Positions 1 to 59,573 are shown, counted from the first letter of the stretch. The stretch: DNA of 59,573 nt from a virus (IMGVR_UViG_3300030090_001446:1-59573); one strand, 5' to 3'. Program-made: numbers and translations. The notes: generated by a model from the letters alone, not told the origin.

Positions 1-666
1 TTAGCCTTAAAGCCACCTGGGAGATTCGCAAATTGACCTGCGTCTATCAATGCTCGCATTGCAGCAGTAGCACTCATAGTCAGATTACCAAGGAAATGCA
101 TCAGTCCTAAACCATAGAACCCAAATCCTGGAACAAAACGATAGTGTACAAAGTGTACTTTCTTTTGTTTTGTAGGATCATCCTTGGCATAATTACGTCG
201 AATACTAAGAACTTGTTTAGATTGTTCTTCTATTGTAACAATATACGGAAGAGACTCACCATCTTCTGATTGAGGATCATCTATATCAAGATAACAATGT
301 TGTTCTAGAAGAACATATTGAGGATCAGAATCACCAGAAGGAGACAATCCTATAATTGTATCCATCTTTTCTGAGAAAGATGTTGGGTTAATCATACCTG
401 CTTCAGGTAAATCAACATCTGAATACATCTCTGCTTTTATTTCTCGATAAAGATCAACAGGACTTTTATATATCACATGAGTATAACGGTCTGCATTCCT
501 TAGATTAGATGCATTATAGGAAACATAAAACTGATCAATAGGAATGAACTCAGATACAGGACGTTTAAAAGAAGCATCATAATATATTTTCTTAAACGAA
601 GAACCTATTAAGGGTAGATGAAAAAGCATTCTTTCAAATTCATCAAAGTATTCTGGCATTTGTTCT
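1..666. repeat. Imperfect terminal direct repeat, copy A (copy B 58908..59573)
   Basis: Ungapped manual alignment, about 51 mismatches in 666 bp, mostly third codon positions. Confidence 0.95.
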
Positions 667-1196
667 GTAAGCTGATAGTTCATAAAGTTCTGAACTCTCA
701 TGGCTTGGTTTTCTTTTTCCAGAGTATGCTTACCTAGTATCTGTGCCTTGACAGGACCATTAGGAGGAAACAATTCCTGTGATGCTTTTGATTGAAACTT
801 AACTGCTGATTCAATTAAGAGAGGATGTACTGCTGTACAGGCACCTTCAAAAGGTTCAGATGCTTCTTCAATTTTTAATCCCAGTAAATCAAATCCTCTT
901 TCAAACATAGACTCCCATTCATGACGGGAAGACTTATCAGATTCATAATTATCATAAAGAGTTCGCCCTATATCTTGAAGTGAATCTTCTTCTAGATCGT
1001 CTCTTAAATTACGATACCATTCCCCTACAGATTCTTCTGCTCCCATCTCAATAGTATTTTCTTCCATAAAATCTACAAGAACTCCACCATCATCATCAAG
1101 TTCAAAGGTGGCTTTAGATTCATCTACATTGGGCATAGGAACAACATTATCCTGCATCGGATTTATTTGTTCAAAGGGATTTTGTTCAACTGCCAT
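1..1196 (-). CDS. Portal protein, N-terminal part (runs off the window start; ~844 aa when joined to 57569..59566)
   Basis: ATG at 1196, open frame MAVEQNPFEQ...EPFEGACTAVHPLL...QMPEYFDEFERMLFHLPL, collinear with the 665-aa ORF at the window end; downstream of TerL. Confidence 0.85.
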   Translation of the reverse strand, partial: MAVEQNPFEQINPMQDNVVPMPNVDESKATFELDDDGGVLVDFMEENTIEMGAEESVGEWYRNLRDDLEEDSLQDIGRTLYDNYESDKSSRHEWESMFERGFDLLGLKIEEASEPFEGACTAVHPLLIESAVKFQSKASQELFPPNGPVKAQILGKHTLEKENQAMRVQNFMNYQLTEQMPEYFDEFERMLFHLPLIGSSFKKIYYDASFKRPVSEFIPIDQFYVSYNASNLRNADRYTHVIYKSPVDLYREIKAEMYSDVDLPEAGMINPTSFSEKMDTIIGLSPSGDSDPQYVLLEQHCYLDIDDPQSEDGESLPYIVTIEEQSKQVLSIRRNYAKDDPTKQKKVHFVHYRFVPGFGFYGLGLMHFLGNLTMSATAAMRALIDAGQFANLPGGFKA

Positions 1197-1197
1197 T

Positions 1198-1374
1198 TTA
1201 ATAGGTATCCTTAAATTTTAAATCTATATGGTTTAATAGGTCTTTTTGATATCTACGCCATTTACCTTTACACATTTCTGAAACTGTGCAGCTACATTTT
1301 TTTGTTGTACATCGATAATCTTGGTACTCAGGACGTACTAGATTATGATTAACATTATCAGCAAAGGTCCACAT
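1198..1374 (-). CDS. Small hypothetical protein (58 aa from MWTFAD)
   Basis: Likely true start inside track ORF 1198..1437, overlapping the end of the Cys-rich ORF; abuts portal start. Confidence 0.5.
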   Translation of the reverse strand: MWTFADNVNHNLVRPEYQDYRCTTKKCSCTVSEMCKGKWRRYQKDLLNHIDLKFKDTY

Positions 1375-1462
1375 TGTCAGACTTATCATTGCATTCACAT
1401 GAGTCACAATCGCATGAGTCACATTCACATGATTCACACTTATTTTTTTTACATTCAGTCAT
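1358..1462 (-). CDS. Metallothionein-like Cys-rich peptide, 34 aa (not in ORF track)
   Basis: MTECKKNKCESCECDSCDCDSCECNDKSDNVDLC, 9 Cys; downstream of a promoter. Confidence 0.6.
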   Translation of the reverse strand: MTECKKNKCESCECDSCDCDSCECNDKSDNVDLC

Positions 1463-1548
1463 TTAACATATAAATCCCATTGTCATCTTATCTATATGAT
1501 ATAGATAATAACTTTGCAGTAATGTGTTTAAAAATTCTACCATACTCT

Positions 1549-1577
1549 ATTATACCATTAAACTCTCCAATATGCAA
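1549..1577 (-). promoter_or_regulatory. sigma70 promoter for the portal operon
   Basis: TTGCAT-17 bp-TATAAT with TGn extension. Confidence 0.7.
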
Positions 1578-3102
1578 CCCTCTTTTGAACTATTTCTTCT
1601 TCCCAGTCTGGATCGTCAGGATGTGTTACATGCCAGGATTCCTTGAGATAATGAATTGCCATTACCAAGGCATCTACCTGATCATCATGAGCAGCATGTG
1701 GAAATCTGGCAAGCTCTTCTATTAACTCATCTGCCCACTTTTTATTCTTGGGAATCCATACTCTCCCTGCTTCCATGATAGGAGAAGCTGCATATGCTCT
1801 GGCTACCTTGTCTCTGTCAGGTAAATAGTCCTTTACTGGTAAACCACTACGCCTCATATCCTGTATAAGAGATTGACCACTGGCTTTCTTTTCTATGATA
1901 CATACATCTGGTCTATGTTTATTGTATAGCATCTGTGCTGTTCTTCGCAGTTCAGGATATTCAAACCTTCCTCTGACATTTCCCAAAAGAATCAGGTTAG
2001 GAGCAAAGTCTTCTATTCCCATTTCGTTCTGTTCATACAGAGAAAATATACCCCATGTCTGGATAACACTAAAATCAGCAGTAGTTCTGGTAGAGAACGC
2101 AGTATCATATGTTTGTATTATAAAATCACACACAGGAGGCTCATCATATTCCCATTCCTGTATCCATTTCTTTTTTATAAGCCCACCTTCTTCTGGAGTA
2201 GGGTCTTGCATATACAAAGAGTTCCAGTAACGAGAACCATTTGATGCTTTGATCTCTGCTTCATCTATTGCCAAGACTTCATTCGGTTTCCATTCTGGAA
2301 AGTACGATCCTCCTACTGGAAGATCAAGAAGATCAGCAGCTTCCTCGTCCAACCATGCTGGTATCTTGACAACATCCCAAGGAAGAACATCGTATTCTGA
2401 CATTTCTTCCTGTTGTTTTAAGAGCCAGCCACATAAATCATCAAAATGATACCTTGTATTAATAATTAGGATAGCACCATTAGGCATAATACGTGTTCTA
2501 AGACCAGCAGGATACCATTCTTTAACATATCTCCTACCTGCTTCTGAATATGAATCTTCTTCTGACATAACATCATCAAGAATTGCTATGTGAGCGCCAC
2601 GACCTGCAATTTGTGAACGTACACCAGCAGCATAATAGGTTCCATTCTGGTTTGTTTTCCATTTTCCTGCTGCCCTAACGTCACTTCGTAAGGTAACACC
2701 TCTGAATATGTCCTGAAATTGCTCTGTGGTAACAATATCCCTGACTGAGCGTCCAAAATCACTGGCTAATTGATCTGAGTGAGAAACTGTCATTATCTCA
2801 TGTTCAGGATTCCTACCAATATACCAAGCAGGAAACAATTTAGAACATAAAACAGACTTAGAAGAACGAGGTGGTAAGAAAACCATTAGTCTTTTTATGT
2901 GACCATTCTCTAAATCATCTAATTTATTTGATATTACTTCTATATGTTTACCCATTCTCCAATCAGAAACAAGTGAAGGAGCCATTAATCTAACAAAAGT
3001 AAGAAAATCATCTTGTGCTTCTGTGTATGTTCTAACTTTTAACAGATTAGATAGGTTAATATAGTTATCTATAGTATTATCTGTAGTTGATTCTAGTTCC
3101 AT
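1558..3102 (-). CDS. terL: Terminase large subunit
   Basis: Walker A-like PPRSSKS, GRGAHIAILDD Walker B region, nuclease motifs YDTA and HDDQVDA. Confidence 0.95.
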   Translation of the reverse strand: MELESTTDNTIDNYINLSNLLKVRTYTEAQDDFLTFVRLMAPSLVSDWRMGKHIEVISNKLDDLENGHIKRLMVFLPPRSSKSVLCSKLFPAWYIGRNPEHEIMTVSHSDQLASDFGRSVRDIVTTEQFQDIFRGVTLRSDVRAAGKWKTNQNGTYYAAGVRSQIAGRGAHIAILDDVMSEEDSYSEAGRRYVKEWYPAGLRTRIMPNGAILIINTRYHFDDLCGWLLKQQEEMSEYDVLPWDVVKIPAWLDEEAADLLDLPVGGSYFPEWKPNEVLAIDEAEIKASNGSRYWNSLYMQDPTPEEGGLIKKKWIQEWEYDEPPVCDFIIQTYDTAFSTRTTADFSVIQTWGIFSLYEQNEMGIEDFAPNLILLGNVRGRFEYPELRRTAQMLYNKHRPDVCIIEKKASGQSLIQDMRRSGLPVKDYLPDRDKVARAYAASPIMEAGRVWIPKNKKWADELIEELARFPHAAHDDQVDALVMAIHYLKESWHVTHPDDPDWEEEIVQKRVAYWRV

Positions 3103-3201
3103 TGGTATCCTATAAGGTAAAAAGAAAAAAAATAAAAAGTACTATTAGTGTTAATAGTACTATTAAGGAACATTTTAGATTATTATCTTTCTCTATATAC
3201 T

Positions 3202-3230
3202 ATTATACACGTTTTTGGTGCTGATGTCAA
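3202..3230 (-). promoter_or_regulatory. sigma70 promoter for terL
   Basis: Perfect TTGACA-17 bp-TATAAT. Confidence 0.85.
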
Positions 3231-3325
3231 CCCCTGTATTTTTGATATTTTTATTCTAGTGCATAATATATATATGCGAGAGCAAGCGCGAGATTTTTGG
3301 GGCCACCCTCTAATTAATAATGACT

Positions 3326-3342
3326 CTTATAATCATTCTAAA
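3326..3342. promoter_or_regulatory. Degenerate Irr ICE-like box
   Basis: CTTATAA-TCA-TTCTAAA, 12/14 to TTTAGAA-N3-TTCTAAA. Confidence 0.4.
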
Positions 3343-3530
3343 ATAACAGATACCTTACCGAATTCACCAGGATTTACTTGTCAAGCTTTAATTCTCAAGT
3401 ATTCGTGGTGATTGCTCAAGTATTCGCTAAGTAAATCATCGTTTGTCTTTACTTATCTTTACTTTCTCTTTGTTTCCTGCCGTTTTTCTTATTATTTCCA
3501 GGCTCAAATGATGATTTTTTTCTATAATGA

Positions 3531-3543
3531 TATCAATAAGTTA
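3531..3543 (+). promoter_or_regulatory. IHF consensus site
   Basis: TATCAATAAGTTA = WATCAANNNNTTR, AT-rich 5' flank. Confidence 0.55.
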
Positions 3544-3551
3544 CACCCTAC

Positions 3552-3570
3552 TTTTAGAACCATTCTAAAA
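3552..3570. promoter_or_regulatory. Irr iron control element (ICE)-like palindrome
   Basis: TTTTAGAA-CCA-TTCTAAAA, exact match to the ICE consensus. Confidence 0.65.
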
Positions 3571-3671
3571 TACTGCATAAGCTATTGTTTTCGTTATACT
3601 TTTTATTTTTTAAATGAGCTACAGCAATCGTCATTTATGTTAAAATAGCCCAAAATTCACCTGGTCTCCAG

Positions 3672-3688
3672 TTTAGAACCATTCTAAT
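3672..3688. promoter_or_regulatory. Second ICE-like palindrome
   Basis: TTTAGAA-CCA-TTCTAAT, 13/14. Confidence 0.6.
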
Positions 3689-3709
3689 AATCCCTACATT
3701 ATCCAATGA

Positions 3710-3722
3710 TATCAATGACTTA
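3710..3722 (+). promoter_or_regulatory. IHF consensus site
   Basis: TATCAATGACTTA = WATCAANNNNTTR. Confidence 0.55.
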
Positions 3723-3726
3723 ACCC

Positions 3727-3743
3727 TGCGTCATTGTGTCGCA
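3727..3743. promoter_or_regulatory. RegA/PrrA/RegR-like box
   Basis: TGCGTC-ATTGT-GTCGCA fits GCGNC-N5-GNCGC. Confidence 0.45.
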
Positions 3744-3868
3744 CTTGGCTTCTCTCTTTATATATGCTTTAAGCCGCCTCCAATACGTTTTTTGACATTG
3801 TGAATATTCCACTACCGCATGGCCTCGGGGGCCAAGCGCCACCTCCCTATGGCCTACTCACTTCGGAC

Positions 3869-3887
3869 TTTTCCGCAGTGAGGAAAA
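3869..3887. repeat. 19-bp palindromic core, copy 1 of 5
   Basis: TTTTCC-GCAGTGA-GGAAAA upstream of ATG 3922. Confidence 0.85.
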
Positions 3888-3921
3888 CTTCGGCGCAATT
3901 CAAAATCAGGAAACACTAACA

Positions 3922-4518
3922 ATGACTATCGAAAATAAAATCTACACTCTCTCTCAATCGTGCGAAGTAATTTCAGGAATGGAAGCACAAGCGACCAAAG
4001 CGATTGAGAACACGGCGCTAAGCGCAATTGCTTTGATAGCGTCGAACACTTTGTGCGAATTGGCGGATGCTAAGTCGCGCAAAGTAGCACAAGCCGATTT
4101 CTTCAAGTCGTTCTATAAAAACAATAGTACGGTTGCTAAGGCGCAAGCTAAAGCTCTAGAAACGGCTAAGGTGTCCAAGTCTACACGGGAACGTGTCAGG
4201 AAAGTTATGAAAGCCAAAAAGTTCTGGGCTTTCGTGAATGGGCATTTCGACAACAATCCAAAGCAACAGCGTACCGCGTCAAACCTGATTGAGGCTTTCA
4301 AAGCAAACGGCCTGACAAGCACTAAACTTTTGGCGTTAGCGCCGCAGATTAAAGGTGATCCGTTATACGTTAAAGTTGATAAATTAACTGAGACGATTAC
4401 TAAAACGGAAAGCGCCAGTGATAAAATGGTTGCTGCTTTGATGAAAGCCCATATCGCACAAGGCAAAGCAATCGCCGCACTTGCCAAACGATCAGAGCCA
4501 GTAAAACAAGCGGCATAA
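3922..4518 (+). CDS. First early protein, Ala/Lys-rich, function unknown
   Basis: 198-aa ORF, AGGA RBS, followed by a terminator. Confidence 0.8.
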   Translation: MTIENKIYTLSQSCEVISGMEAQATKAIENTALSAIALIASNTLCELADAKSRKVAQADFFKSFYKNNSTVAKAQAKALETAKVSKSTRERVRKVMKAKKFWAFVNGHFDNNPKQQRTASNLIEAFKANGLTSTKLLALAPQIKGDPLYVKVDKLTETITKTESASDKMVAALMKAHIAQGKAIAALAKRSEPVKQAA

Positions 4519-4524
4519 CCAACA

Positions 4525-4562
4525 AGCCCCTAGCATTCGCAAGAGTGCTGGGGGCTTTTGCT
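4525..4562 (+). terminator. Intrinsic terminator
   Basis: AGCCCCTAGCATTC-GCAA-GAGTGCTGGGGGCT hairpin followed by a T-rich tract. Confidence 0.75.
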
Positions 4563-4598
4563 GTTTGCGGTAATGGAATATTCACAATGTCACGATAG

Positions 4599-4617
4599 TT
4601 TTCCGCAATGAGGAAAA
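4599..4617. repeat. 19-bp palindromic core, copy 2 of 5
   Basis: TTTTCC-GCAATGA-GGAAAA just before GGAGG RBS. Confidence 0.85.
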
Positions 4618-4628
4618 GTAGGAGGCAT

Positions 4629-5045
4629 ATGACATATTATCACAAGGTATCGTATGACCTAAACAAGTCGCACAGGTCTATCGTTGCCGATCGGAAGCGC
4701 GAGCCAATCACAGTTTGCGCTTCACTTAATGATGAGAAGGAAGAGGCAATCGCTATTCTTTCAGGCAATCCAGTCATGGAAAGCAAGCGCCTGGAATTAA
4801 GCAATGGCGCGTCTGATATTGATGACATAGGCGAGCTATATGCAGGAACAGCGGCAATGAAGAACCCGCGCCCATGTACGGGCAAATCGAGGGGCATTGC
4901 CAACAATAGAAAGGTAGCAAGCACGCCTCGTCGCGTGGTCATGGCTAAAGAAATGACCGCTGATAAATGGAATAAGATGACAGACAAGCAGAAAGCTAGG
5001 TTCTGTCGAAAGACAGTCAGTAACATTAGAAGGAAGAAGAAATGA
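4629..5045 (+). CDS. Basic early hypothetical protein
   Basis: GGAGG at 4621 supports ATG 4629. Confidence 0.7.
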   Translation: MTYYHKVSYDLNKSHRSIVADRKREPITVCASLNDEKEEAIAILSGNPVMESKRLELSNGASDIDDIGELYAGTAAMKNPRPCTGKSRGIANNRKVASTPRRVVMAKEMTADKWNKMTDKQKARFCRKTVSNIRRKKK

Positions 5046-5227
5046 GTTTCACCATTGAAGAAAATCCTTTTAATAATGGCAAAGAAAAAGGAGGCTACAT
5101 CATTGTAGAAAGACATCCAGGCAGCACTTTATGTCGTTTTCATGGGCCTGGGCCTGGAAAATTTTTTACAGGTAAAGGATTCGCCTCAATGAAAGAGGCA
5201 AAAGAAGTTTTGGAAAAACTGGTTTAA
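5042..5227 (+). CDS. Early hypothetical protein (61 aa)
   Basis: ATGA-coupled ORF; stop lies in CTGGTTTAACATA, the left end of the repeat. Confidence 0.7.
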   Translation: MSFTIEENPFNNGKEKGGYIIVERHPGSTLCRFHGPGPGKFFTGKGFASMKEAKEVLEKLV

Positions 5228-5254
5228 CATACTTCAAAAGAAAGGAAGAAAGAA

Positions 5255-5662
5255 ATGAAAACAATTATAGTGACGCGCCACAAGGCGCTAGTGTCTCTCC
5301 TCATTGAGGAGGGAATAGCATCAACAGAAACGCCTGTGTTGTCCCACGTTAAGGAGGAGGATGTGAGGGATAAGCACGTAATAGGCGTGCTTCCCATGCA
5401 TCTGGCATCCGCCGCCGCTACCGTGACCGAAATTCCGCTAAATATTCCAGCGGAATTACGAGGAAAAGAGCTGAACCTTGAGCAGGTCCGACAATTCGCG
5501 GCGGAGCCTGTTACTTACTCCGTCCGAAAGGCGGAGGATGTGAAGCAGTTTGCCTACAAGGTGGGCAATACTGTTGCACAAGGAAGCGAGATTTTTCTCG
5601 CCAATGGAACGGAGGATGATATCCTCTGTTTCAACGGTCTTCCCGCACGTTGCGGGACGTAA
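5255..5662 (+). CDS. csx16: Csx16-like (Cas_VVA1548 family) protein; candidate ring nuclease / anti-CRISPR
   Basis: Motifs VTRH, VLSHV, VIGVLPMHLA, LNIPAELRGKEL in Csx16 order and spacing; visibly GC-richer than the genome. Confidence 0.75.
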   Translation: MKTIIVTRHKALVSLLIEEGIASTETPVLSHVKEEDVRDKHVIGVLPMHLASAAATVTEIPLNIPAELRGKELNLEQVRQFAAEPVTYSVRKAEDVKQFAYKVGNTVAQGSEIFLANGTEDDILCFNGLPARCGT

Positions 5663-5666
5663 GCCC

Positions 5667-5741
5667 AAAGAGAGGATGGAGTTTTTCGCAATGAGAAAAA
5701 CTTGTTCTCTCTTTTCATGTGCAACCAGAGAGAGAAAGACA
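5667..5741 (+). repeat. Intergenic hairpin repeat copy A (left arm truncated; missing part at 5219..5231)
   Basis: AAAGAGAGGATGGAG-TTTTTCGCAATGAGAAAAA-CTTGTTCTCTCTTTTCATGTGCAACCAGAGAGAGAAAGACA then ATG. Confidence 0.95.
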
Positions 5742-6002
5742 ATGGAAATAGATAACGTCGATCTGTGTTATAAAAACTTCACAATAAGAATAACACAACG
5801 CACAGTAACAGAAAGAGGAAAGGGCTGGTGTGGTCCTCTTGTATCGCAGGAGGTATCTATCTTAAAAGGAGAGCGTATTATTGAGGCTTGGGATGTTAGT
5901 AACGCTCGCAATTTCCAGACTGATTCTCTAATTGATATTATCAAAAAAGCAAAACAGTATATAGATGGCATTTATGCTTGGAGAAGAGAGGATAAGGTTT
6001 AA
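5742..6002 (+). CDS. Early hypothetical protein (86 aa), paralog of 6084..6368
   Basis: ATG right after the repeat; shared V.L.YK...I.ITQ, SIL and I..AK..ID motifs. Confidence 0.75.
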   Translation: MEIDNVDLCYKNFTIRITQRTVTERGKGWCGPLVSQEVSILKGERIIEAWDVSNARNFQTDSLIDIIKKAKQYIDGIYAWRREDKV

Positions 6003-6083
6003 CATAAAAAGAGAGGATGGGTTTTCCGCAATGAGGAAAACTTGTCCTCTTTTTTCATGTGCAACCAGAGAGAGAGAAAGACA
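5996..6083 (+). repeat. Intergenic hairpin repeat copy B
   Basis: GGTTTAACATAAAAAGAGAGGATGGG-TTTTCCGCAATGAGGAAAA-CTTGTCCTCTTTTTTCATGTGCAACCAGAG... Confidence 0.95.
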
Positions 6084-6368
6084 ATGGAAAAGGAATATAG
6101 TATGAATAGGGTATGCCTGAAATATAAAGGGTATATTATTGAAATTACCCAACACAAAAGGGACGATTGTATATACGAAGAAAAAATCTCTATTCTGGGA
6201 ACTCGACAGCACAGTGTAATAGGTGACGACCTTTGTCACATTGTTGCTTATCCTAGAACTCAATACCCTGATGATTACATTGAGGGTATAAACCGAGCAA
6301 AGGCAGACATTGATCACCACATTGCAAACAAAGTCAAACGATGGAAAGAAAGGAACTGGACATTATGA
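6084..6368 (+). CDS. Early hypothetical protein (94 aa), paralog of 5742..6002
   Basis: ATG right after the repeat; shared motifs. Confidence 0.75.
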   Translation: MEKEYSMNRVCLKYKGYIIEITQHKRDDCIYEEKISILGTRQHSVIGDDLCHIVAYPRTQYPDDYIEGINRAKADIDHHIANKVKRWKERNWTL

Positions 6369-6628
6369 AAAGCATCAAACAAATAAGGGAAGAAATATTA
6401 GCGAGCGGCGACCCTTTCCTTTTGAACATGGCGGAGTTAGACGACAGGCAACTACTACTTCTGACCGTGCTTGTAAATAAGAAGCGTCAGATTGAACTAC
6501 TGGAAGAAAAGGAGAGGCTTGTGAAGCGTCAGATTGAACTACTGGAAGAAAAGGAGAGGCTTGTAAATAAGAAGCGTCAGCTCGATAAATTTGTTGAGGA
6601 CATTGAACTACTGGAAGAAGGAGATTGA
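6365..6628 (+). CDS. Coiled-coil protein with internal tandem duplication
   Basis: ATGA overlap; KRQIELLEEKERLV twice, with near-identical DNA. Confidence 0.7.
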   Translation: MKSIKQIREEILASGDPFLLNMAELDDRQLLLLTVLVNKKRQIELLEEKERLVKRQIELLEEKERLVNKKRQLDKFVEDIELLEEGD

Positions 6629-6631
6629 TAA

Positions 6632-6720
6632 TCTGGTTTAACATAAAAAGAGAGGATGACTTTTTCTCATTGGGAAAAACTTGTTCTCTCTTTTCATGTG
6701 CAACCAGAGAGAGAACTATA
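6632..6720 (+). repeat. Intergenic hairpin repeat copy C (core spacer inverted)
   Basis: TCTGGTTTAACAT...TTTTTC-TCATTGG-GAAAAA...ATGTGCAACCAGA. Confidence 0.95.
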
Positions 6721-7107
6721 ATGTCAGAAGAAAAAGCTAAAGAACGCAAGCGTTTGTACGATCACCATTGGAAACATGCCAAGCGTTGGCAATACCAGCC
6801 AATGTCCTGGCACAGGTGGAAGTTTTATTTCTGGCCTAAAGTAGAAGGCTGGGATGAGAAAGATATTGTTTTTGCTGCCGCAAAGCAACAAAATGCCACC
6901 AAAATATTTGGGACGCAAAAACTTATTGACCCTCCTGAAGGGTGGAAATATGGCTTTCCCAAAAAGTTACCGTTAGGTTTTAATGTAGATGATGCAGATA
7001 GTCTGAAAGAATGGTTAGTTGATAACGGCTATCCTGCTCACCTCATAAGTGACAAAATTAGATGTCGAGTATGGGAAGAAGTACAATCTAAAGGAGAAGA
7101 AGAATGA
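6721..7107 (+). CDS. Early hypothetical protein (128 aa)
   Basis: ATG after the repeat; C-terminal IDPPEGWKYGFPK...EWLVDNGYP segment of phage-protein type. Confidence 0.75.
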   Translation: MSEEKAKERKRLYDHHWKHAKRWQYQPMSWHRWKFYFWPKVEGWDEKDIVFAAAKQQNATKIFGTQKLIDPPEGWKYGFPKKLPLGFNVDDADSLKEWLVDNGYPAHLISDKIRCRVWEEVQSKGEEE

Positions 7108-7280
7108 CTGAATTTGAGCAAATGACTGACTTTGAGATTGCCATTGATGATGATATTGCAAAATGGTATCATAACAATCAACACGAGGGAGACTATTTTA
7201 ATACTCGTAAGTGGCGTGACCTGTTCGATGAGCAGAAACAGGTAGCTGCTCAATTATTCTGGAAGGAGATGCTATCATGA
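7104..7280 (+). CDS. Small acidic hypothetical protein (58 aa, not in track)
   Basis: AAGGAG RBS, ATGA overlap, MTEFEQMTDFEIAIDDD... Confidence 0.6.
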   Translation: MTEFEQMTDFEIAIDDDIAKWYHNNQHEGDYFNTRKWRDLFDEQKQVAAQLFWKEMLS

Positions 7281-7480
7281 GTCCAGATTGGAGAACATTG
7301 AATTGGTTAGAAACAAGAATGAACGAACTTATTCAAGAAGGAGTACCTGAAGACAAGGCCGAAGAACAGGCATATGAAGAGCTTGAACCATGGGGTTAGT
7401 AGAAACTATACTAATCCTATACATACTATTAGCACTTATGCTATTAGTAACAGTTAAACACATACAAAGGAGTAAGTAAG

Positions 7481-7687
7481 ATGCAGAAGTATGACATTTC
7501 TAAAAGGTCGGATGGAAAATATGCTGTATGGCAAAACGTAAACACCTTTAATCACCAAACTAAGATGAAGAAAGGTAAAGAAGTTAAGATTATAACACAT
7601 TGGAAAGTTTTTAAATGGTATCTTATCAATGTGTTTGGTACTCGAATGCAAGCAATAAACTTTATTAAGGAACAAACAAATGGCTGA
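7481..7687 (+). CDS. Hypothetical protein
   Basis: AAGGAG RBS, 68 aa. Confidence 0.65.
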   Translation: MQKYDISKRSDGKYAVWQNVNTFNHQTKMKKGKEVKIITHWKVFKWYLINVFGTRMQAINFIKEQTNG

Positions 7688-7850
7688 AATTAAACGAAGC
7701 CCTAGTGAAAACCATTTCCTCTATGTAGGTGATGTACACATGAAGGGTAAATGGATACCCATTCACACTAAGAAGGATTTTCTAACAATTATTAAACTTG
7801 CAAGTGAATCGCTCTTGATGCTAGAGAAAGAGGAAAGACATGACTTGTAG
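7680..7850 (+). CDS. Small hypothetical protein (56 aa, not in track)
   Basis: AAGGA RBS, MAEIKRSPSENHFLYVG... Confidence 0.55.
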   Translation: MAEIKRSPSENHFLYVGDVHMKGKWIPIHTKKDFLTIIKLASESLLMLEKEERHDL

Positions 7851-7999
7851 GATGAGTAGGAATATGCCTTCTGACTACATGAAATGGAGGGATCATTACC
7901 AATTAAAACATGATGTAGTGTCACCACTCTTTTGGATAAACCCTCTTAAACTGTATGAGGATGACTATGAATGGCACAACTTTATCAAGGAGAAAACTG

Positions 8000-8299
8000 A
8001 TGAAACTGATGACTAAAGAAATCCAGAAAAAGTTACCTGCCCTTGGTTCAACTGATGGTCTACCACCAGACCGAATAGAAATTGTAGCTAAGTATTTTAC
8101 ACCTGATGCTAATTTTACTTGGTACGTTACAGAAGGAGAGAAAGATCGAGATGACTACCGATTGTTTGGATGGGTCGAAGGACCGTATCCAGAACTAGGT
8201 TACTTTATGCTTTCAGACTTAGAGGGTATTAGAGGACCGTTAGGTTTAAAAGTAGAACGTGATTTGTATTTCACGGCAACACTAAATGAGGTACGATAA
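8000..8299 (+). CDS. DUF2958-family phage protein
   Basis: YFTP...TWYVTE...LFG...ELGYF.LSDL...VERDLYF; AAGGAG before ATG 8000. Confidence 0.8.
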   Translation: MKLMTKEIQKKLPALGSTDGLPPDRIEIVAKYFTPDANFTWYVTEGEKDRDDYRLFGWVEGPYPELGYFMLSDLEGIRGPLGLKVERDLYFTATLNEVR

Positions 8300-8505
8300 T
8301 GAAAATCACAATGACATCAATTCTGTCAGGTAAAACTACAACTAGAGATATAGATGTAGAGCCTGAACAGATACTGGCGTGGCAGAATGGTATGCTTATT
8401 CAAGATGCTATGCCTGAAGTATCTCCTTCGGATAGAGATTTTATCCGAGTAGGTTTAACGGAGGAAGAAACAGAGGCACTTTATCCCAATGCTAAAAACT
8501 CTTGA
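8299..8505 (+). CDS. Conserved phage hypothetical protein
   Basis: LIQDAMPEVSPSDRDFI motif; GAGG RBS. Confidence 0.7.
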   Translation: MKITMTSILSGKTTTRDIDVEPEQILAWQNGMLIQDAMPEVSPSDRDFIRVGLTEEETEALYPNAKNS

Positions 8506-9307
8506 ACTATTTGCAGGGATTGGAGGCTTCAGTGTGGGACTTGAACGCACTGGAGCCTTCAAGACTATTGGGTTCTGTGAGATAGACGAGCAATGTCATA
8601 AAGTTCTACGCAAGAACTGGCCTGATGTACCTATCTATACAGATGTAACAAAATTATCAGTGAAAAATTTACCTGAGATTCCTGATGTAATTACAGGTGG
8701 TTTTCCTTGTCAGGATATATCTATAGCAGGTAAAGGAGAAGGATTAGATGGTAAAAGATCAGGACTCTGGTGGGAGTTTCACAGACTTATTCGGGAATGT
8801 AATCCCAGATGGGTCATCATCGAAAACGTCGCCATGCTTCGACGTAGAGGATTGGGACAAGTGTTACGATCCCTCGCAGAGATCGGGTATGATGCAGAAT
8901 GGCATTGTATATCCGCTGGAGCCGTTGGTGCGCCTCACCAGAGGGATCGCCTCTGGATACTGGCCTACCCCAACAGTCAACGGCAACTACAATCGGAAAG
9001 GAGCAAGCAAGACATCAGGCGATGGGTTAGCAACAGCAGTATGGAACTGGCCGACTCCTCTGAGCAGGGACTACAAAGACACGGCCAAAAACTGGGAAGA
9101 CCTAGCCAAATATGCACACAAGAAACGCTTGCCCTGTTCCGTAGCAGCAGCGGAAAAGCGCAATGGGAAACTGAACCCCAGGTGGGTAGATTGGTTGATG
9201 GGATACCCCGTAGACCACACAGATTGCGACAGCTAGGTAATGCTGTCGTACCACAAATCCCTGAGTATCTAGGACAATGTATCAGGGATCAACAGAAAGG
9301 AAACTAA
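8489..9307 (+). CDS. dcm: DNA cytosine-C5 methyltransferase, alpha polypeptide
   Basis: Motifs I ELFAGIGG, IV GGFPCQ, VI ENV, VIII QRDR and X LGNAVVP; motif IX not evident in this frame. Confidence 0.92.
   Translation: MLKTLELFAGIGGFSVGLERTGAFKTIGFCEIDEQCHKVLRKNWPDVPIYTDVTKLSVKNLPEIPDVITGGFPCQDISIAGKGEGLDGKRSGLWWEFHRLIRECNPRWVIIENVAMLRRRGLGQVLRSLAEIGYDAEWHCISAGAVGAPHQRDRLWILAYPNSQRQLQSERSKQDIRRWVSNSSMELADSSEQGLQRHGQKLGRPSQICTQETLALFRSSSGKAQWETEPQVGRLVDGIPRRPHRLRQLGNAVVPQIPEYLGQCIRDQQKGN
8748..9236 (+). CDS. Methyltransferase beta polypeptide nested in the +1 frame (M.EcoHK31I-type)
   Basis: Own AAGGA RBS; two WPTP units and motif IX-like LNPRWVDWLMGYP. Confidence 0.8.
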   Translation: MVKDQDSGGSFTDLFGNVIPDGSSSKTSPCFDVEDWDKCYDPSQRSGMMQNGIVYPLEPLVRLTRGIASGYWPTPTVNGNYNRKGASKTSGDGLATAVWNWPTPLSRDYKDTAKNWEDLAKYAHKKRLPCSVAAAEKRNGKLNPRWVDWLMGYPVDHTDCDS

Positions 9308-9308
9308 C

Positions 9309-9506
9309 ATGTCAGCAGAAAGTAAAGTACTACGTGCATTGCGTAAGCGTAATCGAGTTACTCGCAAAACTGCAATTGAAAATGGATGGGCGGAAAACTT
9401 GACTGCTACCATCTCTCGATTGCGTAAGATGGGACATGAAATTGTACCTGTCATGGCACGTACACCAGAAGGAGAAACGTACACACGCTATCGCCTAATG
9501 GCTTAA
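9309..9506 (+). CDS. Small winged-HTH DNA-binding protein
   Basis: LTATISRLRKMGHEI...YTRYRL pattern (HTH_39-like). Confidence 0.7.
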   Translation: MSAESKVLRALRKRNRVTRKTAIENGWAENLTATISRLRKMGHEIVPVMARTPEGETYTRYRLMA

Positions 9507-9511
9507 CCTAT

Positions 9512-9700
9512 AGACCTGGACATGTCTTTAAACTGTCCATTTGTCACGGTTACAGATACGAAATTGACTCATTTATCGTATCTGTGAGAGTGCCAAAATG
9601 CTCGTAAGTAATTGAAATAATTGGACGAATAAAACCGTGACATTTCTTTGCACTATATAGAGATTAGTGTGCAATTTGTCACGGTTTTAGATACGAAACT
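9512..9700 (+). other. Structured intergenic region: H-type pseudoknot plus nested direct and inverted repeats
   Basis: AGAC/GTCT stem with loop TGGACA pairing TGTCCA; TTTGTCACGGTT twice, with an inverted AACCGTGACA between. Confidence 0.6.
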
Positions 9701-9720
9701 TAATCTTTTGGAGAAGAACC

Positions 9721-10227
9721 ATGTTTAACTTTATGAAACTATGGAAGACTGAAGAAGAAAATAATGCGCTTGAAGTTACTCCTACTGTTACTTTAACTAG
9801 TACAGAAATTAGTAAGAAATATAATATAAATACAGGGGTTGTTACAAAAGCAAGGCAATCTCAGCGACTAAAACCTGTTGGTACTTTTCCTCATCCGATT
9901 CAAAGAAATGTCACTGCATATCTTTATGATCCTAAAGATGTGGAGAATTGGAGAGCATCTGTTAAATCTCAGAAAAAGAAAAAGAATAAAGTTAATAACT
10001 CTTTATATCCAGTAGGATCAGGATACAATACTTATCGAACAGAAGAAATTAATCAACTGATTGGCAAGCACATTCGTTTTGGTCGTTGGTCTTACTTTGA
10101 GGATTGTATTAAGATACATGCTGCTAGACAAATAGAAAATAATGAGATAAGCTGTACTTTAAGAAGCGCAATGAGAACTAACGCACTTTATTGTTTACGT
10201 GTTATTGATGCAGAAAATAAGGAGTAA
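9721..10227 (+). CDS. Hypothetical protein, possibly DNA-binding
   Basis: GGAG RBS, basic, HTH-like N-terminal half. Confidence 0.65.
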   Translation: MFNFMKLWKTEEENNALEVTPTVTLTSTEISKKYNINTGVVTKARQSQRLKPVGTFPHPIQRNVTAYLYDPKDVENWRASVKSQKKKKNKVNNSLYPVGSGYNTYRTEEINQLIGKHIRFGRWSYFEDCIKIHAARQIENNEISCTLRSAMRTNALYCLRVIDAENKE

Positions 10228-10232
10228 AGAAA

Positions 10233-10493
10233 ATGAATATCATACATGTCAATGACAAGCCCTGGAATTATACAGTAATTCCTCAAGCAGTAAGTCAGAA
10301 TGATGATCTTATTCATAACTTACGAACTATTCATCTGTTAGATGGGACAGTACATATACAAGAAGTTCGTTTACCTAATCAGATATTTCTTAGAGGAGGT
10401 ATCTGTCATCAGTATGGAGTAAAGTATCAAGTTAAAGTTGATGAAATCAAATGTCCTACTTGTGGAACATTGCCTAAAAATATACGGAGATAG
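10233..10493 (+). CDS. Hypothetical protein with C-terminal CPTC
   Basis: AAGGAG RBS. Confidence 0.6.
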   Translation: MNIIHVNDKPWNYTVIPQAVSQNDDLIHNLRTIHLLDGTVHIQEVRLPNQIFLRGGICHQYGVKYQVKVDEIKCPTCGTLPKNIRR

Positions 10494-10511
10494 TTACTGG
10501 AGTAAAGAAAG

Positions 10512-10760
10512 ATGAAGAAAATAATCCATGTTAATCAACATGTGATAAAAGCTAATCGTAAGAATGACACAAGAAAACCACCACTAACCTGTAAGACCAG
10601 CAAAGATAATATCTATGCTAAAGATATTATTATTGATGGACCCTGCCGAATACGATATAGTCCAGATAAACCGCTATCCTGTGGCGCTCATGTTTGGATT
10701 GAAACAGATAGTGAGATTGTAGTTGTTGGTAAAGCATACCAATGGAAGGAACTAGTTTAA
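10512..10760 (+). CDS. Conserved phage hypothetical protein
   Basis: IHVNQHVI...YSPDKPLSCGAHVWIET. Confidence 0.75.
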   Translation: MKKIIHVNQHVIKANRKNDTRKPPLTCKTSKDNIYAKDIIIDGPCRIRYSPDKPLSCGAHVWIETDSEIVVVGKAYQWKELV

Positions 10761-10978
10761 TGAAAAAGTATCAAGTGACAGTGTATCGTACTGTTCAACA
10801 GAGTGCGACTGTCATGATTGAAAGTGACAGAGAACTAAACGCTTCTGAAATAGAATACATTCGTACAAAGGCAGAAGATGAAGCAGGTGAACTGTCTGAT
10901 TACGATTGGAAGTATGAAGAAGTAGATGACAAAGTAGATGTAACAATCTATGATGGTAATGAATACTATCTTACGTAA
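10760..10978 (+). CDS. Acidic hypothetical protein
   Basis: TAATG coupling with the previous gene. Confidence 0.65.
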   Translation: MKKYQVTVYRTVQQSATVMIESDRELNASEIEYIRTKAEDEAGELSDYDWKYEEVDDKVDVTIYDGNEYYLT

Positions 10979-10990
10979 AGGATACATGAG

Positions 10991-11680
10991 ATGACTACAA
11001 CTACAGAACTAAACGATCTAATTCGCTGGCGTGAAGACATAGGACAGTTCGCTATTGACCGTCCTATTAATGACACTAAGAACCATCAAGGATCATGTAT
11101 ACACAAGACAGAGTTTTGTAATATAACTTGTTACAACAATAAGTTATACAAACTCTATCCCAAGATGCATGATCGAGATGATAGAGTAGAAAGTATCTGG
11201 CAGAATCTTGATCCTCTTTCCATTAAACCTTTCCTTCAGCGTAAGCGTAAGCAAACCAAACGGGTGCGCTTCATGACTAGAGGCGAGGCGTTTGCCACAT
11301 GGTCTGATGTACTCAAGGTCAAAGCTATCCTGGAAGATAACCCAGATACTCAATGGTGGATACCTACTAGAGCATGGCGTGAGCCTATCTTAAAGAAATT
11401 AATTGAAGAAATGATAGTGCCATTAAAGAATGCAGCAGTTAATGCTAGTGTTGATCCATCTAATACTAAAGATGATTGGCAAATGTTACGATCAGATAAA
11501 TGGAACGTGATGTTCTATGGAGATGAAGACTTGACTATCGTTCCAGACTCTGATATAAAAATGTTCTTGTGTCCCAAGACACATAAGAAACTGAAAGGAC
11601 ATTGCGATGTTTGTAAAGCTGGATGCTTTAGTCCATCAACTTTACAACGTCAACAATTCGTACATCTCTCACAACATTAG
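10991..11680 (+). CDS. GP88-like, radical-SAM-related Fe-S protein
   Basis: CIHKTEFCNITCY cluster, RFMTRGE, C-terminal CP...CDVCKAGC. Confidence 0.6.
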   Translation: MTTTTELNDLIRWREDIGQFAIDRPINDTKNHQGSCIHKTEFCNITCYNNKLYKLYPKMHDRDDRVESIWQNLDPLSIKPFLQRKRKQTKRVRFMTRGEAFATWSDVLKVKAILEDNPDTQWWIPTRAWREPILKKLIEEMIVPLKNAAVNASVDPSNTKDDWQMLRSDKWNVMFYGDEDLTIVPDSDIKMFLCPKTHKKLKGHCDVCKAGCFSPSTLQRQQFVHLSQH

Positions 11681-11689
11681 GAGTATGTA

Positions 11690-11938
11690 ATGAAAGATGA
11701 AGCAATAAAACATGGGCATGTAAGTGTGCCTGTACTCAAGGCAATAAAACATAATTGCATTGAGTGTAGTGGTGGGAGCTTTGTAGAGGTAAAACTATGT
11801 ACAGTTTACTCCTGCCACTTGTGGCCTTTTAGACTGGGTAAAAATCCTTGGCGTAAAGGAATGAGCCAGGAAGAAAAAGATAAGCGTAGTAAACGATTAA
11901 AAGAGGTAAGGAAATCATGGAGTACAGAACAGGATTAA
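11690..11938 (+). CDS. Small Zn-binding phage protein
   Basis: AIKHNCIECSGG...C...CHLWPFR. Confidence 0.7.
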   Translation: MKDEAIKHGHVSVPVLKAIKHNCIECSGGSFVEVKLCTVYSCHLWPFRLGKNPWRKGMSQEEKDKRSKRLKEVRKSWSTEQD

Positions 11939-12076
11939 TATCAGAATTGTTTGGTGATATCAATGACTTAATAGATCAAGTCAACAATTTAAAAGCTACT
12001 GATTCTACTTTTCATATTGCTAAATCGTTAGGCGAATTGAAGATTAAAATCAGAGAAGAATTTATTGGATCATAGA

Positions 12077-12105
12077 TTGCATATCATATTATTATGTGGT
12101 ATAAT
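12077..12105 (+). promoter_or_regulatory. sigma70 promoter
   Basis: TTGCAT-17 bp-TATAAT with TGn extension. Confidence 0.75.
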
Positions 12106-12127
12106 ATACAGATTAGAGGAGAGTGTA

Positions 12128-12346
12128 ATGACTAAACGATTTAAGTTTCATGACCATGTTCAAATAGGATTGTCTGTTGATACAGTATGTGGCGAATCAT
12201 TAGATACTATTATTTTAAGGCATAGTGATGCAACTTCTATCACTGATGTATCAGTTAGGAATTGTAATAAAATATTAAACAGAGAACTAGAGGAATGGGA
12301 ACATGAGTACAATCAATACCTCGATTCCATTAAAGTATATAACTGA
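12128..12346 (+). CDS. Hypothetical protein
   Basis: GAGGAG RBS before ATG 12128. Confidence 0.65.
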   Translation: MTKRFKFHDHVQIGLSVDTVCGESLDTIILRHSDATSITDVSVRNCNKILNRELEEWEHEYNQYLDSIKVYN

Positions 12347-12471
12347 TGGGAAACGTAGGGTAGAACGTGTACACAAAGCTGGTATGCGTGATCCTTATTG
12401 GAAAGAAAGAAGGCAGCATCAAATTGTGCCTGATAAAAAGAAACAGGACAGTAAAAGAAAGTGTAGATATA

Positions 12472-12669
12472 ATGTTTATTATAGTACAGATTCATAATGG
12501 TGCTAAACCTTCTTGTCTAGAAAATTTACATCCATTACCTAATGCTTATGGGAATGCTGTAGAAACATTTAAAACAAAAGAGGAAGCACATAAATTATTA
12601 GAACTGCTATGGGATATTGATGTAGAAGAACAGCAAGAAAATAATATTCATGTGTGGAGGATGCACTAA
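12472..12669 (+). CDS. Hypothetical protein
   Basis: Probable start MFIIVQ within track ORF 12367..12669. Confidence 0.55.
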   Translation: MFIIVQIHNGAKPSCLENLHPLPNAYGNAVETFKTKEEAHKLLELLWDIDVEEQQENNIHVWRMH

Positions 12670-12767
12670 TGAATGCTCTTATAGAATATTATTACTTTAA
12701 TAATTTAGCTGACATATTGATATATCTTATTGAAAAGATTGTTAAATCTTTAATATAGGAGATAGCT

Positions 12768-12974
12768 ATGAACTTAACTAATGTCATTCATTTGTTACAA
12801 GAAACACAAACTAAGATTAAAATTGTTTATGGTAACACTAAGAGTACACAAAATACAGCTTACATAAAAGCATTACAAACAGAAAGTATTAAAACTTTAG
12901 ACAAACTAATAGAAGATTTAACGGCAATACAAAAAGAAAGAGTAGGATTGGAGATCGGAGCATGGCGTTCTTAA
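12768..12974 (+). CDS. Hypothetical protein
   Basis: AGGAG RBS. Confidence 0.65.
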   Translation: MNLTNVIHLLQETQTKIKIVYGNTKSTQNTAYIKALQTESIKTLDKLIEDLTAIQKERVGLEIGAWRS

Positions 12975-13435
12975 AGTATATAGTACTAACAATACTTATT
13001 CTATTTTCTTCTACAGTTTATGCTGAAGAAAAGGATGAACTTAAATGTTTAGTTGAAGCTGTTTACCATGAAGCTAGATCAGAATCTTTTGTAGGACAAT
13101 TGGCAGTTGCAAATGTTATAATTGAGAGAACAACTTTACAACAGTATCCAGATACTATTTGTGGAGTTGTTCATGCAGGACACAGATGGAAAGGTAACAT
13201 AATTAAAAACAGATGTGCTTTTAGTTACTTCTGTGATGGTAAAAAAGAATGGGAAACTATTGATAAGAAAGCTTTAGATGAAGCATACACAGTATCTCAT
13301 CTTGCTTTAGAAGGTGTTGCAGTAATGTCTACACTAGGAGCAACCCACTATCATGCCAGCTATGTCTTTCCTGATTGGTCTGTAAATATGCTTAGACTAG
13401 AACAAATAGGAACACATATTTTCTATCTTGACTAG
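12962..13435 (+). CDS. Cell wall hydrolase, SleB/Hydrolase_2 family, with N-terminal signal anchor
   Basis: CLVEAVYHEARSE, GQLAVANVI, ICGVV, GATHYHA, IGTHIFY. Confidence 0.9.
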   Translation: MAFLKYIVLTILILFSSTVYAEEKDELKCLVEAVYHEARSESFVGQLAVANVIIERTTLQQYPDTICGVVHAGHRWKGNIIKNRCAFSYFCDGKKEWETIDKKALDEAYTVSHLALEGVAVMSTLGATHYHASYVFPDWSVNMLRLEQIGTHIFYLD

Positions 13436-13468
13436 AGCTTTAAAATATGATATTATTCGTTTTGAAAC
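13428..13468 (+). promoter_or_regulatory. sigma70 promoter followed by TCGTTTTGAAAC
   Basis: TTGACT-17 bp-TATTAT; same 12-mer follows the promoter at 18112. Confidence 0.7.
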
Positions 13469-13477
13469 GAGGTAATC

Positions 13478-13717
13478 ATGGGAAGAGTTAAAGATTTATT
13501 ATTTACTGGAGCATATGATATGGGACAAACAGAAGATTTACTAAGAGAAAATATGATATTACAAAAAAATGTTAAGGATTTACAAGGACAACTTAATCAA
13601 GCACACCAAAGAATAAAACATTTAACAAGTAATGAATGGTCAAATCAAACACCTGATCAATCTTCCTTACAGGAAGTTGTTGATCCTAAACAAATGGATT
13701 TAAAATTAAATGAATGA
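13478..13717 (+). CDS. Coiled-coil hypothetical protein
   Basis: GAGG RBS. Confidence 0.7.
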   Translation: MGRVKDLLFTGAYDMGQTEDLLRENMILQKNVKDLQGQLNQAHQRIKHLTSNEWSNQTPDQSSLQEVVDPKQMDLKLNE

Positions 13718-13952
13718 AGAAAAGGAACCCTGTCAAGTATTTGATTTTGTTTCTATTAAACAATCAATAGATGAAAAGAAAAATAATCATACTATTGAAA
13801 TATCTGAGGAAGAATGGGAAGATTGTGTACATGTTTTATTTTTGTTTATGGCAGAGAATGGCTATGATCCAAATAAACAAGAAGATATTATAGAGTTTGT
13901 TAAAGATTATTTTCCTGACTTACCAACTAATGACAATGATAACGAGGAATAA
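13710..13952 (+). CDS. Acidic hypothetical protein
   Basis: Overlap-coupled ORF. Confidence 0.65.
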   Translation: MNEEKEPCQVFDFVSIKQSIDEKKNNHTIEISEEEWEDCVHVLFLFMAENGYDPNKQEDIIEFVKDYFPDLPTNDNDNEE

Positions 13953-13955
13953 AAG

Positions 13956-14144
13956 ATGACTAAGAATTTATGGGAGAAAGAAGAACGTCAAGTATTTCGA
14001 TCTCTTACAAGACAGTATAAGCAAGAAGGTTATGATGTTAAAGAAGCTAAGAAGTTAGCTAGAGAAGAAACAAATGAAATCATGAGTGATAAGATTGAGT
14101 TTGCTGAAACCTTATATGAACAGGCACTTGAAGATTTTGATTGA
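13956..14144 (+). CDS. Hypothetical protein
   Basis: GAGG RBS. Confidence 0.7.
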   Translation: MTKNLWEKEERQVFRSLTRQYKQEGYDVKEAKKLAREETNEIMSDKIEFAETLYEQALEDFD

Positions 14145-14346
14145 TGAACTAATAGATAAAATTATTTTACTTCGTTCTTTGAAGTACGATATTTCTTTTA
14201 AATATAATAAAAAGAAAGGAGGAATGCTTTGTGTTTATGACTCTGGTAAAGTGGTTTGGATATACCCTTACATATCTACGCCTACAAAGTCTTACGCTAG
14301 AAAAATACTTACTAATTATTTTGGTAACTCTATTATTAGGAATTAA
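14086..14346 (+). CDS. Hypothetical protein (start uncertain)
   Basis: Fills the gap before the primase. Confidence 0.45.
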   Translation: MIRLSLLKPYMNRHLKILIDELIDKIILLRSLKYDISFKYNKKKGGMLCVYDSGKVVWIYPYISTPTKSYARKILTNYFGNSIIRN

Positions 14347-14348
14347 TT

Positions 14349-15983
14349 ATGTCTGGTAAATGGCTAGAACGAGGAGAGTGTCCTGAATGTGGATCGAGTG
14401 ATGCTAATGTAAGTCACTCTGATGGTTATTCACATTGTTTTTCTTGCAATACACACTTTAATGAAAAGGATGAACAAGTGGTAGTTCCTATGCAAAATAA
14501 GAGAGATGGTTTTTCTGTAGGAGAATTAAAAGGAATTGATGACAGAAAGATTAGTGCAACTACATGTAAAAAATATAATACATTTGTTAAAACATCAGGA
14601 GCAACTGTTACGCATCATATCTATCAGTATTATAATGATAAAGGAGAATTTACTGGTAATAAAGTTAAGCAAGTTGAAGGTAAAAAGTTTTGGTCTGAAG
14701 GTGACATTCAAAGTGCAGGATTGTTTGGACAAAATATATTTACACCTAGAGGAAAGTATGTAACTGTTTGTGAAGGTGAGTTAGATGCTATGTCCGCTTA
14801 TGAATTACTAGGTTCTAAGTGGCCTTCAGTATCTGTAAAGTCTGGAGCGCAAGCTGCTCTACGTGATTGTAAAAAAGCTTTTGAATATCTTAATAGTTTT
14901 GATAATGTAGTTCTATGTTTTGATTCTGATAAACCTGGACGCGAAGCAGCAGAGAAGGTAGCTCAATTGTTTGAGCCTAACAAATGTCGTATCATTCATC
15001 TTGAATATAAAGATGCTAATGAATATCTCAAGATGAATAAACGCAAGAAGTTTACAGAAGAATGGTGGAATGCTAAACCATTTACACCAGCAGGTATTAT
15101 TAATCTAGATTCTTTACAAGATTCTCTGTATGATGAAGCTCATTTTGAGACTTGTCTTTATCCTTGGTCAGGTCTTAATGAAAAGACTTACGGAATGCGG
15201 ACAGGAGAGTTAGTAACATTTACTAGCGGTGCTGGCATGGGTAAGTCTTCTATTATCAGAGAACTTATGTATCACTTGTTAAAGAATACAGAGGATAACA
15301 TTGGTGTACTGGCTATGGAAGAAAGCATTCGTACAACAGCTTTCAATATCATGTCAGTAGAAGCTAATGCTAGATTATACATTAAAGAAATACGAGATCA
15401 GTTTGATAAGAAAGACTTAGTTAAGTTTCAGAAAAATACTATTGGAACAGGAAGGTTCTTTGCTTTTGATCACTTTGGTTCGATAGGTAATGATGAAATC
15501 TTAAATCGTGTTAGGTTTATGGCAAAGGCATTAGAGTGTCGATGGATTGTGCTTGATCACTTGTCTATCCTGGTATCAGGTCAGGAAGAATTTGGTGATG
15601 AGCGTAAGTCTATTGATGTTCTCATGACTAAGCTTCGTAGTCTGGTAGAAGAAACAGGCTGTGGATTATTATTGGTATCCCATTTACGTAGACCATCAGG
15701 TGATGTTGGTCATGAGAATGGAAAAGAAATTACCTTGTCACACCTGAGAGGAAGTGCTAGTATTGCTCATCTAAGTGATAGTGTTATTGGTTTGGAAAGG
15801 AACCAGCAAGCAACAGATGAAGTTGAATCTAATACGACTGTTATTCGTATATTAAAGAACAGATATACAGGTGATACTGGTATTGCTAGTTATTTATTTT
15901 ACGACAGAGAAACAGGAAGGCTTAATCAGATCGATAATCCTTTTGATGCTGATACAGAAACAGATGAGGAGATTCCTTTTTAA
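14349..15983 (+). CDS. T7 gp4-like primase-helicase
   Basis: Zn finger CPECGSSD...CFSC, Toprim EGELDA and FDSD, Walker A GAGMGKS, LDHL, LKNR. Confidence 0.95.
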   Translation: MSGKWLERGECPECGSSDANVSHSDGYSHCFSCNTHFNEKDEQVVVPMQNKRDGFSVGELKGIDDRKISATTCKKYNTFVKTSGATVTHHIYQYYNDKGEFTGNKVKQVEGKKFWSEGDIQSAGLFGQNIFTPRGKYVTVCEGELDAMSAYELLGSKWPSVSVKSGAQAALRDCKKAFEYLNSFDNVVLCFDSDKPGREAAEKVAQLFEPNKCRIIHLEYKDANEYLKMNKRKKFTEEWWNAKPFTPAGIINLDSLQDSLYDEAHFETCLYPWSGLNEKTYGMRTGELVTFTSGAGMGKSSIIRELMYHLLKNTEDNIGVLAMEESIRTTAFNIMSVEANARLYIKEIRDQFDKKDLVKFQKNTIGTGRFFAFDHFGSIGNDEILNRVRFMAKALECRWIVLDHLSILVSGQEEFGDERKSIDVLMTKLRSLVEETGCGLLLVSHLRRPSGDVGHENGKEITLSHLRGSASIAHLSDSVIGLERNQQATDEVESNTTVIRILKNRYTGDTGIASYLFYDRETGRLNQIDNPFDADTETDEEIPF

Positions 15984-17617
15984 TGTCTGATTGTATAGTA
16001 GATATCGAAACAGATGGATTAGATGCTACTAAGCTACACTGCATAGTAGCTAAAGATACAGAGACTAAAGAAGTCTTTACTTGGCAAGAAGAGGAGTGTA
16101 AAAAGTTTCCTCTTTGGGCTAAGAAATATAATAAACTTATCATGCATAATGGAATTAACTTTGATGGTTTCTGGTTAAACAAATTATTAAATATGAATAT
16201 ACAGCTTAATCAAATTGAAGATACTCTTATTATGTCACAACTGTATAATCCTATACGGCCTGAAGGACATTCATTAAAAGCATGGGGTGATAAACTACAA
16301 ATGCCTAAAGGTGATGTTGAAAGCTTTGAATATTATTCACCTGAAATGCTTGAGTATTGTAAACAAGATACTAATATTACTTATAAATTGTATGATGTAT
16401 TAAAAGAAGAAGGTAAAAGATTTTCTAATAAATCTAAACAACTAGAATATAAAGTACGTGCTATCATTGATCAGCAAGAACGTAACGGCTTTGCTTTTAA
16501 TATAAGAAAAGGTCAGACGCTTTTAGCTACACTTGAAGATGAAGCAAATGAATTAATTGATACTGCACAAGAAATGGTTCCACCTACTAAGGTAGAATTA
16601 AAAACAAAAACTAAATACATTCCTTTTAATATTGGTTCTCGCCAACAGATTGCTACTGTTCTACAAGATAGAGGATGGGAACCAGAACTATATACAGAGA
16701 AAGGAAACATAATAGTTAATGATGAAGTTTTATCTAAGATTGACATGGACGAGGCTAGAATGTTCAGTCGCTATCTTTTATTACAGAAGCGTATAGCCCA
16801 GATTCGATCTTGGATAGAGAAGTGTGGGGATGAAGGCAGAGTTCATGGAAAAGTAATGACACTCAAAACAATCACAGGGAGAATGGCACATAACAATCCT
16901 AATATGGCGCAAGTGCCAGCTTCGTACTCTCCCTATGGTACTGAGTGTCGTGAGCTTTGGACCGTTAGTAATCCCCACACTCATAAGTTAGTAGGCACAG
17001 ATGCTTCAGGTCTTGAACTACGTGTCTTAGCTTCTTATATGAAAGATCAAGCTTTCATTGATGAAGTTGTTAATGGTGATGTTCATACAGCAAACATGAA
17101 GATGGCTGGCTTAGAGGAAAGATCACAAGCCAAGACATTTATTTATGCTTTGATGTATGGTGCAGGTCCAGCAAAGATTGGGTCTGTTGTTGGCGGGTCT
17201 GCTAAAGAAGGACAAGAACTTACTGATCGTTTTCTAAAGAACATGCCTAAACTACGTAACCTTCGTAATCAAGTTACAGAAGCTGCTGAATCAGGTTTAA
17301 TTAAAGGACTTGATGGTAGACTATTACACATACGAAACTCATTCTCTGCTTTGAATACTCTTATTCAAGGTGCAGGTGCAGTAGTATGTAAACAATGGCT
17401 TGTACACATGATGGCTGAAGTGTATGCTTCAGGGCTTGATGTTAAATTAGTAGGGAGTATTCATGATGAATATCAGTTTGAAGTAGTTAATCAAGATGTT
17501 AAAAGATTTACAGAAATTACTAAATATGCAATGACTAAAACAGCAAAAACTTTAAACCTACATTGTCCTTTGGATAGTGAACATAAGGTAGGAACCACAT
17601 GGCTACAAACACACTAA
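15983..17617 (+). CDS. polA: DNA polymerase family A with 3'-5' exonuclease
   Basis: Exo DIETDG, HNGINFD, YCKQD; motif A DASGLELR, B AKTFIYALMYG, C HDE. Confidence 0.95.
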   Translation: MSDCIVDIETDGLDATKLHCIVAKDTETKEVFTWQEEECKKFPLWAKKYNKLIMHNGINFDGFWLNKLLNMNIQLNQIEDTLIMSQLYNPIRPEGHSLKAWGDKLQMPKGDVESFEYYSPEMLEYCKQDTNITYKLYDVLKEEGKRFSNKSKQLEYKVRAIIDQQERNGFAFNIRKGQTLLATLEDEANELIDTAQEMVPPTKVELKTKTKYIPFNIGSRQQIATVLQDRGWEPELYTEKGNIIVNDEVLSKIDMDEARMFSRYLLLQKRIAQIRSWIEKCGDEGRVHGKVMTLKTITGRMAHNNPNMAQVPASYSPYGTECRELWTVSNPHTHKLVGTDASGLELRVLASYMKDQAFIDEVVNGDVHTANMKMAGLEERSQAKTFIYALMYGAGPAKIGSVVGGSAKEGQELTDRFLKNMPKLRNLRNQVTEAAESGLIKGLDGRLLHIRNSFSALNTLIQGAGAVVCKQWLVHMMAEVYASGLDVKLVGSIHDEYQFEVVNQDVKRFTEITKYAMTKTAKTLNLHCPLDSEHKVGTTWLQTH

Positions 17618-18108
17618 GAAAAAGCGAGAGTTTTAAAATAGGAGAAAAAGCCGAAAGTATTTTTGAAAAGGTAGCAAAGAAAAAACAGTTTAAAGTATAT
17701 AAAGCAAACAAACATCAAAATATAAACCAACATATTGATTTTTTTATTAGCTGTTATCATTTTAATTTTAGTGTAGATGTGAAAGCTAGAAAGAAAATTA
17801 GCAGAGGAGATTCAGAAGTTAATGATGCGTGGACTTGGATTGAGTTTAAAAATGTAAGAGGTAAACCTGGATGGTTATATGGTAAAGCAGATTACATAGC
17901 CTTTGAAAGAGAGTTTGATTTTTTATTAGTCAATAGGTACAAACTGATAGAGTTCTGTGAAGATAAGATTGACTTAGAAAATATTGTACCTTCTACTCAT
18001 CTAGCTGAGTATGCAGCGTATCAACGTAAAGGAAGAAAGGATTTAATTTCAAGAGTTTGTATGGATGATATAAATAAATTAGAAGGAAATATCATATTAG
18101 AAAAATAA
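17599..18108 (+). CDS. PD-(D/E)XK nuclease-like protein
   Basis: GEKAE...HIDF...VDVKARK. Confidence 0.6.
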   Translation: MATNTLRKSESFKIGEKAESIFEKVAKKKQFKVYKANKHQNINQHIDFFISCYHFNFSVDVKARKKISRGDSEVNDAWTWIEFKNVRGKPGWLYGKADYIAFEREFDFLLVNRYKLIEFCEDKIDLENIVPSTHLAEYAAYQRKGRKDLISRVCMDDINKLEGNIILEK

Positions 18109-18111
18109 CTG

Positions 18112-18152
18112 TTGACACCTAATACTATTTCATGTATAATTCGTTTTGAAAC
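18112..18152 (+). promoter_or_regulatory. sigma70 promoter for ssb, followed by TCGTTTTGAAAC
   Basis: Perfect TTGACA-17 bp-TATAAT. Confidence 0.85.
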
Positions 18153-18191
18153 CATGCAGAGATATCTGCTAACATATAAGGAGAAAATACT

Positions 18192-18671
18192 ATGGGTGTA
18201 ATTAATGGCACGGCTTATTGGGCTTCGATCACCACACCAAACACCACCTTTAATGAAGATGGTGAATGGAAGATTGATGTAGGTAATCTTTCGGAGTCCA
18301 CTATTGCAAACTTAGTTGCCGATGGTCTTGAGGATCGTATTAAAAACAAGGATGACGAGCGAGGTGACTTCATTACCTTGAAACGTCAGGTTAAAAATCG
18401 TCGTACAGGACAGGCTAATTCTGCTCCTGATGTATTGGATGCACAAAAGCGCCCAATACTTAATACCCTGGTAGGTAATGGGTCTGTTGTAAATGTTCTG
18501 TATCGTCCATATGATTGGACATATCAGAAGCGTAAGGGACGTTCTGCTTCCCTTGAGGCAGTTCAAGTTGTTGATCTTGTTCCTTATGGTGGTGCTGCAT
18601 CAGATGCGTTTGATGTAGTTGATGATGGCTTCTCCTCGATGGATGAGGAAATGATTCCTCTTTCATCCTAA
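18192..18671 (+). CDS. T7 gp2.5-like single-stranded DNA-binding protein
   Basis: VGNGSVVNV, LEAVQVVDLVPY, acidic tail; replication context. Confidence 0.8.
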   Translation: MGVINGTAYWASITTPNTTFNEDGEWKIDVGNLSESTIANLVADGLEDRIKNKDDERGDFITLKRQVKNRRTGQANSAPDVLDAQKRPILNTLVGNGSVVNVLYRPYDWTYQKRKGRSASLEAVQVVDLVPYGGAASDAFDVVDDGFSSMDEEMIPLSS

Positions 18672-18679
18672 CTAGGGAA

Positions 18680-18719
18680 GGGGGAACTCTGGGTAACTAG
18701 GGTTCCCCCTATTTTTTTT
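18680..18719 (+). terminator. Intrinsic terminator
   Basis: GGGGGAACTCT...AGGGTTCCCCC followed by T8. Confidence 0.75.
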
Positions 18720-19589
18720 ATGAAATCAATAGACACATTAGTGAATGATATTTACTCTTTGTTTGAATCTTCTGTTCCTGATATGGAAGATAATGAAGTA
18801 GATATTATTATTGATAAGTTTGGAGATGCTTTAAAAGTTCATCTTAAAAAGTTTATCTATGAAGAAGAACGTAGGAGAGACTCTCTTAGACTATCTGCTA
18901 TAGGTAAACCTGAACGTCAACAATGGTATTCTGCTTCACCTCATTCTAATGTTAAGGAAACACTACAGCTTCAAGGAAAAGATAAGATTAAATTTTTATA
19001 TGGTTATATTTTAGAAGAGCTGCTACTTACTTTATCTTCCTTAGCAGGACATAAAGTTTCTGATGAGCAGAAGGAAGTTCAGATAGAAGGAATTAAAGGA
19101 CATCAGGATGCTATTATTGATGATGTTCTTGTTGATTGTAAATCAGCATCAGGTAAAGGATTTGATAAGTTTAAAAATAATTATGTATCTGTTGATGATC
19201 CTTTTGGTTATATCGCACAGATATCTTCTTATGCAGAAGCTAATGGTTTAGATCAAGCTGCTTTCTTGGCTATCAATAAACAAACAGGAGAGATATGTTT
19301 ATCTAAAGTTCACTCAATGGAAATGATTAATGCTAAAGAACGTGTTAAATATATTAAAGATGTGGTTAATCAATCTACTCCACCAGCTAAGTGCTATCCT
19401 GATGTTCCTGATGGTAAGTCTGGGAACCGCAAGCTGGATATTGGTTGCATATACTGTGATTATAAGCGTGATTGTTGGAAGGATGCTAATAATGGTCAAG
19501 GATTACGTGTGTTTGATTATGCAACAAACCCTCGCTATCTTACGCAAGTTTCTAAGATGCCTAACGTAGAAGAAATTCTGGATTGGTGA
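18720..19589 (+). CDS. PD-(D/E)XK exonuclease (Cas4/RecB-like)
   Basis: RLSAIGK, GHQD...VDCKS, QISSY, CIYC...C. Confidence 0.8.
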   Translation: MKSIDTLVNDIYSLFESSVPDMEDNEVDIIIDKFGDALKVHLKKFIYEEERRRDSLRLSAIGKPERQQWYSASPHSNVKETLQLQGKDKIKFLYGYILEELLLTLSSLAGHKVSDEQKEVQIEGIKGHQDAIIDDVLVDCKSASGKGFDKFKNNYVSVDDPFGYIAQISSYAEANGLDQAAFLAINKQTGEICLSKVHSMEMINAKERVKYIKDVVNQSTPPAKCYPDVPDGKSGNRKLDIGCIYCDYKRDCWKDANNGQGLRVFDYATNPRYLTQVSKMPNVEEILDW

Positions 19590-19987
19590 TGCATTGGAAA
19601 TTTGTAGGTAAACCTGACATTGAAAATAAGTTTGGATTTGTTTACATCATTACAAATAAAAAAACAGGCAAAGCTTATATAGGATGTAAACAATATTGGC
19701 ATTATAAGAAAGGAAAAAAAGACAAACAATCCAATTGGAAAGTTTATAAAGGTTCTTCTAAATCATTAACAGAAGATATAAAAAAATTAGGTAAAAGAAA
19801 TTTTAAATTTGAAATGCTGGCTGAGTATAAAAATAAAAGAAGCTTGAGATATTATGAATGTTATTATCAAATGAAATATAATGTATTAGCTTCTGTATTA
19901 GAAGGAACCGATGAGCCAGCATTTTATAACAATTATGTAGGAGGTAAATGGTATAGACCAGTAGAAAGTTATGAACCAGAATTATAG
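19583..19987 (+). CDS. GIY-YIG family endonuclease
   Basis: FGFVYIITN...YIGCK...YKGSS...FYN. Confidence 0.8.
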   Translation: MVMHWKFVGKPDIENKFGFVYIITNKKTGKAYIGCKQYWHYKKGKKDKQSNWKVYKGSSKSLTEDIKKLGKRNFKFEMLAEYKNKRSLRYYECYYQMKYNVLASVLEGTDEPAFYNNYVGGKWYRPVESYEPEL

Positions 19988-20348
19988 AAACATTATTAAT
20001 AATTTAACATCTATAACTAATGAATCTATCTTCACTGATACTCAAAATAGTGAGTATCATTCTTTATTTATGGGTGTTATTCTTAGAGCTTTGTTGGATG
20101 TTACTAAACCAGTAACTCTGCATGAACATACTCATATTAAAATTGATAGAAATGCTGCGCGATCCTGGTTCTTTACTTGCTCTGGAGTAACATGTGAAAA
20201 CTTTGAATATATTTGTGATGTTGCTGGTATCAACCCAATAGCTATGAGAGCTATTGCTTATAAAATATTACAACGCGAGGATATTGATGACGTTAGAAAA
20301 CAACTCAACTCTTTTTTCAACCAGTCCTCCATCTACTATGAAGGATGA
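19971..20348 (+). CDS. Conserved phage hypothetical protein
   Basis: VILRALLD...ARSWF...FEYICDVAGINP. Confidence 0.7.
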   Translation: MNQNYRNIINNLTSITNESIFTDTQNSEYHSLFMGVILRALLDVTKPVTLHEHTHIKIDRNAARSWFFTCSGVTCENFEYICDVAGINPIAMRAIAYKILQREDIDDVRKQLNSFFNQSSIYYEG

Positions 20349-20553
20349 TGTAGTTAATAGTCCAAAGCATTATCGAATGCAGGGTGTTGAAGCAATAGAT
20401 ATTATGGAAATGTCTATGACTGAGGAAGAATTTCAAGGATATCTAAAAGGTAATATACTAAAATATTTAATTCGATATAAACATAAAAGCAAACCGAAAG
20501 AAGATTTGCAAAAAGCACAATGGTACATTGAGAAACTTATTAATAAAATATAG
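20338..20553 (+). CDS. DUF3310 (SaV / T7 gp1.7-like) protein
   Basis: VNSPKHY, GNILKYLIRY..K...EDLQKAQWY. Confidence 0.85.
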   Translation: MKDDVVNSPKHYRMQGVEAIDIMEMSMTEEEFQGYLKGNILKYLIRYKHKSKPKEDLQKAQWYIEKLINKI

Positions 20554-20566
20554 AGGAGAATACACT

Positions 20567-22489
20567 ATGGAGCAGATAACTTTACCTACAAATTACCAAT
20601 CGTTTATTCATATGTCACGCTATTCTAGATGGCTTGAAGATGAACAGCGTAGAGAAACCTGGGAAGAAACTATTGATAGGTATCTTTATTTTATGGTAGA
20701 ACATCTGCAAGAAAATTATTCCTATTCTCTTTTTGGTGTAGAGTTAGCTGATTTACGGAGAGGAATGTTAAACCTAGAAATACTTGGATCAATGAGAGCA
20801 TTAATGACTGCTGGTCCTGCATTAAAACGAGAGAACATTGCAGGATATAATTGTTCTTATCTTCCTATAGATTCTCCTCGATCTTTTGATGAATGTCTTT
20901 ATATTCTTATGAATGGTACAGGCGTAGGCTTCTCAGTTGAACGTCAGTACATTACTAAACTACCTACAATTCTTGATCAACCTTTTGAACAAACAGATGA
21001 TGTTGTTTCAGTGGCAGATTCTAAAGAAGGATGGGCTAGAGGATTACGCGATCTGATATCATTGTTGTATACAAATCGAATACCTAAGATTGATACTAGT
21101 AAAGTACGTCTTGCTGGAGAACGATTAAAAATATTTGGAGGTCGTGCTTCTGGTCCTAAACCTTTAGAAGAATTGTTTGATTTTACTATTCAAACTTTTA
21201 AGAAAGCTCAAGGGCGTAAGCTTACATCTATTGAATGTCATGATATCATGTGTAAGATTGGTCAGGTTGTTGTAGTAGGTGGAGTCAGAAGGTCTGCTTT
21301 GATATCTTTATCTAATCTAACAGATGAACGAATGCGTATGGCGAAGAGTGGCGAATGGTGGGTAGATAATCAACAACGTGCCTTGGCTAATAATTCTGTT
21401 TGTTATACAGAGAAGCCTGACATGGGTATCTTTATGAAAGAATGGTTATCTCTATATGAAAGTAAGAGTGGAGAGCGAGGTATTTTTAATCGAGTATCTG
21501 CTCAAGATAAAGCAGGGTCTAATGGTAGACGAGATGGCAGCGTTGATTTTGGAACTAATCCTTGTTGCGAAATCATTCTTAGACCGTATCAATTTTGTAA
21601 TCTGTCTGAAGTTATATGTAGAGCAGATGATACGATTGATACTTTAAAAAATAAAATTAAGTTAGCAACAATTCTTGGAACTTTTCAAGCTACTCTTACT
21701 AACTTTGGTTACATTCGTAAGCGTTGGAAAACTACTACAGAAGATGAACGTCTATTAGGTGTATCACTGACAGGTATCATGGACTGTCCCGCTGTTTACA
21801 ATGCAACACCAGAGGCACTACAACAGTTGAGAGATGTAGCTGTTAAGACTAACAAGAAACTGGCAGAGAAGATAGGTATTAAACAAAGTGCTGCTGTTAC
21901 TTGTGTTAAACCTTCTGGTACTGTGTCTCAGCTTGTTGATGCTGCTTCTGGTATACATGCTAGGCATAATCCATTCTTTATTAGAACGGTTAGAGGAGAT
22001 AATAAAGACCCATTGACAATGTTTATGAGAGACAAAGGCATTCCTTCTGAACCAGACTTTACAGCACCTGATAGTGTAACTGTCTTTTCTTTTCCAATGA
22101 AGAGTCCAACCAATGCAATATGTCGTAATGACATGTCAGCAATTGAACAGCTTGAATTATGGTTAAAGATTGCTGATAATTATTGTGAACATAAACCATC
22201 TGTTACGATATCAGTGAAAGAACATGAGTGGTTACAAGTAGGCTCTTGGTGTTGGGATCATTTTAATTCTCTGTCTGGAATATCATTCTTACCTTTTTCT
22301 GATCATTCTTATCAGCAAGCTCCCTACCAAGATATTGATGAACAAAACTATAAATTATTTTTAAAAGACATGCCACCTTCTATAGATTGGACTGAATTAC
22401 AGGAGTATGAAAAAGGAGATACTACTACTGGATCACAAGAACTTTCTTGTTCAGGTGGTATGTGTGAGGTAGTAGATATTGGAGGGTAA
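20567..22489 (+). CDS. nrdJ: Class II (B12-dependent) ribonucleotide reductase
   Basis: NCS, GGVRRSA, TNPCCEI, TCVKPSGT, C-terminal CSGGMC; no beta subunit gene; AGGAG before ATG 20567. Confidence 0.9.
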   Translation: MEQITLPTNYQSFIHMSRYSRWLEDEQRRETWEETIDRYLYFMVEHLQENYSYSLFGVELADLRRGMLNLEILGSMRALMTAGPALKRENIAGYNCSYLPIDSPRSFDECLYILMNGTGVGFSVERQYITKLPTILDQPFEQTDDVVSVADSKEGWARGLRDLISLLYTNRIPKIDTSKVRLAGERLKIFGGRASGPKPLEELFDFTIQTFKKAQGRKLTSIECHDIMCKIGQVVVVGGVRRSALISLSNLTDERMRMAKSGEWWVDNQQRALANNSVCYTEKPDMGIFMKEWLSLYESKSGERGIFNRVSAQDKAGSNGRRDGSVDFGTNPCCEIILRPYQFCNLSEVICRADDTIDTLKNKIKLATILGTFQATLTNFGYIRKRWKTTTEDERLLGVSLTGIMDCPAVYNATPEALQQLRDVAVKTNKKLAEKIGIKQSAAVTCVKPSGTVSQLVDAASGIHARHNPFFIRTVRGDNKDPLTMFMRDKGIPSEPDFTAPDSVTVFSFPMKSPTNAICRNDMSAIEQLELWLKIADNYCEHKPSVTISVKEHEWLQVGSWCWDHFNSLSGISFLPFSDHSYQQAPYQDIDEQNYKLFLKDMPPSIDWTELQEYEKGDTTTGSQELSCSGGMCEVVDIGG

Positions 22490-22718
22490 AAGTATGTATA
22501 TGATAGTTATTCTAATGTTTCTTTTGGACCCCACTGCGGACGATGCTTTGGAGGTAGAGTTTAAGGATGGCAAAGTTCTGGAGTTTAAAAAGATAGAGCA
22601 ATGTTATGAACACATATATAGTAATTTTGCAGAACTTAGAGCATTTGCTTATTCTCAGTTTGGTCCTGCAACCCCTATTAAAAGTATCAATTGTTTCAAA
22701 AAAAATGTCGGAGCATAA
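22479..22718 (+). CDS. Hypothetical protein with hydrophobic N-terminus
   Basis: Overlap-coupled ORF. Confidence 0.6.
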   Translation: MEGKSMYMIVILMFLLDPTADDALEVEFKDGKVLEFKKIEQCYEHIYSNFAELRAFAYSQFGPATPIKSINCFKKNVGA

Positions 22719-22719
22719 G

Positions 22720-22899
22720 ATGTATTGGGTGTTGATTAATGATCTTAAAACATATCGAGAAGTTGTACCTAAAAAAGATGAACATATATTGGAAGCTATT
22801 GATTTATTGTTACGTTATTTACATGGTGATGTGGATGAACCTGTAGAAGAATTTCCTGATTCAGGTTTTACCGATGACTTTGGAGTTCATATGGAATAA
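22720..22899 (+). CDS. Small acidic hypothetical protein
   Basis: GGAG RBS before ATG 22720. Confidence 0.55.
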   Translation: MYWVLINDLKTYREVVPKKDEHILEAIDLLLRYLHGDVDEPVEEFPDSGFTDDFGVHME

Positions 22900-22905
22900 T
22901 ATAAA

Positions 22906-23595
22906 ATGAAAGTAACTTTAATAGATCATATGGGTTCAGACCTGACAGTCGTGAATGCAGCCAGAGTTTCTTTTAATAAAGAATCTGATTGGGAAGATGG
23001 TCCAATAAAAAATTTATTGCCTAAAAAAGATCAACAACTTATATCTTATTTAGCAAAGCATAATCATTGGACTCCCTTTGCTCATTGCTTTGTTCAGTTT
23101 CGTATGGAAGCTCCTTTGTTTGTTGCCAGACAATTAGGTAAACATCAAATAGGTTTAGTATGGAATGAAGTTAGTCGTAGATATGTAGACTATGAACCAA
23201 AATTTTATTACCCTAATAACTGGAGAGAAAAACCTTACGATAAAAAACAAGGCAGTTCAAAAAATATTATTGATGATCAATTTCGTACTATCAGAGATAG
23301 TTATCAAGATGCTATACAACAATGTGAAAAAACATATCAACAACTTTTAAAAGAAAACATAGCGCCTGAGATGGCACGTATGGTTTTACCACAAAGTATG
23401 TATACTGAATGGTATTGGTCAGGAAGTATCGTAGCATTTGCTAGAGTTTGTACTTTAAGATTGAAAGAGGATGCACAAGAAGAAACAAATTTCATAGCTC
23501 AAGAGATTGATAAAAAATGTAGCAAATTATTTCCTGTTTCATGGAAATACTTGGTTCAGGTAAAAAAAATACCTCCTGAGAAGACCGCTGAGTAG
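22906..23595 (+). CDS. thyX: Flavin-dependent thymidylate synthase
   Basis: VNAARVS, HWTPF, RQLGKH...NEVSRRY, ARMVLP, AQEE. Confidence 0.95.
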   Translation: MKVTLIDHMGSDLTVVNAARVSFNKESDWEDGPIKNLLPKKDQQLISYLAKHNHWTPFAHCFVQFRMEAPLFVARQLGKHQIGLVWNEVSRRYVDYEPKFYYPNNWREKPYDKKQGSSKNIIDDQFRTIRDSYQDAIQQCEKTYQQLLKENIAPEMARMVLPQSMYTEWYWSGSIVAFARVCTLRLKEDAQEETNFIAQEIDKKCSKLFPVSWKYLVQVKKIPPEKTAE

Positions 23596-23690
23596 GGTTA
23601 AAGACATGCTTGGCTACCTACCCACCAGAAATATACTAAAGCTTCTGAGCGAGCTTCCTAGATAGGATAGCGTTGATTTAAAGATTTTCA

Positions 23691-23719
23691 TTGACATTTG
23701 GTGTAGAATATGTTATAAT
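23691..23719 (+). promoter_or_regulatory. sigma70 promoter for the hsp20 operon
   Basis: Perfect TTGACA-17 bp-TATAAT with TGn extension. Confidence 0.85.
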
Positions 23720-23729
23720 TCTTCTAAGG

Positions 23730-23785
23730 TAGAGAATGCAAAACTGGTTCTCTATCTTTCTTGCTAACGAAAGGAGAACATTATG
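23730..23785 (+). ncRNA. ROSE-like RNA thermometer in the hsp20 5' UTR
   Basis: Two hairpins; UUCUUGCU pairs with SD AGGAGAA leaving a bulged G (UUGCU motif). Confidence 0.65.
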
Positions 23786-24223
23786 AATAAGATACTTCCA
23801 AATTATCCTTCCCATGTGTGGAATAGTTTTTTTGAACAGTCAATTGGTTTTGATAAGCTACTACGAAACATCGAACATAGTCATTCTGCTATTGTAAACA
23901 ATCACGGGTATCCTCCTTATAATATTATTAAGAATGGAGACGCATCTTATAAAATTTTATTGGCCTTGGCAGGGTTTAAAGCAGACGATATCCATGTTAG
24001 TTTAAGTGATAATATTCTAACCATTAAAGGTGCAGATGATTCTCAAGATGTAGAAAATTATATAGTAAAAGGAATTGCTTCCCGTAAATTTGAAAAAACA
24101 TTTTCTCTAAATGAATATGCTGTAGTTGAAAACGTCTCACTTAAAAATGGTATCTTAGATATTACAATTAATATTGTTTTACCTGAAGAAAAACAACCAC
24201 AGATATTTAAAGTAGAGGAATAA
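23783..24223 (+). CDS. hsp20: Small heat shock protein, IbpA-like
   Basis: IGFD, YPPYNI, ALAGF, GIASRKF, NGIL. Confidence 0.95.
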   Translation: MNKILPNYPSHVWNSFFEQSIGFDKLLRNIEHSHSAIVNNHGYPPYNIIKNGDASYKILLALAGFKADDIHVSLSDNILTIKGADDSQDVENYIVKGIASRKFEKTFSLNEYAVVENVSLKNGILDITINIVLPEEKQPQIFKVEE

Positions 24224-24225
24224 TT

Positions 24226-25005
24226 ATGAATCAAACTTATAATATTTATATAGGATATGATCCAAAAGAAGAGGTTGCATATGAAATTCTTAAATGGAAT
24301 TTAAAAAGGATTGCAAAAAATCCACTGAATATATATCCACTTAAAAAAAATACACTAGAAAAAATAGGTTTATATAATCGAGAATATACAGAAGAGAATG
24401 GACAGAAGATTGATAAGATTGATGGTAAACCATTCTCCTCTGACTTTTCTTTTACACGGTTTTTAGTTCCTGCCTTGAGCATGTATCAAGGCTGGGCTTT
24501 ATATATGGACTGTGACATGTATCCAAGGAGTGATATCTGTGAATTGTTTGAAGAATACAACGATCCTTTTCATGCTGTTTATTGTGTTAAGCATGAGTAT
24601 ACGCCCAAAGATAATACAAAGATGGATAACCAAAAACAGGAACATTATTACCGAAAGAATTGGTCGAGTCTCATGCTGTTCAATTGCGAACACCCTCAAA
24701 ATCAAATGCTTACTCCGCATGTGGTAAACACACAGACAGGACAATACTTGCATAAGTTTGGATGGTTGCCTGATAAGCCAGCAGATATAGGTTCAATTCA
24801 TGAAGAATGGAACTGGCTTGATGGACATTCACCTGAAGAACTAGAACCTAAGAATGTTCACTTTACAACAGGTGGACCCTGGTTTTATAATTGGAAATGT
24901 AAAAGAGAAATGGATGGGAAGTATGCAGCAGAGTGGAACAATGATGCTAGTTATCTTCAAACAATAGGTGTACTCAAAAAAGATGTACATAAATATTTTT
25001 TATAA
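24226..25005 (+). CDS. GT-A fold glycosyltransferase (GT8-like)
   Basis: IYIGYD, FSFTRFLVP, DCD, RKNWSS, HFTTGGPW. Confidence 0.85.
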   Translation: MNQTYNIYIGYDPKEEVAYEILKWNLKRIAKNPLNIYPLKKNTLEKIGLYNREYTEENGQKIDKIDGKPFSSDFSFTRFLVPALSMYQGWALYMDCDMYPRSDICELFEEYNDPFHAVYCVKHEYTPKDNTKMDNQKQEHYYRKNWSSLMLFNCEHPQNQMLTPHVVNTQTGQYLHKFGWLPDKPADIGSIHEEWNWLDGHSPEELEPKNVHFTTGGPWFYNWKCKREMDGKYAAEWNNDASYLQTIGVLKKDVHKYFL

Positions 25006-25020
25006 GGAATAATAATACAC

Positions 25021-27459
25021 ATGACCAACCTTAATTTTGTAACTTCTTTTAATGAAAATTTATTTGTCGATACTTCATATAAATTTTTAGAATCAGTCTT
25101 AGATAAATGGGAACCTAAAATTAATCTTACATGTTATACACATGATCTTGATTTAAAAAATTATATAGTGCCTGATGTTAAACACATTGACTTTAAGTCT
25201 CTGCATGATGTGTCAGATTATGAAACATTTCATAAAACTTTTAGTAAACATAATGGTACTGAAGGAAAGACAGTAGATTATAATTGGAAGCTAGATGCAT
25301 TACGTTGGTCACATAAAGTATTTGCCCTAACGGAATCTGCATTTGATCTAATAGCTAAACATGATATGTTACCAGCAACAACAAGTCTTGGTTGGCTTAT
25401 CTGGATTGATGCAGATTCCTACACATTAAAACGTATGACAACTAAAGATGTATTAGCTCTTCTTCCAGAAGGTGCTGATATTGTTTGCCTTGAACGCTCT
25501 GATCAAGAGTATCATGAAGGAGCATTCATGGCTTTTAATCTTAATAGCAAAGCTACTCAAGATTTACTAGGTGATTTACGAGGAGCATATATTTCAGGTG
25601 AAGTATTTAATTATCGAGAGTGGCATGACTCTTTTATTTTTACTAGACTCCTTACAATTTATAAGGCACATGGTTTAAAGGTTCTTAATCTAGGAATGAA
25701 TGCTAATACAGAAAACTTTTCTGCCTTTGAACAATCTCCTTTATCTTCTATGTTTTTACATTTCCAAGGAGCAGATGCTTCTTCTCTAAAAAATATTAGA
25801 GATGAGAAAGGTGAACGATTTATTTCTTTATCAGATGATACTACACATGATATACTTCCTAGTCGGTATACACTTTTGTCTGATGTTATGAAACATTACA
25901 AGCCTGAAAAAACTATTTTAGAAACAGGAACCTGGAATGGTGGTCGCGCTATTCAAATGGCTATGACTATGTTTGAACATACAAATACCGTTCATTATAT
26001 TGGCTATGATTTATTTGAAGAAGCAACTCCAGAAACTGATGAAGAAGAATTTAATGTTAAAGCTCATAATAAAATGAGTGCAGTCGAAACAAGGTTTACT
26101 GATTTTGCTAACATTATGTTAAAACGTAAATCTAAATATTTTACTTTTGAATTATTTAAAGGTAATACACGTAATACATTAACTAAACAAGACGCTGACT
26201 TTGTATTACTCGGAGGAGGCAATAGTTTTGAAACTGTAAAGAATGAATATGAAAAATTAAAACACAATAAGGTTATTGTTTTTGATAATTATTATATGCA
26301 AGATAATACAGAACGAAATGTCATTGAAAAATATCAAGGTGTAAATAAAGTATATGAATCTATTCAAGAAACAAAAGTTAAAGAAGGTAAAGAAGATGAA
26401 GAAGGTTGGACTTCTTTTGATGATAAAGATACAGGAATAAGAAAACTTATTCTACCATCATCAGATGATGTAAGAGGTGGAGGCATTGCACATATATGCT
26501 TAATTCTAAATGATTCTGAATTACCAGAAGTACCTCGAAAGTTTAAACAAGTACCTATAATAGTTAATCCTAGAGATTGTGTATCAAAAGATTATATTAG
26601 AGACAATATTAAATCTAATCTTAAAATGATTGAGCATAATAGATTTATGCATCGTATCAGTCCACATAATAAAACAGCCTTGATTGTATCAGGTGGTCCT
26701 TATCTTGATATTAAAGAACTTAAAGATACCATTAAAGATAATCCAGGATGTAAAGTTGTATGCGTTAAACATAGTTATAACAAACTACTTGTTAATAATA
26801 TTAAACCTTGGGCTTGTGTTCTTCTTGATCCTCGTCCTATTACAGGTACAAGCACACATGGTATTGTACGCAAAGATTTGTTTAAGGAAGTTGATCCTGA
26901 TACAAAATTCTTTGTAGCTTCCATGACTGATCCTTCTGTTACAGAATATCTTATATCTAAAAATGCTGATATCTATGGATGGCACGCCTTTACTGAATCT
27001 CTTAGAGAAGAAGATGAACGAGGAGTTCAGATTGTCAATAATCAAGTACATTTGGTAGGTGAGTTAGGTATCCCTCAAGGTTCTACTTTGATTACAGGTG
27101 GTACATGTGCAGCCATGAGGTCTATTGGTATCATGAATACAATGGGCTTTAGAGAGATGCATCTATTTGGTTTCGATTGTTCTATGGAAGAACCTACAGA
27201 GGAACAAATGAAAGAAACTACAGGTGCTGAAGATGAAGAACCAAAACCAAAGTACATGAAAGTAACAGTTAATGATACAGATTTCTGGACTACTGGAGAA
27301 CTATTAGCTATGGCACAAGATTGTGAGCGTAGTTTCAGAGATGAAAACTCATCAATTAATTTTACTTTTCATGGTGAAGGAACAATGGTAGCAGAGTTAT
27401 GGAAAATTATAGAATCAGAACGTCCTCTGCCCACATTTGAGGAGGTGTTTGATGACTAA
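25021..27459 (+). CDS. Three-domain protein: GT-A-like, class I SAM methyltransferase, MptE/Maf-like (DUF115)
   Basis: WIDADS; ILETGTWNGG...YIGYDLF; IVSGGP...GFREMHLFGFDCS. Confidence 0.7.
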   Translation: MTNLNFVTSFNENLFVDTSYKFLESVLDKWEPKINLTCYTHDLDLKNYIVPDVKHIDFKSLHDVSDYETFHKTFSKHNGTEGKTVDYNWKLDALRWSHKVFALTESAFDLIAKHDMLPATTSLGWLIWIDADSYTLKRMTTKDVLALLPEGADIVCLERSDQEYHEGAFMAFNLNSKATQDLLGDLRGAYISGEVFNYREWHDSFIFTRLLTIYKAHGLKVLNLGMNANTENFSAFEQSPLSSMFLHFQGADASSLKNIRDEKGERFISLSDDTTHDILPSRYTLLSDVMKHYKPEKTILETGTWNGGRAIQMAMTMFEHTNTVHYIGYDLFEEATPETDEEEFNVKAHNKMSAVETRFTDFANIMLKRKSKYFTFELFKGNTRNTLTKQDADFVLLGGGNSFETVKNEYEKLKHNKVIVFDNYYMQDNTERNVIEKYQGVNKVYESIQETKVKEGKEDEEGWTSFDDKDTGIRKLILPSSDDVRGGGIAHICLILNDSELPEVPRKFKQVPIIVNPRDCVSKDYIRDNIKSNLKMIEHNRFMHRISPHNKTALIVSGGPYLDIKELKDTIKDNPGCKVVCVKHSYNKLLVNNIKPWACVLLDPRPITGTSTHGIVRKDLFKEVDPDTKFFVASMTDPSVTEYLISKNADIYGWHAFTESLREEDERGVQIVNNQVHLVGELGIPQGSTLITGGTCAAMRSIGIMNTMGFREMHLFGFDCSMEEPTEEQMKETTGAEDEEPKPKYMKVTVNDTDFWTTGELLAMAQDCERSFRDENSSINFTFHGEGTMVAELWKIIESERPLPTFEEVFDD

Positions 27460-28087
27460 CTTTTCTAGAAAAAACCCATCGTCTCGATATAATGAGCTTG
27501 TTGAAAAATACGAAAAGATTCATGCTAAAGGTAAAGGATATTTTAATGGGAAAAGTTTATTAAAATATATTTCAAATGTACACCAAAAAATTATTGTACA
27601 TGAGTGTAAATCTTTATTAGATTATGGTTCAGGAAAAGGATTACTATATACAGATGAATGTTCTTTAGTAGAACCATTACTTAATAACAAGACTAAAGGT
27701 ATTACTCGTCCTTTACAAGAGTTGTGGAACTTAAACTATCATCAATGTTATGATCCTGCATATCCAGAACATTCTAAAAAACCAGAAGGTAAGTTTGATG
27801 CAGTTATTTCTATTGATGTATTAGAACATATTAATGAAGATGATTTAGAATGGGTATTGAATGAGATTTTTTCTTATGCAAACAAGATGGTCTTTCTAAA
27901 TGTAGCTTGCTTTAAAGCTGCTAAACATTTTGAAGATGGAGAGAACGTACACATTAGTGTATTTAATCCTGAATGGTGGTTTATTCTTGTAGCAGATATA
28001 ATGAAAAATTATCCTGGAATTACGACATATTTATTATGTGAAAAAATAGGACACTTAACAGACTATATTATAAGAGGAGGAGAATAA
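27452..28087 (+). CDS. Class I SAM-dependent methyltransferase
   Basis: LLDYGSGKG, YDPA, FDAVISIDVLEHI; GGAGG RBS. Confidence 0.85.
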   Translation: MTNFSRKNPSSRYNELVEKYEKIHAKGKGYFNGKSLLKYISNVHQKIIVHECKSLLDYGSGKGLLYTDECSLVEPLLNNKTKGITRPLQELWNLNYHQCYDPAYPEHSKKPEGKFDAVISIDVLEHINEDDLEWVLNEIFSYANKMVFLNVACFKAAKHFEDGENVHISVFNPEWWFILVADIMKNYPGITTYLLCEKIGHLTDYIIRGGE

Positions 28088-28088
28088 C

Positions 28089-28493
28089 ATGCTAGGAATT
28101 GTAGACTCAGTAGTAGGAGTGGCAGGAAAAGTTCTCGATAAATTTGTTGAGGACAAAGACTTACGACTTAAACTAGATGCAGAACTTAGATCACAACTGA
28201 TTAATCTAGATGCTCTTCAAGCACAAACCAATCTAGAACAAGCCAAACATGATTCTATTTTCGTTGCTGGAGCTAGACCTGCAATCATGTGGATATGTGC
28301 CTTTGCCTTGGCATGGCAATACATTGTAGGACCAATGGCATCATGGGCTTTAACTATCTATGATCCTTTAATTCAACTCCCCACTCTTGGTACAGAAGAA
28401 CTTACGGGTCTTGTTATGGCTTTATTGGGATTGGGAGCAGCCCGTTCATACGAAAAATCTAAGGGCGTGGCTCGAAACAGTATGAGAAGGTAA
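28089..28493 (+). CDS. 3TM holin, GTA-release type (DUF3154-like)
   Basis: LDKFVEDKD, FVAGARPAIMWIC, LLGLGAARSYEK. Confidence 0.85.
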   Translation: MLGIVDSVVGVAGKVLDKFVEDKDLRLKLDAELRSQLINLDALQAQTNLEQAKHDSIFVAGARPAIMWICAFALAWQYIVGPMASWALTIYDPLIQLPTLGTEELTGLVMALLGLGAARSYEKSKGVARNSMRR

Positions 28494-28630
28494 TGAAAAT
28501 ACTGGTATTGTGTGCAACTGTTTTATTCTTAAATGGTTGTGTACATTTAGCTTTATTTACTGTGATAAAAGAAACTGCCACAATAGGTTATTACAATGAA
28601 AGGTTAAAACAAATTGAAAATAAAAAATAA
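28493..28630 (+). CDS. Small lipoprotein (45 aa, not in track)
   Basis: MKILVLCATVLFLNGC lipobox; TAATG-coupled to the holin. Confidence 0.5.
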   Translation: MKILVLCATVLFLNGCVHLALFTVIKETATIGYYNERLKQIENKK

Positions 28631-28778
28631 TTTACACAAGTTACGTAATTGGAAAGTAATTTCAATATTATCTTTTTACCTATTAGCTATAGGCGTAACA
28701 GGCTATTTAACATTTCTTGCATGGGCATGTTTAATAAATCAATTTTGTAATGGATGTTTTGAATAAAGGATATTTAAT

Positions 28779-29225
28779 ATGAAAGAAGGAAAAATATGGG
28801 GAACTACAGAAAATATCTGTGCAAATAGTTCTTTTGAATTTCACCGTATTGAATTTCAAAAAGATAGTGAATGCAGTAAACATAAACACCAGTATAAATG
28901 GAATGGTTTCTTTGTCGAAAGAGGAAAACTTTTAATTAGAGTATGGAAAAATTCTTATGATTTAGTTGACCAAACTATTTTAAAAGCAGGAGATTATACT
29001 AAAGTAAAACCTGGGGAATATCATCAATTTAAAGGAATAGAAGATGGTGTTGCTTTTGAATTATATTGGGCTGAATTTAATCATGATGACATAGAAAGGG
29101 AAAGTGTTGGAAAAGGACCAAGAGGGTACACTGAAGAAGATGACACCACTCCACACCAAGGATTGGTATATCAAGTGGGCAGCTTCTCTGATCCTATTAG
29201 TTGGAATGCTGCTGACAAGCAATAA
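28779..29225 (+). CDS. Cupin-fold protein
   Basis: KIWG, CSKHKH..KWNGFFVE, PGEYHQF. Confidence 0.8.
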   Translation: MKEGKIWGTTENICANSSFEFHRIEFQKDSECSKHKHQYKWNGFFVERGKLLIRVWKNSYDLVDQTILKAGDYTKVKPGEYHQFKGIEDGVAFELYWAEFNHDDIERESVGKGPRGYTEEDDTTPHQGLVYQVGSFSDPISWNAADKQ

Positions 29226-29379
29226 TATTTTTCCTTATAATCTTTTTGTACATATTATAGGATTAACAGGATGGTTGATTGTAGCATTAATGTGGAATGA
29301 TCGAGCTTTGATTATTATTAATGCTGTATCAATTGCTATCTTAGCTAATGGATTGTTAAATTATTATGTCGTTAAATAG
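29140..29379 (+). CDS. Small three-TM membrane protein (DUF6552-like)
   Basis: DWYIKWAAS...PYNL...WNDRALI; overlaps the cupin tail. Confidence 0.7.
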   Translation: MTPLHTKDWYIKWAASLILLVGMLLTSNNIFPYNLFVHIIGLTGWLIVALMWNDRALIIINAVSIAILANGLLNYYVVK

Positions 29380-29773
29380 TAAACAAGAAAAATTTGCACA
29401 AGCCTATGTACTGCATCGTAATGCAACAGAGGCTGCAAAGGCAGCAGGGTATTCTGAGAAGTCTGCTAATAATCAGGGGTATAGATTATTACAGATAGAT
29501 GAAGTCGTAACCAGAATTGAGGAACTGGAAAGCGAACTTGTTACTGATATTGATGTTGTTGATGAACTGGAATCTCAGTATACCTTTGCTGCTACTCATG
29601 GTCATACCAATAGTGCAATCAAAGCATTAGAACTTTTATCCAGAGTAAGAGGTGCGAAGTCAGATAGAACTACACACCTCTCTACTGAAACAATTGAGCA
29701 AGAAATTGTTAGCTATATGGAAGCTTTAGGTAAAGATAAAATAGATGATCTAATTAAAAAGTGTAAGTTTTAA
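29366..29773 (+). CDS. terS: Terminase small subunit
   Basis: LNSKQEKFAQAY...NATEAAKAAGYS..SA...GYRLL; AIKALELL. Confidence 0.8.
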   Translation: MSLNSKQEKFAQAYVLHRNATEAAKAAGYSEKSANNQGYRLLQIDEVVTRIEELESELVTDIDVVDELESQYTFAATHGHTNSAIKALELLSRVRGAKSDRTTHLSTETIEQEIVSYMEALGKDKIDDLIKKCKF

Positions 29774-31203
29774 TCAGGATCAATCCCATAACCACCTTCT
29801 GCTTCCGCAGTAAAGTCCGCAGTAAAGTCAGGATAAAAATCTCCAGGTTCATCAATATAAGAACCTCCTCCATGCCATGCGAATGTTCCTTTAGGTACGT
29901 CCTCATAAGATGCAAAACCTGTTTTAAAGTATGCGTCAACTTCTTCTTTTGACATATCAAAAAAATCTTTTGCTTGATCACCATAAAGGTGATCTGGTAG
30001 TGATGTACTATATGATTGTGGTACTGATTGTGGTACTATACTAGTGAGTCCTTGAGCATCCGCAAATCCTCCAGTATGCGTTAGTCCTCCATACATTACA
30101 TCTCCTCTATCCCTCACTAGATTGAAATCCTCTGGTTGGACAACACCAAACATATCTTCGTGAGTTGGTACAAAGGATTCGCTATATGGGTTGAAAGTTC
30201 CCTCTTCTTGTGCCGCAATAGCTTGTGCTAAGTCAGCTTCCCAACCAGAAGGAAGCTGCCCAAAACCTATATTTTCATCTATAACAGTATATGGATTTCC
30301 TGGTTCCGCATAAGCATCATAGAATACATCAGGGGTAATGCCTAATCCTAATCCAGACGTAGCTAATTCTATTGGACCTGCTAATCCAGGTAAATCTACA
30401 CCTTCTTGTAGAACACTTTCAGGTTCTGTTTTTGGTGGGTCCATAAGATCAGTAACAAAACTAATAAGACCAAGTATAGGCATGAAAGCAGGAAAAAATA
30501 AAGATGCTAGTAATCCTAGTCCAGCAAATGTCCAATCTTTTCCAGTAACTTTTTCTCCCATTGCAGCTTTTACTGCTGGTGTTACCAATGGGGCAACGTG
30601 TTGAGCAGCACCTTTACCTATAAGCTGGGGTAAAGACCCTCTAACCACAGCCGATGTCACACCAGACCCTGTGAGAAATGGACCCACTTTCCCTGTGTAA
30701 GGAGTTTCAAAAGTAAATCCTGATGACCAACTAGGCCAACTAGCATCCCATCGACCTTCTTGTTCACCCATAGCTGCTAGTGGAGAACTTTGTTGAGCAT
30801 ATAAATTTCCTTGTTGATCTGCTAATTCAGGATACATACCTGCTCCAAATGCTGCCTCACCTATCTCAGTTTGAGGAATCAATGATTCTATATCATGTTC
30901 CTCAATAGCTACCTCTGGTATTGACATTGATATAGGTTCTGCATATCCACTCTCAACAACCATTGGATTAGAGACAACATCTGCTTCTCCTAGTTCTTGA
31001 GAAATAATTTGACCATTAGTCTGTCTTCCTATTATAGGTATAATTCCACCTCCCATAACACCACGGGGAAGCTGTATACGTCTAGGCATACGCCTTTGTC
31101 TAGGCTGCATAGCATACATAGCTCTGCGCTGCCTTCTATTAGGTTGTCTCTCTGTAGGTATAAACCCAGCTAATCCACTTTGATCTATAGGAAGTGCGTA
31201 CAT
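29770..31203 (-). CDS. Putative internal virion protein (basic N-terminus, acidic body, one TM-like segment)
   Basis: 477 aa; shares GG(I/L)(I/V)P...RQTN with the 723-aa protein. Confidence 0.55.
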   Translation of the reverse strand: MYALPIDQSGLAGFIPTERQPNRRQRRAMYAMQPRQRRMPRRIQLPRGVMGGGIIPIIGRQTNGQIISQELGEADVVSNPMVVESGYAEPISMSIPEVAIEEHDIESLIPQTEIGEAAFGAGMYPELADQQGNLYAQQSSPLAAMGEQEGRWDASWPSWSSGFTFETPYTGKVGPFLTGSGVTSAVVRGSLPQLIGKGAAQHVAPLVTPAVKAAMGEKVTGKDWTFAGLGLLASLFFPAFMPILGLISFVTDLMDPPKTEPESVLQEGVDLPGLAGPIELATSGLGLGITPDVFYDAYAEPGNPYTVIDENIGFGQLPSGWEADLAQAIAAQEEGTFNPYSESFVPTHEDMFGVVQPEDFNLVRDRGDVMYGGLTHTGGFADAQGLTSIVPQSVPQSYSTSLPDHLYGDQAKDFFDMSKEEVDAYFKTGFASYEDVPKGTFAWHGGGSYIDEPGDFYPDFTADFTAEAEGGYGIDPD

Positions 31204-31583
31204 TATTTATAACTCCATATCCAAGGTCTTGGGTGTGTATCATTAGACATATCGTCTAAATGTATAAACCTACGGTCATGTGCGCCTCTTTGAGCAACAC
31301 CTATACCTGTCATCCCATGTTTAATACCTAATTTTATAAGATCATATGCTACTTCACCAATAGCTGCTATATCTACAGCCCTACCAAATATATGAGGTGA
31401 ATCTTTAACACCTCCTATGGCACTGTTATGTGCAGGATGTCGATAAGCTGAATTAATAATCATTGGCCTGTCTAATTCTGTTCTAATATTAATTAGTTTT
31501 TCCATAAATGAATCATTCATATGGCATTCATCAGTGCCTTTGCATTTCATTTCATCTACAGAAAAATATGGATTGTCAATCAT
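31203..31583 (-). CDS. Peptidase M15A endolysin-like protein
   Basis: SAYR...HN...SPHIFGRAVDI...FIHLD. Confidence 0.9.
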   Translation of the reverse strand: MIDNPYFSVDEMKCKGTDECHMNDSFMEKLINIRTELDRPMIINSAYRHPAHNSAIGGVKDSPHIFGRAVDIAAIGEVAYDLIKLGIKHGMTGIGVAQRGAHDRRFIHLDDMSNDTHPRPWIWSYK

Positions 31584-31927
31584 TATTTGTCCTCTACTGG
31601 TGGGTGTTTTCCATTATGCATGTGATAAATTTTACTATTAAAATCTTCAAGCTGTTCTATTTTAGTATGCATTCTTTCTAAAGAACGATGTAGTTTTTCT
31701 CTATTATCAGGTGATAAGATTGTAGATAAAACCCCAATCTTATTTTCAGTTACTTGTGTACTAATATTATTCTTTTCTAATGAATCAAATAATTCATTAA
31801 TATTTTTTTGTATATTCTTTACATCGTCTTCTAATTCTATACATTTTTGACGAGTAACAATAAAGCTTGTCAGTACACTAATAAGCATCCCACCTAATGT
31901 TATTAAAAGTCTTGCGTCCAGTTCCAT
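31583..31927 (-). CDS. Single-TM coiled-coil protein, possibly lysis-related
   Basis: N-terminal TM helix, heptads, adjacent to the endolysin. Confidence 0.55.
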   Translation of the reverse strand: MELDARLLITLGGMLISVLTSFIVTRQKCIELEDDVKNIQKNINELFDSLEKNNISTQVTENKIGVLSTILSPDNREKLHRSLERMHTKIEQLEDFNSKIYHMHNGKHPPVEDK

Positions 31928-34900
31928 TATTTTTCTTCTTGTTCTTCTATATTACGGGATAAAGAACGACCACCAAAATCGCTTTCAACTTTACGTAAAA
32001 TCTTACGTACCTCAACAAGATCAATTCGATCTTTACGCTCTCTATTTTTATTAGCTTCTCGTATTGTAGAAGTTAAATTTTTACTCAACGATAATCTTGG
32101 AGTATTAAATTGATTTCTTAATATATAGCTCATGTCGTGTTTACTTAGCTGCCCTCTAGCAACTTTATCCATAGCTAAATCTCTTAACTCACGTTGAGAC
32201 ATAAATCCTTTAAAAGAAGTATGAAGTGTAAATATTTGTTGAGCCGCTCCAAATTTTTCTTCAATAGCTTCACGATACATTTTTTCTATAGATTTTAAAT
32301 TAGGTTTTTGAGCAGAAGCGCTAAAGATAGAATTAATTTCTGTCACAACATCGTCATAATCATTTTCAGAATTTCTAGCTAAAGTTCTTGTTGCATAAGT
32401 AATTTGTTTTCTAGGATCAAATTCTCTTTCTTTAATTCCCCAAGAAAACGGATTTATTTGCGCCATAATTTCCCAAGCAGAAACATTTTCTCCTTTTCCC
32501 GCAGCTAAATCAGCACCAGGAACTCCTAGTCTACGTAAATCTTCTCTTAATGTAGTATCTTTAAGACGTAGTTGTTTTTCTCCTGGAAGTGTTCTTTTTA
32601 AAACTCTATCTAATGTTGATAAATATTCATTTGAATCAGCAAAGCCAGACTCAAAAGCTAACTCTCTAATAGGTTTTACAAATCCAGGCTCCACTGTTTT
32701 ATAATAAGCACCTAAAGCGGCCATTGCTTTTTGAGAATTATCAGCATCAGCATAATCATATAAATCTTTTGCTCCTTGTACAGCTAAAGATGTTCCAAAA
32801 AAAGGTTCTAATTGTCTTGAAGCAATACCTGTTATTGTATCAAATAAAGACTCATCTATGTTTCTTCCTTCTCCCATATCTAAAATAAAGGGCATAATAA
32901 AATCTAATGTATATTGATCAGGGTTTGAATAACTATGATTCTGATAATAAATTTTACCTTTATTATCTTTTCTAATTGTTATAGCACCGTTTCTTTCCCA
33001 CTCAGCTAAAGTATTTCTAACTGTTGGCATATATTTTTGTGTATCATTATATAAATTATAAAAGTAAGCACCAGTATAAGCTGAACCTGCAACAACTGCT
33101 TGAGAAGCTAATCGGTTTAATCCTGCATTAACTAATGATTTATTTCCTGTAGCAATTCCTTCTTGTATTTCTTGTCCTGATATTTTAAATAAATTATATT
33201 TATTACGTAAGTTCTCAGCAGGAAAAGCAGCAAAGTTTCCTAAAACAGGAAGACCTCTCATTTTTTCAACAAGAGCAGGTATTCTTGAATAAACAGGAAC
33301 AAGTTGCATAGCTTTCGCAACAGCTTGCTCATCCAATAATTCTTTATCAAATTTAGCTAACGCATTTTGTTCACCTGGAATTATTTTACCACCTAAAAAA
33401 GCATTACTAAACTCTTTTCTTTTTTGTTGTTTTATTTCATCAGAAAAATTATCCCATATTTTAGTTGCCCGTTTTCTTTCCCGAAAAAAAGTTGCCATTT
33501 TAGCAAAATCATCTGTAAACATATACATGTTTTCCAGACCTTTAATTGTTTTATCTATACCAGGAATTTTTTCAACAACATTTTGTCCGCCTGTTCCTAC
33601 AGCAAGAGCAAATTCTTCAGCAATATTGCCACGACCTTTATCTAATTCAGCAAGTCTAGTAAATATTTGATTTAATTCTACTTGACTTCCTTTTAAACCC
33701 ATACGAGCCATCATGTCCCACATCTCTTGTCTAGCTTCAGGATTTTTTATATTTTTTCCATAAAACTCAACAACATCTTTTAGTCCTCCATAGTTACCGC
33801 TACCAATAACATATGAAGCAGCACCTGTGGCGTTACGAATATGAGCATAAGGGTTATAAATAGTTTTAGCTTTTTTTAATCGACCTTGTGCTGCCGATAA
33901 AACATTACCTACGCTTTGTACAAATCCAGACCCAATTCCTTCGTATTTATCAAAAAGTCTAGAATCAAAACCTTCTACTAAATTTTTAATTATAGTTGCT
34001 TGATTTTTATCAATATAAATCTCATTAATATCTTTAGTTAAAATGTTTTTAGTCAATGCAAATGGAGATAAAGCATCAGATACTTTACCCTTTGGATCAA
34101 ATCCTGATACTAATTTAACCATATTTTTAGGTGGTGGTCCATCTGCGTCTGTAATTTTTTTAGCAACTCCTCTAGCTAATAAACTTTCAGCTAATGAAGA
34201 AGCAAGTCTCATTTGAGTAGAAGAGTCTACAATACCTTTAGCAGTTTCTAAAGCTCGAATAGCAGGTTGATTGTTCTTTCCCCAAATAGCCTGTACTGCT
34301 TTAGGTATTTCTTTTCTTTTATCTAAGGGACCAAGCTTTTTTTTCCTGTTCAATACAGAGTTGTATTGTTTTCTAGCAAATTCTTCTACATATTTATCAA
34401 TATCAATTTCAGGTTTTAATTCATCATCTCTTATTAAATTAGCTTTTGTTGCCCATTTTTTATCTTTAGTTGCAGCATCAGCTAATAGTTCTTCTTGTAA
34501 TTCTTGTAGTAAATCAGGCTTGTCTTCAATAAATTTATTAAATGGTTCTTTTCTTGAAGATATATATCTATCATAAATATCTCTAGCATATGGCTTATCA
34601 GGATTATATTTATATTGCCCTTTAATTTTTGCACTAATAAATTTTCCAGCACCAGCAATATCTTGAAGCTGCCCTACAGTTTCTTGCCATTCTTTAATTG
34701 TATTTTGCAACTCAACACTTCTATTTCCTATTGTAGTTAAAGCCTGTCTATTACCTTCCATTGCTTTATTTATTAAAGCTACATCTCCCTCTTGTTGAAA
34801 ATTAGCTTTAATTTCTTTGTCCATTTTAATAGAAATTTTTTCAGCAACTTCTTCTAAAGGCTTTGTTTCTCCAGTTATACGTTCAAAAACTCTAGTACTT

Positions 34901-35772
34901 AGTTCATCACGTTGAGCAGAAGGTATAATATTATTAATTAATGTATTAGTAATCTGTGGAATTTGGCTTATCTTGTCAACAGCTTGTTCTCCTAACCTAG
35001 TTTTACTAAGTTGAGTACCTACACTTTCAGCAACTTCTGAAGATACCTGTTTAATTATTTCAGAACCTAATGCATTTTTTACTGCTTTATATCCTTGACT
35101 AGCAGTAGCCCCTATAATAGGAGCAGCTACGGTTCCCACAACTCCATGTAAAGCTATATCTCCATAGTCTTTTTCTGTTCTTTTGCCAGTAGCTATTTCT
35201 ACATCTTGATTTAAATTTTCACGATAAGCTTCTCCTGCACCTGCTGTTGATCCTTCTACAGCTAAAACTTTTCCTGTTTGTGCTAACCGTTGTCTACCCT
35301 CTTTTGATATTAAAGATTTTATTTTAGCTTCTAATCCTTTTTTAAATCCTAACTTAACTCCCTCTTTGGTAGCTAATCCAGCAGCACCTGCTCCTCCAAA
35401 AGTAAAGAAGGAGGCTAAACCTGAAAGAATATTAAAAGGATCAGTAATACCAGCATATATGTAATCACCAACAGCTTCCCATTCAGATGCAGCACCTTCT
35501 CCAAAATTAGGCATAGCGTCTACTTTATCAACAGCATGTTGATATAAAGTTAATAAATCAGGAGAAAAGTCATTTAGAATTGTACGTGATTGATTAACTG
35601 TAGCACCTAAATTAGCATTAAACCATCGACGTTTAGTTAAAAACGTGTCTACAATTTCTTTAGGATTAGTTGGAGAAGGATTTTCTCCTAATGCTCTTAA
35701 ACTATGATAAGCAGAGGATATAAAATCAGAATCTTTTTGCAATCCTTCATATGTAATATTTTTTTGAGCCAT
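31927..35772 (-). CDS. Large internal virion / ejection protein
   Basis: 1281 aa, helical; last of three large ORFs after the tail genes. Confidence 0.65.
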   Translation of the reverse strand: MAQKNITYEGLQKDSDFISSAYHSLRALGENPSPTNPKEIVDTFLTKRRWFNANLGATVNQSRTILNDFSPDLLTLYQHAVDKVDAMPNFGEGAASEWEAVGDYIYAGITDPFNILSGLASFFTFGGAGAAGLATKEGVKLGFKKGLEAKIKSLISKEGRQRLAQTGKVLAVEGSTAGAGEAYRENLNQDVEIATGKRTEKDYGDIALHGVVGTVAAPIIGATASQGYKAVKNALGSEIIKQVSSEVAESVGTQLSKTRLGEQAVDKISQIPQITNTLINNIIPSAQRDELSTRVFERITGETKPLEEVAEKISIKMDKEIKANFQQEGDVALINKAMEGNRQALTTIGNRSVELQNTIKEWQETVGQLQDIAGAGKFISAKIKGQYKYNPDKPYARDIYDRYISSRKEPFNKFIEDKPDLLQELQEELLADAATKDKKWATKANLIRDDELKPEIDIDKYVEEFARKQYNSVLNRKKKLGPLDKRKEIPKAVQAIWGKNNQPAIRALETAKGIVDSSTQMRLASSLAESLLARGVAKKITDADGPPPKNMVKLVSGFDPKGKVSDALSPFALTKNILTKDINEIYIDKNQATIIKNLVEGFDSRLFDKYEGIGSGFVQSVGNVLSAAQGRLKKAKTIYNPYAHIRNATGAASYVIGSGNYGGLKDVVEFYGKNIKNPEARQEMWDMMARMGLKGSQVELNQIFTRLAELDKGRGNIAEEFALAVGTGGQNVVEKIPGIDKTIKGLENMYMFTDDFAKMATFFRERKRATKIWDNFSDEIKQQKRKEFSNAFLGGKIIPGEQNALAKFDKELLDEQAVAKAMQLVPVYSRIPALVEKMRGLPVLGNFAAFPAENLRNKYNLFKISGQEIQEGIATGNKSLVNAGLNRLASQAVVAGSAYTGAYFYNLYNDTQKYMPTVRNTLAEWERNGAITIRKDNKGKIYYQNHSYSNPDQYTLDFIMPFILDMGEGRNIDESLFDTITGIASRQLEPFFGTSLAVQGAKDLYDYADADNSQKAMAALGAYYKTVEPGFVKPIRELAFESGFADSNEYLSTLDRVLKRTLPGEKQLRLKDTTLREDLRRLGVPGADLAAGKGENVSAWEIMAQINPFSWGIKEREFDPRKQITYATRTLARNSENDYDDVVTEINSIFSASAQKPNLKSIEKMYREAIEEKFGAAQQIFTLHTSFKGFMSQRELRDLAMDKVARGQLSKHDMSYILRNQFNTPRLSLSKNLTSTIREANKNRERKDRIDLVEVRKILRKVESDFGGRSLSRNIEEQEEK

Positions 35773-35784
35773 ATATTTTACCTA

Positions 35785-37956
35785 CTACTTTTGGTTTTTT
35801 AATTTTGCTGCTTGTTCTTTTATTGAAGTAATACCTTGTTTTAAAGGAACAGGAGCTACTGGCAACTCTTTCTTAGTCTCTTCTTGTTGTCCACCCTTTC
35901 CTACATCTTGGTTTAGCATATTTCTTAAATAGTTTATAGTACTTATATCTATACCTGCTCGTCGCGCTGCCTCTTCAGCTAACCTAAACTCACCACTAGC
36001 CAGTAACGCTTTAAACTCGAAATCACTTAAAAGTTCAGCCTGTGTTTTACCTATCTTCGCTTCTAGATCGGCAATTTCTACATCTAACCTAATAAGTTTT
36101 AAATTAAAATCTCTATTATCTTTTCTATTTTTTCTAGCTCTGTCAAGCCTTGCTATTGTTAATTTATTAAATTCTGCATCATTAAGTATTGATAACTCTT
36201 GCTCTTTTAATTCTGCATTAGTTTTTTGAGTTAATTTTGCTAAATCAAGTTTCTCATCCTCTCTTTCTCCTGTACGCTCTGCCTGAGAAAACGTTTGTTC
36301 TTGTTTTAAAAGGTCTATAGCTTCGTCTGCTTCAGATAATTGTCTTTCAATTGATTCTTTATCTCTTCCAATACCTCTTTTAAAACTTTCAATAGCTGCC
36401 GCATCTCTTTTTTGATCAAGTGCTAACTGACGAGTTTTTAAATCTTTTTCTGATTGCACTAAACTTTCTGCCGTGCGTTTTAGATTTGCACCAAAAGGAG
36501 CAAATTCCCAACCTTCTTTAGGTGTTTGATTCATATTCATCATAGCTATCCACAATCTACTCATTGGAGTAACTTGATCAATATCTGCTTGTTCTCTATC
36601 AAACATAGCACTTTGTTTTTTACCAAGCTGTGCATATTTATCTTCTAATAATTTTCTTTGAATAGCAGCTTCTTTTCTAGCCTCTTCTTTAGCACCTATG
36701 GCTCGTCGAAACCTAGCTTGAGGACTTTCATCAGGGTTTAAAACTCTTTGTAAATGTTGTATATTTAGACTAGGCAAAACATCATGGTGCTTATGAAATT
36801 CTTCTGTGCTTATTACTTGGTCATTTGTTTGTCTTCGTACTAAAGGAACAAGTCCACCATCACGACGAGAAACAAGACCACCTCTTTTTCGTACAGCAGG
36901 TCTTGCTGCTGCTGCTCTCTGACCACCTAACTGACCAAATAAACTACCCACACCTGCTCCTATTGATCCTACAGTAGAAGCTAAATTAGCAAATGGTGAA
37001 GGACCGAATTGAGTAGGTGATTGCCTAACTTCTTGTCTCATAGCAGGGAAACCATATGCTGCTGCTTGCATACGATCAAGAACACTTTCAGGAAAAGCCT
37101 GTTCTTCAAGAAATTCTTTATATGCTTCATCAAGAGCAGTTTGTGTTTGCTGTTGTTGCAATGCTCCTACTCGTTCTATACCTGATAATTCTTTAGCTCG
37201 TTGTCCAAATTCACCAGTAGCTAATCCTGTAAGTCCTTGAGCAGTGGCAGCTTCTCTACCCTTCTGCATTTCAAAAGCTTTTAATCCTCGATCATATGCA
37301 GCCTGTGATCCTTTACGTTGTATGTCACTTAGAAGCTGTCCTTGTCCTCGTAAAGCTTCTGCTTCTAATAAAGCGCCCCTGCTACCCCCAAACGATCCTG
37401 ATTGAATAGCAGCAGCTTGTACTTTAGGTAAAACTTCTTGTTCAAACTTTTGTTGCGCTTCTCTTTTTTCAATATCAACAACAGCTTGTTGAAAAGGAGA
37501 CATAAATTTTTCTGCAACATCTCCTGTAAATTCTTCTGGTTGTCCGCGAATTAAAGCTTCAGCTTCAGCAAAACGATCTGCTGTAATACCTGGACCTGTT
37601 TGAGTTACAGCACGTTCACCTGTAGTAGGATCAATAGATATATCAAATCCTGCAAGACCCGCTAATCCTCTCTGAGCTTCTAACTGTTCAGGAGTAAATT
37701 CAGCAATTGTCGGTCCTGTAAAAGCTTTATAACCACCTGGATCAATAGGTTCACCTGTTACAGGATCAAGAACAAGTTCTCCAGTTTCTTCATCACGAAA
37801 ACCCTCAGTCCGAAGCGTAGCCAGTGCAGCTTCTCGCTCCAGATAGTCTTTCATGAACGGACCAATTTCCTCCGCTAGACGTTCTGTAGCAATCGTTACA
37901 CCACCTGGACGAGCCTGTGGTTGAAAAAATCCTGTTCCTAAAGTTGATGATGCCAT
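35785..37956 (-). CDS. Internal virion / DNA-transfer protein
   Basis: IAEFTPEQ, FMSPFQQAV, SFGGSR, Gln/Ala-rich coiled coil. Confidence 0.65.
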   Translation of the reverse strand: MASSTLGTGFFQPQARPGGVTIATERLAEEIGPFMKDYLEREAALATLRTEGFRDEETGELVLDPVTGEPIDPGGYKAFTGPTIAEFTPEQLEAQRGLAGLAGFDISIDPTTGERAVTQTGPGITADRFAEAEALIRGQPEEFTGDVAEKFMSPFQQAVVDIEKREAQQKFEQEVLPKVQAAAIQSGSFGGSRGALLEAEALRGQGQLLSDIQRKGSQAAYDRGLKAFEMQKGREAATAQGLTGLATGEFGQRAKELSGIERVGALQQQQTQTALDEAYKEFLEEQAFPESVLDRMQAAAYGFPAMRQEVRQSPTQFGPSPFANLASTVGSIGAGVGSLFGQLGGQRAAAARPAVRKRGGLVSRRDGGLVPLVRRQTNDQVISTEEFHKHHDVLPSLNIQHLQRVLNPDESPQARFRRAIGAKEEARKEAAIQRKLLEDKYAQLGKKQSAMFDREQADIDQVTPMSRLWIAMMNMNQTPKEGWEFAPFGANLKRTAESLVQSEKDLKTRQLALDQKRDAAAIESFKRGIGRDKESIERQLSEADEAIDLLKQEQTFSQAERTGEREDEKLDLAKLTQKTNAELKEQELSILNDAEFNKLTIARLDRARKNRKDNRDFNLKLIRLDVEIADLEAKIGKTQAELLSDFEFKALLASGEFRLAEEAARRAGIDISTINYLRNMLNQDVGKGGQQEETKKELPVAPVPLKQGITSIKEQAAKLKNQK

Positions 37957-37968
37957 CGTATATATCCT

Positions 37969-40365
37969 TTATGCTAATCCACTTAAACTTATTTTTAATT
38001 CTTCAGAACCATTAATTTCATTAGGTTGATCATCTGTTCCATAAGCTGCTGCTCTAATATCTTTTACAACTTGATCTAAAATTTTACCACCTTCTTTAGC
38101 ACTACCATTTCCTAAAGCAGCTACAGTATAAGCATCAAATACATATTCATCAGGACTTACTGCTAATGTAGCTATTTGTTGTCCATCTGATACAATAGGC
38201 ATTTGAACATTATCTTCCATTCCATGTCCTTCTCCACCAATCAAACCTGAAAAATGTTTTTTCATAATGGTTTCTTGTTTTGGAGAACCTCCTCTTTTTA
38301 AATTAACAGAACCACCAGTAGCTGCTGGTGTTAATTTAAGATCAGTAAATAATGGTTCAAGCAAATCAGATTTTAGCTCTTCATTTTCTTCTAATAATTC
38401 GTCAATATCTTCTTCAGTATCAGCACCAAGAAGTTTTAAAACAAAATTTCTATTAGCTGCACTAGGACCAAATTTAGATAATACTGTAGCTAATCCTGAA
38501 GAATCTCCAGATAAACTCCTGAATGCTTGTGATACAGGAATGCTACTACCAAATCCTATTCTAATATCAGAGGATGAAGAAAGTAATGGAGCAATTTTTT
38601 CTAATGCTGAAGGCATTGGTCCTAAATCGTTACCAAACGGATCGCGACCTCTATTCATTGCTCTCCATTCATTCTTCCAGTTATGACCAAATGGATTAAG
38701 AAAAGCTCCTGCACGCGCTGCATATGCGCCTGAAGTTTTATCATCTAAATATTGTTCAACATCAAAAGTATTTTCGTCAGAATATTCATCTTCATGGCGT
38801 GATTTTGTTAAAATACCTTTTCTAACCGCTCTTGGGTCTAAATTTTGTGCGCCTCCTATGCTATCTAGCCATTTCATATATTCTTTAAATACACGCGGAC
38901 TAGATCGAACTCCACCAATAGCAGGAGTCAGATATGCATCACCTTCTGTTGCAGATTGCGTAGGTCCAACAGCAGCAGTTGGGAACAGTTTATGAAATTG
39001 AGCATTTTGATAAGCAAAAGTTGGATCACCTAACGATCCTTTTTCAGCAGGAGTTAAACCTATTTTATCATATTGAGGATGTTGAGATATATGTACAGGA
39101 CCACTTCTAGCTAGAGAGACTAATCCTCCTGATTGAGTAGCACGTACTGGTTTTTCGCGAGTTCGGTATACTACACTACCTACTAAATCTTGTTTCGTTA
39201 TTCTTATTTTCTTTCCAGACTTATCAGTAACTGTAATAAAACCTTTTGTTCTTAAGTCTTTTTGTTGCTTCTCTGTTAATGGAGGACCAGTATATTTTGG
39301 ACTTCGGGATACACCTCTTTGACCACCAACTTCATCAGGTAATTTTGCAATATTTTTACTTTTAGGTATTTTTTGTGGTGCTGTATCTGGTTGTTCAGGC
39401 TGAGAGTGTTTCTCCATAGTTGTTAATAAAGGTACTACACCTGTACCTAGTTTTCCTTTCAATTCATCTCTTATTTCTTTTTTCGATCCTCCTGAAACTG
39501 TTTTACCCAAACCTGCTCTTCCTGCTACTTGTTGGTAAAAAGGCTTTGCTCTTTCTTCTTTCTGCCTATCTCTCATTTTTCTAAGTATTTCTCTTTCTTC
39601 AGGGTCTTCCTCATCTAACCACAATGCTCCTGCAATAGGCTCATCAGGATGTCTACGCCGATGTTCTTCTCCATATCTAAGACCTTCCAAACCTGCATAT
39701 AACCAATGATCTGGGTGTTGAGAACCCCCTAAAACAGTAGTACCAAATAGTTCTTCCTCTAAAATAGGTAAACCACCTTGTAAACCTGTTCGTATAAGCC
39801 CTTGTCCTATCGCACTATTAGCTATATCACTTAATCCTTCTAGACCAGTTGCATCTACAAGAGAACCAATCGCTGCTGCTCCAAAATCATAACCTATATT
39901 TTTAATAGTCCCTACAGCGGCATCTTTTGCAAAATCTAAAAATCCACCCCAAGATTTATTTATAACAGGTACTTGTTGATTTCTAGTAACTCTATTATGC
40001 GCTTGTTTTGCCATTGCAAGTTGTTGTAAACCAGTTTTAAGCATATCATTCTGTATAGCTACTTCATTTTTTATAGCCTCCTCAAATATATTAGGCTTTG
40101 TTGCAAGTGCTGCTTTTAGAAATTCCTCTTTAAGATGCTCTGGATTCTTTCTTGCAGGTACACCTGGAGGACGCTGTGGTACACCTGAAGGACGCTGTGG
40201 CGGCATTGGTCTACTAGAAGGAGTACGTGGTACTACTCTTTGTCTAGTAGGTCGAGCAGTCATTTCTTGAACCATTCGTTTAGAAGCATCAGGACGTTGA
40301 AGCATATCTCTTACATCCATAAAGCCTTCAAAGTTTCTATCTGTTGGTCGCATAGCTATCTCCAA
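37969..40365 (-). CDS. Putative internal virion protein
   Basis: 798 aa; C-terminal G.G.G..D...SPDEYVFDAYTVAALGNGS domain; GG motifs. Confidence 0.6.
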   Translation of the reverse strand: MEIAMRPTDRNFEGFMDVRDMLQRPDASKRMVQEMTARPTRQRVVPRTPSSRPMPPQRPSGVPQRPPGVPARKNPEHLKEEFLKAALATKPNIFEEAIKNEVAIQNDMLKTGLQQLAMAKQAHNRVTRNQQVPVINKSWGGFLDFAKDAAVGTIKNIGYDFGAAAIGSLVDATGLEGLSDIANSAIGQGLIRTGLQGGLPILEEELFGTTVLGGSQHPDHWLYAGLEGLRYGEEHRRRHPDEPIAGALWLDEEDPEEREILRKMRDRQKEERAKPFYQQVAGRAGLGKTVSGGSKKEIRDELKGKLGTGVVPLLTTMEKHSQPEQPDTAPQKIPKSKNIAKLPDEVGGQRGVSRSPKYTGPPLTEKQQKDLRTKGFITVTDKSGKKIRITKQDLVGSVVYRTREKPVRATQSGGLVSLARSGPVHISQHPQYDKIGLTPAEKGSLGDPTFAYQNAQFHKLFPTAAVGPTQSATEGDAYLTPAIGGVRSSPRVFKEYMKWLDSIGGAQNLDPRAVRKGILTKSRHEDEYSDENTFDVEQYLDDKTSGAYAARAGAFLNPFGHNWKNEWRAMNRGRDPFGNDLGPMPSALEKIAPLLSSSSDIRIGFGSSIPVSQAFRSLSGDSSGLATVLSKFGPSAANRNFVLKLLGADTEEDIDELLEENEELKSDLLEPLFTDLKLTPAATGGSVNLKRGGSPKQETIMKKHFSGLIGGEGHGMEDNVQMPIVSDGQQIATLAVSPDEYVFDAYTVAALGNGSAKEGGKILDQVVKDIRAAAYGTDDQPNEINGSEELKISLSGLA

Positions 40366-40534
40366 AAGAAGTATAATTAGATTGTGGATTATTATTTATA
40401 CTAGATACATTTTGAATTGGATGAAACTTTTGTTGAATATTATATAATTCAGGTAACATAATTTGTCCTTGATTAAGATTACTAATCAAGGTGCTGTTAT
40501 TAACAAATTTAAAATATTCTTCATTAGTCATCAA
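40337..40534 (-). CDS. Hypothetical protein
   Basis: Overlap-coupled on both sides. Confidence 0.55.
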   Translation of the reverse strand: MMTNEEYFKFVNNSTLISNLNQGQIMLPELYNIQQKFHPIQNVSSINNNPQSNYTSFGDSYATNR

Positions 40535-40812
40535 TTAAAATCTTTCCATGTTGTAGATGCAGCAGTACTTACATAACCCTTAAATTTACCACTGCTTGCA
40601 GAGTATGCAATATCTCCCCCTTTAGGACGCCCAATATTAGTTACTGTAACAACTGTATAAATATTTGTAGTAGGTGCTGCTTCTATTTCTTGATCTCGTA
40701 AATCAAGCTGATTAATTAAAGCTGCTCCCCATTTTTCTAAAGTTTGATAAACTTTTCTAGTTTCTTCTTGTGTAATATTTATAAGAAAAGGAAGATCAGG
40801 ATAACGAGCCAT
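40531..40812 (-). CDS. Small tail-associated protein
   Basis: Follows the nozzle gene; GDIAYS...FKGY...W. Confidence 0.55.
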   Translation of the reverse strand: MARYPDLPFLINITQEETRKVYQTLEKWGAALINQLDLRDQEIEAAPTTNIYTVVTVTNIGRPKGGDIAYSASSGKFKGYVSTAASTTWKDFN

Positions 40813-42653
40813 TACCTTCCTCCATCAGGTTGAAAGGCTACACGAACTGCACCCCATCTCCATTTAGCTTCAGTTGAATTAGTAGAAACTTTAATACTGG
40901 CTTGCCTTCCTCTTACTCTAAAATCTATTTTCTGTGTAGACTTAGTAATTGTAAATGGTCCTTTTGTAACTGATGCCGTACTTTCAGGATAATCTTTAGT
41001 AGTAATAGAAAATTTAATATTACCATCTGTTAAATCAAAATCAGGAATCATTTTATTTAAAAACATTAATTGATTACCATCATCAATATCAAAAGTAGCA
41101 GATTCAATAAATGAAGTTAATGCACTTCCTGATCCTGTTTGTAAATTAATTCCAACAGGTTCATTATCATAAAGGTTATTTCCACCTACAGATGCTCCTG
41201 TTGTAATTGTATTACCAAATACATATTGATCTGCAAAGGTTGTAAATAACGTAGTTCCTATAGTCCAATAATTTCCTTCTGGTGAAAAAATAACATACTT
41301 ATCACAATCACTATTAGTAGTATTATTAGAAGGATATAACCAGATGATTTCATTAAATTCTGAATTTATTCCTGCATAAACTTTATCAACTTGACTTAAA
41401 TTTAATTCATCAAATACATGCTTTCTAACGGTACAAGGAAGAACTCTAACTTGTCCATCATTGGTATAAAAATTATCATGCCCCATCCAAATAGATGCTC
41501 CTTTATAATCTACAGCAGCATGAGGAGCAAGTAATCCACAGTTTGATCCTAACTGTTGGAATTTAAATACAAAAGGAGGACCAACAAAAGACATATTCCA
41601 TAATGCATTATCAGTCCAAATATTAACTCCATTACGAGAACGTACTCCTCCAACAATTCTTGTACCGTCTGTTAAAAGATTATCTCCAGAATTAGAACTA
41701 ACTGAAGGAGTCCAATTATCTTTTCTATTTGTATCAGACCAACGAACTAATAGTGGATTATAATTTCCTGATAAATCATTTGTGCCTAAAGCAATAATAT
41801 GTCTATCATTAGGTGATACTAAAACTGAATCTACCCGTGCAGGAGAGTTAGTTACTGTAGTTAAACGTACAGGAGAAGTTGATACATCAGTATCATAAAA
41901 GAATATAGGACCATTCCTTCTATTAGCTACAACATCTTCTCCATAATTATCTAAACTCCATTGCGTAATCTGTCTAACTAATCCTGATGCTGATGCTGAT
42001 GTAGGCTCATTCCAAGCTCTTGTTTGAGATGCACATACTGTTGCTTGGAATTTAGCTGCTCCATATCCAAGACCAGGACTAGCTACTTCATTTCCTGTTG
42101 TAATTAAATAATTAAGTGTAGCATTTCCTGCTTGTGTGCTAGTAGCATCTGCTGCATCAGTAACACTAATAACATATACATTAGCATCTACAACTGAAGC
42201 AATTTCATACGTATTATTAGATAAATTAATATTACCACCTAGATTAGTACTTGCTGATGTAAAGTTTACAAAGTCACCTGCTTTTGTATTACTTCCGTTA
42301 TCTGAAACACAAACTCTAGTTGTTCCTGCTGAAGTACCAAAACAATTTGCTAATGTTACTGTAGATGCTAATGGTGTTACATCAAATAAAGTATCACCAT
42401 GAAACTCAAATAATTTTTTATCAGTTCCAAACATAGCTCGTTTGGTTTGATCATTATCTACCCAAGTCAATAAATCTCTAGCAATACCATCATAAGTATC
42501 ATCTATCTTAGTTTTATATCCTCTAAGACATTCAGGTTTTCCATCCCGAAAACGAACCCTATCTGCATTAAACCATTTTCCACTTTCAGCATATTTAGTA
42601 GATTCCTTAAATATACCTGGAGGAAAATCAAGTTTAACTAATTTAGTTGTCAT
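40812..42653 (-). CDS. Tail nozzle / stabilization protein (P22 gp10 / T7 gp12-like)
   Basis: Beta-rich 613 aa; VRWSD, INSEFNEIIWLYPS, RGRQ, QPDGGR. Confidence 0.75.
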   Translation of the reverse strand: MTTKLVKLDFPPGIFKESTKYAESGKWFNADRVRFRDGKPECLRGYKTKIDDTYDGIARDLLTWVDNDQTKRAMFGTDKKLFEFHGDTLFDVTPLASTVTLANCFGTSAGTTRVCVSDNGSNTKAGDFVNFTSASTNLGGNINLSNNTYEIASVVDANVYVISVTDAADATSTQAGNATLNYLITTGNEVASPGLGYGAAKFQATVCASQTRAWNEPTSASASGLVRQITQWSLDNYGEDVVANRRNGPIFFYDTDVSTSPVRLTTVTNSPARVDSVLVSPNDRHIIALGTNDLSGNYNPLLVRWSDTNRKDNWTPSVSSNSGDNLLTDGTRIVGGVRSRNGVNIWTDNALWNMSFVGPPFVFKFQQLGSNCGLLAPHAAVDYKGASIWMGHDNFYTNDGQVRVLPCTVRKHVFDELNLSQVDKVYAGINSEFNEIIWLYPSNNTTNSDCDKYVIFSPEGNYWTIGTTLFTTFADQYVFGNTITTGASVGGNNLYDNEPVGINLQTGSGSALTSFIESATFDIDDGNQLMFLNKMIPDFDLTDGNIKFSITTKDYPESTASVTKGPFTITKSTQKIDFRVRGRQASIKVSTNSTEAKWRWGAVRVAFQPDGGR

Positions 42654-42656
42654 TTG

Positions 42657-43580
42657 CTATCTCTTAAAGTCATGTAACATTACAGCATCAATAGTAGTGG
42701 CACTTCTAGCACTATATACAAGCATATCAACTGCATTAGTTGTAGTTGTTAAAACAGGAGCAGAACCACTTACAAATTTAAATACAGTATTATAACCAAG
42801 AGTTCTATTACCAGTACCATCTTGAATAACATAAATAAGACCTGTTTGTCCTGCTGTTGCATTAGATGGTGCAGCTAAAGTTCTATTACCTCCAAGTGTA
42901 ACTAAAAAATTATTACCTACTAAAAAATCAACAGCAATAGATGCAGCGTCTGTTAATGTAGTTATAGGATTAACAGCCCTAGCAGATGTATCAATAACAA
43001 ACTGACCATCTCGTATAGTCTTTGTACCTAAAAGTGTTGTATTAACAGTTACAGATGTTCTTAAATATCGTAAATCAGCTAAAGATGTATCAGGTACATT
43101 AGTAGCACATACACCTATATCCGCACTAGCTGCTGTTCCTAAATTAAACGACTTAGTATTAACAGGTTTAACTGAAGTAGCATCACAATAAATCCATCCT
43201 ATACCACTAAAAGGAACATCATATCCATCACCAGCAGCAGTTTTAATTTTAATAATATCACTAGCAGTAGTATTAGCAGATACTGCATTATTAATTAAAT
43301 AATGTTTAGTATTACCAGGAATAACAAGTGAGATAGTATTATGCGCTCCTCCGACAGTTCCTTTAATATGTAAAATAGCAGATCGAGATTGATCATCTGA
43401 ACCATTATTTGAGGTTAAAGTAACAGAAGTAGTTGATCCTACACTGATAGTAGCTATACCTGCAATAGCTTCATCAGTTAAACTAATAACACCATCGTTT
43501 AATATTTGCCCCCAACTATTAGGATTTTCTCCATCTCCTTGTTTAGTAAGGCGTATATTAGTTGTAAATGTACTTGCCAT
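42657..43580 (-). CDS. Tail fiber / adaptor protein
   Basis: MASTFT...GENPNSWG N-terminus; C-terminal domain shared with the 714-aa fiber. Confidence 0.7.
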   Translation of the reverse strand: MASTFTTNIRLTKQGDGENPNSWGQILNDGVISLTDEAIAGIATISVGSTTSVTLTSNNGSDDQSRSAILHIKGTVGGAHNTISLVIPGNTKHYLINNAVSANTTASDIIKIKTAAGDGYDVPFSGIGWIYCDATSVKPVNTKSFNLGTAASADIGVCATNVPDTSLADLRYLRTSVTVNTTLLGTKTIRDGQFVIDTSARAVNPITTLTDAASIAVDFLVGNNFLVTLGGNRTLAAPSNATAGQTGLIYVIQDGTGNRTLGYNTVFKFVSGSAPVLTTTTNAVDMLVYSARSATTIDAVMLHDFKR

Positions 43581-43591
43581 TCTTAAATTCC

Positions 43592-43972
43592 TTATAAAGA
43601 GTTCTGTTTTGGTGTAGCAGGGATTCCCTTAACAATAATGTATCCTACAAGCATATCATTAATAGAAGATTTTACTTTTAAAACAGTATTTGTTATTTTT
43701 CTATGATCCTTATAACTACTAATAATTTCTGATACTTTAAATTTCATAGGAGGAAAAATTTTTATACAATCTTGATTAATTTTTTTCTCTACAATTTTAC
43801 CAGCAAAAGATTCTTGACTTTTAGAATCTGCCAAAACCAAATCCATTATATCTTTTTCTTGTTTACAAACAAAGAATGCTGCTACTTCATCTCCTATAGA
43901 CCATGTTTCTTCAGCATTTGCATAAATAGGTAATAAAATAAAACTTATTAAAAAAAATACTTTATATAACAT
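43592..43972 (-). CDS. Secreted hypothetical protein
   Basis: Signal peptide ending ANA; two Cys. Confidence 0.6.
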   Translation of the reverse strand: MLYKVFFLISFILLPIYANAEETWSIGDEVAAFFVCKQEKDIMDLVLADSKSQESFAGKIVEKKINQDCIKIFPPMKFKVSEIISSYKDHRKITNTVLKVKSSINDMLVGYIIVKGIPATPKQNSL

Positions 43973-44511
43973 TATTCAAGTTCTCTTGGATTACGAGGCC
44001 AATCATTAAATTCTGCTATTTTTCCGTCTTCTGTAGAAATTGTCATAGCTTCCAAACCAGCAACGTCTCCTTTACTATCTATAGCAGTTTCTAAAGCTTT
44101 AGCTTTGACTCTAAGATCATCTCTCCATTTAGCAAAGTCTGATGGTTGGGCAGTACCATTATCTTGCTCCCTAATTATAATCCAGTCAGTTTGTTCTAAA
44201 TAATTTTTAAGAACATTATTAACATGAATTTTCATTGTATTTTTAATATCAGAAATATTTCTAGCAATTTTTGTTCTTGTAATAACAACTTTATTTTCTT
44301 GAATATCAGGAGTAGATTCAACAGTATAATAAAACATATTATCAATTAAAGAACCTGAATATTCATAAGGTAAAATTCCTATTTCTTTACGTTGATTATC
44401 TGACCAAGCCGAACTAAAAATTGCTTTAGAATATTGAACATCATTTATTACAATTGATTTTGGATGTTTAATAGTCTGTACAATTTTATTATCTATAATT
44501 CTTGCCCACAT
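43972..44511 (-). CDS. Tail fiber assembly / chaperone-like protein
   Basis: LEQTDWIIIR...WRDDLR; follows the receptor-binding protein. Confidence 0.65.
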   Translation of the reverse strand: MWARIIDNKIVQTIKHPKSIVINDVQYSKAIFSSAWSDNQRKEIGILPYEYSGSLIDNMFYYTVESTPDIQENKVVITRTKIARNISDIKNTMKIHVNNVLKNYLEQTDWIIIREQDNGTAQPSDFAKWRDDLRVKAKALETAIDSKGDVAGLEAMTISTEDGKIAEFNDWPRNPRELE

Positions 44512-44520
44512 ACTTTACTC

Positions 44521-46998
44521 CTATCTACCGTAAATTGGTGGTAGTGTTCCATTCCCACCTATATCTGCCATAGCTAAATAAATCACAGTACTTTGATTAT
44601 TACCACTAGAATTTAATCTAGGTTTAAAACCATCTGCCAAATAATCTACATCAAAACTACCACTGCCACCCATTGTTCCATTACTATCAACTAGCATCCA
44701 ATTAACAAAAGGATTTCCACTATTAGTTGAATTAGTATTATTATCTAGTATTGGCCACTGAGCAGTGGAGTCTATATTTTTCCATATAATGGTAGCAGGA
44801 GTAAATCCTAATGCAACATAAGGACCATTAGCATTAGAATTACCTTCATAAACTCCTACTTTACATACACCTGCTATAGAAGCAAAGCAGTATGCAATCA
44901 TATTATCACCAGATTTATTTGTAGCATTATTTGATCCTACACTTAATACTGAAGTATTAGGAGCAGTTGAGTTAAACATAGTAGAACCACTAGAGTTTGA
45001 TTCAGCAACATCATCTATTAGTAAAAAATGATCATCACTAGATAAATGATTACAGTACACAACCCAATTATCTGTAGTACTACGATTTTTATAAAAAACA
45101 AGTTCAGGTGCAACTGATAAACCATGACCTACCGTAGCATTTGAGCCGCTACCTTCCCAAGAAACTATACTAAAGTTACCTGCCGCAGATACACTTACAG
45201 TTGAAGCAATCCTAGAACCAGAGGCTCCAATAGATGTTGTACCATTTTGTCCTAACCATTGATAAGCAGCAAAAGTAGCAGTGTTTGTATTTATTTCGGA
45301 TAATGCTCCTACGCTAAAACCATCTGATCCAAAAGCTGTTAGACCAGTGCTTTCTGTTTGTTCATCAGCGTCACCTGTATTTGCAGGTAAGTTAAAACTT
45401 AATTGTTTTGTTGTTCCTCTAATGGCATCATAAACTCCCCAATCATCAGGAGAAGCAGAAGTCTTACTTTTAATTGCTACTAAATCAGGTTGAAATCCTG
45501 TTCCTGTGATATTGTTAGTACTTCCATTACCAGTATATCCAACAACATTAAAAAAATCTATTCCTTGGTTAGCAGGAGTACCTAATTTTGAAGAACTAAG
45601 AGTTTTATTTCCTGTTCCAATTGTATTTGGAAATTTACCTTCTTCAAAATGCATAGTAATATTATAATTACTTTCTCTAGCTATAAAAGCATAATATGTT
45701 AAATTTGCTACAGTTGAAACTGCACTGCCTTGAGCTACATTATCTTTTAAAAATGTAATTTCATTATCATCTGCATTATATCTAACTGTTACTACAGAAT
45801 TAGTTGTAAGAGCATCTCCTTGTGAACTTGTAGTTGCTCCGCTAGAAAGAACTACTACTTTATTTCCATCTTCTTTATAACCATAAGCTGCATTATAAGG
45901 AGAAGATGACCCATTAATAACATTATTTGATGCACTACTTGCAGAAGCTATTAAATTATCATAACAACAAATTCCTACTACTCCATCCCCATTATTAAAT
46001 GTAGCTTGAAATTCTGTTGTGCCTGTAGTTGCTAAAGGTAATGTTGAAAAAATTCCCCCGTCATCTCCACCACTGCCTGTAACTGTTAAATTACCATTAC
46101 TAAAAGCAATTGTTGAACTATCTCCACCTGATTGTTTAAGAACATCCATAATAGCATAAACTTTACTAGGTGTATTTGTTGATTGATTTCCTGCTGCCAT
46201 ATTTTCAGGAGTAAGATCATTATCATTATCACTAATATCTAAACCTAAATTTGCTGCATTTGTTCCAGTGCTATCTGTAAAATCTAAACAAAATGAATTA
46301 CCTCCAGCAGAAGTAGCTAAAGTACCTATATCTGCATCAGCTTTAGGAACAAACTGAGAACCATTAGTTCCAAAAGTAAAAGCATCCACAAAATCTGTAA
46401 TAGCTACATCACTATCTTGAATAGATTGACCATCTAACATGACGGGTTGGGCTATATATCCAGGGAAAGAATTTCCTCCAGCATTGCCGCCAACTTCTTG
46501 TACAGTTGTATTAGTAAAACTTGATCCAAAAGATGATCTTTCATCTCTGATATTTTCTGTTATTTCAATTCCATTGACAAAAAGTTTTCCTTTAGCTGAA
46601 CTGCTTTGTCCTAAATCATAACTGGCCAGAATATGATACCAACCTACATCTCTAAAAGCCATCTTTGGAATAAAAGATTTGCCATTACAATACATATACA
46701 AATCCATTTCAATTTCATTATTTTGATAACTAAAAAATAAACCAGTTTGATTATTCCCACTTGAAGAAGATGATTCTCCTAAATATAATAAACCTTGATT
46801 TGATGAAAGAGGTATCTTACATAGTTGAAACCAACATGCCATTATACATTTTGTTGAACTATGTGAACTAGTATTTCTTTCCATCAATTCATTACTTCCG
46901 TCGAAATGCACAGAATTAGGTACTAATGAATCATTAAAACCACTACCAGCAGAAGCTGCTGCTGCCGCACCAAAAAGCAAACTATTAGAAAATACCAT
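44521..46998 (-). CDS. Receptor-binding protein with LamG-like and SPRY-like domains
   Basis: FRDVGWYHI, NSFCLDF, YTGNGS...GFQPDLV, HGL..APE, MIAYCF. Confidence 0.75.
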   Translation of the reverse strand: MVFSNSLLFGAAAAASAGSGFNDSLVPNSVHFDGSNELMERNTSSHSSTKCIMACWFQLCKIPLSSNQGLLYLGESSSSSGNNQTGLFFSYQNNEIEMDLYMYCNGKSFIPKMAFRDVGWYHILASYDLGQSSSAKGKLFVNGIEITENIRDERSSFGSSFTNTTVQEVGGNAGGNSFPGYIAQPVMLDGQSIQDSDVAITDFVDAFTFGTNGSQFVPKADADIGTLATSAGGNSFCLDFTDSTGTNAANLGLDISDNDNDLTPENMAAGNQSTNTPSKVYAIMDVLKQSGGDSSTIAFSNGNLTVTGSGGDDGGIFSTLPLATTGTTEFQATFNNGDGVVGICCYDNLIASASSASNNVINGSSSPYNAAYGYKEDGNKVVVLSSGATTSSQGDALTTNSVVTVRYNADDNEITFLKDNVAQGSAVSTVANLTYYAFIARESNYNITMHFEEGKFPNTIGTGNKTLSSSKLGTPANQGIDFFNVVGYTGNGSTNNITGTGFQPDLVAIKSKTSASPDDWGVYDAIRGTTKQLSFNLPANTGDADEQTESTGLTAFGSDGFSVGALSEINTNTATFAAYQWLGQNGTTSIGASGSRIASTVSVSAAGNFSIVSWEGSGSNATVGHGLSVAPELVFYKNRSTTDNWVVYCNHLSSDDHFLLIDDVAESNSSGSTMFNSTAPNTSVLSVGSNNATNKSGDNMIAYCFASIAGVCKVGVYEGNSNANGPYVALGFTPATIIWKNIDSTAQWPILDNNTNSTNSGNPFVNWMLVDSNGTMGGSGSFDVDYLADGFKPRLNSSGNNQSTVIYLAMADIGGNGTLPPIYGR

Positions 46999-47000
46999 AT

Positions 47001-49145
47001 TTAACTTCTTCCGTATTCATTGGTTAAAATTGCATGTATGTTTTCACCAGTATTATCACTAGAAACTGATACAACTATATAATCTAATCTTGCTACTGCT
47101 CCATTACTAGTAGCTACAGTAGGTACACTAGCTCCAATAAATTTCCAACAGGTATTATAAGCAACAGTGCCACTACCACCTGATTGTATAATAAAGATAC
47201 TTCCTGTCTGTCCTTTAGTAGCATTTGTTGGTCTGGCTAATGTATGTGCTGCTGTTACAGTTGTAAGAAAATTCTGAGCATTAGAAAAGTTTAAAGACAC
47301 AGAAGTAATCCCATTAATAGCTGTTGCTGATATAGCTGCTGCTCCTGACTTAGCTAAAAATAATTGACCACCAAGACTTACATTACCTGTAATTTGCGCT
47401 GCTCCTGCAACAGTAGCGGTTCCTCCTACATGTAAATTACCTGATACAGAAGCATCATCATCAAATGTTGCAGCACCCGTAGCTAAGAATGTACCTCCTA
47501 TAGAAGTATTACCTGCTACATCTAATGTTCCTCCTACAGTTGTATTTCCACTTACACGTACAGTTCCCAAGAATCCTGCTGCACCACTAACAGTAGCAGT
47601 ACTTAGAAGATTAACAGCACCTCCTATAGAAACCGCACCTCCTATTGAAGCTGCACCAACTACTGTTGCTGTTCCACCAATAACAATATTACCTGATACA
47701 GATACATCGTCATCAAAGGTAGCAGCACCTGTAGACATAAAGGTTCCACCTATTGAGGTATTACCTGCAACATCTAATGTACCACCAACTGTAGTATTAC
47801 CACTTACTCTAACTGTTCCTAAAAACCCTGCTGCACCACTTACAGTCGCTGTACTTAATAAGTTTACTGCACCACCTATTGATACTGCACCACCTATAGA
47901 AGCTGCTCCTGCTATGGTTGTAGTGCCTCCTATATTTACATTACCAGAAACTGATACATCATCGTCAAAGGTAGCTGCTCCCGTAGACATAAATGTACCA
48001 CCTACAGAAGTATTTCCAGCTACATCTAATGTTCCTCCAACTGTAGTATTTCCGCTAACTCTGACTGTCCCTAGAAAACCTGTTGCACCTGATACTGTAG
48101 CTGTTCCTCCGACAAATAAATTACCACCTACTGTAGCATTATTAACAGAAATATTTCCTGTAATGTCAGCAGTTATACCTGTTAAATTAGAACCATCTCC
48201 AAAGAAAGCACTAGCACAGACTTTAGCATTAGCTGCTTGTACATTTGCTCCTGCTATTGTAACAGTACCACCTATATTAAGATTACCACTTACGGATACA
48301 TCGTCTTTAAAATGCCCTGCTCCCGCTACAGTAACTGTTGATCCAAGAACAGTAGCTCCTTCTAATGAAGTAGCACCGCTAACTCTGACAGACCCTAAAA
48401 ATCCTGCTGCACCACTAACAGTTGCTGTGCTTAATAAATTAACTGCTCCACCTATTGATACAGCCCCTCCAATAGACGCTGCTCCTGCAACAGTTGCTGT
48501 GCCACCAATATTAACATTTCCTGATACAGAAACATCATCATCAAAAGTTGCTGCCCCTGTTGTAATAAGTGTACCACCAACTGATGTATTTCCTGCTACA
48601 TCTAAAGTGCCGCCAATACTTGTATTTCCACTAACTCTTGCTGTACCTAGAAAACCTGCTGCCCCACTTACAGTGGCAGTACTTGACATTTTAACAGCAC
48701 CTTCAAGTGAAGTAGCTCCACTTACTCTAACAGTCCCAAGAAATCCTGAATTACCTGAGACTGTTGCAGTACTTAAAAAATTAACTGCTCCACCTACTGA
48801 AAGAGTTCCTCCTATCGTTGCATTATTAGCAACAATCAGAGAACTAACAGATGTATCTCCACTAGCTACAATACTAGTTAAATGTCTACCACTTCCAAAA
48901 TAAGAACTAGCACATACATCTCCATCAACACGTAAAGTTCCAGCTATAGAAACACTAGAAGATACAGCAAAAGAACCTTTTACTCTAACCGCATCTGTTG
49001 CTACTTGCAATGCAGTATTAGTTCCATCTCCTCCTTCAACTTGGGTTAAACCTGAAGAGACTACACCATTACCACTTACAGCAAGTTTTAGTAATCCTTT
49101 GTAAGTATCTGCTATTCTTTTGCCTGTTAAATCAAAATCACTCAT
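47001..49145 (-). CDS. Tail fiber with hexapeptide-periodic repeats
   Basis: 84-aa (14 x 6) super-repeats, FFGDGSNLT knob-type motif. Confidence 0.75.
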   Translation of the reverse strand: MSDFDLTGKRIADTYKGLLKLAVSGNGVVSSGLTQVEGGDGTNTALQVATDAVRVKGSFAVSSSVSIAGTLRVDGDVCASSYFGSGRHLTSIVASGDTSVSSLIVANNATIGGTLSVGGAVNFLSTATVSGNSGFLGTVRVSGATSLEGAVKMSSTATVSGAAGFLGTARVSGNTSIGGTLDVAGNTSVGGTLITTGAATFDDDVSVSGNVNIGGTATVAGAASIGGAVSIGGAVNLLSTATVSGAAGFLGSVRVSGATSLEGATVLGSTVTVAGAGHFKDDVSVSGNLNIGGTVTIAGANVQAANAKVCASAFFGDGSNLTGITADITGNISVNNATVGGNLFVGGTATVSGATGFLGTVRVSGNTTVGGTLDVAGNTSVGGTFMSTGAATFDDDVSVSGNVNIGGTTTIAGAASIGGAVSIGGAVNLLSTATVSGAAGFLGTVRVSGNTTVGGTLDVAGNTSIGGTFMSTGAATFDDDVSVSGNIVIGGTATVVGAASIGGAVSIGGAVNLLSTATVSGAAGFLGTVRVSGNTTVGGTLDVAGNTSIGGTFLATGAATFDDDASVSGNLHVGGTATVAGAAQITGNVSLGGQLFLAKSGAAAISATAINGITSVSLNFSNAQNFLTTVTAAHTLARPTNATKGQTGSIFIIQSGGSGTVAYNTCWKFIGASVPTVATSNGAVARLDYIVVSVSSDNTGENIHAILTNEYGRS

Positions 49146-49444
49146 GCGCTATTCCAAACTGGTGAAATTACTTGATCACTCATATTATTAGGAGTACCCT
49201 CCCAAAGTAAGTTAGCTGTATTCCACACTAGGTTACGACCTCCTGAATCAGGTCTAGGATTATCTATTTTAGTATCATCCCTGACATTAGGAACTTTATT
49301 TTGAGGATGATTTTTTAAATCAAAAGCACCGTCATAATCTTCTGGACAAACTAATAAACCAAAACTATTTAGCTTCATTAATCTATGTGGATATCTAAAA
49401 TTACAAATATCACAGACTGCTAAAGCTTTACGATCTGTTGCCAT
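49142..49444 (-). CDS. Conserved small Cys-containing virion-module protein
   Basis: CDICNFRY...VCPEDYD...HPQ...PRPD. Confidence 0.7.
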   Translation of the reverse strand: MATDRKALAVCDICNFRYPHRLMKLNSFGLLVCPEDYDGAFDLKNHPQNKVPNVRDDTKIDNPRPDSGGRNLVWNTANLLWEGTPNNMSDQVISPVWNSA

Positions 49445-50118
49445 TAAACTGTCCTAATTTTAGGTTTAAAGAAAATACTTGCTCGTTCTTTATCTTCTTC
49501 CATTGCTCGTTGAAGAAGTTCTTCATAATTTCCTTTTAACATTGCAATTTTATCATTAGGTACATTAGGTCTTTTCATTGCCATATAATAAGACAAACCA
49601 CAAGTAAGCGGAGGTAAAAATCTTTTAGGCATATCAGCGTTCTGTCCTGCTGATTTATTTACATCTTCTAATTGACTAATACGTTCTATCTTTAATATAT
49701 CTGTACTATTATCAGGTAAAGGCCAAATACTTAAAGTAGGATTATCTCTGTCTCGTTTAATTGTATATTGAGTTGCTCTGCCTGTTTGTTTTTTATTTGG
49801 AATAATTAAATATTCTTCAAAAGAAATACGAGTTAATTGGATATCAGTATCATCTCGATTAACTACAACTTCTAAAGCATCTACTGTAGAACTACTCAAA
49901 GAATAAGATGTAACACTAGCAGCAACTGTAACTGCTGTTACTTCTGTTGACCATAAAAGAACACCTCTATTCTGCCAATCCGTTAGCATTAGATTAATAG
50001 AACGTCGGGCAGAAGCAGGTTCATGACCAAGAGTATTTTCTCCTCCGATCATTTCACTTGCTTCTTGTATAACCTCGTCTATGTCAAGGTTAAAATTAAA
50101 TGTACCGCTAGTTGCCAT
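49444..50118 (-). CDS. Head-tail adaptor / tail tubular protein
   Basis: MATSGTFNFNL, ARRSINL..DWQNRG, WPLPD. Confidence 0.7.
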   Translation of the reverse strand: MATSGTFNFNLDIDEVIQEASEMIGGENTLGHEPASARRSINLMLTDWQNRGVLLWSTEVTAVTVAASVTSYSLSSSTVDALEVVVNRDDTDIQLTRISFEEYLIIPNKKQTGRATQYTIKRDRDNPTLSIWPLPDNSTDILKIERISQLEDVNKSAGQNADMPKRFLPPLTCGLSYYMAMKRPNVPNDKIAMLKGNYEELLQRAMEEDKERASIFFKPKIRTV

Positions 50119-50136
50119 TTTAATTCCTATTAAAAA

Positions 50137-50682
50137 TTATATTTGTCCACCCTTTTTATAACCATACATTACACCTTGATTAACAAGTTCTTTAGGAATT
50201 TTCATTTCAATATTAAAATCGCCGCCACCACGCTTAGAAACTTTTTTTAGCTTTGGACCAGGATTTCTAGTATATTCAGTGGACATATATTGCTCACCTT
50301 CTGTCAACTTCTTTTTCTTTTTCTTTGCACCTATATCTAATTCTTTACCACCTTGTACTCTTTTTTTAGATAGTTTTAATCCCATAATGTTTCTCCTCGC
50401 TTGATTTGATGTTATTGGTTTCATATCTTTATGTAATTTAATATCATAGGCGCGTAACTTTTCATGAGTTTTGCGTGTTGGCCAATTTATACCGCTATCA
50501 ATAGCGCGTTTTATAGCATCTTTTTCATTTAAAATTTTTCCATTCCAAACGCTTGGTATAAGCGTTGGTACACCATTGATATCTACTTGTCGCGTGTAAA
50601 CAGTGGAAAGACTGCCGTCTTTATTTTTTACAGCTTTTCCTTCCGAAATATTTTTAAAATGATGTTGTAAAATAGGGTCCAT
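50137..50682 (-). CDS. Hypothetical protein; probable in-frame fusion with internal start at 50385
   Basis: Internal GAGGAG-7 nt-ATG; ends YKKGGQI. Confidence 0.6.
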   Translation of the reverse strand: MDPILQHHFKNISEGKAVKNKDGSLSTVYTRQVDINGVPTLIPSVWNGKILNEKDAIKRAIDSGINWPTRKTHEKLRAYDIKLHKDMKPITSNQARRNIMGLKLSKKRVQGGKELDIGAKKKKKKLTEGEQYMSTEYTRNPGPKLKKVSKRGGGDFNIEMKIPKELVNQGVMYGYKKGGQI

Positions 50683-50690
50683 TATTTTTT

Positions 50691-50906
50691 CTAATCATAA
50701 AACGATGCAACGTATAAAGTTCCACCTTTGTATTTATTTATTATCTTGCCGCCTTTATTTGCTTTTATAGAACCAAGAAGAAAAGACTTAGGACGTTTTC
50801 TTTTGTGTGTTTTAGGTTTATTAAATCCTAGTTTTCTTATAGGTCTTTCTTTTGCTAAAGTGGGAATAGGTCGAGTTATTTTTTTGTCTTTAGAATAAGC
50901 AACCAT
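50691..50906 (-). CDS. Small basic protein (GG motif, VASFYD end)
   Basis: KANKGGKII, KYKGG. Confidence 0.65.
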   Translation of the reverse strand: MVAYSKDKKITRPIPTLAKERPIRKLGFNKPKTHKRKRPKSFLLGSIKANKGGKIINKYKGGTLYVASFYD

Positions 50907-50916
50907 TTATTAATTC

Positions 50917-51309
50917 CTAATCATATAAAGATGAAACAAGATCGTTACCTGACATAACTTGTCCACCTTTTTTACGGTTTACAACTTTTCTATCACCTTT
51001 ACGTTTAACAACTTTACCACTAGTACTTTTTTTCTTTTTTTGTCCTGTTGTTAGCCAAGGGTCTTCAGGAATATTTTGTAATTCTCTTATCTCAGCATCT
51101 GTCCAATTTTTATTGGATTTCATGCTTCGATAGATATTATGTATTGTAACGGGATTTAGTTGATTACCGTACTTTTTTAGACCAACTATACGGTCAAACC
51201 TTTTTAATTCTTCTTTACTTACTTCAGGACTCTCGTGCGTTAGATACTTATCTTTACGCTTTACAACTTTTTTACCATTTTGACGTATAGCTGTTGCTGG
51301 TACTGGCAT
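50917..51309 (-). CDS. Basic protein (GG motif, VSSLYD end)
   Basis: RKKGGQVMSGNDLVSSLYD; GGAG RBS. Confidence 0.7.
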   Translation of the reverse strand: MPVPATAIRQNGKKVVKRKDKYLTHESPEVSKEELKRFDRIVGLKKYGNQLNPVTIHNIYRSMKSNKNWTDAEIRELQNIPEDPWLTTGQKKKKSTSGKVVKRKGDRKVVNRKKGGQVMSGNDLVSSLYD

Positions 51310-51320
51310 TGTAATTCTCC

Positions 51321-52280
51321 TTAATCATATAAAGATGAAACAAAATCGTTACCTGACATAACTTGTCCACCACCCATACGTTTAACAACTTTACCACCCT
51401 GATTATATTTTTTAATAGGACCACCCTTTTTCAAAGCTGCTCCTGTGTAACTAGGATCAATTTCTTTTCGTAGAACTTGTTTAGCTGCGTCGAATGTACG
51501 AGCAGCGCTACTTTGTCCTGGAGTTAGTGGTTTTTGTGGTTTTGAAATATACGGCTCAACACGTTCTTTTGATAAAGGTTTACGTCCGCTTTGTGTTCTC
51601 GCTCCTGCTTTCAAAAGTGCATCAGTATTTTTCTGTGCTTGTGTTTTTGTAGGAGCTTCCTTAGCTTCTTGTGCAATTTTCTTTTGTTGTCTTGATGTTA
51701 AATTTTTAATTTTATTGCCTAATGACTTAGCAAAAGCAGGGCCATGTTTAGTTGCAGTCTGTATTAAAAAAGGTATAGCAACAGGAGCAATAAGAGCAGC
51801 AGCAGCAGTACTAATACCTATCTGACCTGTAAGTTTTTGCTCTGGCGTCATAGAGGTATCTGCTTTTGTTTTAGCTTCTTGTCTAGCTCTACGTGCTGCT
51901 CGACTTTTTTCCCTTGTTCCTAAAATATCTTCAGGCTTTTTACGTTTAGATTTAGTAATTTCAGGCGCACTAAGATCAGCACCTGGAGATTCTTTTACAG
52001 GAGCGGGTATTTTACGTTTAGATTTAGATTTAGGTTTAGATGAATCTAATTTATTTTGACCCATAGTACGTCTCACCTCTGCTGCTATTTCTTTTACAGA
52101 AGATTTTTTTTCTTTCTTTTGTTGATTTAAATATTTTCTTAAAGACTGTGCGCCAAAACTTTTAAATCCTGCTTTTTTCATATCTTCTTTAGTTACAGCA
52201 GCTTTTCGTTTTCCATCTTTTCCTATAAAATAGCTTTTGCCTTGTTTACGAGCTTCAGCTATACTTTTTGGTTCAGCCAT
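51321..52280 (-). CDS. Basic protein (GG motifs, VSSLYD end)
   Basis: LKKGGPIKKYNQGGKVVKRMGGGQVMSGNDFVSSLYD. Confidence 0.7.
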   Translation of the reverse strand: MAEPKSIAEARKQGKSYFIGKDGKRKAAVTKEDMKKAGFKSFGAQSLRKYLNQQKKEKKSSVKEIAAEVRRTMGQNKLDSSKPKSKSKRKIPAPVKESPGADLSAPEITKSKRKKPEDILGTREKSRAARRARQEAKTKADTSMTPEQKLTGQIGISTAAAALIAPVAIPFLIQTATKHGPAFAKSLGNKIKNLTSRQQKKIAQEAKEAPTKTQAQKNTDALLKAGARTQSGRKPLSKERVEPYISKPQKPLTPGQSSAARTFDAAKQVLRKEIDPSYTGAALKKGGPIKKYNQGGKVVKRMGGGQVMSGNDFVSSLYD

Positions 52281-52282
52281 GA

Positions 52283-52447
52283 CTAGTCCTCCTCTTTCAT
52301 AAGGTCTTTATCAGAAGAGGCTACTACACTTGGTCCTTTTCTGGCTGCACCAAATCCTTGTCCTGTAGGACGCCCTACAATCTCATTCAAATCTGGATCA
52401 AGATTGGGAAGCTTTCGTGCTGCTGCACCTGCTACAAAATCTTTCAT
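52283..52447 (-). CDS. Small hypothetical protein (54 aa, not in track)
   Basis: AAGGAG RBS, ATGA overlap, GQGFGAARKG. Confidence 0.65.
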   Translation of the reverse strand: MKDFVAGAAARKLPNLDPDLNEIVGRPTGQGFGAARKGPSVVASSDKDLMKEED

Positions 52448-52647
52448 GACTTTCTCCTTTTACCTTTAGATGCTAACTTTTGAAATTTTTTCTTCCCATA
52501 TTTTTTTCGTCCTATATAGGCTGCAAGAGCTTTGGGATTTTTAGCTCCCTTCTTTTTTAATTTCTTAGTCAAACTTTTAAATCTTTTACCTGAACCTAGT
52601 TTAGGTTTAGAAACTTGTTTTGAAACTTTACTTCTACCAATAGCCAT
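52444..52647 (-). CDS. Very basic small protein
   Basis: KLGSGKRFK...NPKALAAYIGRKKYG. Confidence 0.75.
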   Translation of the reverse strand: MAIGRSKVSKQVSKPKLGSGKRFKSLTKKLKKKGAKNPKALAAYIGRKKYGKKKFQKLASKGKRRKS

Positions 52648-53327
52648 TAAGTTGAACCCATAATAACAGTATCAGGACCACCAGCAGGACTTGCTGCTTG
52701 TGCCATATCATCTTGTCGGGTACGACGAGCTTGGTTTCTAAGTTGGTTAATTGCATTTTGATATTGACCTTCCCATATTTGAAGATCATTCCAACTTTTC
52801 ATATACATAGTAGCTTCAATCATACAACCATAGAATAAAGCATTATAACAAAACTCGCTAAAATAATTAGAAGTTGTTACGCTAGTTCCAGTTGCAGAAG
52901 CTAAACCTAAAGGTCTACGAACATATTGTACTTCTATATCAACTGCTGATGCAGGAGTAGGTACAATATAAATCTCTGTGTTTGTTTTACGTGAGTAATA
53001 TCTAGGATCACCTACAGATGCACTTGCATGTGGCCAATAATCTATTGCATACTCATAAGTTCTCGGTAATAAATTAGTTCTATTGGATGAAGCACTGGAT
53101 ATTACATTGACATTCCTGACAATCTTTGCATCAACAGGAAGAGATACAATAGGATTTCCTATTGAACAAGATACAGTAGCAAAAAAATCTAGACCAAAAT
53201 CGTCTAGATCATTTGTAAGTCTGTTCTCTACTTTCTCTATAAAAAAAGGAATTTGATCTGAAAACTCTGTTGAATCGTTTTCAGTTGTATTAATCAAATC
53301 ATTTTTTAAAAATGAAAAGTTAGGCAT
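52647..53327 (-). CDS. Head-tail connector / adaptor protein
   Basis: PRYY, IVPTP, ALFYGCMIEA..YMK; downstream of the capsid gene. Confidence 0.7.
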   Translation of the reverse strand: MPNFSFLKNDLINTTENDSTEFSDQIPFFIEKVENRLTNDLDDFGLDFFATVSCSIGNPIVSLPVDAKIVRNVNVISSASSNRTNLLPRTYEYAIDYWPHASASVGDPRYYSRKTNTEIYIVPTPASAVDIEVQYVRRPLGLASATGTSVTTSNYFSEFCYNALFYGCMIEATMYMKSWNDLQIWEGQYQNAINQLRNQARRTRQDDMAQAASPAGGPDTVIMGST

Positions 53328-53331
53328 TTGA

Positions 53332-53598
53332 TTAGCCTACTATCAATGTCAAAGCAGCACCATCAGCAGGAACAGAAACACTTACACTTCCCACCATTGG
53401 AACTCCCATATCTCCAATATAAATATCTGCACTTTCATTTGCTGCTACAAAAAACTTGAGAACTCCTGATGTTGCTCCCTTGATATCAAAGGAACCTGCA
53501 ACAGTACTATGAGCATGGACCGCAATAATACGAGTTTTCGCTGCTGTGGAAATAACTCCAGCACCTGCCTGAAAAAGTGAATTGTAATTATTTGCCAT
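53332..53598 (-). CDS. Small virion protein
   Basis: AGGAG RBS, beta-rich 88 aa. Confidence 0.65.
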   Translation of the reverse strand: MANNYNSLFQAGAGVISTAAKTRIIAVHAHSTVAGSFDIKGATSGVLKFFVAANESADIYIGDMGVPMVGSVSVSVPADGAALTLIVG

Positions 53599-53614
53599 AT
53601 TTATCTCCTAAAGT

Positions 53615-53649
53615 AAAGTCAGGGAGAAAATTAATTCCCCCTGACTTTT
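53615..53649 (-). terminator. Hairpin / terminator after the major capsid gene
   Basis: AAAGTCAGGG...CCCTGACTTT. Confidence 0.7.
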
Positions 53650-53653
53650 AGCA

Positions 53654-54574
53654 TTACGATCCTTGCGAACCGAACCATCCACGCCAATCAGACACACCAA
53701 ACGCATAACGCTCGCGTGCCTTAAAGCGAAGATTACCTGTGTCAAAATCAGGTTCCATCTTCGTTTGAAGAGGAGTCCTAACAAACATCTTGGTGCCATT
53801 CGGAACATCCGTTTTAATGAACCAAGAAGTCGTATCGGTAAACCGACGATTGACATAAAAACCATCAGGCAACATACCCATATGGCGCGTTGCATTGATA
53901 GCATTGGTATTTGGATTCGCAGCAGCAGCACTAACTTGCGTAGTACCTGGGCTACTGAGAACTCGATCCGCAATCGCCCATGAATCTACAGGGATATGAA
54001 GTGAAACAGAACTGGCACCAATCAAGATACCACGATCATCTTCAATCTTCTGCACATTCGTTAAGGCAGTTTCCAGAGTAGACTCTGAAAGATCAGAAGC
54101 AGCAATTAGATTGGACTGATTACCTGCACTGATCGTTGGATGAGTCGAAGCAAAGAATGCTACACCATCGCCAATGGTATCAGAGAAACCATTATTGAAT
54201 AGATTAGCAGCTTTAACCTGCTTCGTATTTGCCATTGCCCTAGCAAGACCCTTGGCACGTAGCTTTGCAAACGTGTCGTACAGGTTATCTTCCATAGCCT
54301 CTTCCGTAACTGCAAAGGCAAGGGCGACGGTTTCCATCGTATAACGGGCAGTATAACTTTCCTGCGCGTCATCATAAGCAACGGAAGCACCTTCACCCTT
54401 GGTTGGGGCAGTTCCGAAACCCGTAAATAGAACTTCTTCCTCAAATGCCCGATCAGAGTTTTCCATATCATAAAGAGCTTCATGCTCATTATTAACATCG
54501 CCATACTCAAGACCGAAAACAGCATTAAGACCAGGAAGGAGTTCTTTAGCAATACTTGAACGATTAATAGCCAT
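53654..54574 (-). CDS. Major capsid protein
   Basis: KELLPGLNAVFGLEY, SDRAFEEEV, ITEEA-like VTEEAMEDNLY, DFDTGNLRFKARERY. Confidence 0.9.
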   Translation of the reverse strand: MAINRSSIAKELLPGLNAVFGLEYGDVNNEHEALYDMENSDRAFEEEVLFTGFGTAPTKGEGASVAYDDAQESYTARYTMETVALAFAVTEEAMEDNLYDTFAKLRAKGLARAMANTKQVKAANLFNNGFSDTIGDGVAFFASTHPTISAGNQSNLIAASDLSESTLETALTNVQKIEDDRGILIGASSVSLHIPVDSWAIADRVLSSPGTTQVSAAAANPNTNAINATRHMGMLPDGFYVNRRFTDTTSWFIKTDVPNGTKMFVRTPLQTKMEPDFDTGNLRFKARERYAFGVSDWRGWFGSQGS

Positions 54575-54589
54575 GATACACCTTCCTTA

Positions 54590-55192
54590 TTAAGCTGTCG
54601 ATGCGGTAGCAGTAACGTACCGATCTCTGTGAGTGTTAAGCCAAACTTCCACAATTGGGAAAGCATCGCTATCCTTCTCATCAGGAAGTTCTGCACGCTT
54701 GACAACTCGCGCAGCTAATTCAGTTTCTGCGCCAGTAGCAGCCAAGAGATAATAACTGGACTGACCAGTTGTCGTATCTCCCGAACTTGCCGTCGAGCTA
54801 ACAGTAACATTGTAATTTTTAGTTACATTAAGTTCTCCAACAGAAAGCGAGAGAGAAGCTTGAATGTAATAAATCTGATCAGGATCAGTGATAACATGGA
54901 ATTTCAAATCCGTTACGCACGTTCCTCCTGTCCAATGCCGACGAAACTTCTGTTCGCCATCTTCTACATACTGACAACCAGCAAACACACCAGATGGTTT
55001 GAGAGTGGCTGCAATAAAGGGTTGAATTGTAGCAAGGTTGGCTCCTGGCATAACAACCAGATCACCAGTGAAAAGATTATTGCTACAAAGACCACCAGAA
55101 GTAATCGGCAGTACGTCTACACCTTCAGAGTTATAGTTACTACCTTTTTTTCGGACAGGAATGAACCCACGAAATGCTTTAGTTGTACTCAT
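54590..55192 (-). CDS. Capsid decoration / minor capsid protein
   Basis: GFIPVR, FTGDLV, GVFAGCQY, DPD, TGQS; precedes the capsid gene. Confidence 0.65.
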   Translation of the reverse strand: MSTTKAFRGFIPVRKKGSNYNSEGVDVLPITSGGLCSNNLFTGDLVVMPGANLATIQPFIAATLKPSGVFAGCQYVEDGEQKFRRHWTGGTCVTDLKFHVITDPDQIYYIQASLSLSVGELNVTKNYNVTVSSTASSGDTTTGQSSYYLLAATGAETELAARVVKRAELPDEKDSDAFPIVEVWLNTHRDRYVTATASTA

Positions 55193-55220
55193 TTCTAGTT
55201 CCTCCTAGTTGTAGAGAGGA

Positions 55221-55718
55221 TTAATCCTGAAAATTAGGGGTACGTCCTCTCATAGTGGTTGATTTACTACTATTAGAAACAGGCATATTACGAAGACGAG
55301 CATCTGAATTATTATAAAGCTGTGCGTTTACAGCATCCATCATATCGTTTGCTTTCTTCTGGTAAAATGCTTGTCGTGCTTCTACTTGGTTAGTAGGCTT
55401 TTTAGCCAAGGCTACATCTCCACGACAGACTGTACCCAAGTATCTGCCTTCATCCCTCACGTAGGATGTCGATGCCATTTCAGGAACTTCTCCAGGTTCA
55501 ACAAAAGTCCATCCTTCTTGCTCTCGCTTTCCAACATTCATAATGTCTTCCTGCCCTCGCAAAGAAATCCTGATCCATCGAAGGGATAATCCTTCGTTTT
55601 GAAATCTTTGTTGTACCGCATCTGGTATTGACAAAGCATCAGGTTCTTCAAAAACAAACTCTTCTTTTCTGGTATTAGTTTCTCTTAGAGTATCAGTACG
55701 TGATTGTTCGCGTGTCAT
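55221..55718 (-). CDS. Conserved head-module protein
   Basis: RWIR...EGWTFV...GDVALAK. Confidence 0.7.
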   Translation of the reverse strand: MTREQSRTDTLRETNTRKEEFVFEEPDALSIPDAVQQRFQNEGLSLRWIRISLRGQEDIMNVGKREQEGWTFVEPGEVPEMASTSYVRDEGRYLGTVCRGDVALAKKPTNQVEARQAFYQKKANDMMDAVNAQLYNNSDARLRNMPVSNSSKSTTMRGRTPNFQD

Positions 55719-55733
55719 TTCATGTCCTCCGCA

Positions 55734-56672
55734 CTAAGTAATTTGTGTATATTCGCCGTCTGCTTCAGCAACTTTTAGCTTCTGAGCGGCATAAGTTTCA
55801 AGAGGTATATTCCATTTATTAGCAAGTTTGACATCCTCTGGAGTCAACTTTACTTTTCCTTTCGAGGAATTGGGAGCAGAGCGCGAACTGCTTCCCACCA
55901 CTTGAGCAGGAGTTGACGTATCTTCCTGCACACGGTTTTGATTTTGTTCCACACCCACTTGATTGGCGTTAAACTTATGTGGAAAAGCTTCTGCAAGCCG
56001 CCGATCAATCTCTTGATAAAATCCTTCATCATTAGTATCATATCCTTCTGCTTTAAGTTCTTGATCTATTGTTAAAGCTGAAACAGTTAAAATTTTATCT
56101 TTGCCAAACCAGTTATTATTTGCTGCCCATTCTTCCGCTCTGGGATCAGGTTGCGCCCTAACGGGAGCCTGTTGTACTGGTTGTTGAACTTGTTGAGTTT
56201 GTTCAGCAACTTCTTCCATTTGTGCTTTAGTAATATTTAAATGTTTTAAATCTACTTGAGCTTCGTTAAGCATTTCTTGTGCTTGTAGAAGCTTTTCTTT
56301 TTCACCACCTTCAAATGCTTCCATATAAGCATTACGGGCTAAAGAAACTTTGTCGTTTAATTGTTTTTCGGAAGCATCTAAATTAAGTTTACTTACCTCA
56401 TTAAAAGATTCTTGACGGTGTTGTAAATTTTGTGCTAGTGCTTCGTTTTGAGCAAGTAACTGTGAAATCTGTTCATCACGTTCTTTACGTTGACGAACTA
56501 ATTGCCTAATTCTTTTTTCTGCTCCTTTAGTTTTAATACCATCTAATTCTTCAGGTCGTTCTTCTTTTTCTGGAGAAGCGGCTTCTTGAGGAGTTTCTTC
56601 CTCTATTTCATAAGTTACTTCTTCATTTTCAGGGACATCTACTTTTTCCCAGGTTTCATTATCATTATTCAT
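55734..56672 (-). CDS. Scaffolding-like protein
   Basis: Acidic coiled coil, PDPRAEEWA..N.WFG, VKLT...YA C-terminus. Confidence 0.7.
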   Translation of the reverse strand: MNNDNETWEKVDVPENEEVTYEIEEETPQEAASPEKEERPEELDGIKTKGAEKRIRQLVRQRKERDEQISQLLAQNEALAQNLQHRQESFNEVSKLNLDASEKQLNDKVSLARNAYMEAFEGGEKEKLLQAQEMLNEAQVDLKHLNITKAQMEEVAEQTQQVQQPVQQAPVRAQPDPRAEEWAANNNWFGKDKILTVSALTIDQELKAEGYDTNDEGFYQEIDRRLAEAFPHKFNANQVGVEQNQNRVQEDTSTPAQVVGSSSRSAPNSSKGKVKLTPEDVKLANKWNIPLETYAAQKLKVAEADGEYTQIT

Positions 56673-56718
56673 ATTTTACTCCGTTGTTTACGAAACAAAC
56701 GTGTTTACGTTATATACT

Positions 56719-56747
56719 ATTATACCACATTTTTTAGTAAATTTCAA
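56719..56747 (-). promoter_or_regulatory. sigma70 promoter for the head operon
   Basis: TTGAAA-17 bp-TATAAT with TGn; followed by AGTATATA as at the terL promoter. Confidence 0.75.
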
Positions 56748-56748
56748 G

Positions 56749-57177
56749 TCACATTGAAAAACTAGTTAAATTAAATGTAGGATCGAGATATGCAGGATTC
56801 TCTACCTTCATCATGACTTGATCATCAAACATTAAAATTAGTCTGACACTTTTATAAAATAACTTTGTACCTGTGTGTTTACCATAACAGATATAATCAC
56901 CTTCTTCACACCAAGGACCAAATGGAAATTTATCTTGATCTTTATATGCCATATCTCCTAGAGCTAGTACACGCCCGACTGTGGTTAGATATGCCATATC
57001 ATCCTTTGTAGAATCTGGTAAAATAATACCTCCTTTGGTTTTTGTTTTAATTGATACAGGTCTTACAAGAACATGAAATCCTGGAAGTTCTGGTAGTATA
57101 TCTGGATCAGGATGTTCATCTTCATCAGTAGTCCAAAGATTATTTTTTACTGCATTTCCTAAATTAGTCTGTTGCAT
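56749..57177 (-). CDS. groES: GroES-like co-chaperonin
   Basis: VLVRP...KTKGGIILPD...GRVLALG...GD.I.YGKHTG. Confidence 0.85.
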   Translation of the reverse strand: MQQTNLGNAVKNNLWTTDEDEHPDPDILPELPGFHVLVRPVSIKTKTKGGIILPDSTKDDMAYLTTVGRVLALGDMAYKDQDKFPFGPWCEEGDYICYGKHTGTKLFYKSVRLILMFDDQVMMKVENPAYLDPTFNLTSFSM

Positions 57178-57178
57178 C

Positions 57179-57370
57179 TCACTCCTCTTCTATATAAAGT
57201 TGTTTCTGTACAATATCTCTCAGGTTTTGTCTTGCCCATTCAACTCCTGCTATATAACCTACTACTTGTTTATAAGAAGCATAATCAGTAGGATTTCCTT
57301 GAGCTAGACTAATCTTTTGATTTTCTATTTCTTCTTGATATACTTGAGCTATTGTTTCAAATATATCCAT
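57179..57370 (-). CDS. Conserved small protein upstream of groES
   Basis: G...DYASYKQVVGYIAG. Confidence 0.7.
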   Translation of the reverse strand: MDIFETIAQVYQEEIENQKISLAQGNPTDYASYKQVVGYIAGVEWARQNLRDIVQKQLYIEEE

Positions 57371-57576
57371 TAAACATATTTAATTTTACTTGGTTTTGGC
57401 ATTTCCCAATATTTTGAATCAAAATTATTTAGTTTAAAACGCATAGCACGTTTTCCAACTACATTATCTTTTTCAAAATCACCATAGGATTTATTTCGAT
57501 CTACAACATGAGTGGGCTTCCCATTGGTAATTCCTTTTGTATCATTGGGATAATGTATCTTTCCATAATTAGGCAT
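57370..57576 (-). CDS. Hypothetical protein
   Basis: AAGGAG RBS, overlap-coupled. Confidence 0.65.
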   Translation of the reverse strand: MPNYGKIHYPNDTKGITNGKPTHVVDRNKSYGDFEKDNVVGKRAMRFKLNNFDSKYWEMPKPSKIKYV

Positions 57577-59573
57577 TAGGTATCTCCTTTAATAAGTTTA
57601 AAATCATTTCCACTGCTTTCATCTCAGTTTTACTTTTTGTATTAGCTTGATCTTTGATTAAATCTGTCATGGTTTTTTGTTCTTGTCCTGTTAATTTCAT
57701 CTGCTCAGTTAAAAGTTTTATTAACAGTTCCATACCTTTAATAGATTCTTTGCTTTCTCTATCAGATTCAGATTTCTCGTCTTTCATTGCCAGAGTAATA
57801 CCAGACTTGGTAGCTTCCATAATCTGTTTACTTTCTTCAAGGTCTAGTTTCTTATTTTCTAAAGCAGCTTCTGTTGTATTAACAGCTATATCCATTTGTA
57901 TTTTTTGTTTCTCAAGTTCTACTTTAGCCTGTTCTAGAGCAACCATTTGTTGTTCAGGCGATTGTACCATACCCATTGCTTGATTTGCATTCTGAACTTG
58001 TTTAGCTGCTTCCATCAAAGCTAGTTCAATAACTTGTGGCTTTTGTGCAGACTCTGGAGCAACAGTACCTAGTTCTTGTTGAGCAAGACCATTAACCTGT
58101 TCTTGATATTTCATTACAGAATGTTCTTGAATATTTGCTTGTAGAACAGGCTGCACTCTTTGCATAATTGGATTAGCTCCATTCATAGGGTCTTGAAGAT
58201 AAGCCATCTTTACTTGAATATGAGCATCATGATTTTGTCCTGGGAAGGCTGCAATCGGAATACCTTTAACTGCTGCCATAATATCAGATACAGGATCAAG
58301 AGCTTGTGGTTCTGGTTTAGGTGGAAGTATCTCATCTAGATTAGGCATATTGGCTGCACTAAGAATAGTTCTGTTTAAAGCCTCTGTATTAAACATTCCT
58401 GGAGGAGACTGTTGTGCCATTTGTAATGCCATATTAGCCAGCATCATACGATGAGCATTAGAAGGAATATTAGGATCGCTTACAGGAATAACATCAATCT
58501 TTCCATCAAAATCAGATTGAAAAATACTACGATTTGCCAGAGGAACCTCATAAGGATATTCTTGCGGAAGATAATCATGATCAATACTTGCCAAGATTTT
58601 AAATTCATCTCGCTGAGATTTATGAAGTCGTTTATGAATAGCTGTAAAGAACTTACTGGATGCTTCTAGTAATGCCATTGTAGTTCCCACAGGTCCATAG
58701 GAGGCAGCATCTGAAACAATTTGTTCAGTGCTGTCTGCAAACTTCTGACCAGCAGCAGTTACAAACTGGAGCATTTGGTAGAGCGTCGAGGAAGGCTCTT
58801 TGTAAGGGAGAGATATAATCGCCTTATTCAAATCAATACCAGTTGCTTCAACCTCCTTGAACTCTCCTGGAGCTATAGGCTCGTTATTGCCTACCATACG
58901 CACACCTTTAGCCTTAAAGCCACCTGGGAGATTCGCAAATTGACCTGCGTCTATCAATGCTCGCATTGCAGCAGTCGCACTCATAGTCAGATTACCAAGG
59001 AAGTGCATGAGTCCTAAACCATAGAAACCAAATCCTGGAACAAAACGATAGTGTACAAAGTGTACTTTCTTTTGTTTTGTGGGATCATCCTTGGCATAAT
59101 TACGTCGAATACTAAGTACCTGTTTAGATTGTTCTTCTATTGTTACAATATATGGAAGAGATTCTCCATCTTCTGATTGAGGATCAGCTATATCTAGATA
59201 ACAATGCTGTTCTAATAAAACATATTGAGGATCAGAATCACTAGATGGAGACAGTCCTATAATCGTATCCATCTTTTCCGAGAAGGATGTAGGATTAACC
59301 ATACCTGCTTCAGGAAGATCAATGTCTGAATACATCTCTGCTTTTATTTCTCGATAAAGATCAACAGGACTTTTATAAATTACATGTGTATAACGATCAG
59401 CGTTCCTTAGATTAGATGCATTATAAGAAACATAAAACTGATCAATAGGAATAAATTCTGAGATAGGGCGTTTAAAAGAAGCATCATAATATATTTTCTT
59501 AAATGAGGAACCTATCAGAGGTAGATGAAAGAGCATCCTTTCAAATTCATCAAAGTATTCTGGCATCTGTTCT
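57569..59573 (-). CDS. Portal protein, C-terminal part (5' end off the window end)
   Basis: GSSFKKIYYD, PGFGFYGLG, DAGQFANLPGGFK, PVGTTMALLE, PVSDPN. Confidence 0.9.
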   Translation of the reverse strand, partial: EQMPEYFDEFERMLFHLPLIGSSFKKIYYDASFKRPISEFIPIDQFYVSYNASNLRNADRYTHVIYKSPVDLYREIKAEMYSDIDLPEAGMVNPTSFSEKMDTIIGLSPSSDSDPQYVLLEQHCYLDIADPQSEDGESLPYIVTIEEQSKQVLSIRRNYAKDDPTKQKKVHFVHYRFVPGFGFYGLGLMHFLGNLTMSATAAMRALIDAGQFANLPGGFKAKGVRMVGNNEPIAPGEFKEVEATGIDLNKAIISLPYKEPSSTLYQMLQFVTAAGQKFADSTEQIVSDAASYGPVGTTMALLEASSKFFTAIHKRLHKSQRDEFKILASIDHDYLPQEYPYEVPLANRSIFQSDFDGKIDVIPVSDPNIPSNAHRMMLANMALQMAQQSPPGMFNTEALNRTILSAANMPNLDEILPPKPEPQALDPVSDIMAAVKGIPIAAFPGQNHDAHIQVKMAYLQDPMNGANPIMQRVQPVLQANIQEHSVMKYQEQVNGLAQQELGTVAPESAQKPQVIELALMEAAKQVQNANQAMGMVQSPEQQMVALEQAKVELEKQKIQMDIAVNTTEAALENKKLDLEESKQIMEATKSGITLAMKDEKSESDRESKESIKGMELLIKLLTEQMKLTGQEQKTMTDLIKDQANTKSKTEMKAVEMILNLLKEIPNA
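58908..59573. repeat. Imperfect terminal direct repeat, copy B
   Basis: About 92% identical to 1..666. Confidence 0.95.

Follow-up and report, generated by a model that had tools for sequence, protein, structure and literature searches.

A short Gly-Gly tag shared by small basic proteins and presumptive ejection proteins of an HTVC023P-type podophage lineage

Why should proteins that differ widely in size and charge carry the same short peptide around a Gly-Gly pair? The question is raised by a window of 59,573 nt (the whole stretch of DNA analyzed), which is the complete genome of an HTVC023P-type podophage, a marine, short-tailed phage with many uncultured relatives. The original prediction held that at least seven otherwise unrelated structural-arm proteins share a basic GG motif and that the motif is a capsid-loading signal or a protease site for internal or ejected cargo. 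All of the peptides that it quoted are present in the translations of minus-strand ORFs (Table 1).

Table 1. Tagged ORFs, their tags, and neighboring features of the window
Feature	Position	Strand	Tag, match, or remark
477-aa ORF	29770-31203	-	PRGVMGGGIIPIIGRQTN = residues 46-63
477-aa tag near N-terminus	30994..31068	-	PRGVMGGGIIPIIGRQTNGQIISQE; 19 residues shared with 723-aa tag
723-aa ORF	35785-37956	-	RKRGGLVSRRDGGLVPLVRRQTN = residues 356-378
723-aa double tag	36802..36897	-	AVRKRGGLVSRRDGGLVPLVRRQTNDQVISTE; end of PHROG 4287 "DNA ejection protein" domain
798-aa ORF	37969-40365	-	TQSGGLV = residues 410-416; ATGGSVNLKRGG = residues 682-693
798-aa conserved C-terminal module	37972..38268	-	In relatives, always after a GG tag
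798-aa tags	38218..38328	-	ATGGSVNLKRGG ... LIGGEG; directly before conserved C-terminal module
798-aa internal tag	39106..39144	-	RATQSGGLVSLAR; AKQGGLVSLN in orthologues
GRPKGGDI in conserved 93-aa protein	40609..40632	-	Fits strict pattern; protein adjoins nozzle gene
Nozzle protein	40812..42653	-	PHROG 3287, 1.4e-81; matches nozzle chains 8zkk_O and 8zkm_E, also 9nwi_Y
Adaptor-like protein 2	49444..50118	-	SU10_adaptor, E 4e-9; downstream border of cassette
Cassette of five consecutive genes	50137..52647	-	Between the two adaptor-like genes
181-aa ORF	50137-50682	-	C-terminal YKKGGQI
181-aa C-terminal module	50140..50235	-	KRGGGDFNIEMKIPKELVNQGVMYGYKKGGQI-end
71-aa ORF	50691-50906	-	ANKGGKI and YKGG
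71-aa tail	50694..50765	-	KANKGGKIINKYKGGTLYVASFYD-end; two GG units and Y-D anchor
130-aa ORF	50917-51309	-	RKKGGQV
130-aa tail	50920..50988	-	KVVNRKKGGQVMSGNDLVSSLYD-end
319-aa ORF	51321-52280	-	KKGGPI, NQGGKV, MGGGQV
319-aa tail	51324..51440	-	AALKKGGPIKKYNQGGKVVKRMGGGQVMSGNDFVSSLYD-end; three GG units and terminal Y-D anchor
Adaptor-like protein 1	52647..53327	-	SU10_adaptor, E 2.1e-19; upstream border of cassette
GroES-like co-chaperonin, 142 aa	56749..57177	-	PF00166, E 1.7e-9, 38 bits versus cutoff 21.1

Anatomy and enrichment of the GG tag

The core of the tag can be written [aromatic or basic]-x-[K/R/A]-G-G-x-[V/I/L], where x is any residue, and is followed by basic residues. It is mostly C-terminal and usually doubled, with units 8 to 9 residues apart and then a short terminal anchor; anchors in the window read ...SGND[LF]VSSLYD-end, or else the tag itself forms the end of the protein (...YKKGGQI-end). 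The pattern [KR]GG.[IVL] was seen 8 times in the 31 structural-arm proteins versus 1.36 expected, a count reached in 0/500 per-protein shuffles, and 3 times in the 49 early-arm proteins versus 0.75 expected (20/500 shuffles). Two of the eight structural-arm matches fall outside the set originally predicted, namely, the mobile loop of a GroES-like protein and a peptide in a 93-aa protein. Since the 142-aa GroES-like protein matches PF00166, its KGGIILP is a family loop and was not counted as a tag; the full loop, KTKGGIILPD, matches the regular expression yet is a Cpn10 family feature and was left out. The relation of GRPKGGDI in the 93-aa protein to the tag is uncertain. An unbiased reduced-alphabet pattern count placed basic-G-G-x-hydrophobic in the top 14 of 1306 (6 proteins, z 3.2), but unrelated patterns scored equally high, so the window taken alone lends the predicted enrichment moderate support.

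Related genomes extend these counts. In 100 related contigs, the strict motif was seen 110 times versus 41.3 +/- 6.6 expected (maximum, 62 in 200 shuffles) and 61 times versus 7.6 +/- 2.7 expected (maximum, 17) in the final 20% of the ORF; the 2011 unique ORFs behind these counts are kin and hence not independent. The median distance from GG to the C-terminus was 22.5 residues. The DNA word AARGGNGGN had nine matches on the minus strand, eight of them in frame, none out of frame, and one outside genes, and in an alignment of 25 tails the mean identity was 29%, with GG, V, and Y-D nearly invariant. Judged from sequence, the constraint acts on the protein rather than on the DNA, and HTVC023P-type podophages as a lineage carry the GG motif as a genuine short linear tag at the protein level.

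Constant tails on variable cassette proteins

Four of the tagged proteins are encoded in a cassette of five consecutive small, very basic genes (181, 71, 130, 319, and 67 aa). Net charge ranges from +0.12 to +0.40 per residue (+0.12 to +0.24 for the members of 71 to 319 aa), and searches of PHROG and Pfam assigned the proteins to no family. The 67-aa protein, the most basic (+27), lacks the C-terminal tag carried by the other four. Invariant columns lie in K150-Q180 of the 181-aa protein, the C-terminal module of which is the sole part kept in relatives of 67 to 83 aa, and in K51-D71 of the 71-aa protein. The 319-aa tail matches the 130-aa tail (E 1e-8), and 49/54 nt are identical, a likeness that points to recent duplication or conversion; the 71-aa tail is more distantly paralogous and uses different codons. 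Moreover, the 477-aa and 723-aa proteins have a separate 19-residue module in common (E 0.004). The description of the carriers as otherwise unrelated thus needs to be qualified for these two sets.

Among relatives, the cassette is hypervariable and the gene bodies are not conserved. In a near-identical contig (L085), the flanks are 97 to 99% identical and the 319-, 130-, and 181-aa genes lack any DNA match over their bodies; only tail-coding pieces of 70 to 100 nt are kept, with the 319-aa tail DNA 97% identical. In L085 and a second contig, L086, the cassette shows DNA similarity in tail-coding stretches only. A 46-position tail profile searched against 1.84 billion proteins matched 174 representatives of 50%-identity clusters (E <= 0.001). 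Among the 150 of these matches listed, 142 end no more than 3 residues from the C-terminus, and the proteins are 29 to 462 aa long. The N-terminal parts of the tail-bearing proteins form 36 blastp groups among the matches listed, and 97% of 123 such parts are positively charged (median, +0.155 per residue). Domains fused to the tag include LysM (3/69 and 5/150) and DUF5872 (5/69). All 21 cassettes examined contained the tag, 15 in the strict form and 6 in a relaxed form. Cultured relatives that bear the tag include HTVC027P, HTVC023P, MinM2, and Pag-Yong1. The class of terminal anchor appears to track the adaptor clade (Y-D tails, 17/33 versus 2/31 loci; ...NRLY tails, 0/33 versus 10/31), in a comparison that uses loose patterns and is confounded by phylogeny. 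In CRP-902, Caulobacter phage GB2A, and Alcaligenes phage QDWS535, relatives whose capsid protein is homologous, the stretches that were read showed no obvious tag, so this capsid type does not require it.

Internal tags in the large presumptive ejection proteins

The 477-, 723-, and 798-aa proteins are presumptive ejection proteins in which the tags are internal, not terminal, and stand at module ends or joints. In the 723-aa protein, a Gly/Ala-rich hydrophobic stretch precedes the double tag, which is conserved in orthologues; in a distant orthologue, the N-domain forms a protein of its own (322 aa) that ends ~10 residues past the aligned region. The 477-aa protein is acidic (net -38), and the tag instances of the 798-aa protein have no basic flank. 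Although 557 proteins match the C-terminal module of the 798-aa protein (E <= 0.001), none has a Pfam family or a name, and AlphaFold2 models of the module are of low confidence. The 759-aa CDS WJZ48115.1 of DSL-LC04, which lies in the corresponding ejection-gene block, carries the annotation of a tape measure protein and is a candidate counterpart of the 798-aa protein.

Docking, cleavage, and other explanations of the tag

The presence of the tag, its enrichment, reading-frame specificity, C-terminal bias, tail-only conservation, and modular fusion were observed directly. The parts available to us of the lineage descriptions (PMC9599517, PMC10149686) contain no proteomic, structural, or genetic data on members. 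We tentatively favor a docking handle as the most likely mechanism, ahead of a cut site, and the tagged proteins are probably carried in the virion and ejected. The hydrophobic residues after GG, together with the terminal anchor, would bind a conserved surface, either in the portal-adaptor-nozzle channel or on an internal core, and the two glycines would permit a tight turn. The flanking Lys/Arg residues and the basic bodies would rest on the DNA end, and the tagged proteins would exit with, or ahead of, the DNA during infection. Bodies could be swapped freely by recombination because the handle alone would be constrained. By analogy, the nozzle protein is a candidate docking partner.

The best precedent is T7 gp7.3 (99 aa, basic), the C-terminus of which reads ...AGGKKSLSVARSSGGGINI-end. 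In the available part of the structural report, two neighboring nozzle subunits anchor residues 84 to 98 where adaptor and nozzle meet, and K84/K85 contact the DNA end (PMC11784390). This type of tail, kept in 4/4 T7-family proteins examined, resembles the tag in containing a pair of GG units flanked by lysines and hydrophobic residues; gp7.3 and gp6.7 resemble the cassette proteins in that they are small, basic, of low complexity, poorly conserved, and encoded beside portal or tail genes. A preprint, in the part accessible to us, describes "gp7.3-like factors" such as Ar-KM gp34, which are small ejected podophage proteins, as ORFs of 45 to 450 aa with basic termini and with conservation too low for homology (10.64898/2026.05.18.726046). 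The tagged cassette proteins agree with this description, being 71 to 319 aa long, basic, without a family, encoded between adaptor-like genes, and unconserved in their bodies. The accessible portions of published descriptions of gp7.3-like factors do not name a GG motif. Searches with T7 gp6.7, gp7.3, and gp13 against all ORFs of the window and loci gave no phmmer match at E <= 10, and uncorrected blastp gave low-complexity matches only (E >= 0.001). T7 also has a single gene before the portal, whereas here four or five genes form one cassette between two adaptor-like genes, and in the window the tag is found on large ejection proteins too, which is unreported for T7. Of the original proposal, a signal on internal or ejected cargo fits the sequences: the tag is modular and mostly C-terminal, it occurs both on basic proteins that are hypervariable and on presumptive ejection proteins, and it is fused to LysM and other domains. 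Placement on the capsid shell or scaffold is unsupported; in the gp7.3 precedent the tail lies in the adaptor-nozzle channel and on the DNA end.

An unlikely alternative is that the proteins are processed at the tag, with a cut in assembly at GG or just ahead of it that would release or activate modules; the enzyme would be a host protease or an unrecognized or autocatalytic activity, as for tape measure proteins. Lambda gpH is cut to gpH* plus gpHC and T5 pb2 to pb2* plus pb2C. The T5 cut, mapped by mass spectrometry in the available part of that study, follows R1127 (PMC10038345), three residues ahead of the sole C-terminal GG (FVPR/AEGGMMYPG). From lambda gpH, ~14 kDa is removed from a Gly-rich C-terminal part containing GG motifs (FHFATGGFTG, RGYATGGYVG, and RDGGLFSGGGR-end). 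The peptide pattern common to these proteins (bulky/basic-A/K-x-G-G-x-hydrophobic, preceded by a hydrophobic stretch rich in Gly) occurs three times in gpH (FATGGF, YATGGY, RDGGLF) and once in pb2 (RAEGGMM), and the 723-aa protein also has it, behind a similar stretch (LASTVGSIGAGVGSLFGQLGGQRAAAARPAVRKRGGLV). The position of the 723-aa and 798-aa tags at module joints, and the end of the 322-aa orthologue, would also suit cleavage. Podophages have no tail tube, the Pfam family Tape_meas_lam_C (gpH 627-701) lies upstream of the GG motifs, and tape measure Pfam families gave no match at E <= 10 to the 798-, 723-, 477-, and 319-aa proteins. Against cleavage, BLASTP of the 723-aa segment and 798-aa module versus the gpH C-terminus was not significant (E 2.9 to 3.9), and the T7 gp7.3 GG tail is uncut in the virion, according to the part of the report available (PMC11784390). 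The 181-aa protein has two residues only after GG, and proteins of 80 to 113 aa have three to five tandem tags. Since most tags lie 2 to 22 residues from the C-terminus, a cut would free only a tiny peptide; for these tags, and for five tags in one 113-aa protein, cleavage is less likely than docking, whereas the large proteins may yet be cut at their internal tags.

The statement in the original prediction that no prohead protease is recognizable was confirmed: Pfam and PHROGs searches of the 31 minus-strand and 49 plus-strand proteins found no protease family save an M15 endolysin. The T4 internal proteins IPI-III and Alt have an N-terminal capsid-targeting sequence that is removed by the prohead protease gp21. 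As in T4, a short common peptide is placed on unrelated, often basic, hypervariable proteins, which in T4 are virion borne and injected; unlike the T4 sequence, the tag of the window is C-terminal or internal (61/110 instances within the final fifth of the sequence), and the same searches of the 31 plus 49 proteins found no T4-type prohead protease. For two unnamed proteins of the head module, an Atlas look-up yielded no more than a cement-protein lead (scores <= 0.85). Core proteins of adenovirus and African swine fever virus are processed at Gly-Gly-X sites by a virus-coded clan CE cysteine protease. There, too, basic core proteins of a double-stranded DNA virus bear sites that contain GG; Pfam and PHROGs identified no clan CE cysteine protease in the 80 window proteins.

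More doubtful than cleavage is the view that the tails are DNA-condensing, charge-neutralizing segments of histone-like internal proteins, with GG a flexible spacer that has no specific partner. The positive charge of the cassette proteins and of nearly all N-terminal parts fits this view, as do the T7 contacts of K84/K85, next to GG, with DNA (PMC11784390) and, in the portion of the report available, the holding of DNA in basic clefts of A4 ejection proteins (PMC12002296). Charge neutralization, however, does not require GG, V, and the terminal Y-D to be almost unchanging, or the tail to be C-terminal; the acidic 477-aa protein is tagged too, and the most basic cassette protein is not.

It is improbable that common ancestry and recombination alone account for the tails, with tail DNA serving as a homology patch for cassette exchange and the peptide functionless. 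The near identity of the 130-aa and 319-aa tails and the tail-only DNA similarity in L085 and L086 are what this explanation would predict, but it does not account for the retention of GG, V, and Y-D over 25 tails of low identity, the different codons of the 71-aa tail, the frame of AARGGNGGN (in frame in 8/9 matches), or the C-terminal tail in clusters below 50% identity. Least probable is mimicry of the GroES mobile loop, which binds GroEL, as a means of recruiting host GroEL to cargo proteins. Although GGGIIPII and GGLVPLV are similar to the phage Cpn10-like KTKGGIILPD and the lineage counts GroES among its core genes in the part of its description available (PMC9599517), such a loop is an ordinary Cpn10 family feature, the small-protein tags have basic residues after GG rather than three hydrophobic ones, and no observation connects the tags with the use of a chaperonin.

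The favored docking handle has a further likeness among tape measure proteins, the C-terminal pieces of which dock on a hub protein. In the available parts of the reports, the last 35 residues of pb2C dock on pb3 (PMC10038345) and residues 818 to 849 of lambda gpH are seated on gpI (PMC12617516); this gpH segment reaches as far as the terminal tag, RDGGLF, whose GG pair is at 845-846.

Distribution of the GG tag in the window and its relatives

The GG tag, a short linear motif (aromatic or basic, x, K/R/A, G, G, x, V/I/L, basic) that is often doubled and mostly C-terminal, is real and lineage-wide. All of the peptides quoted in the original prediction were found in translations of the window. 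The structural arm contains 8 instances of the pattern [KR]GG.[IVL] where 1.36 are expected, a count that none of 500 shuffles reached; the early arm contains 3 where 0.75 are expected, a count reached in 20 of 500 shuffles. Two of the 8 structural-arm matches, one in a GroES-like loop and one in a 93-aa protein, lie outside the predicted set. When 1306 reduced-alphabet patterns were counted without bias, GG patterns ranked near the top, but equally high scores went to unrelated patterns, so the support from the window alone is moderate. The bearers had been called otherwise unrelated, and this holds only in part: all-against-all blastp traced some of the sharing to genuine local homology. The tails of the 130- and 319-aa proteins match at E 1e-8, with 49 of 54 nucleotides identical, and those of the 71- and 319-aa proteins match at E 0.007. 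A stretch of the 477-aa protein (residues 52-70) aligns with residues 367-385 of the 723-aa protein (E 0.004; 39 of 57 nucleotides identical), with 4 synonymous and 8 nonsynonymous codon differences.

A capsid-protein search of IMG/VR gave 600 or more matching stretches, and 80 loci were retained from these; a nozzle search gave 20 loci. The motif was counted in the plus-strand ORFs of these relatives, leaving out any homologous to GroES, the nozzle, or the 93-aa protein. Among the resulting 2011 unique ORFs, which are related and hence not independent, the strict motif was observed 110 times (41.3 +/- 6.6 expected), 61 of them within the last fifth of the ORF (7.6 +/- 2.7 expected). Lysine occupies position -1 in 56 of the 110 instances and K, R, or Y position -2, while the V/I/L at +2 (58/37/15) is dictated by the search pattern. 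Positions +3 to +5 hold basic residues, the next GG comes 8-9 residues downstream, and a median of 22.5 residues separates the GG of the strict instances from the C-terminus. Some proteins are nearly pure tandem tags, with SKY[RK]AKGG.V repeated five times in 113 aa or three copies in 80 aa. The tag either is itself the end of the protein or is followed by a terminal anchor: ...SGND[LF]VSSLYD (the Y-D tail), ...RG[YF]GKAMK.., ...HNRLY, or ...ERNPYNY.P.AI. Among the 64 loci with adaptor-like protein 1, anchor type tracks adaptor clade (Y-D tails at 17/33 versus 2/31 loci and ..NRLY tails at 0/33 versus 10/31), as counted with loose patterns and no phylogenetic correction. On the minus strand, 8 of 9 matches to the DNA word AARGGNGGN are in frame and none is out of frame, so the constraint acts on the peptide; a DNA-level element, such as a ribosome-binding-like word, is thus ruled out.

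We built a tail profile of 46 positions from 25 Y-D tails (mean identity, 29%), in which GG, V, and Y-D are nearly invariant. At E <= 0.001, a search of 1.84 billion proteins with this profile yielded 174 sequences, each representing a cluster at 50% identity. The 150 listed tail proteins are 29 to 462 aa long, and in 142 of them the match ends within three residues of the C-terminus. Their N-terminal parts form 36 blastp groups, one of 73 members, and 97% of 123 such parts are positively charged. Few recognisable domains are fused to the tail: LysM (3/69 and 5/150), DUF5872 (5/69), an L5 gp82-like domain (2/69), and weak Dockerin-like matches (6/150).

Small cassette proteins and large proteins bearing the tag

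Between the two adaptor-like genes lie five consecutive genes (181, 71, 130, 319, and 67 aa) whose products carry net charges of +0.12 to +0.40 per residue. The GG tag ends four of the five, and no PHROG or Pfam family matched any of the five. In relatives with 42-99% identity in the adaptor-like proteins, this cassette is recognisable by its tails only, and in alignments of relatives of the 71-aa and 181-aa proteins (A3 and A4), the invariant columns are confined to the last 21-31 residues. One related contig, L085, is 97-99% identical to the window on both cassette flanks; there, the bodies of the 319-, 130-, and 181-aa genes have no DNA match, and only tail-coding pieces of 70-100 nt are kept. 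Among 21 cassettes flanked by both adaptor genes, 15 contain the strict tag and 6 contain a relaxed one, with Y, A, M, T, or S preceding GG. No match was obtained against 50,697 phage records by tblastn of the 130-aa protein or blastn of the 130/319 region, and a LysM-tail protein was matched via its LysM part only. The union of LysM, a peptidoglycan-binding domain, with a GG tail in cassette proteins of three relatives (see the table) would suit an ejected protein working in the periplasm. Co-folding of the nozzle (613 aa, 14 rows) and adaptor-like protein 2 (224 aa, 30 rows) with the 71-aa protein (3 rows) scored 0.00 twice, an outcome that speaks on neither side of the binding question.

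The large proteins carry the tag internally. The 723-aa protein has a PHROG 4287 "DNA ejection protein" domain at residues 146-356, then a hydrophobic stretch rich in Gly and Ala, and then a double tag; orthologues retain K.HGG[VI]VSRR[DE]GGLVPL[VI]RR, and distant ones retain [AF]K.GG.I..LP. In one distant relative, L104, the PHROG 4287 domain is a separate 322-aa protein that stops about 10 residues past the aligned region and ends ...GKDFVAGLFD, resembling the Y-D tails of the small proteins. The second half of the 723-aa protein has no detectable similarity to the ORF after the split L104 orthologue, which leaves a gene fusion at the tag unsupported. The 477-aa orthologue in another relative, L112, retains GLMGGGIIPVIGR. 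With L112 as the one genome compared, the RQTN.Q[IV]IS extension that the 477- and 723-aa proteins share occurs in the window alone; both orthologues keep only GG[LI][IV]P[LV][IV].R. The tags of the 798-aa protein lie upstream of a conserved C-terminal module, which is present in 557 unnamed proteins of 245-840 aa and has no Pfam family. AlphaFold2 modelled this module with low confidence (mean pLDDT of 47.4 with 11 rows and 53.7 with 48 rows).

Proposed docking, possible cleavage, and counterparts in other phages

The proteins of T7, lambda, and T5 provide points of comparison. K84 and K85 of T7 gp7.3 contact the DNA end, and the DNA is surrounded by the basic N-terminal part of the protein (PMC11784390). 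The gp7.3 tail in the T7 record, ...AGGKKSLSVARSSGGGINI-end, is kept in three further T7-family proteins, and T7 gp6.7 ends in ...FGGKK. A preprint on the phiKMV-like phage Ar-KM uses the term "gp7.3-like factors" for poorly conserved short ORFs that lie beside portal genes and have basic termini (10.64898/2026.05.18.726046). Residues 818-849 of lambda gpH are seated on the hub protein gpI, and the site and catalyst of gpH cleavage are stated to be not known (PMC12617516). This seated segment extends into a terminal RDGGLF tag, with GG at 845-846, and two further tag-like peptides lie in the cleaved-off Gly-rich C-terminal region. T5 pb2 is cleaved after R1127 (PMC10038345), three residues upstream of its only C-terminal GG. 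Sequence comparisons found no significant likeness to T7, lambda gpH, or T5 pb2, so we class the GG tag as working like these systems rather than as a family member. By this analogy, it would belong with the short peptides that serve as addresses or anchors on internal phage proteins. We found no description in print of the tag or of any GG motif on ejection proteins: full-text searching gave no phage paper with "diglycine," "Gly-Gly" appeared once in one of the papers listed (on P22, PMC8402733), and the accessible portions of the lineage papers PMC9599517 and PMC10149686 mention no motif on these proteins.

We infer the function of the tag from these features, and a docking handle fits better than a cut site because of the near-C-terminal position, the tandem copies, the uncut T7 precedent, and the lack of a recognisable protease. 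As originally predicted, no prohead protease was recognisable, either with Pfam and PHROGs among 31 minus-strand proteins or with Pfam among 49 plus-strand proteins; in this respect, the M15 endolysin and the SleB-like hydrolase were the only matches. An Atlas look-up of two unnamed head-module proteins (200 and 165 aa) gave no protease lead and, for the 200-aa protein, a weak cement-protein lead. For the large proteins, the internal position of the tags and the cuts in the T5 and lambda tape measures keep cleavage at the tag in play as a reading. If the tails served purely to neutralise charge, the invariant GG, V, and terminal Y-D would be left unexplained; moreover, the tag also occurs on an acidic protein, whereas the most basic cassette protein, that of 67 aa, is untagged. 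A pure recombination patch is contradicted by protein-level conservation over 174 divergent clusters.

A wider extension of the docking handle strikes us as rather unlikely: that the GG tail is a portable "ride-along" address across tailed phages, its bearer fixed in the channel or core and delivered ahead of the DNA, serving as a podophage cargo cassette and a tape measure code. Given such an address, podophages would keep a swap-in cargo cassette. The cargo would then be peptidoglycan binders and possibly anti-defence proteins, and the same code would lie beneath the unexplained anchoring and cutting of lambda and T5 tape measure C-termini. A peptide common to lambda gpH and T5 pb2 bears on the open gpH cleavage question. 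According to PMC9599517, phages of the HTVC023P type count among the most abundant pelagiphages, and nearly all of their structural proteins lack names. A sequence-readable tag would let particle-borne, cell-entering proteins be predicted, would flag a set of rapidly evolving cargo proteins that may target the host envelope or defences, and would offer a way to load foreign proteins into short-tailed phages.

Genome organisation and additional genes

The window is a complete, circularly permuted podophage genome of 59,573 bases, with the portal gene divided between its two ends. The overlap of these ends (1-666 and 58908-59573) spans 666 bases; with 51 mismatches and no gaps (92.3% identity), it looks less like an exact terminal repeat than like the product of an assembly that was closed over two strain variants. 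Replication and nucleotide-metabolism genes occupy the plus-strand arm (~3.1-29.8 kb). The minus-strand arm encodes terminase, portal, GroES-like, scaffold-like, capsid, and two SU10-adaptor-like proteins, as well as fibres, the nozzle, a holin-like protein, the M15 endolysin, the 477-aa protein, and three large proteins without names. The capsid protein is 49-53% identical to proteins of Phage DSL-LC04, Pelagibacter phages HTVC027P and HTVC023P, Roseobacter phages CRP-901/902, and cyanophages MinM2 and Pag-Yong1, and on this basis the window belongs to the HTVC023P-type group or lies close to it (PMC9599517). In phmmer searches against solved structures, the nozzle matched three chains, and the capsid protein and adaptor-like protein 1 had no match.

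Coordinates of features in the window and, where a locus is named, in related IMG/VR loci
Feature	Position	Strand	Detail
135-aa early protein	5255-5662	+	PF09652 "putative CRISPR-associated protein Cas_VVA1548", E 2.1e-17
Three adjacent small early proteins	5550-7107	+	common Cys-rich stretch ..KTCSLFSCATRERKTM.., E 3e-7 and 2e-5
SleB-like cell wall hydrolase	12962-13435	+	PF07486, E 3.2e-20; early arm
Hsp20-type small heat-shock protein	23783-24223	+	E 1.1e-14
Second holin-like gene (GTA_holin_3TM)	28089-28493		
M15 endolysin	31203-31583		
798-aa protein, C-terminal module	37972-38268	-	FSG.[IV]GG.GHGMEDNV.MPI...TLAVSP.EYV.D.YT..ALGNG...
307-aa protein	42657-43580	-	
Gly-rich repeat fibre, 714 aa	47001-49145	-	
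GroES-like co-chaperonin	56749-57177	-	
Cassette proteins, LysM domain + GG tail	L045:9297-9821, L048:2571-3122, L058:2272-3165		ending ..RG[YF]GAVRK

The C-terminal ~100 residues are common to the 307-aa protein and the 714-aa Gly-rich fibre (E 3.9e-21), which suggests that these may be two fibre proteins sharing a distal domain. Judged by their common stretch, the three Cys-rich early proteins make up a putative small paralogous family. Both Hsp20-type and GroES-like chaperone genes are encoded by the same phage. G+C content is raised (0.45) around the gene for the 135-aa PF09652 protein.
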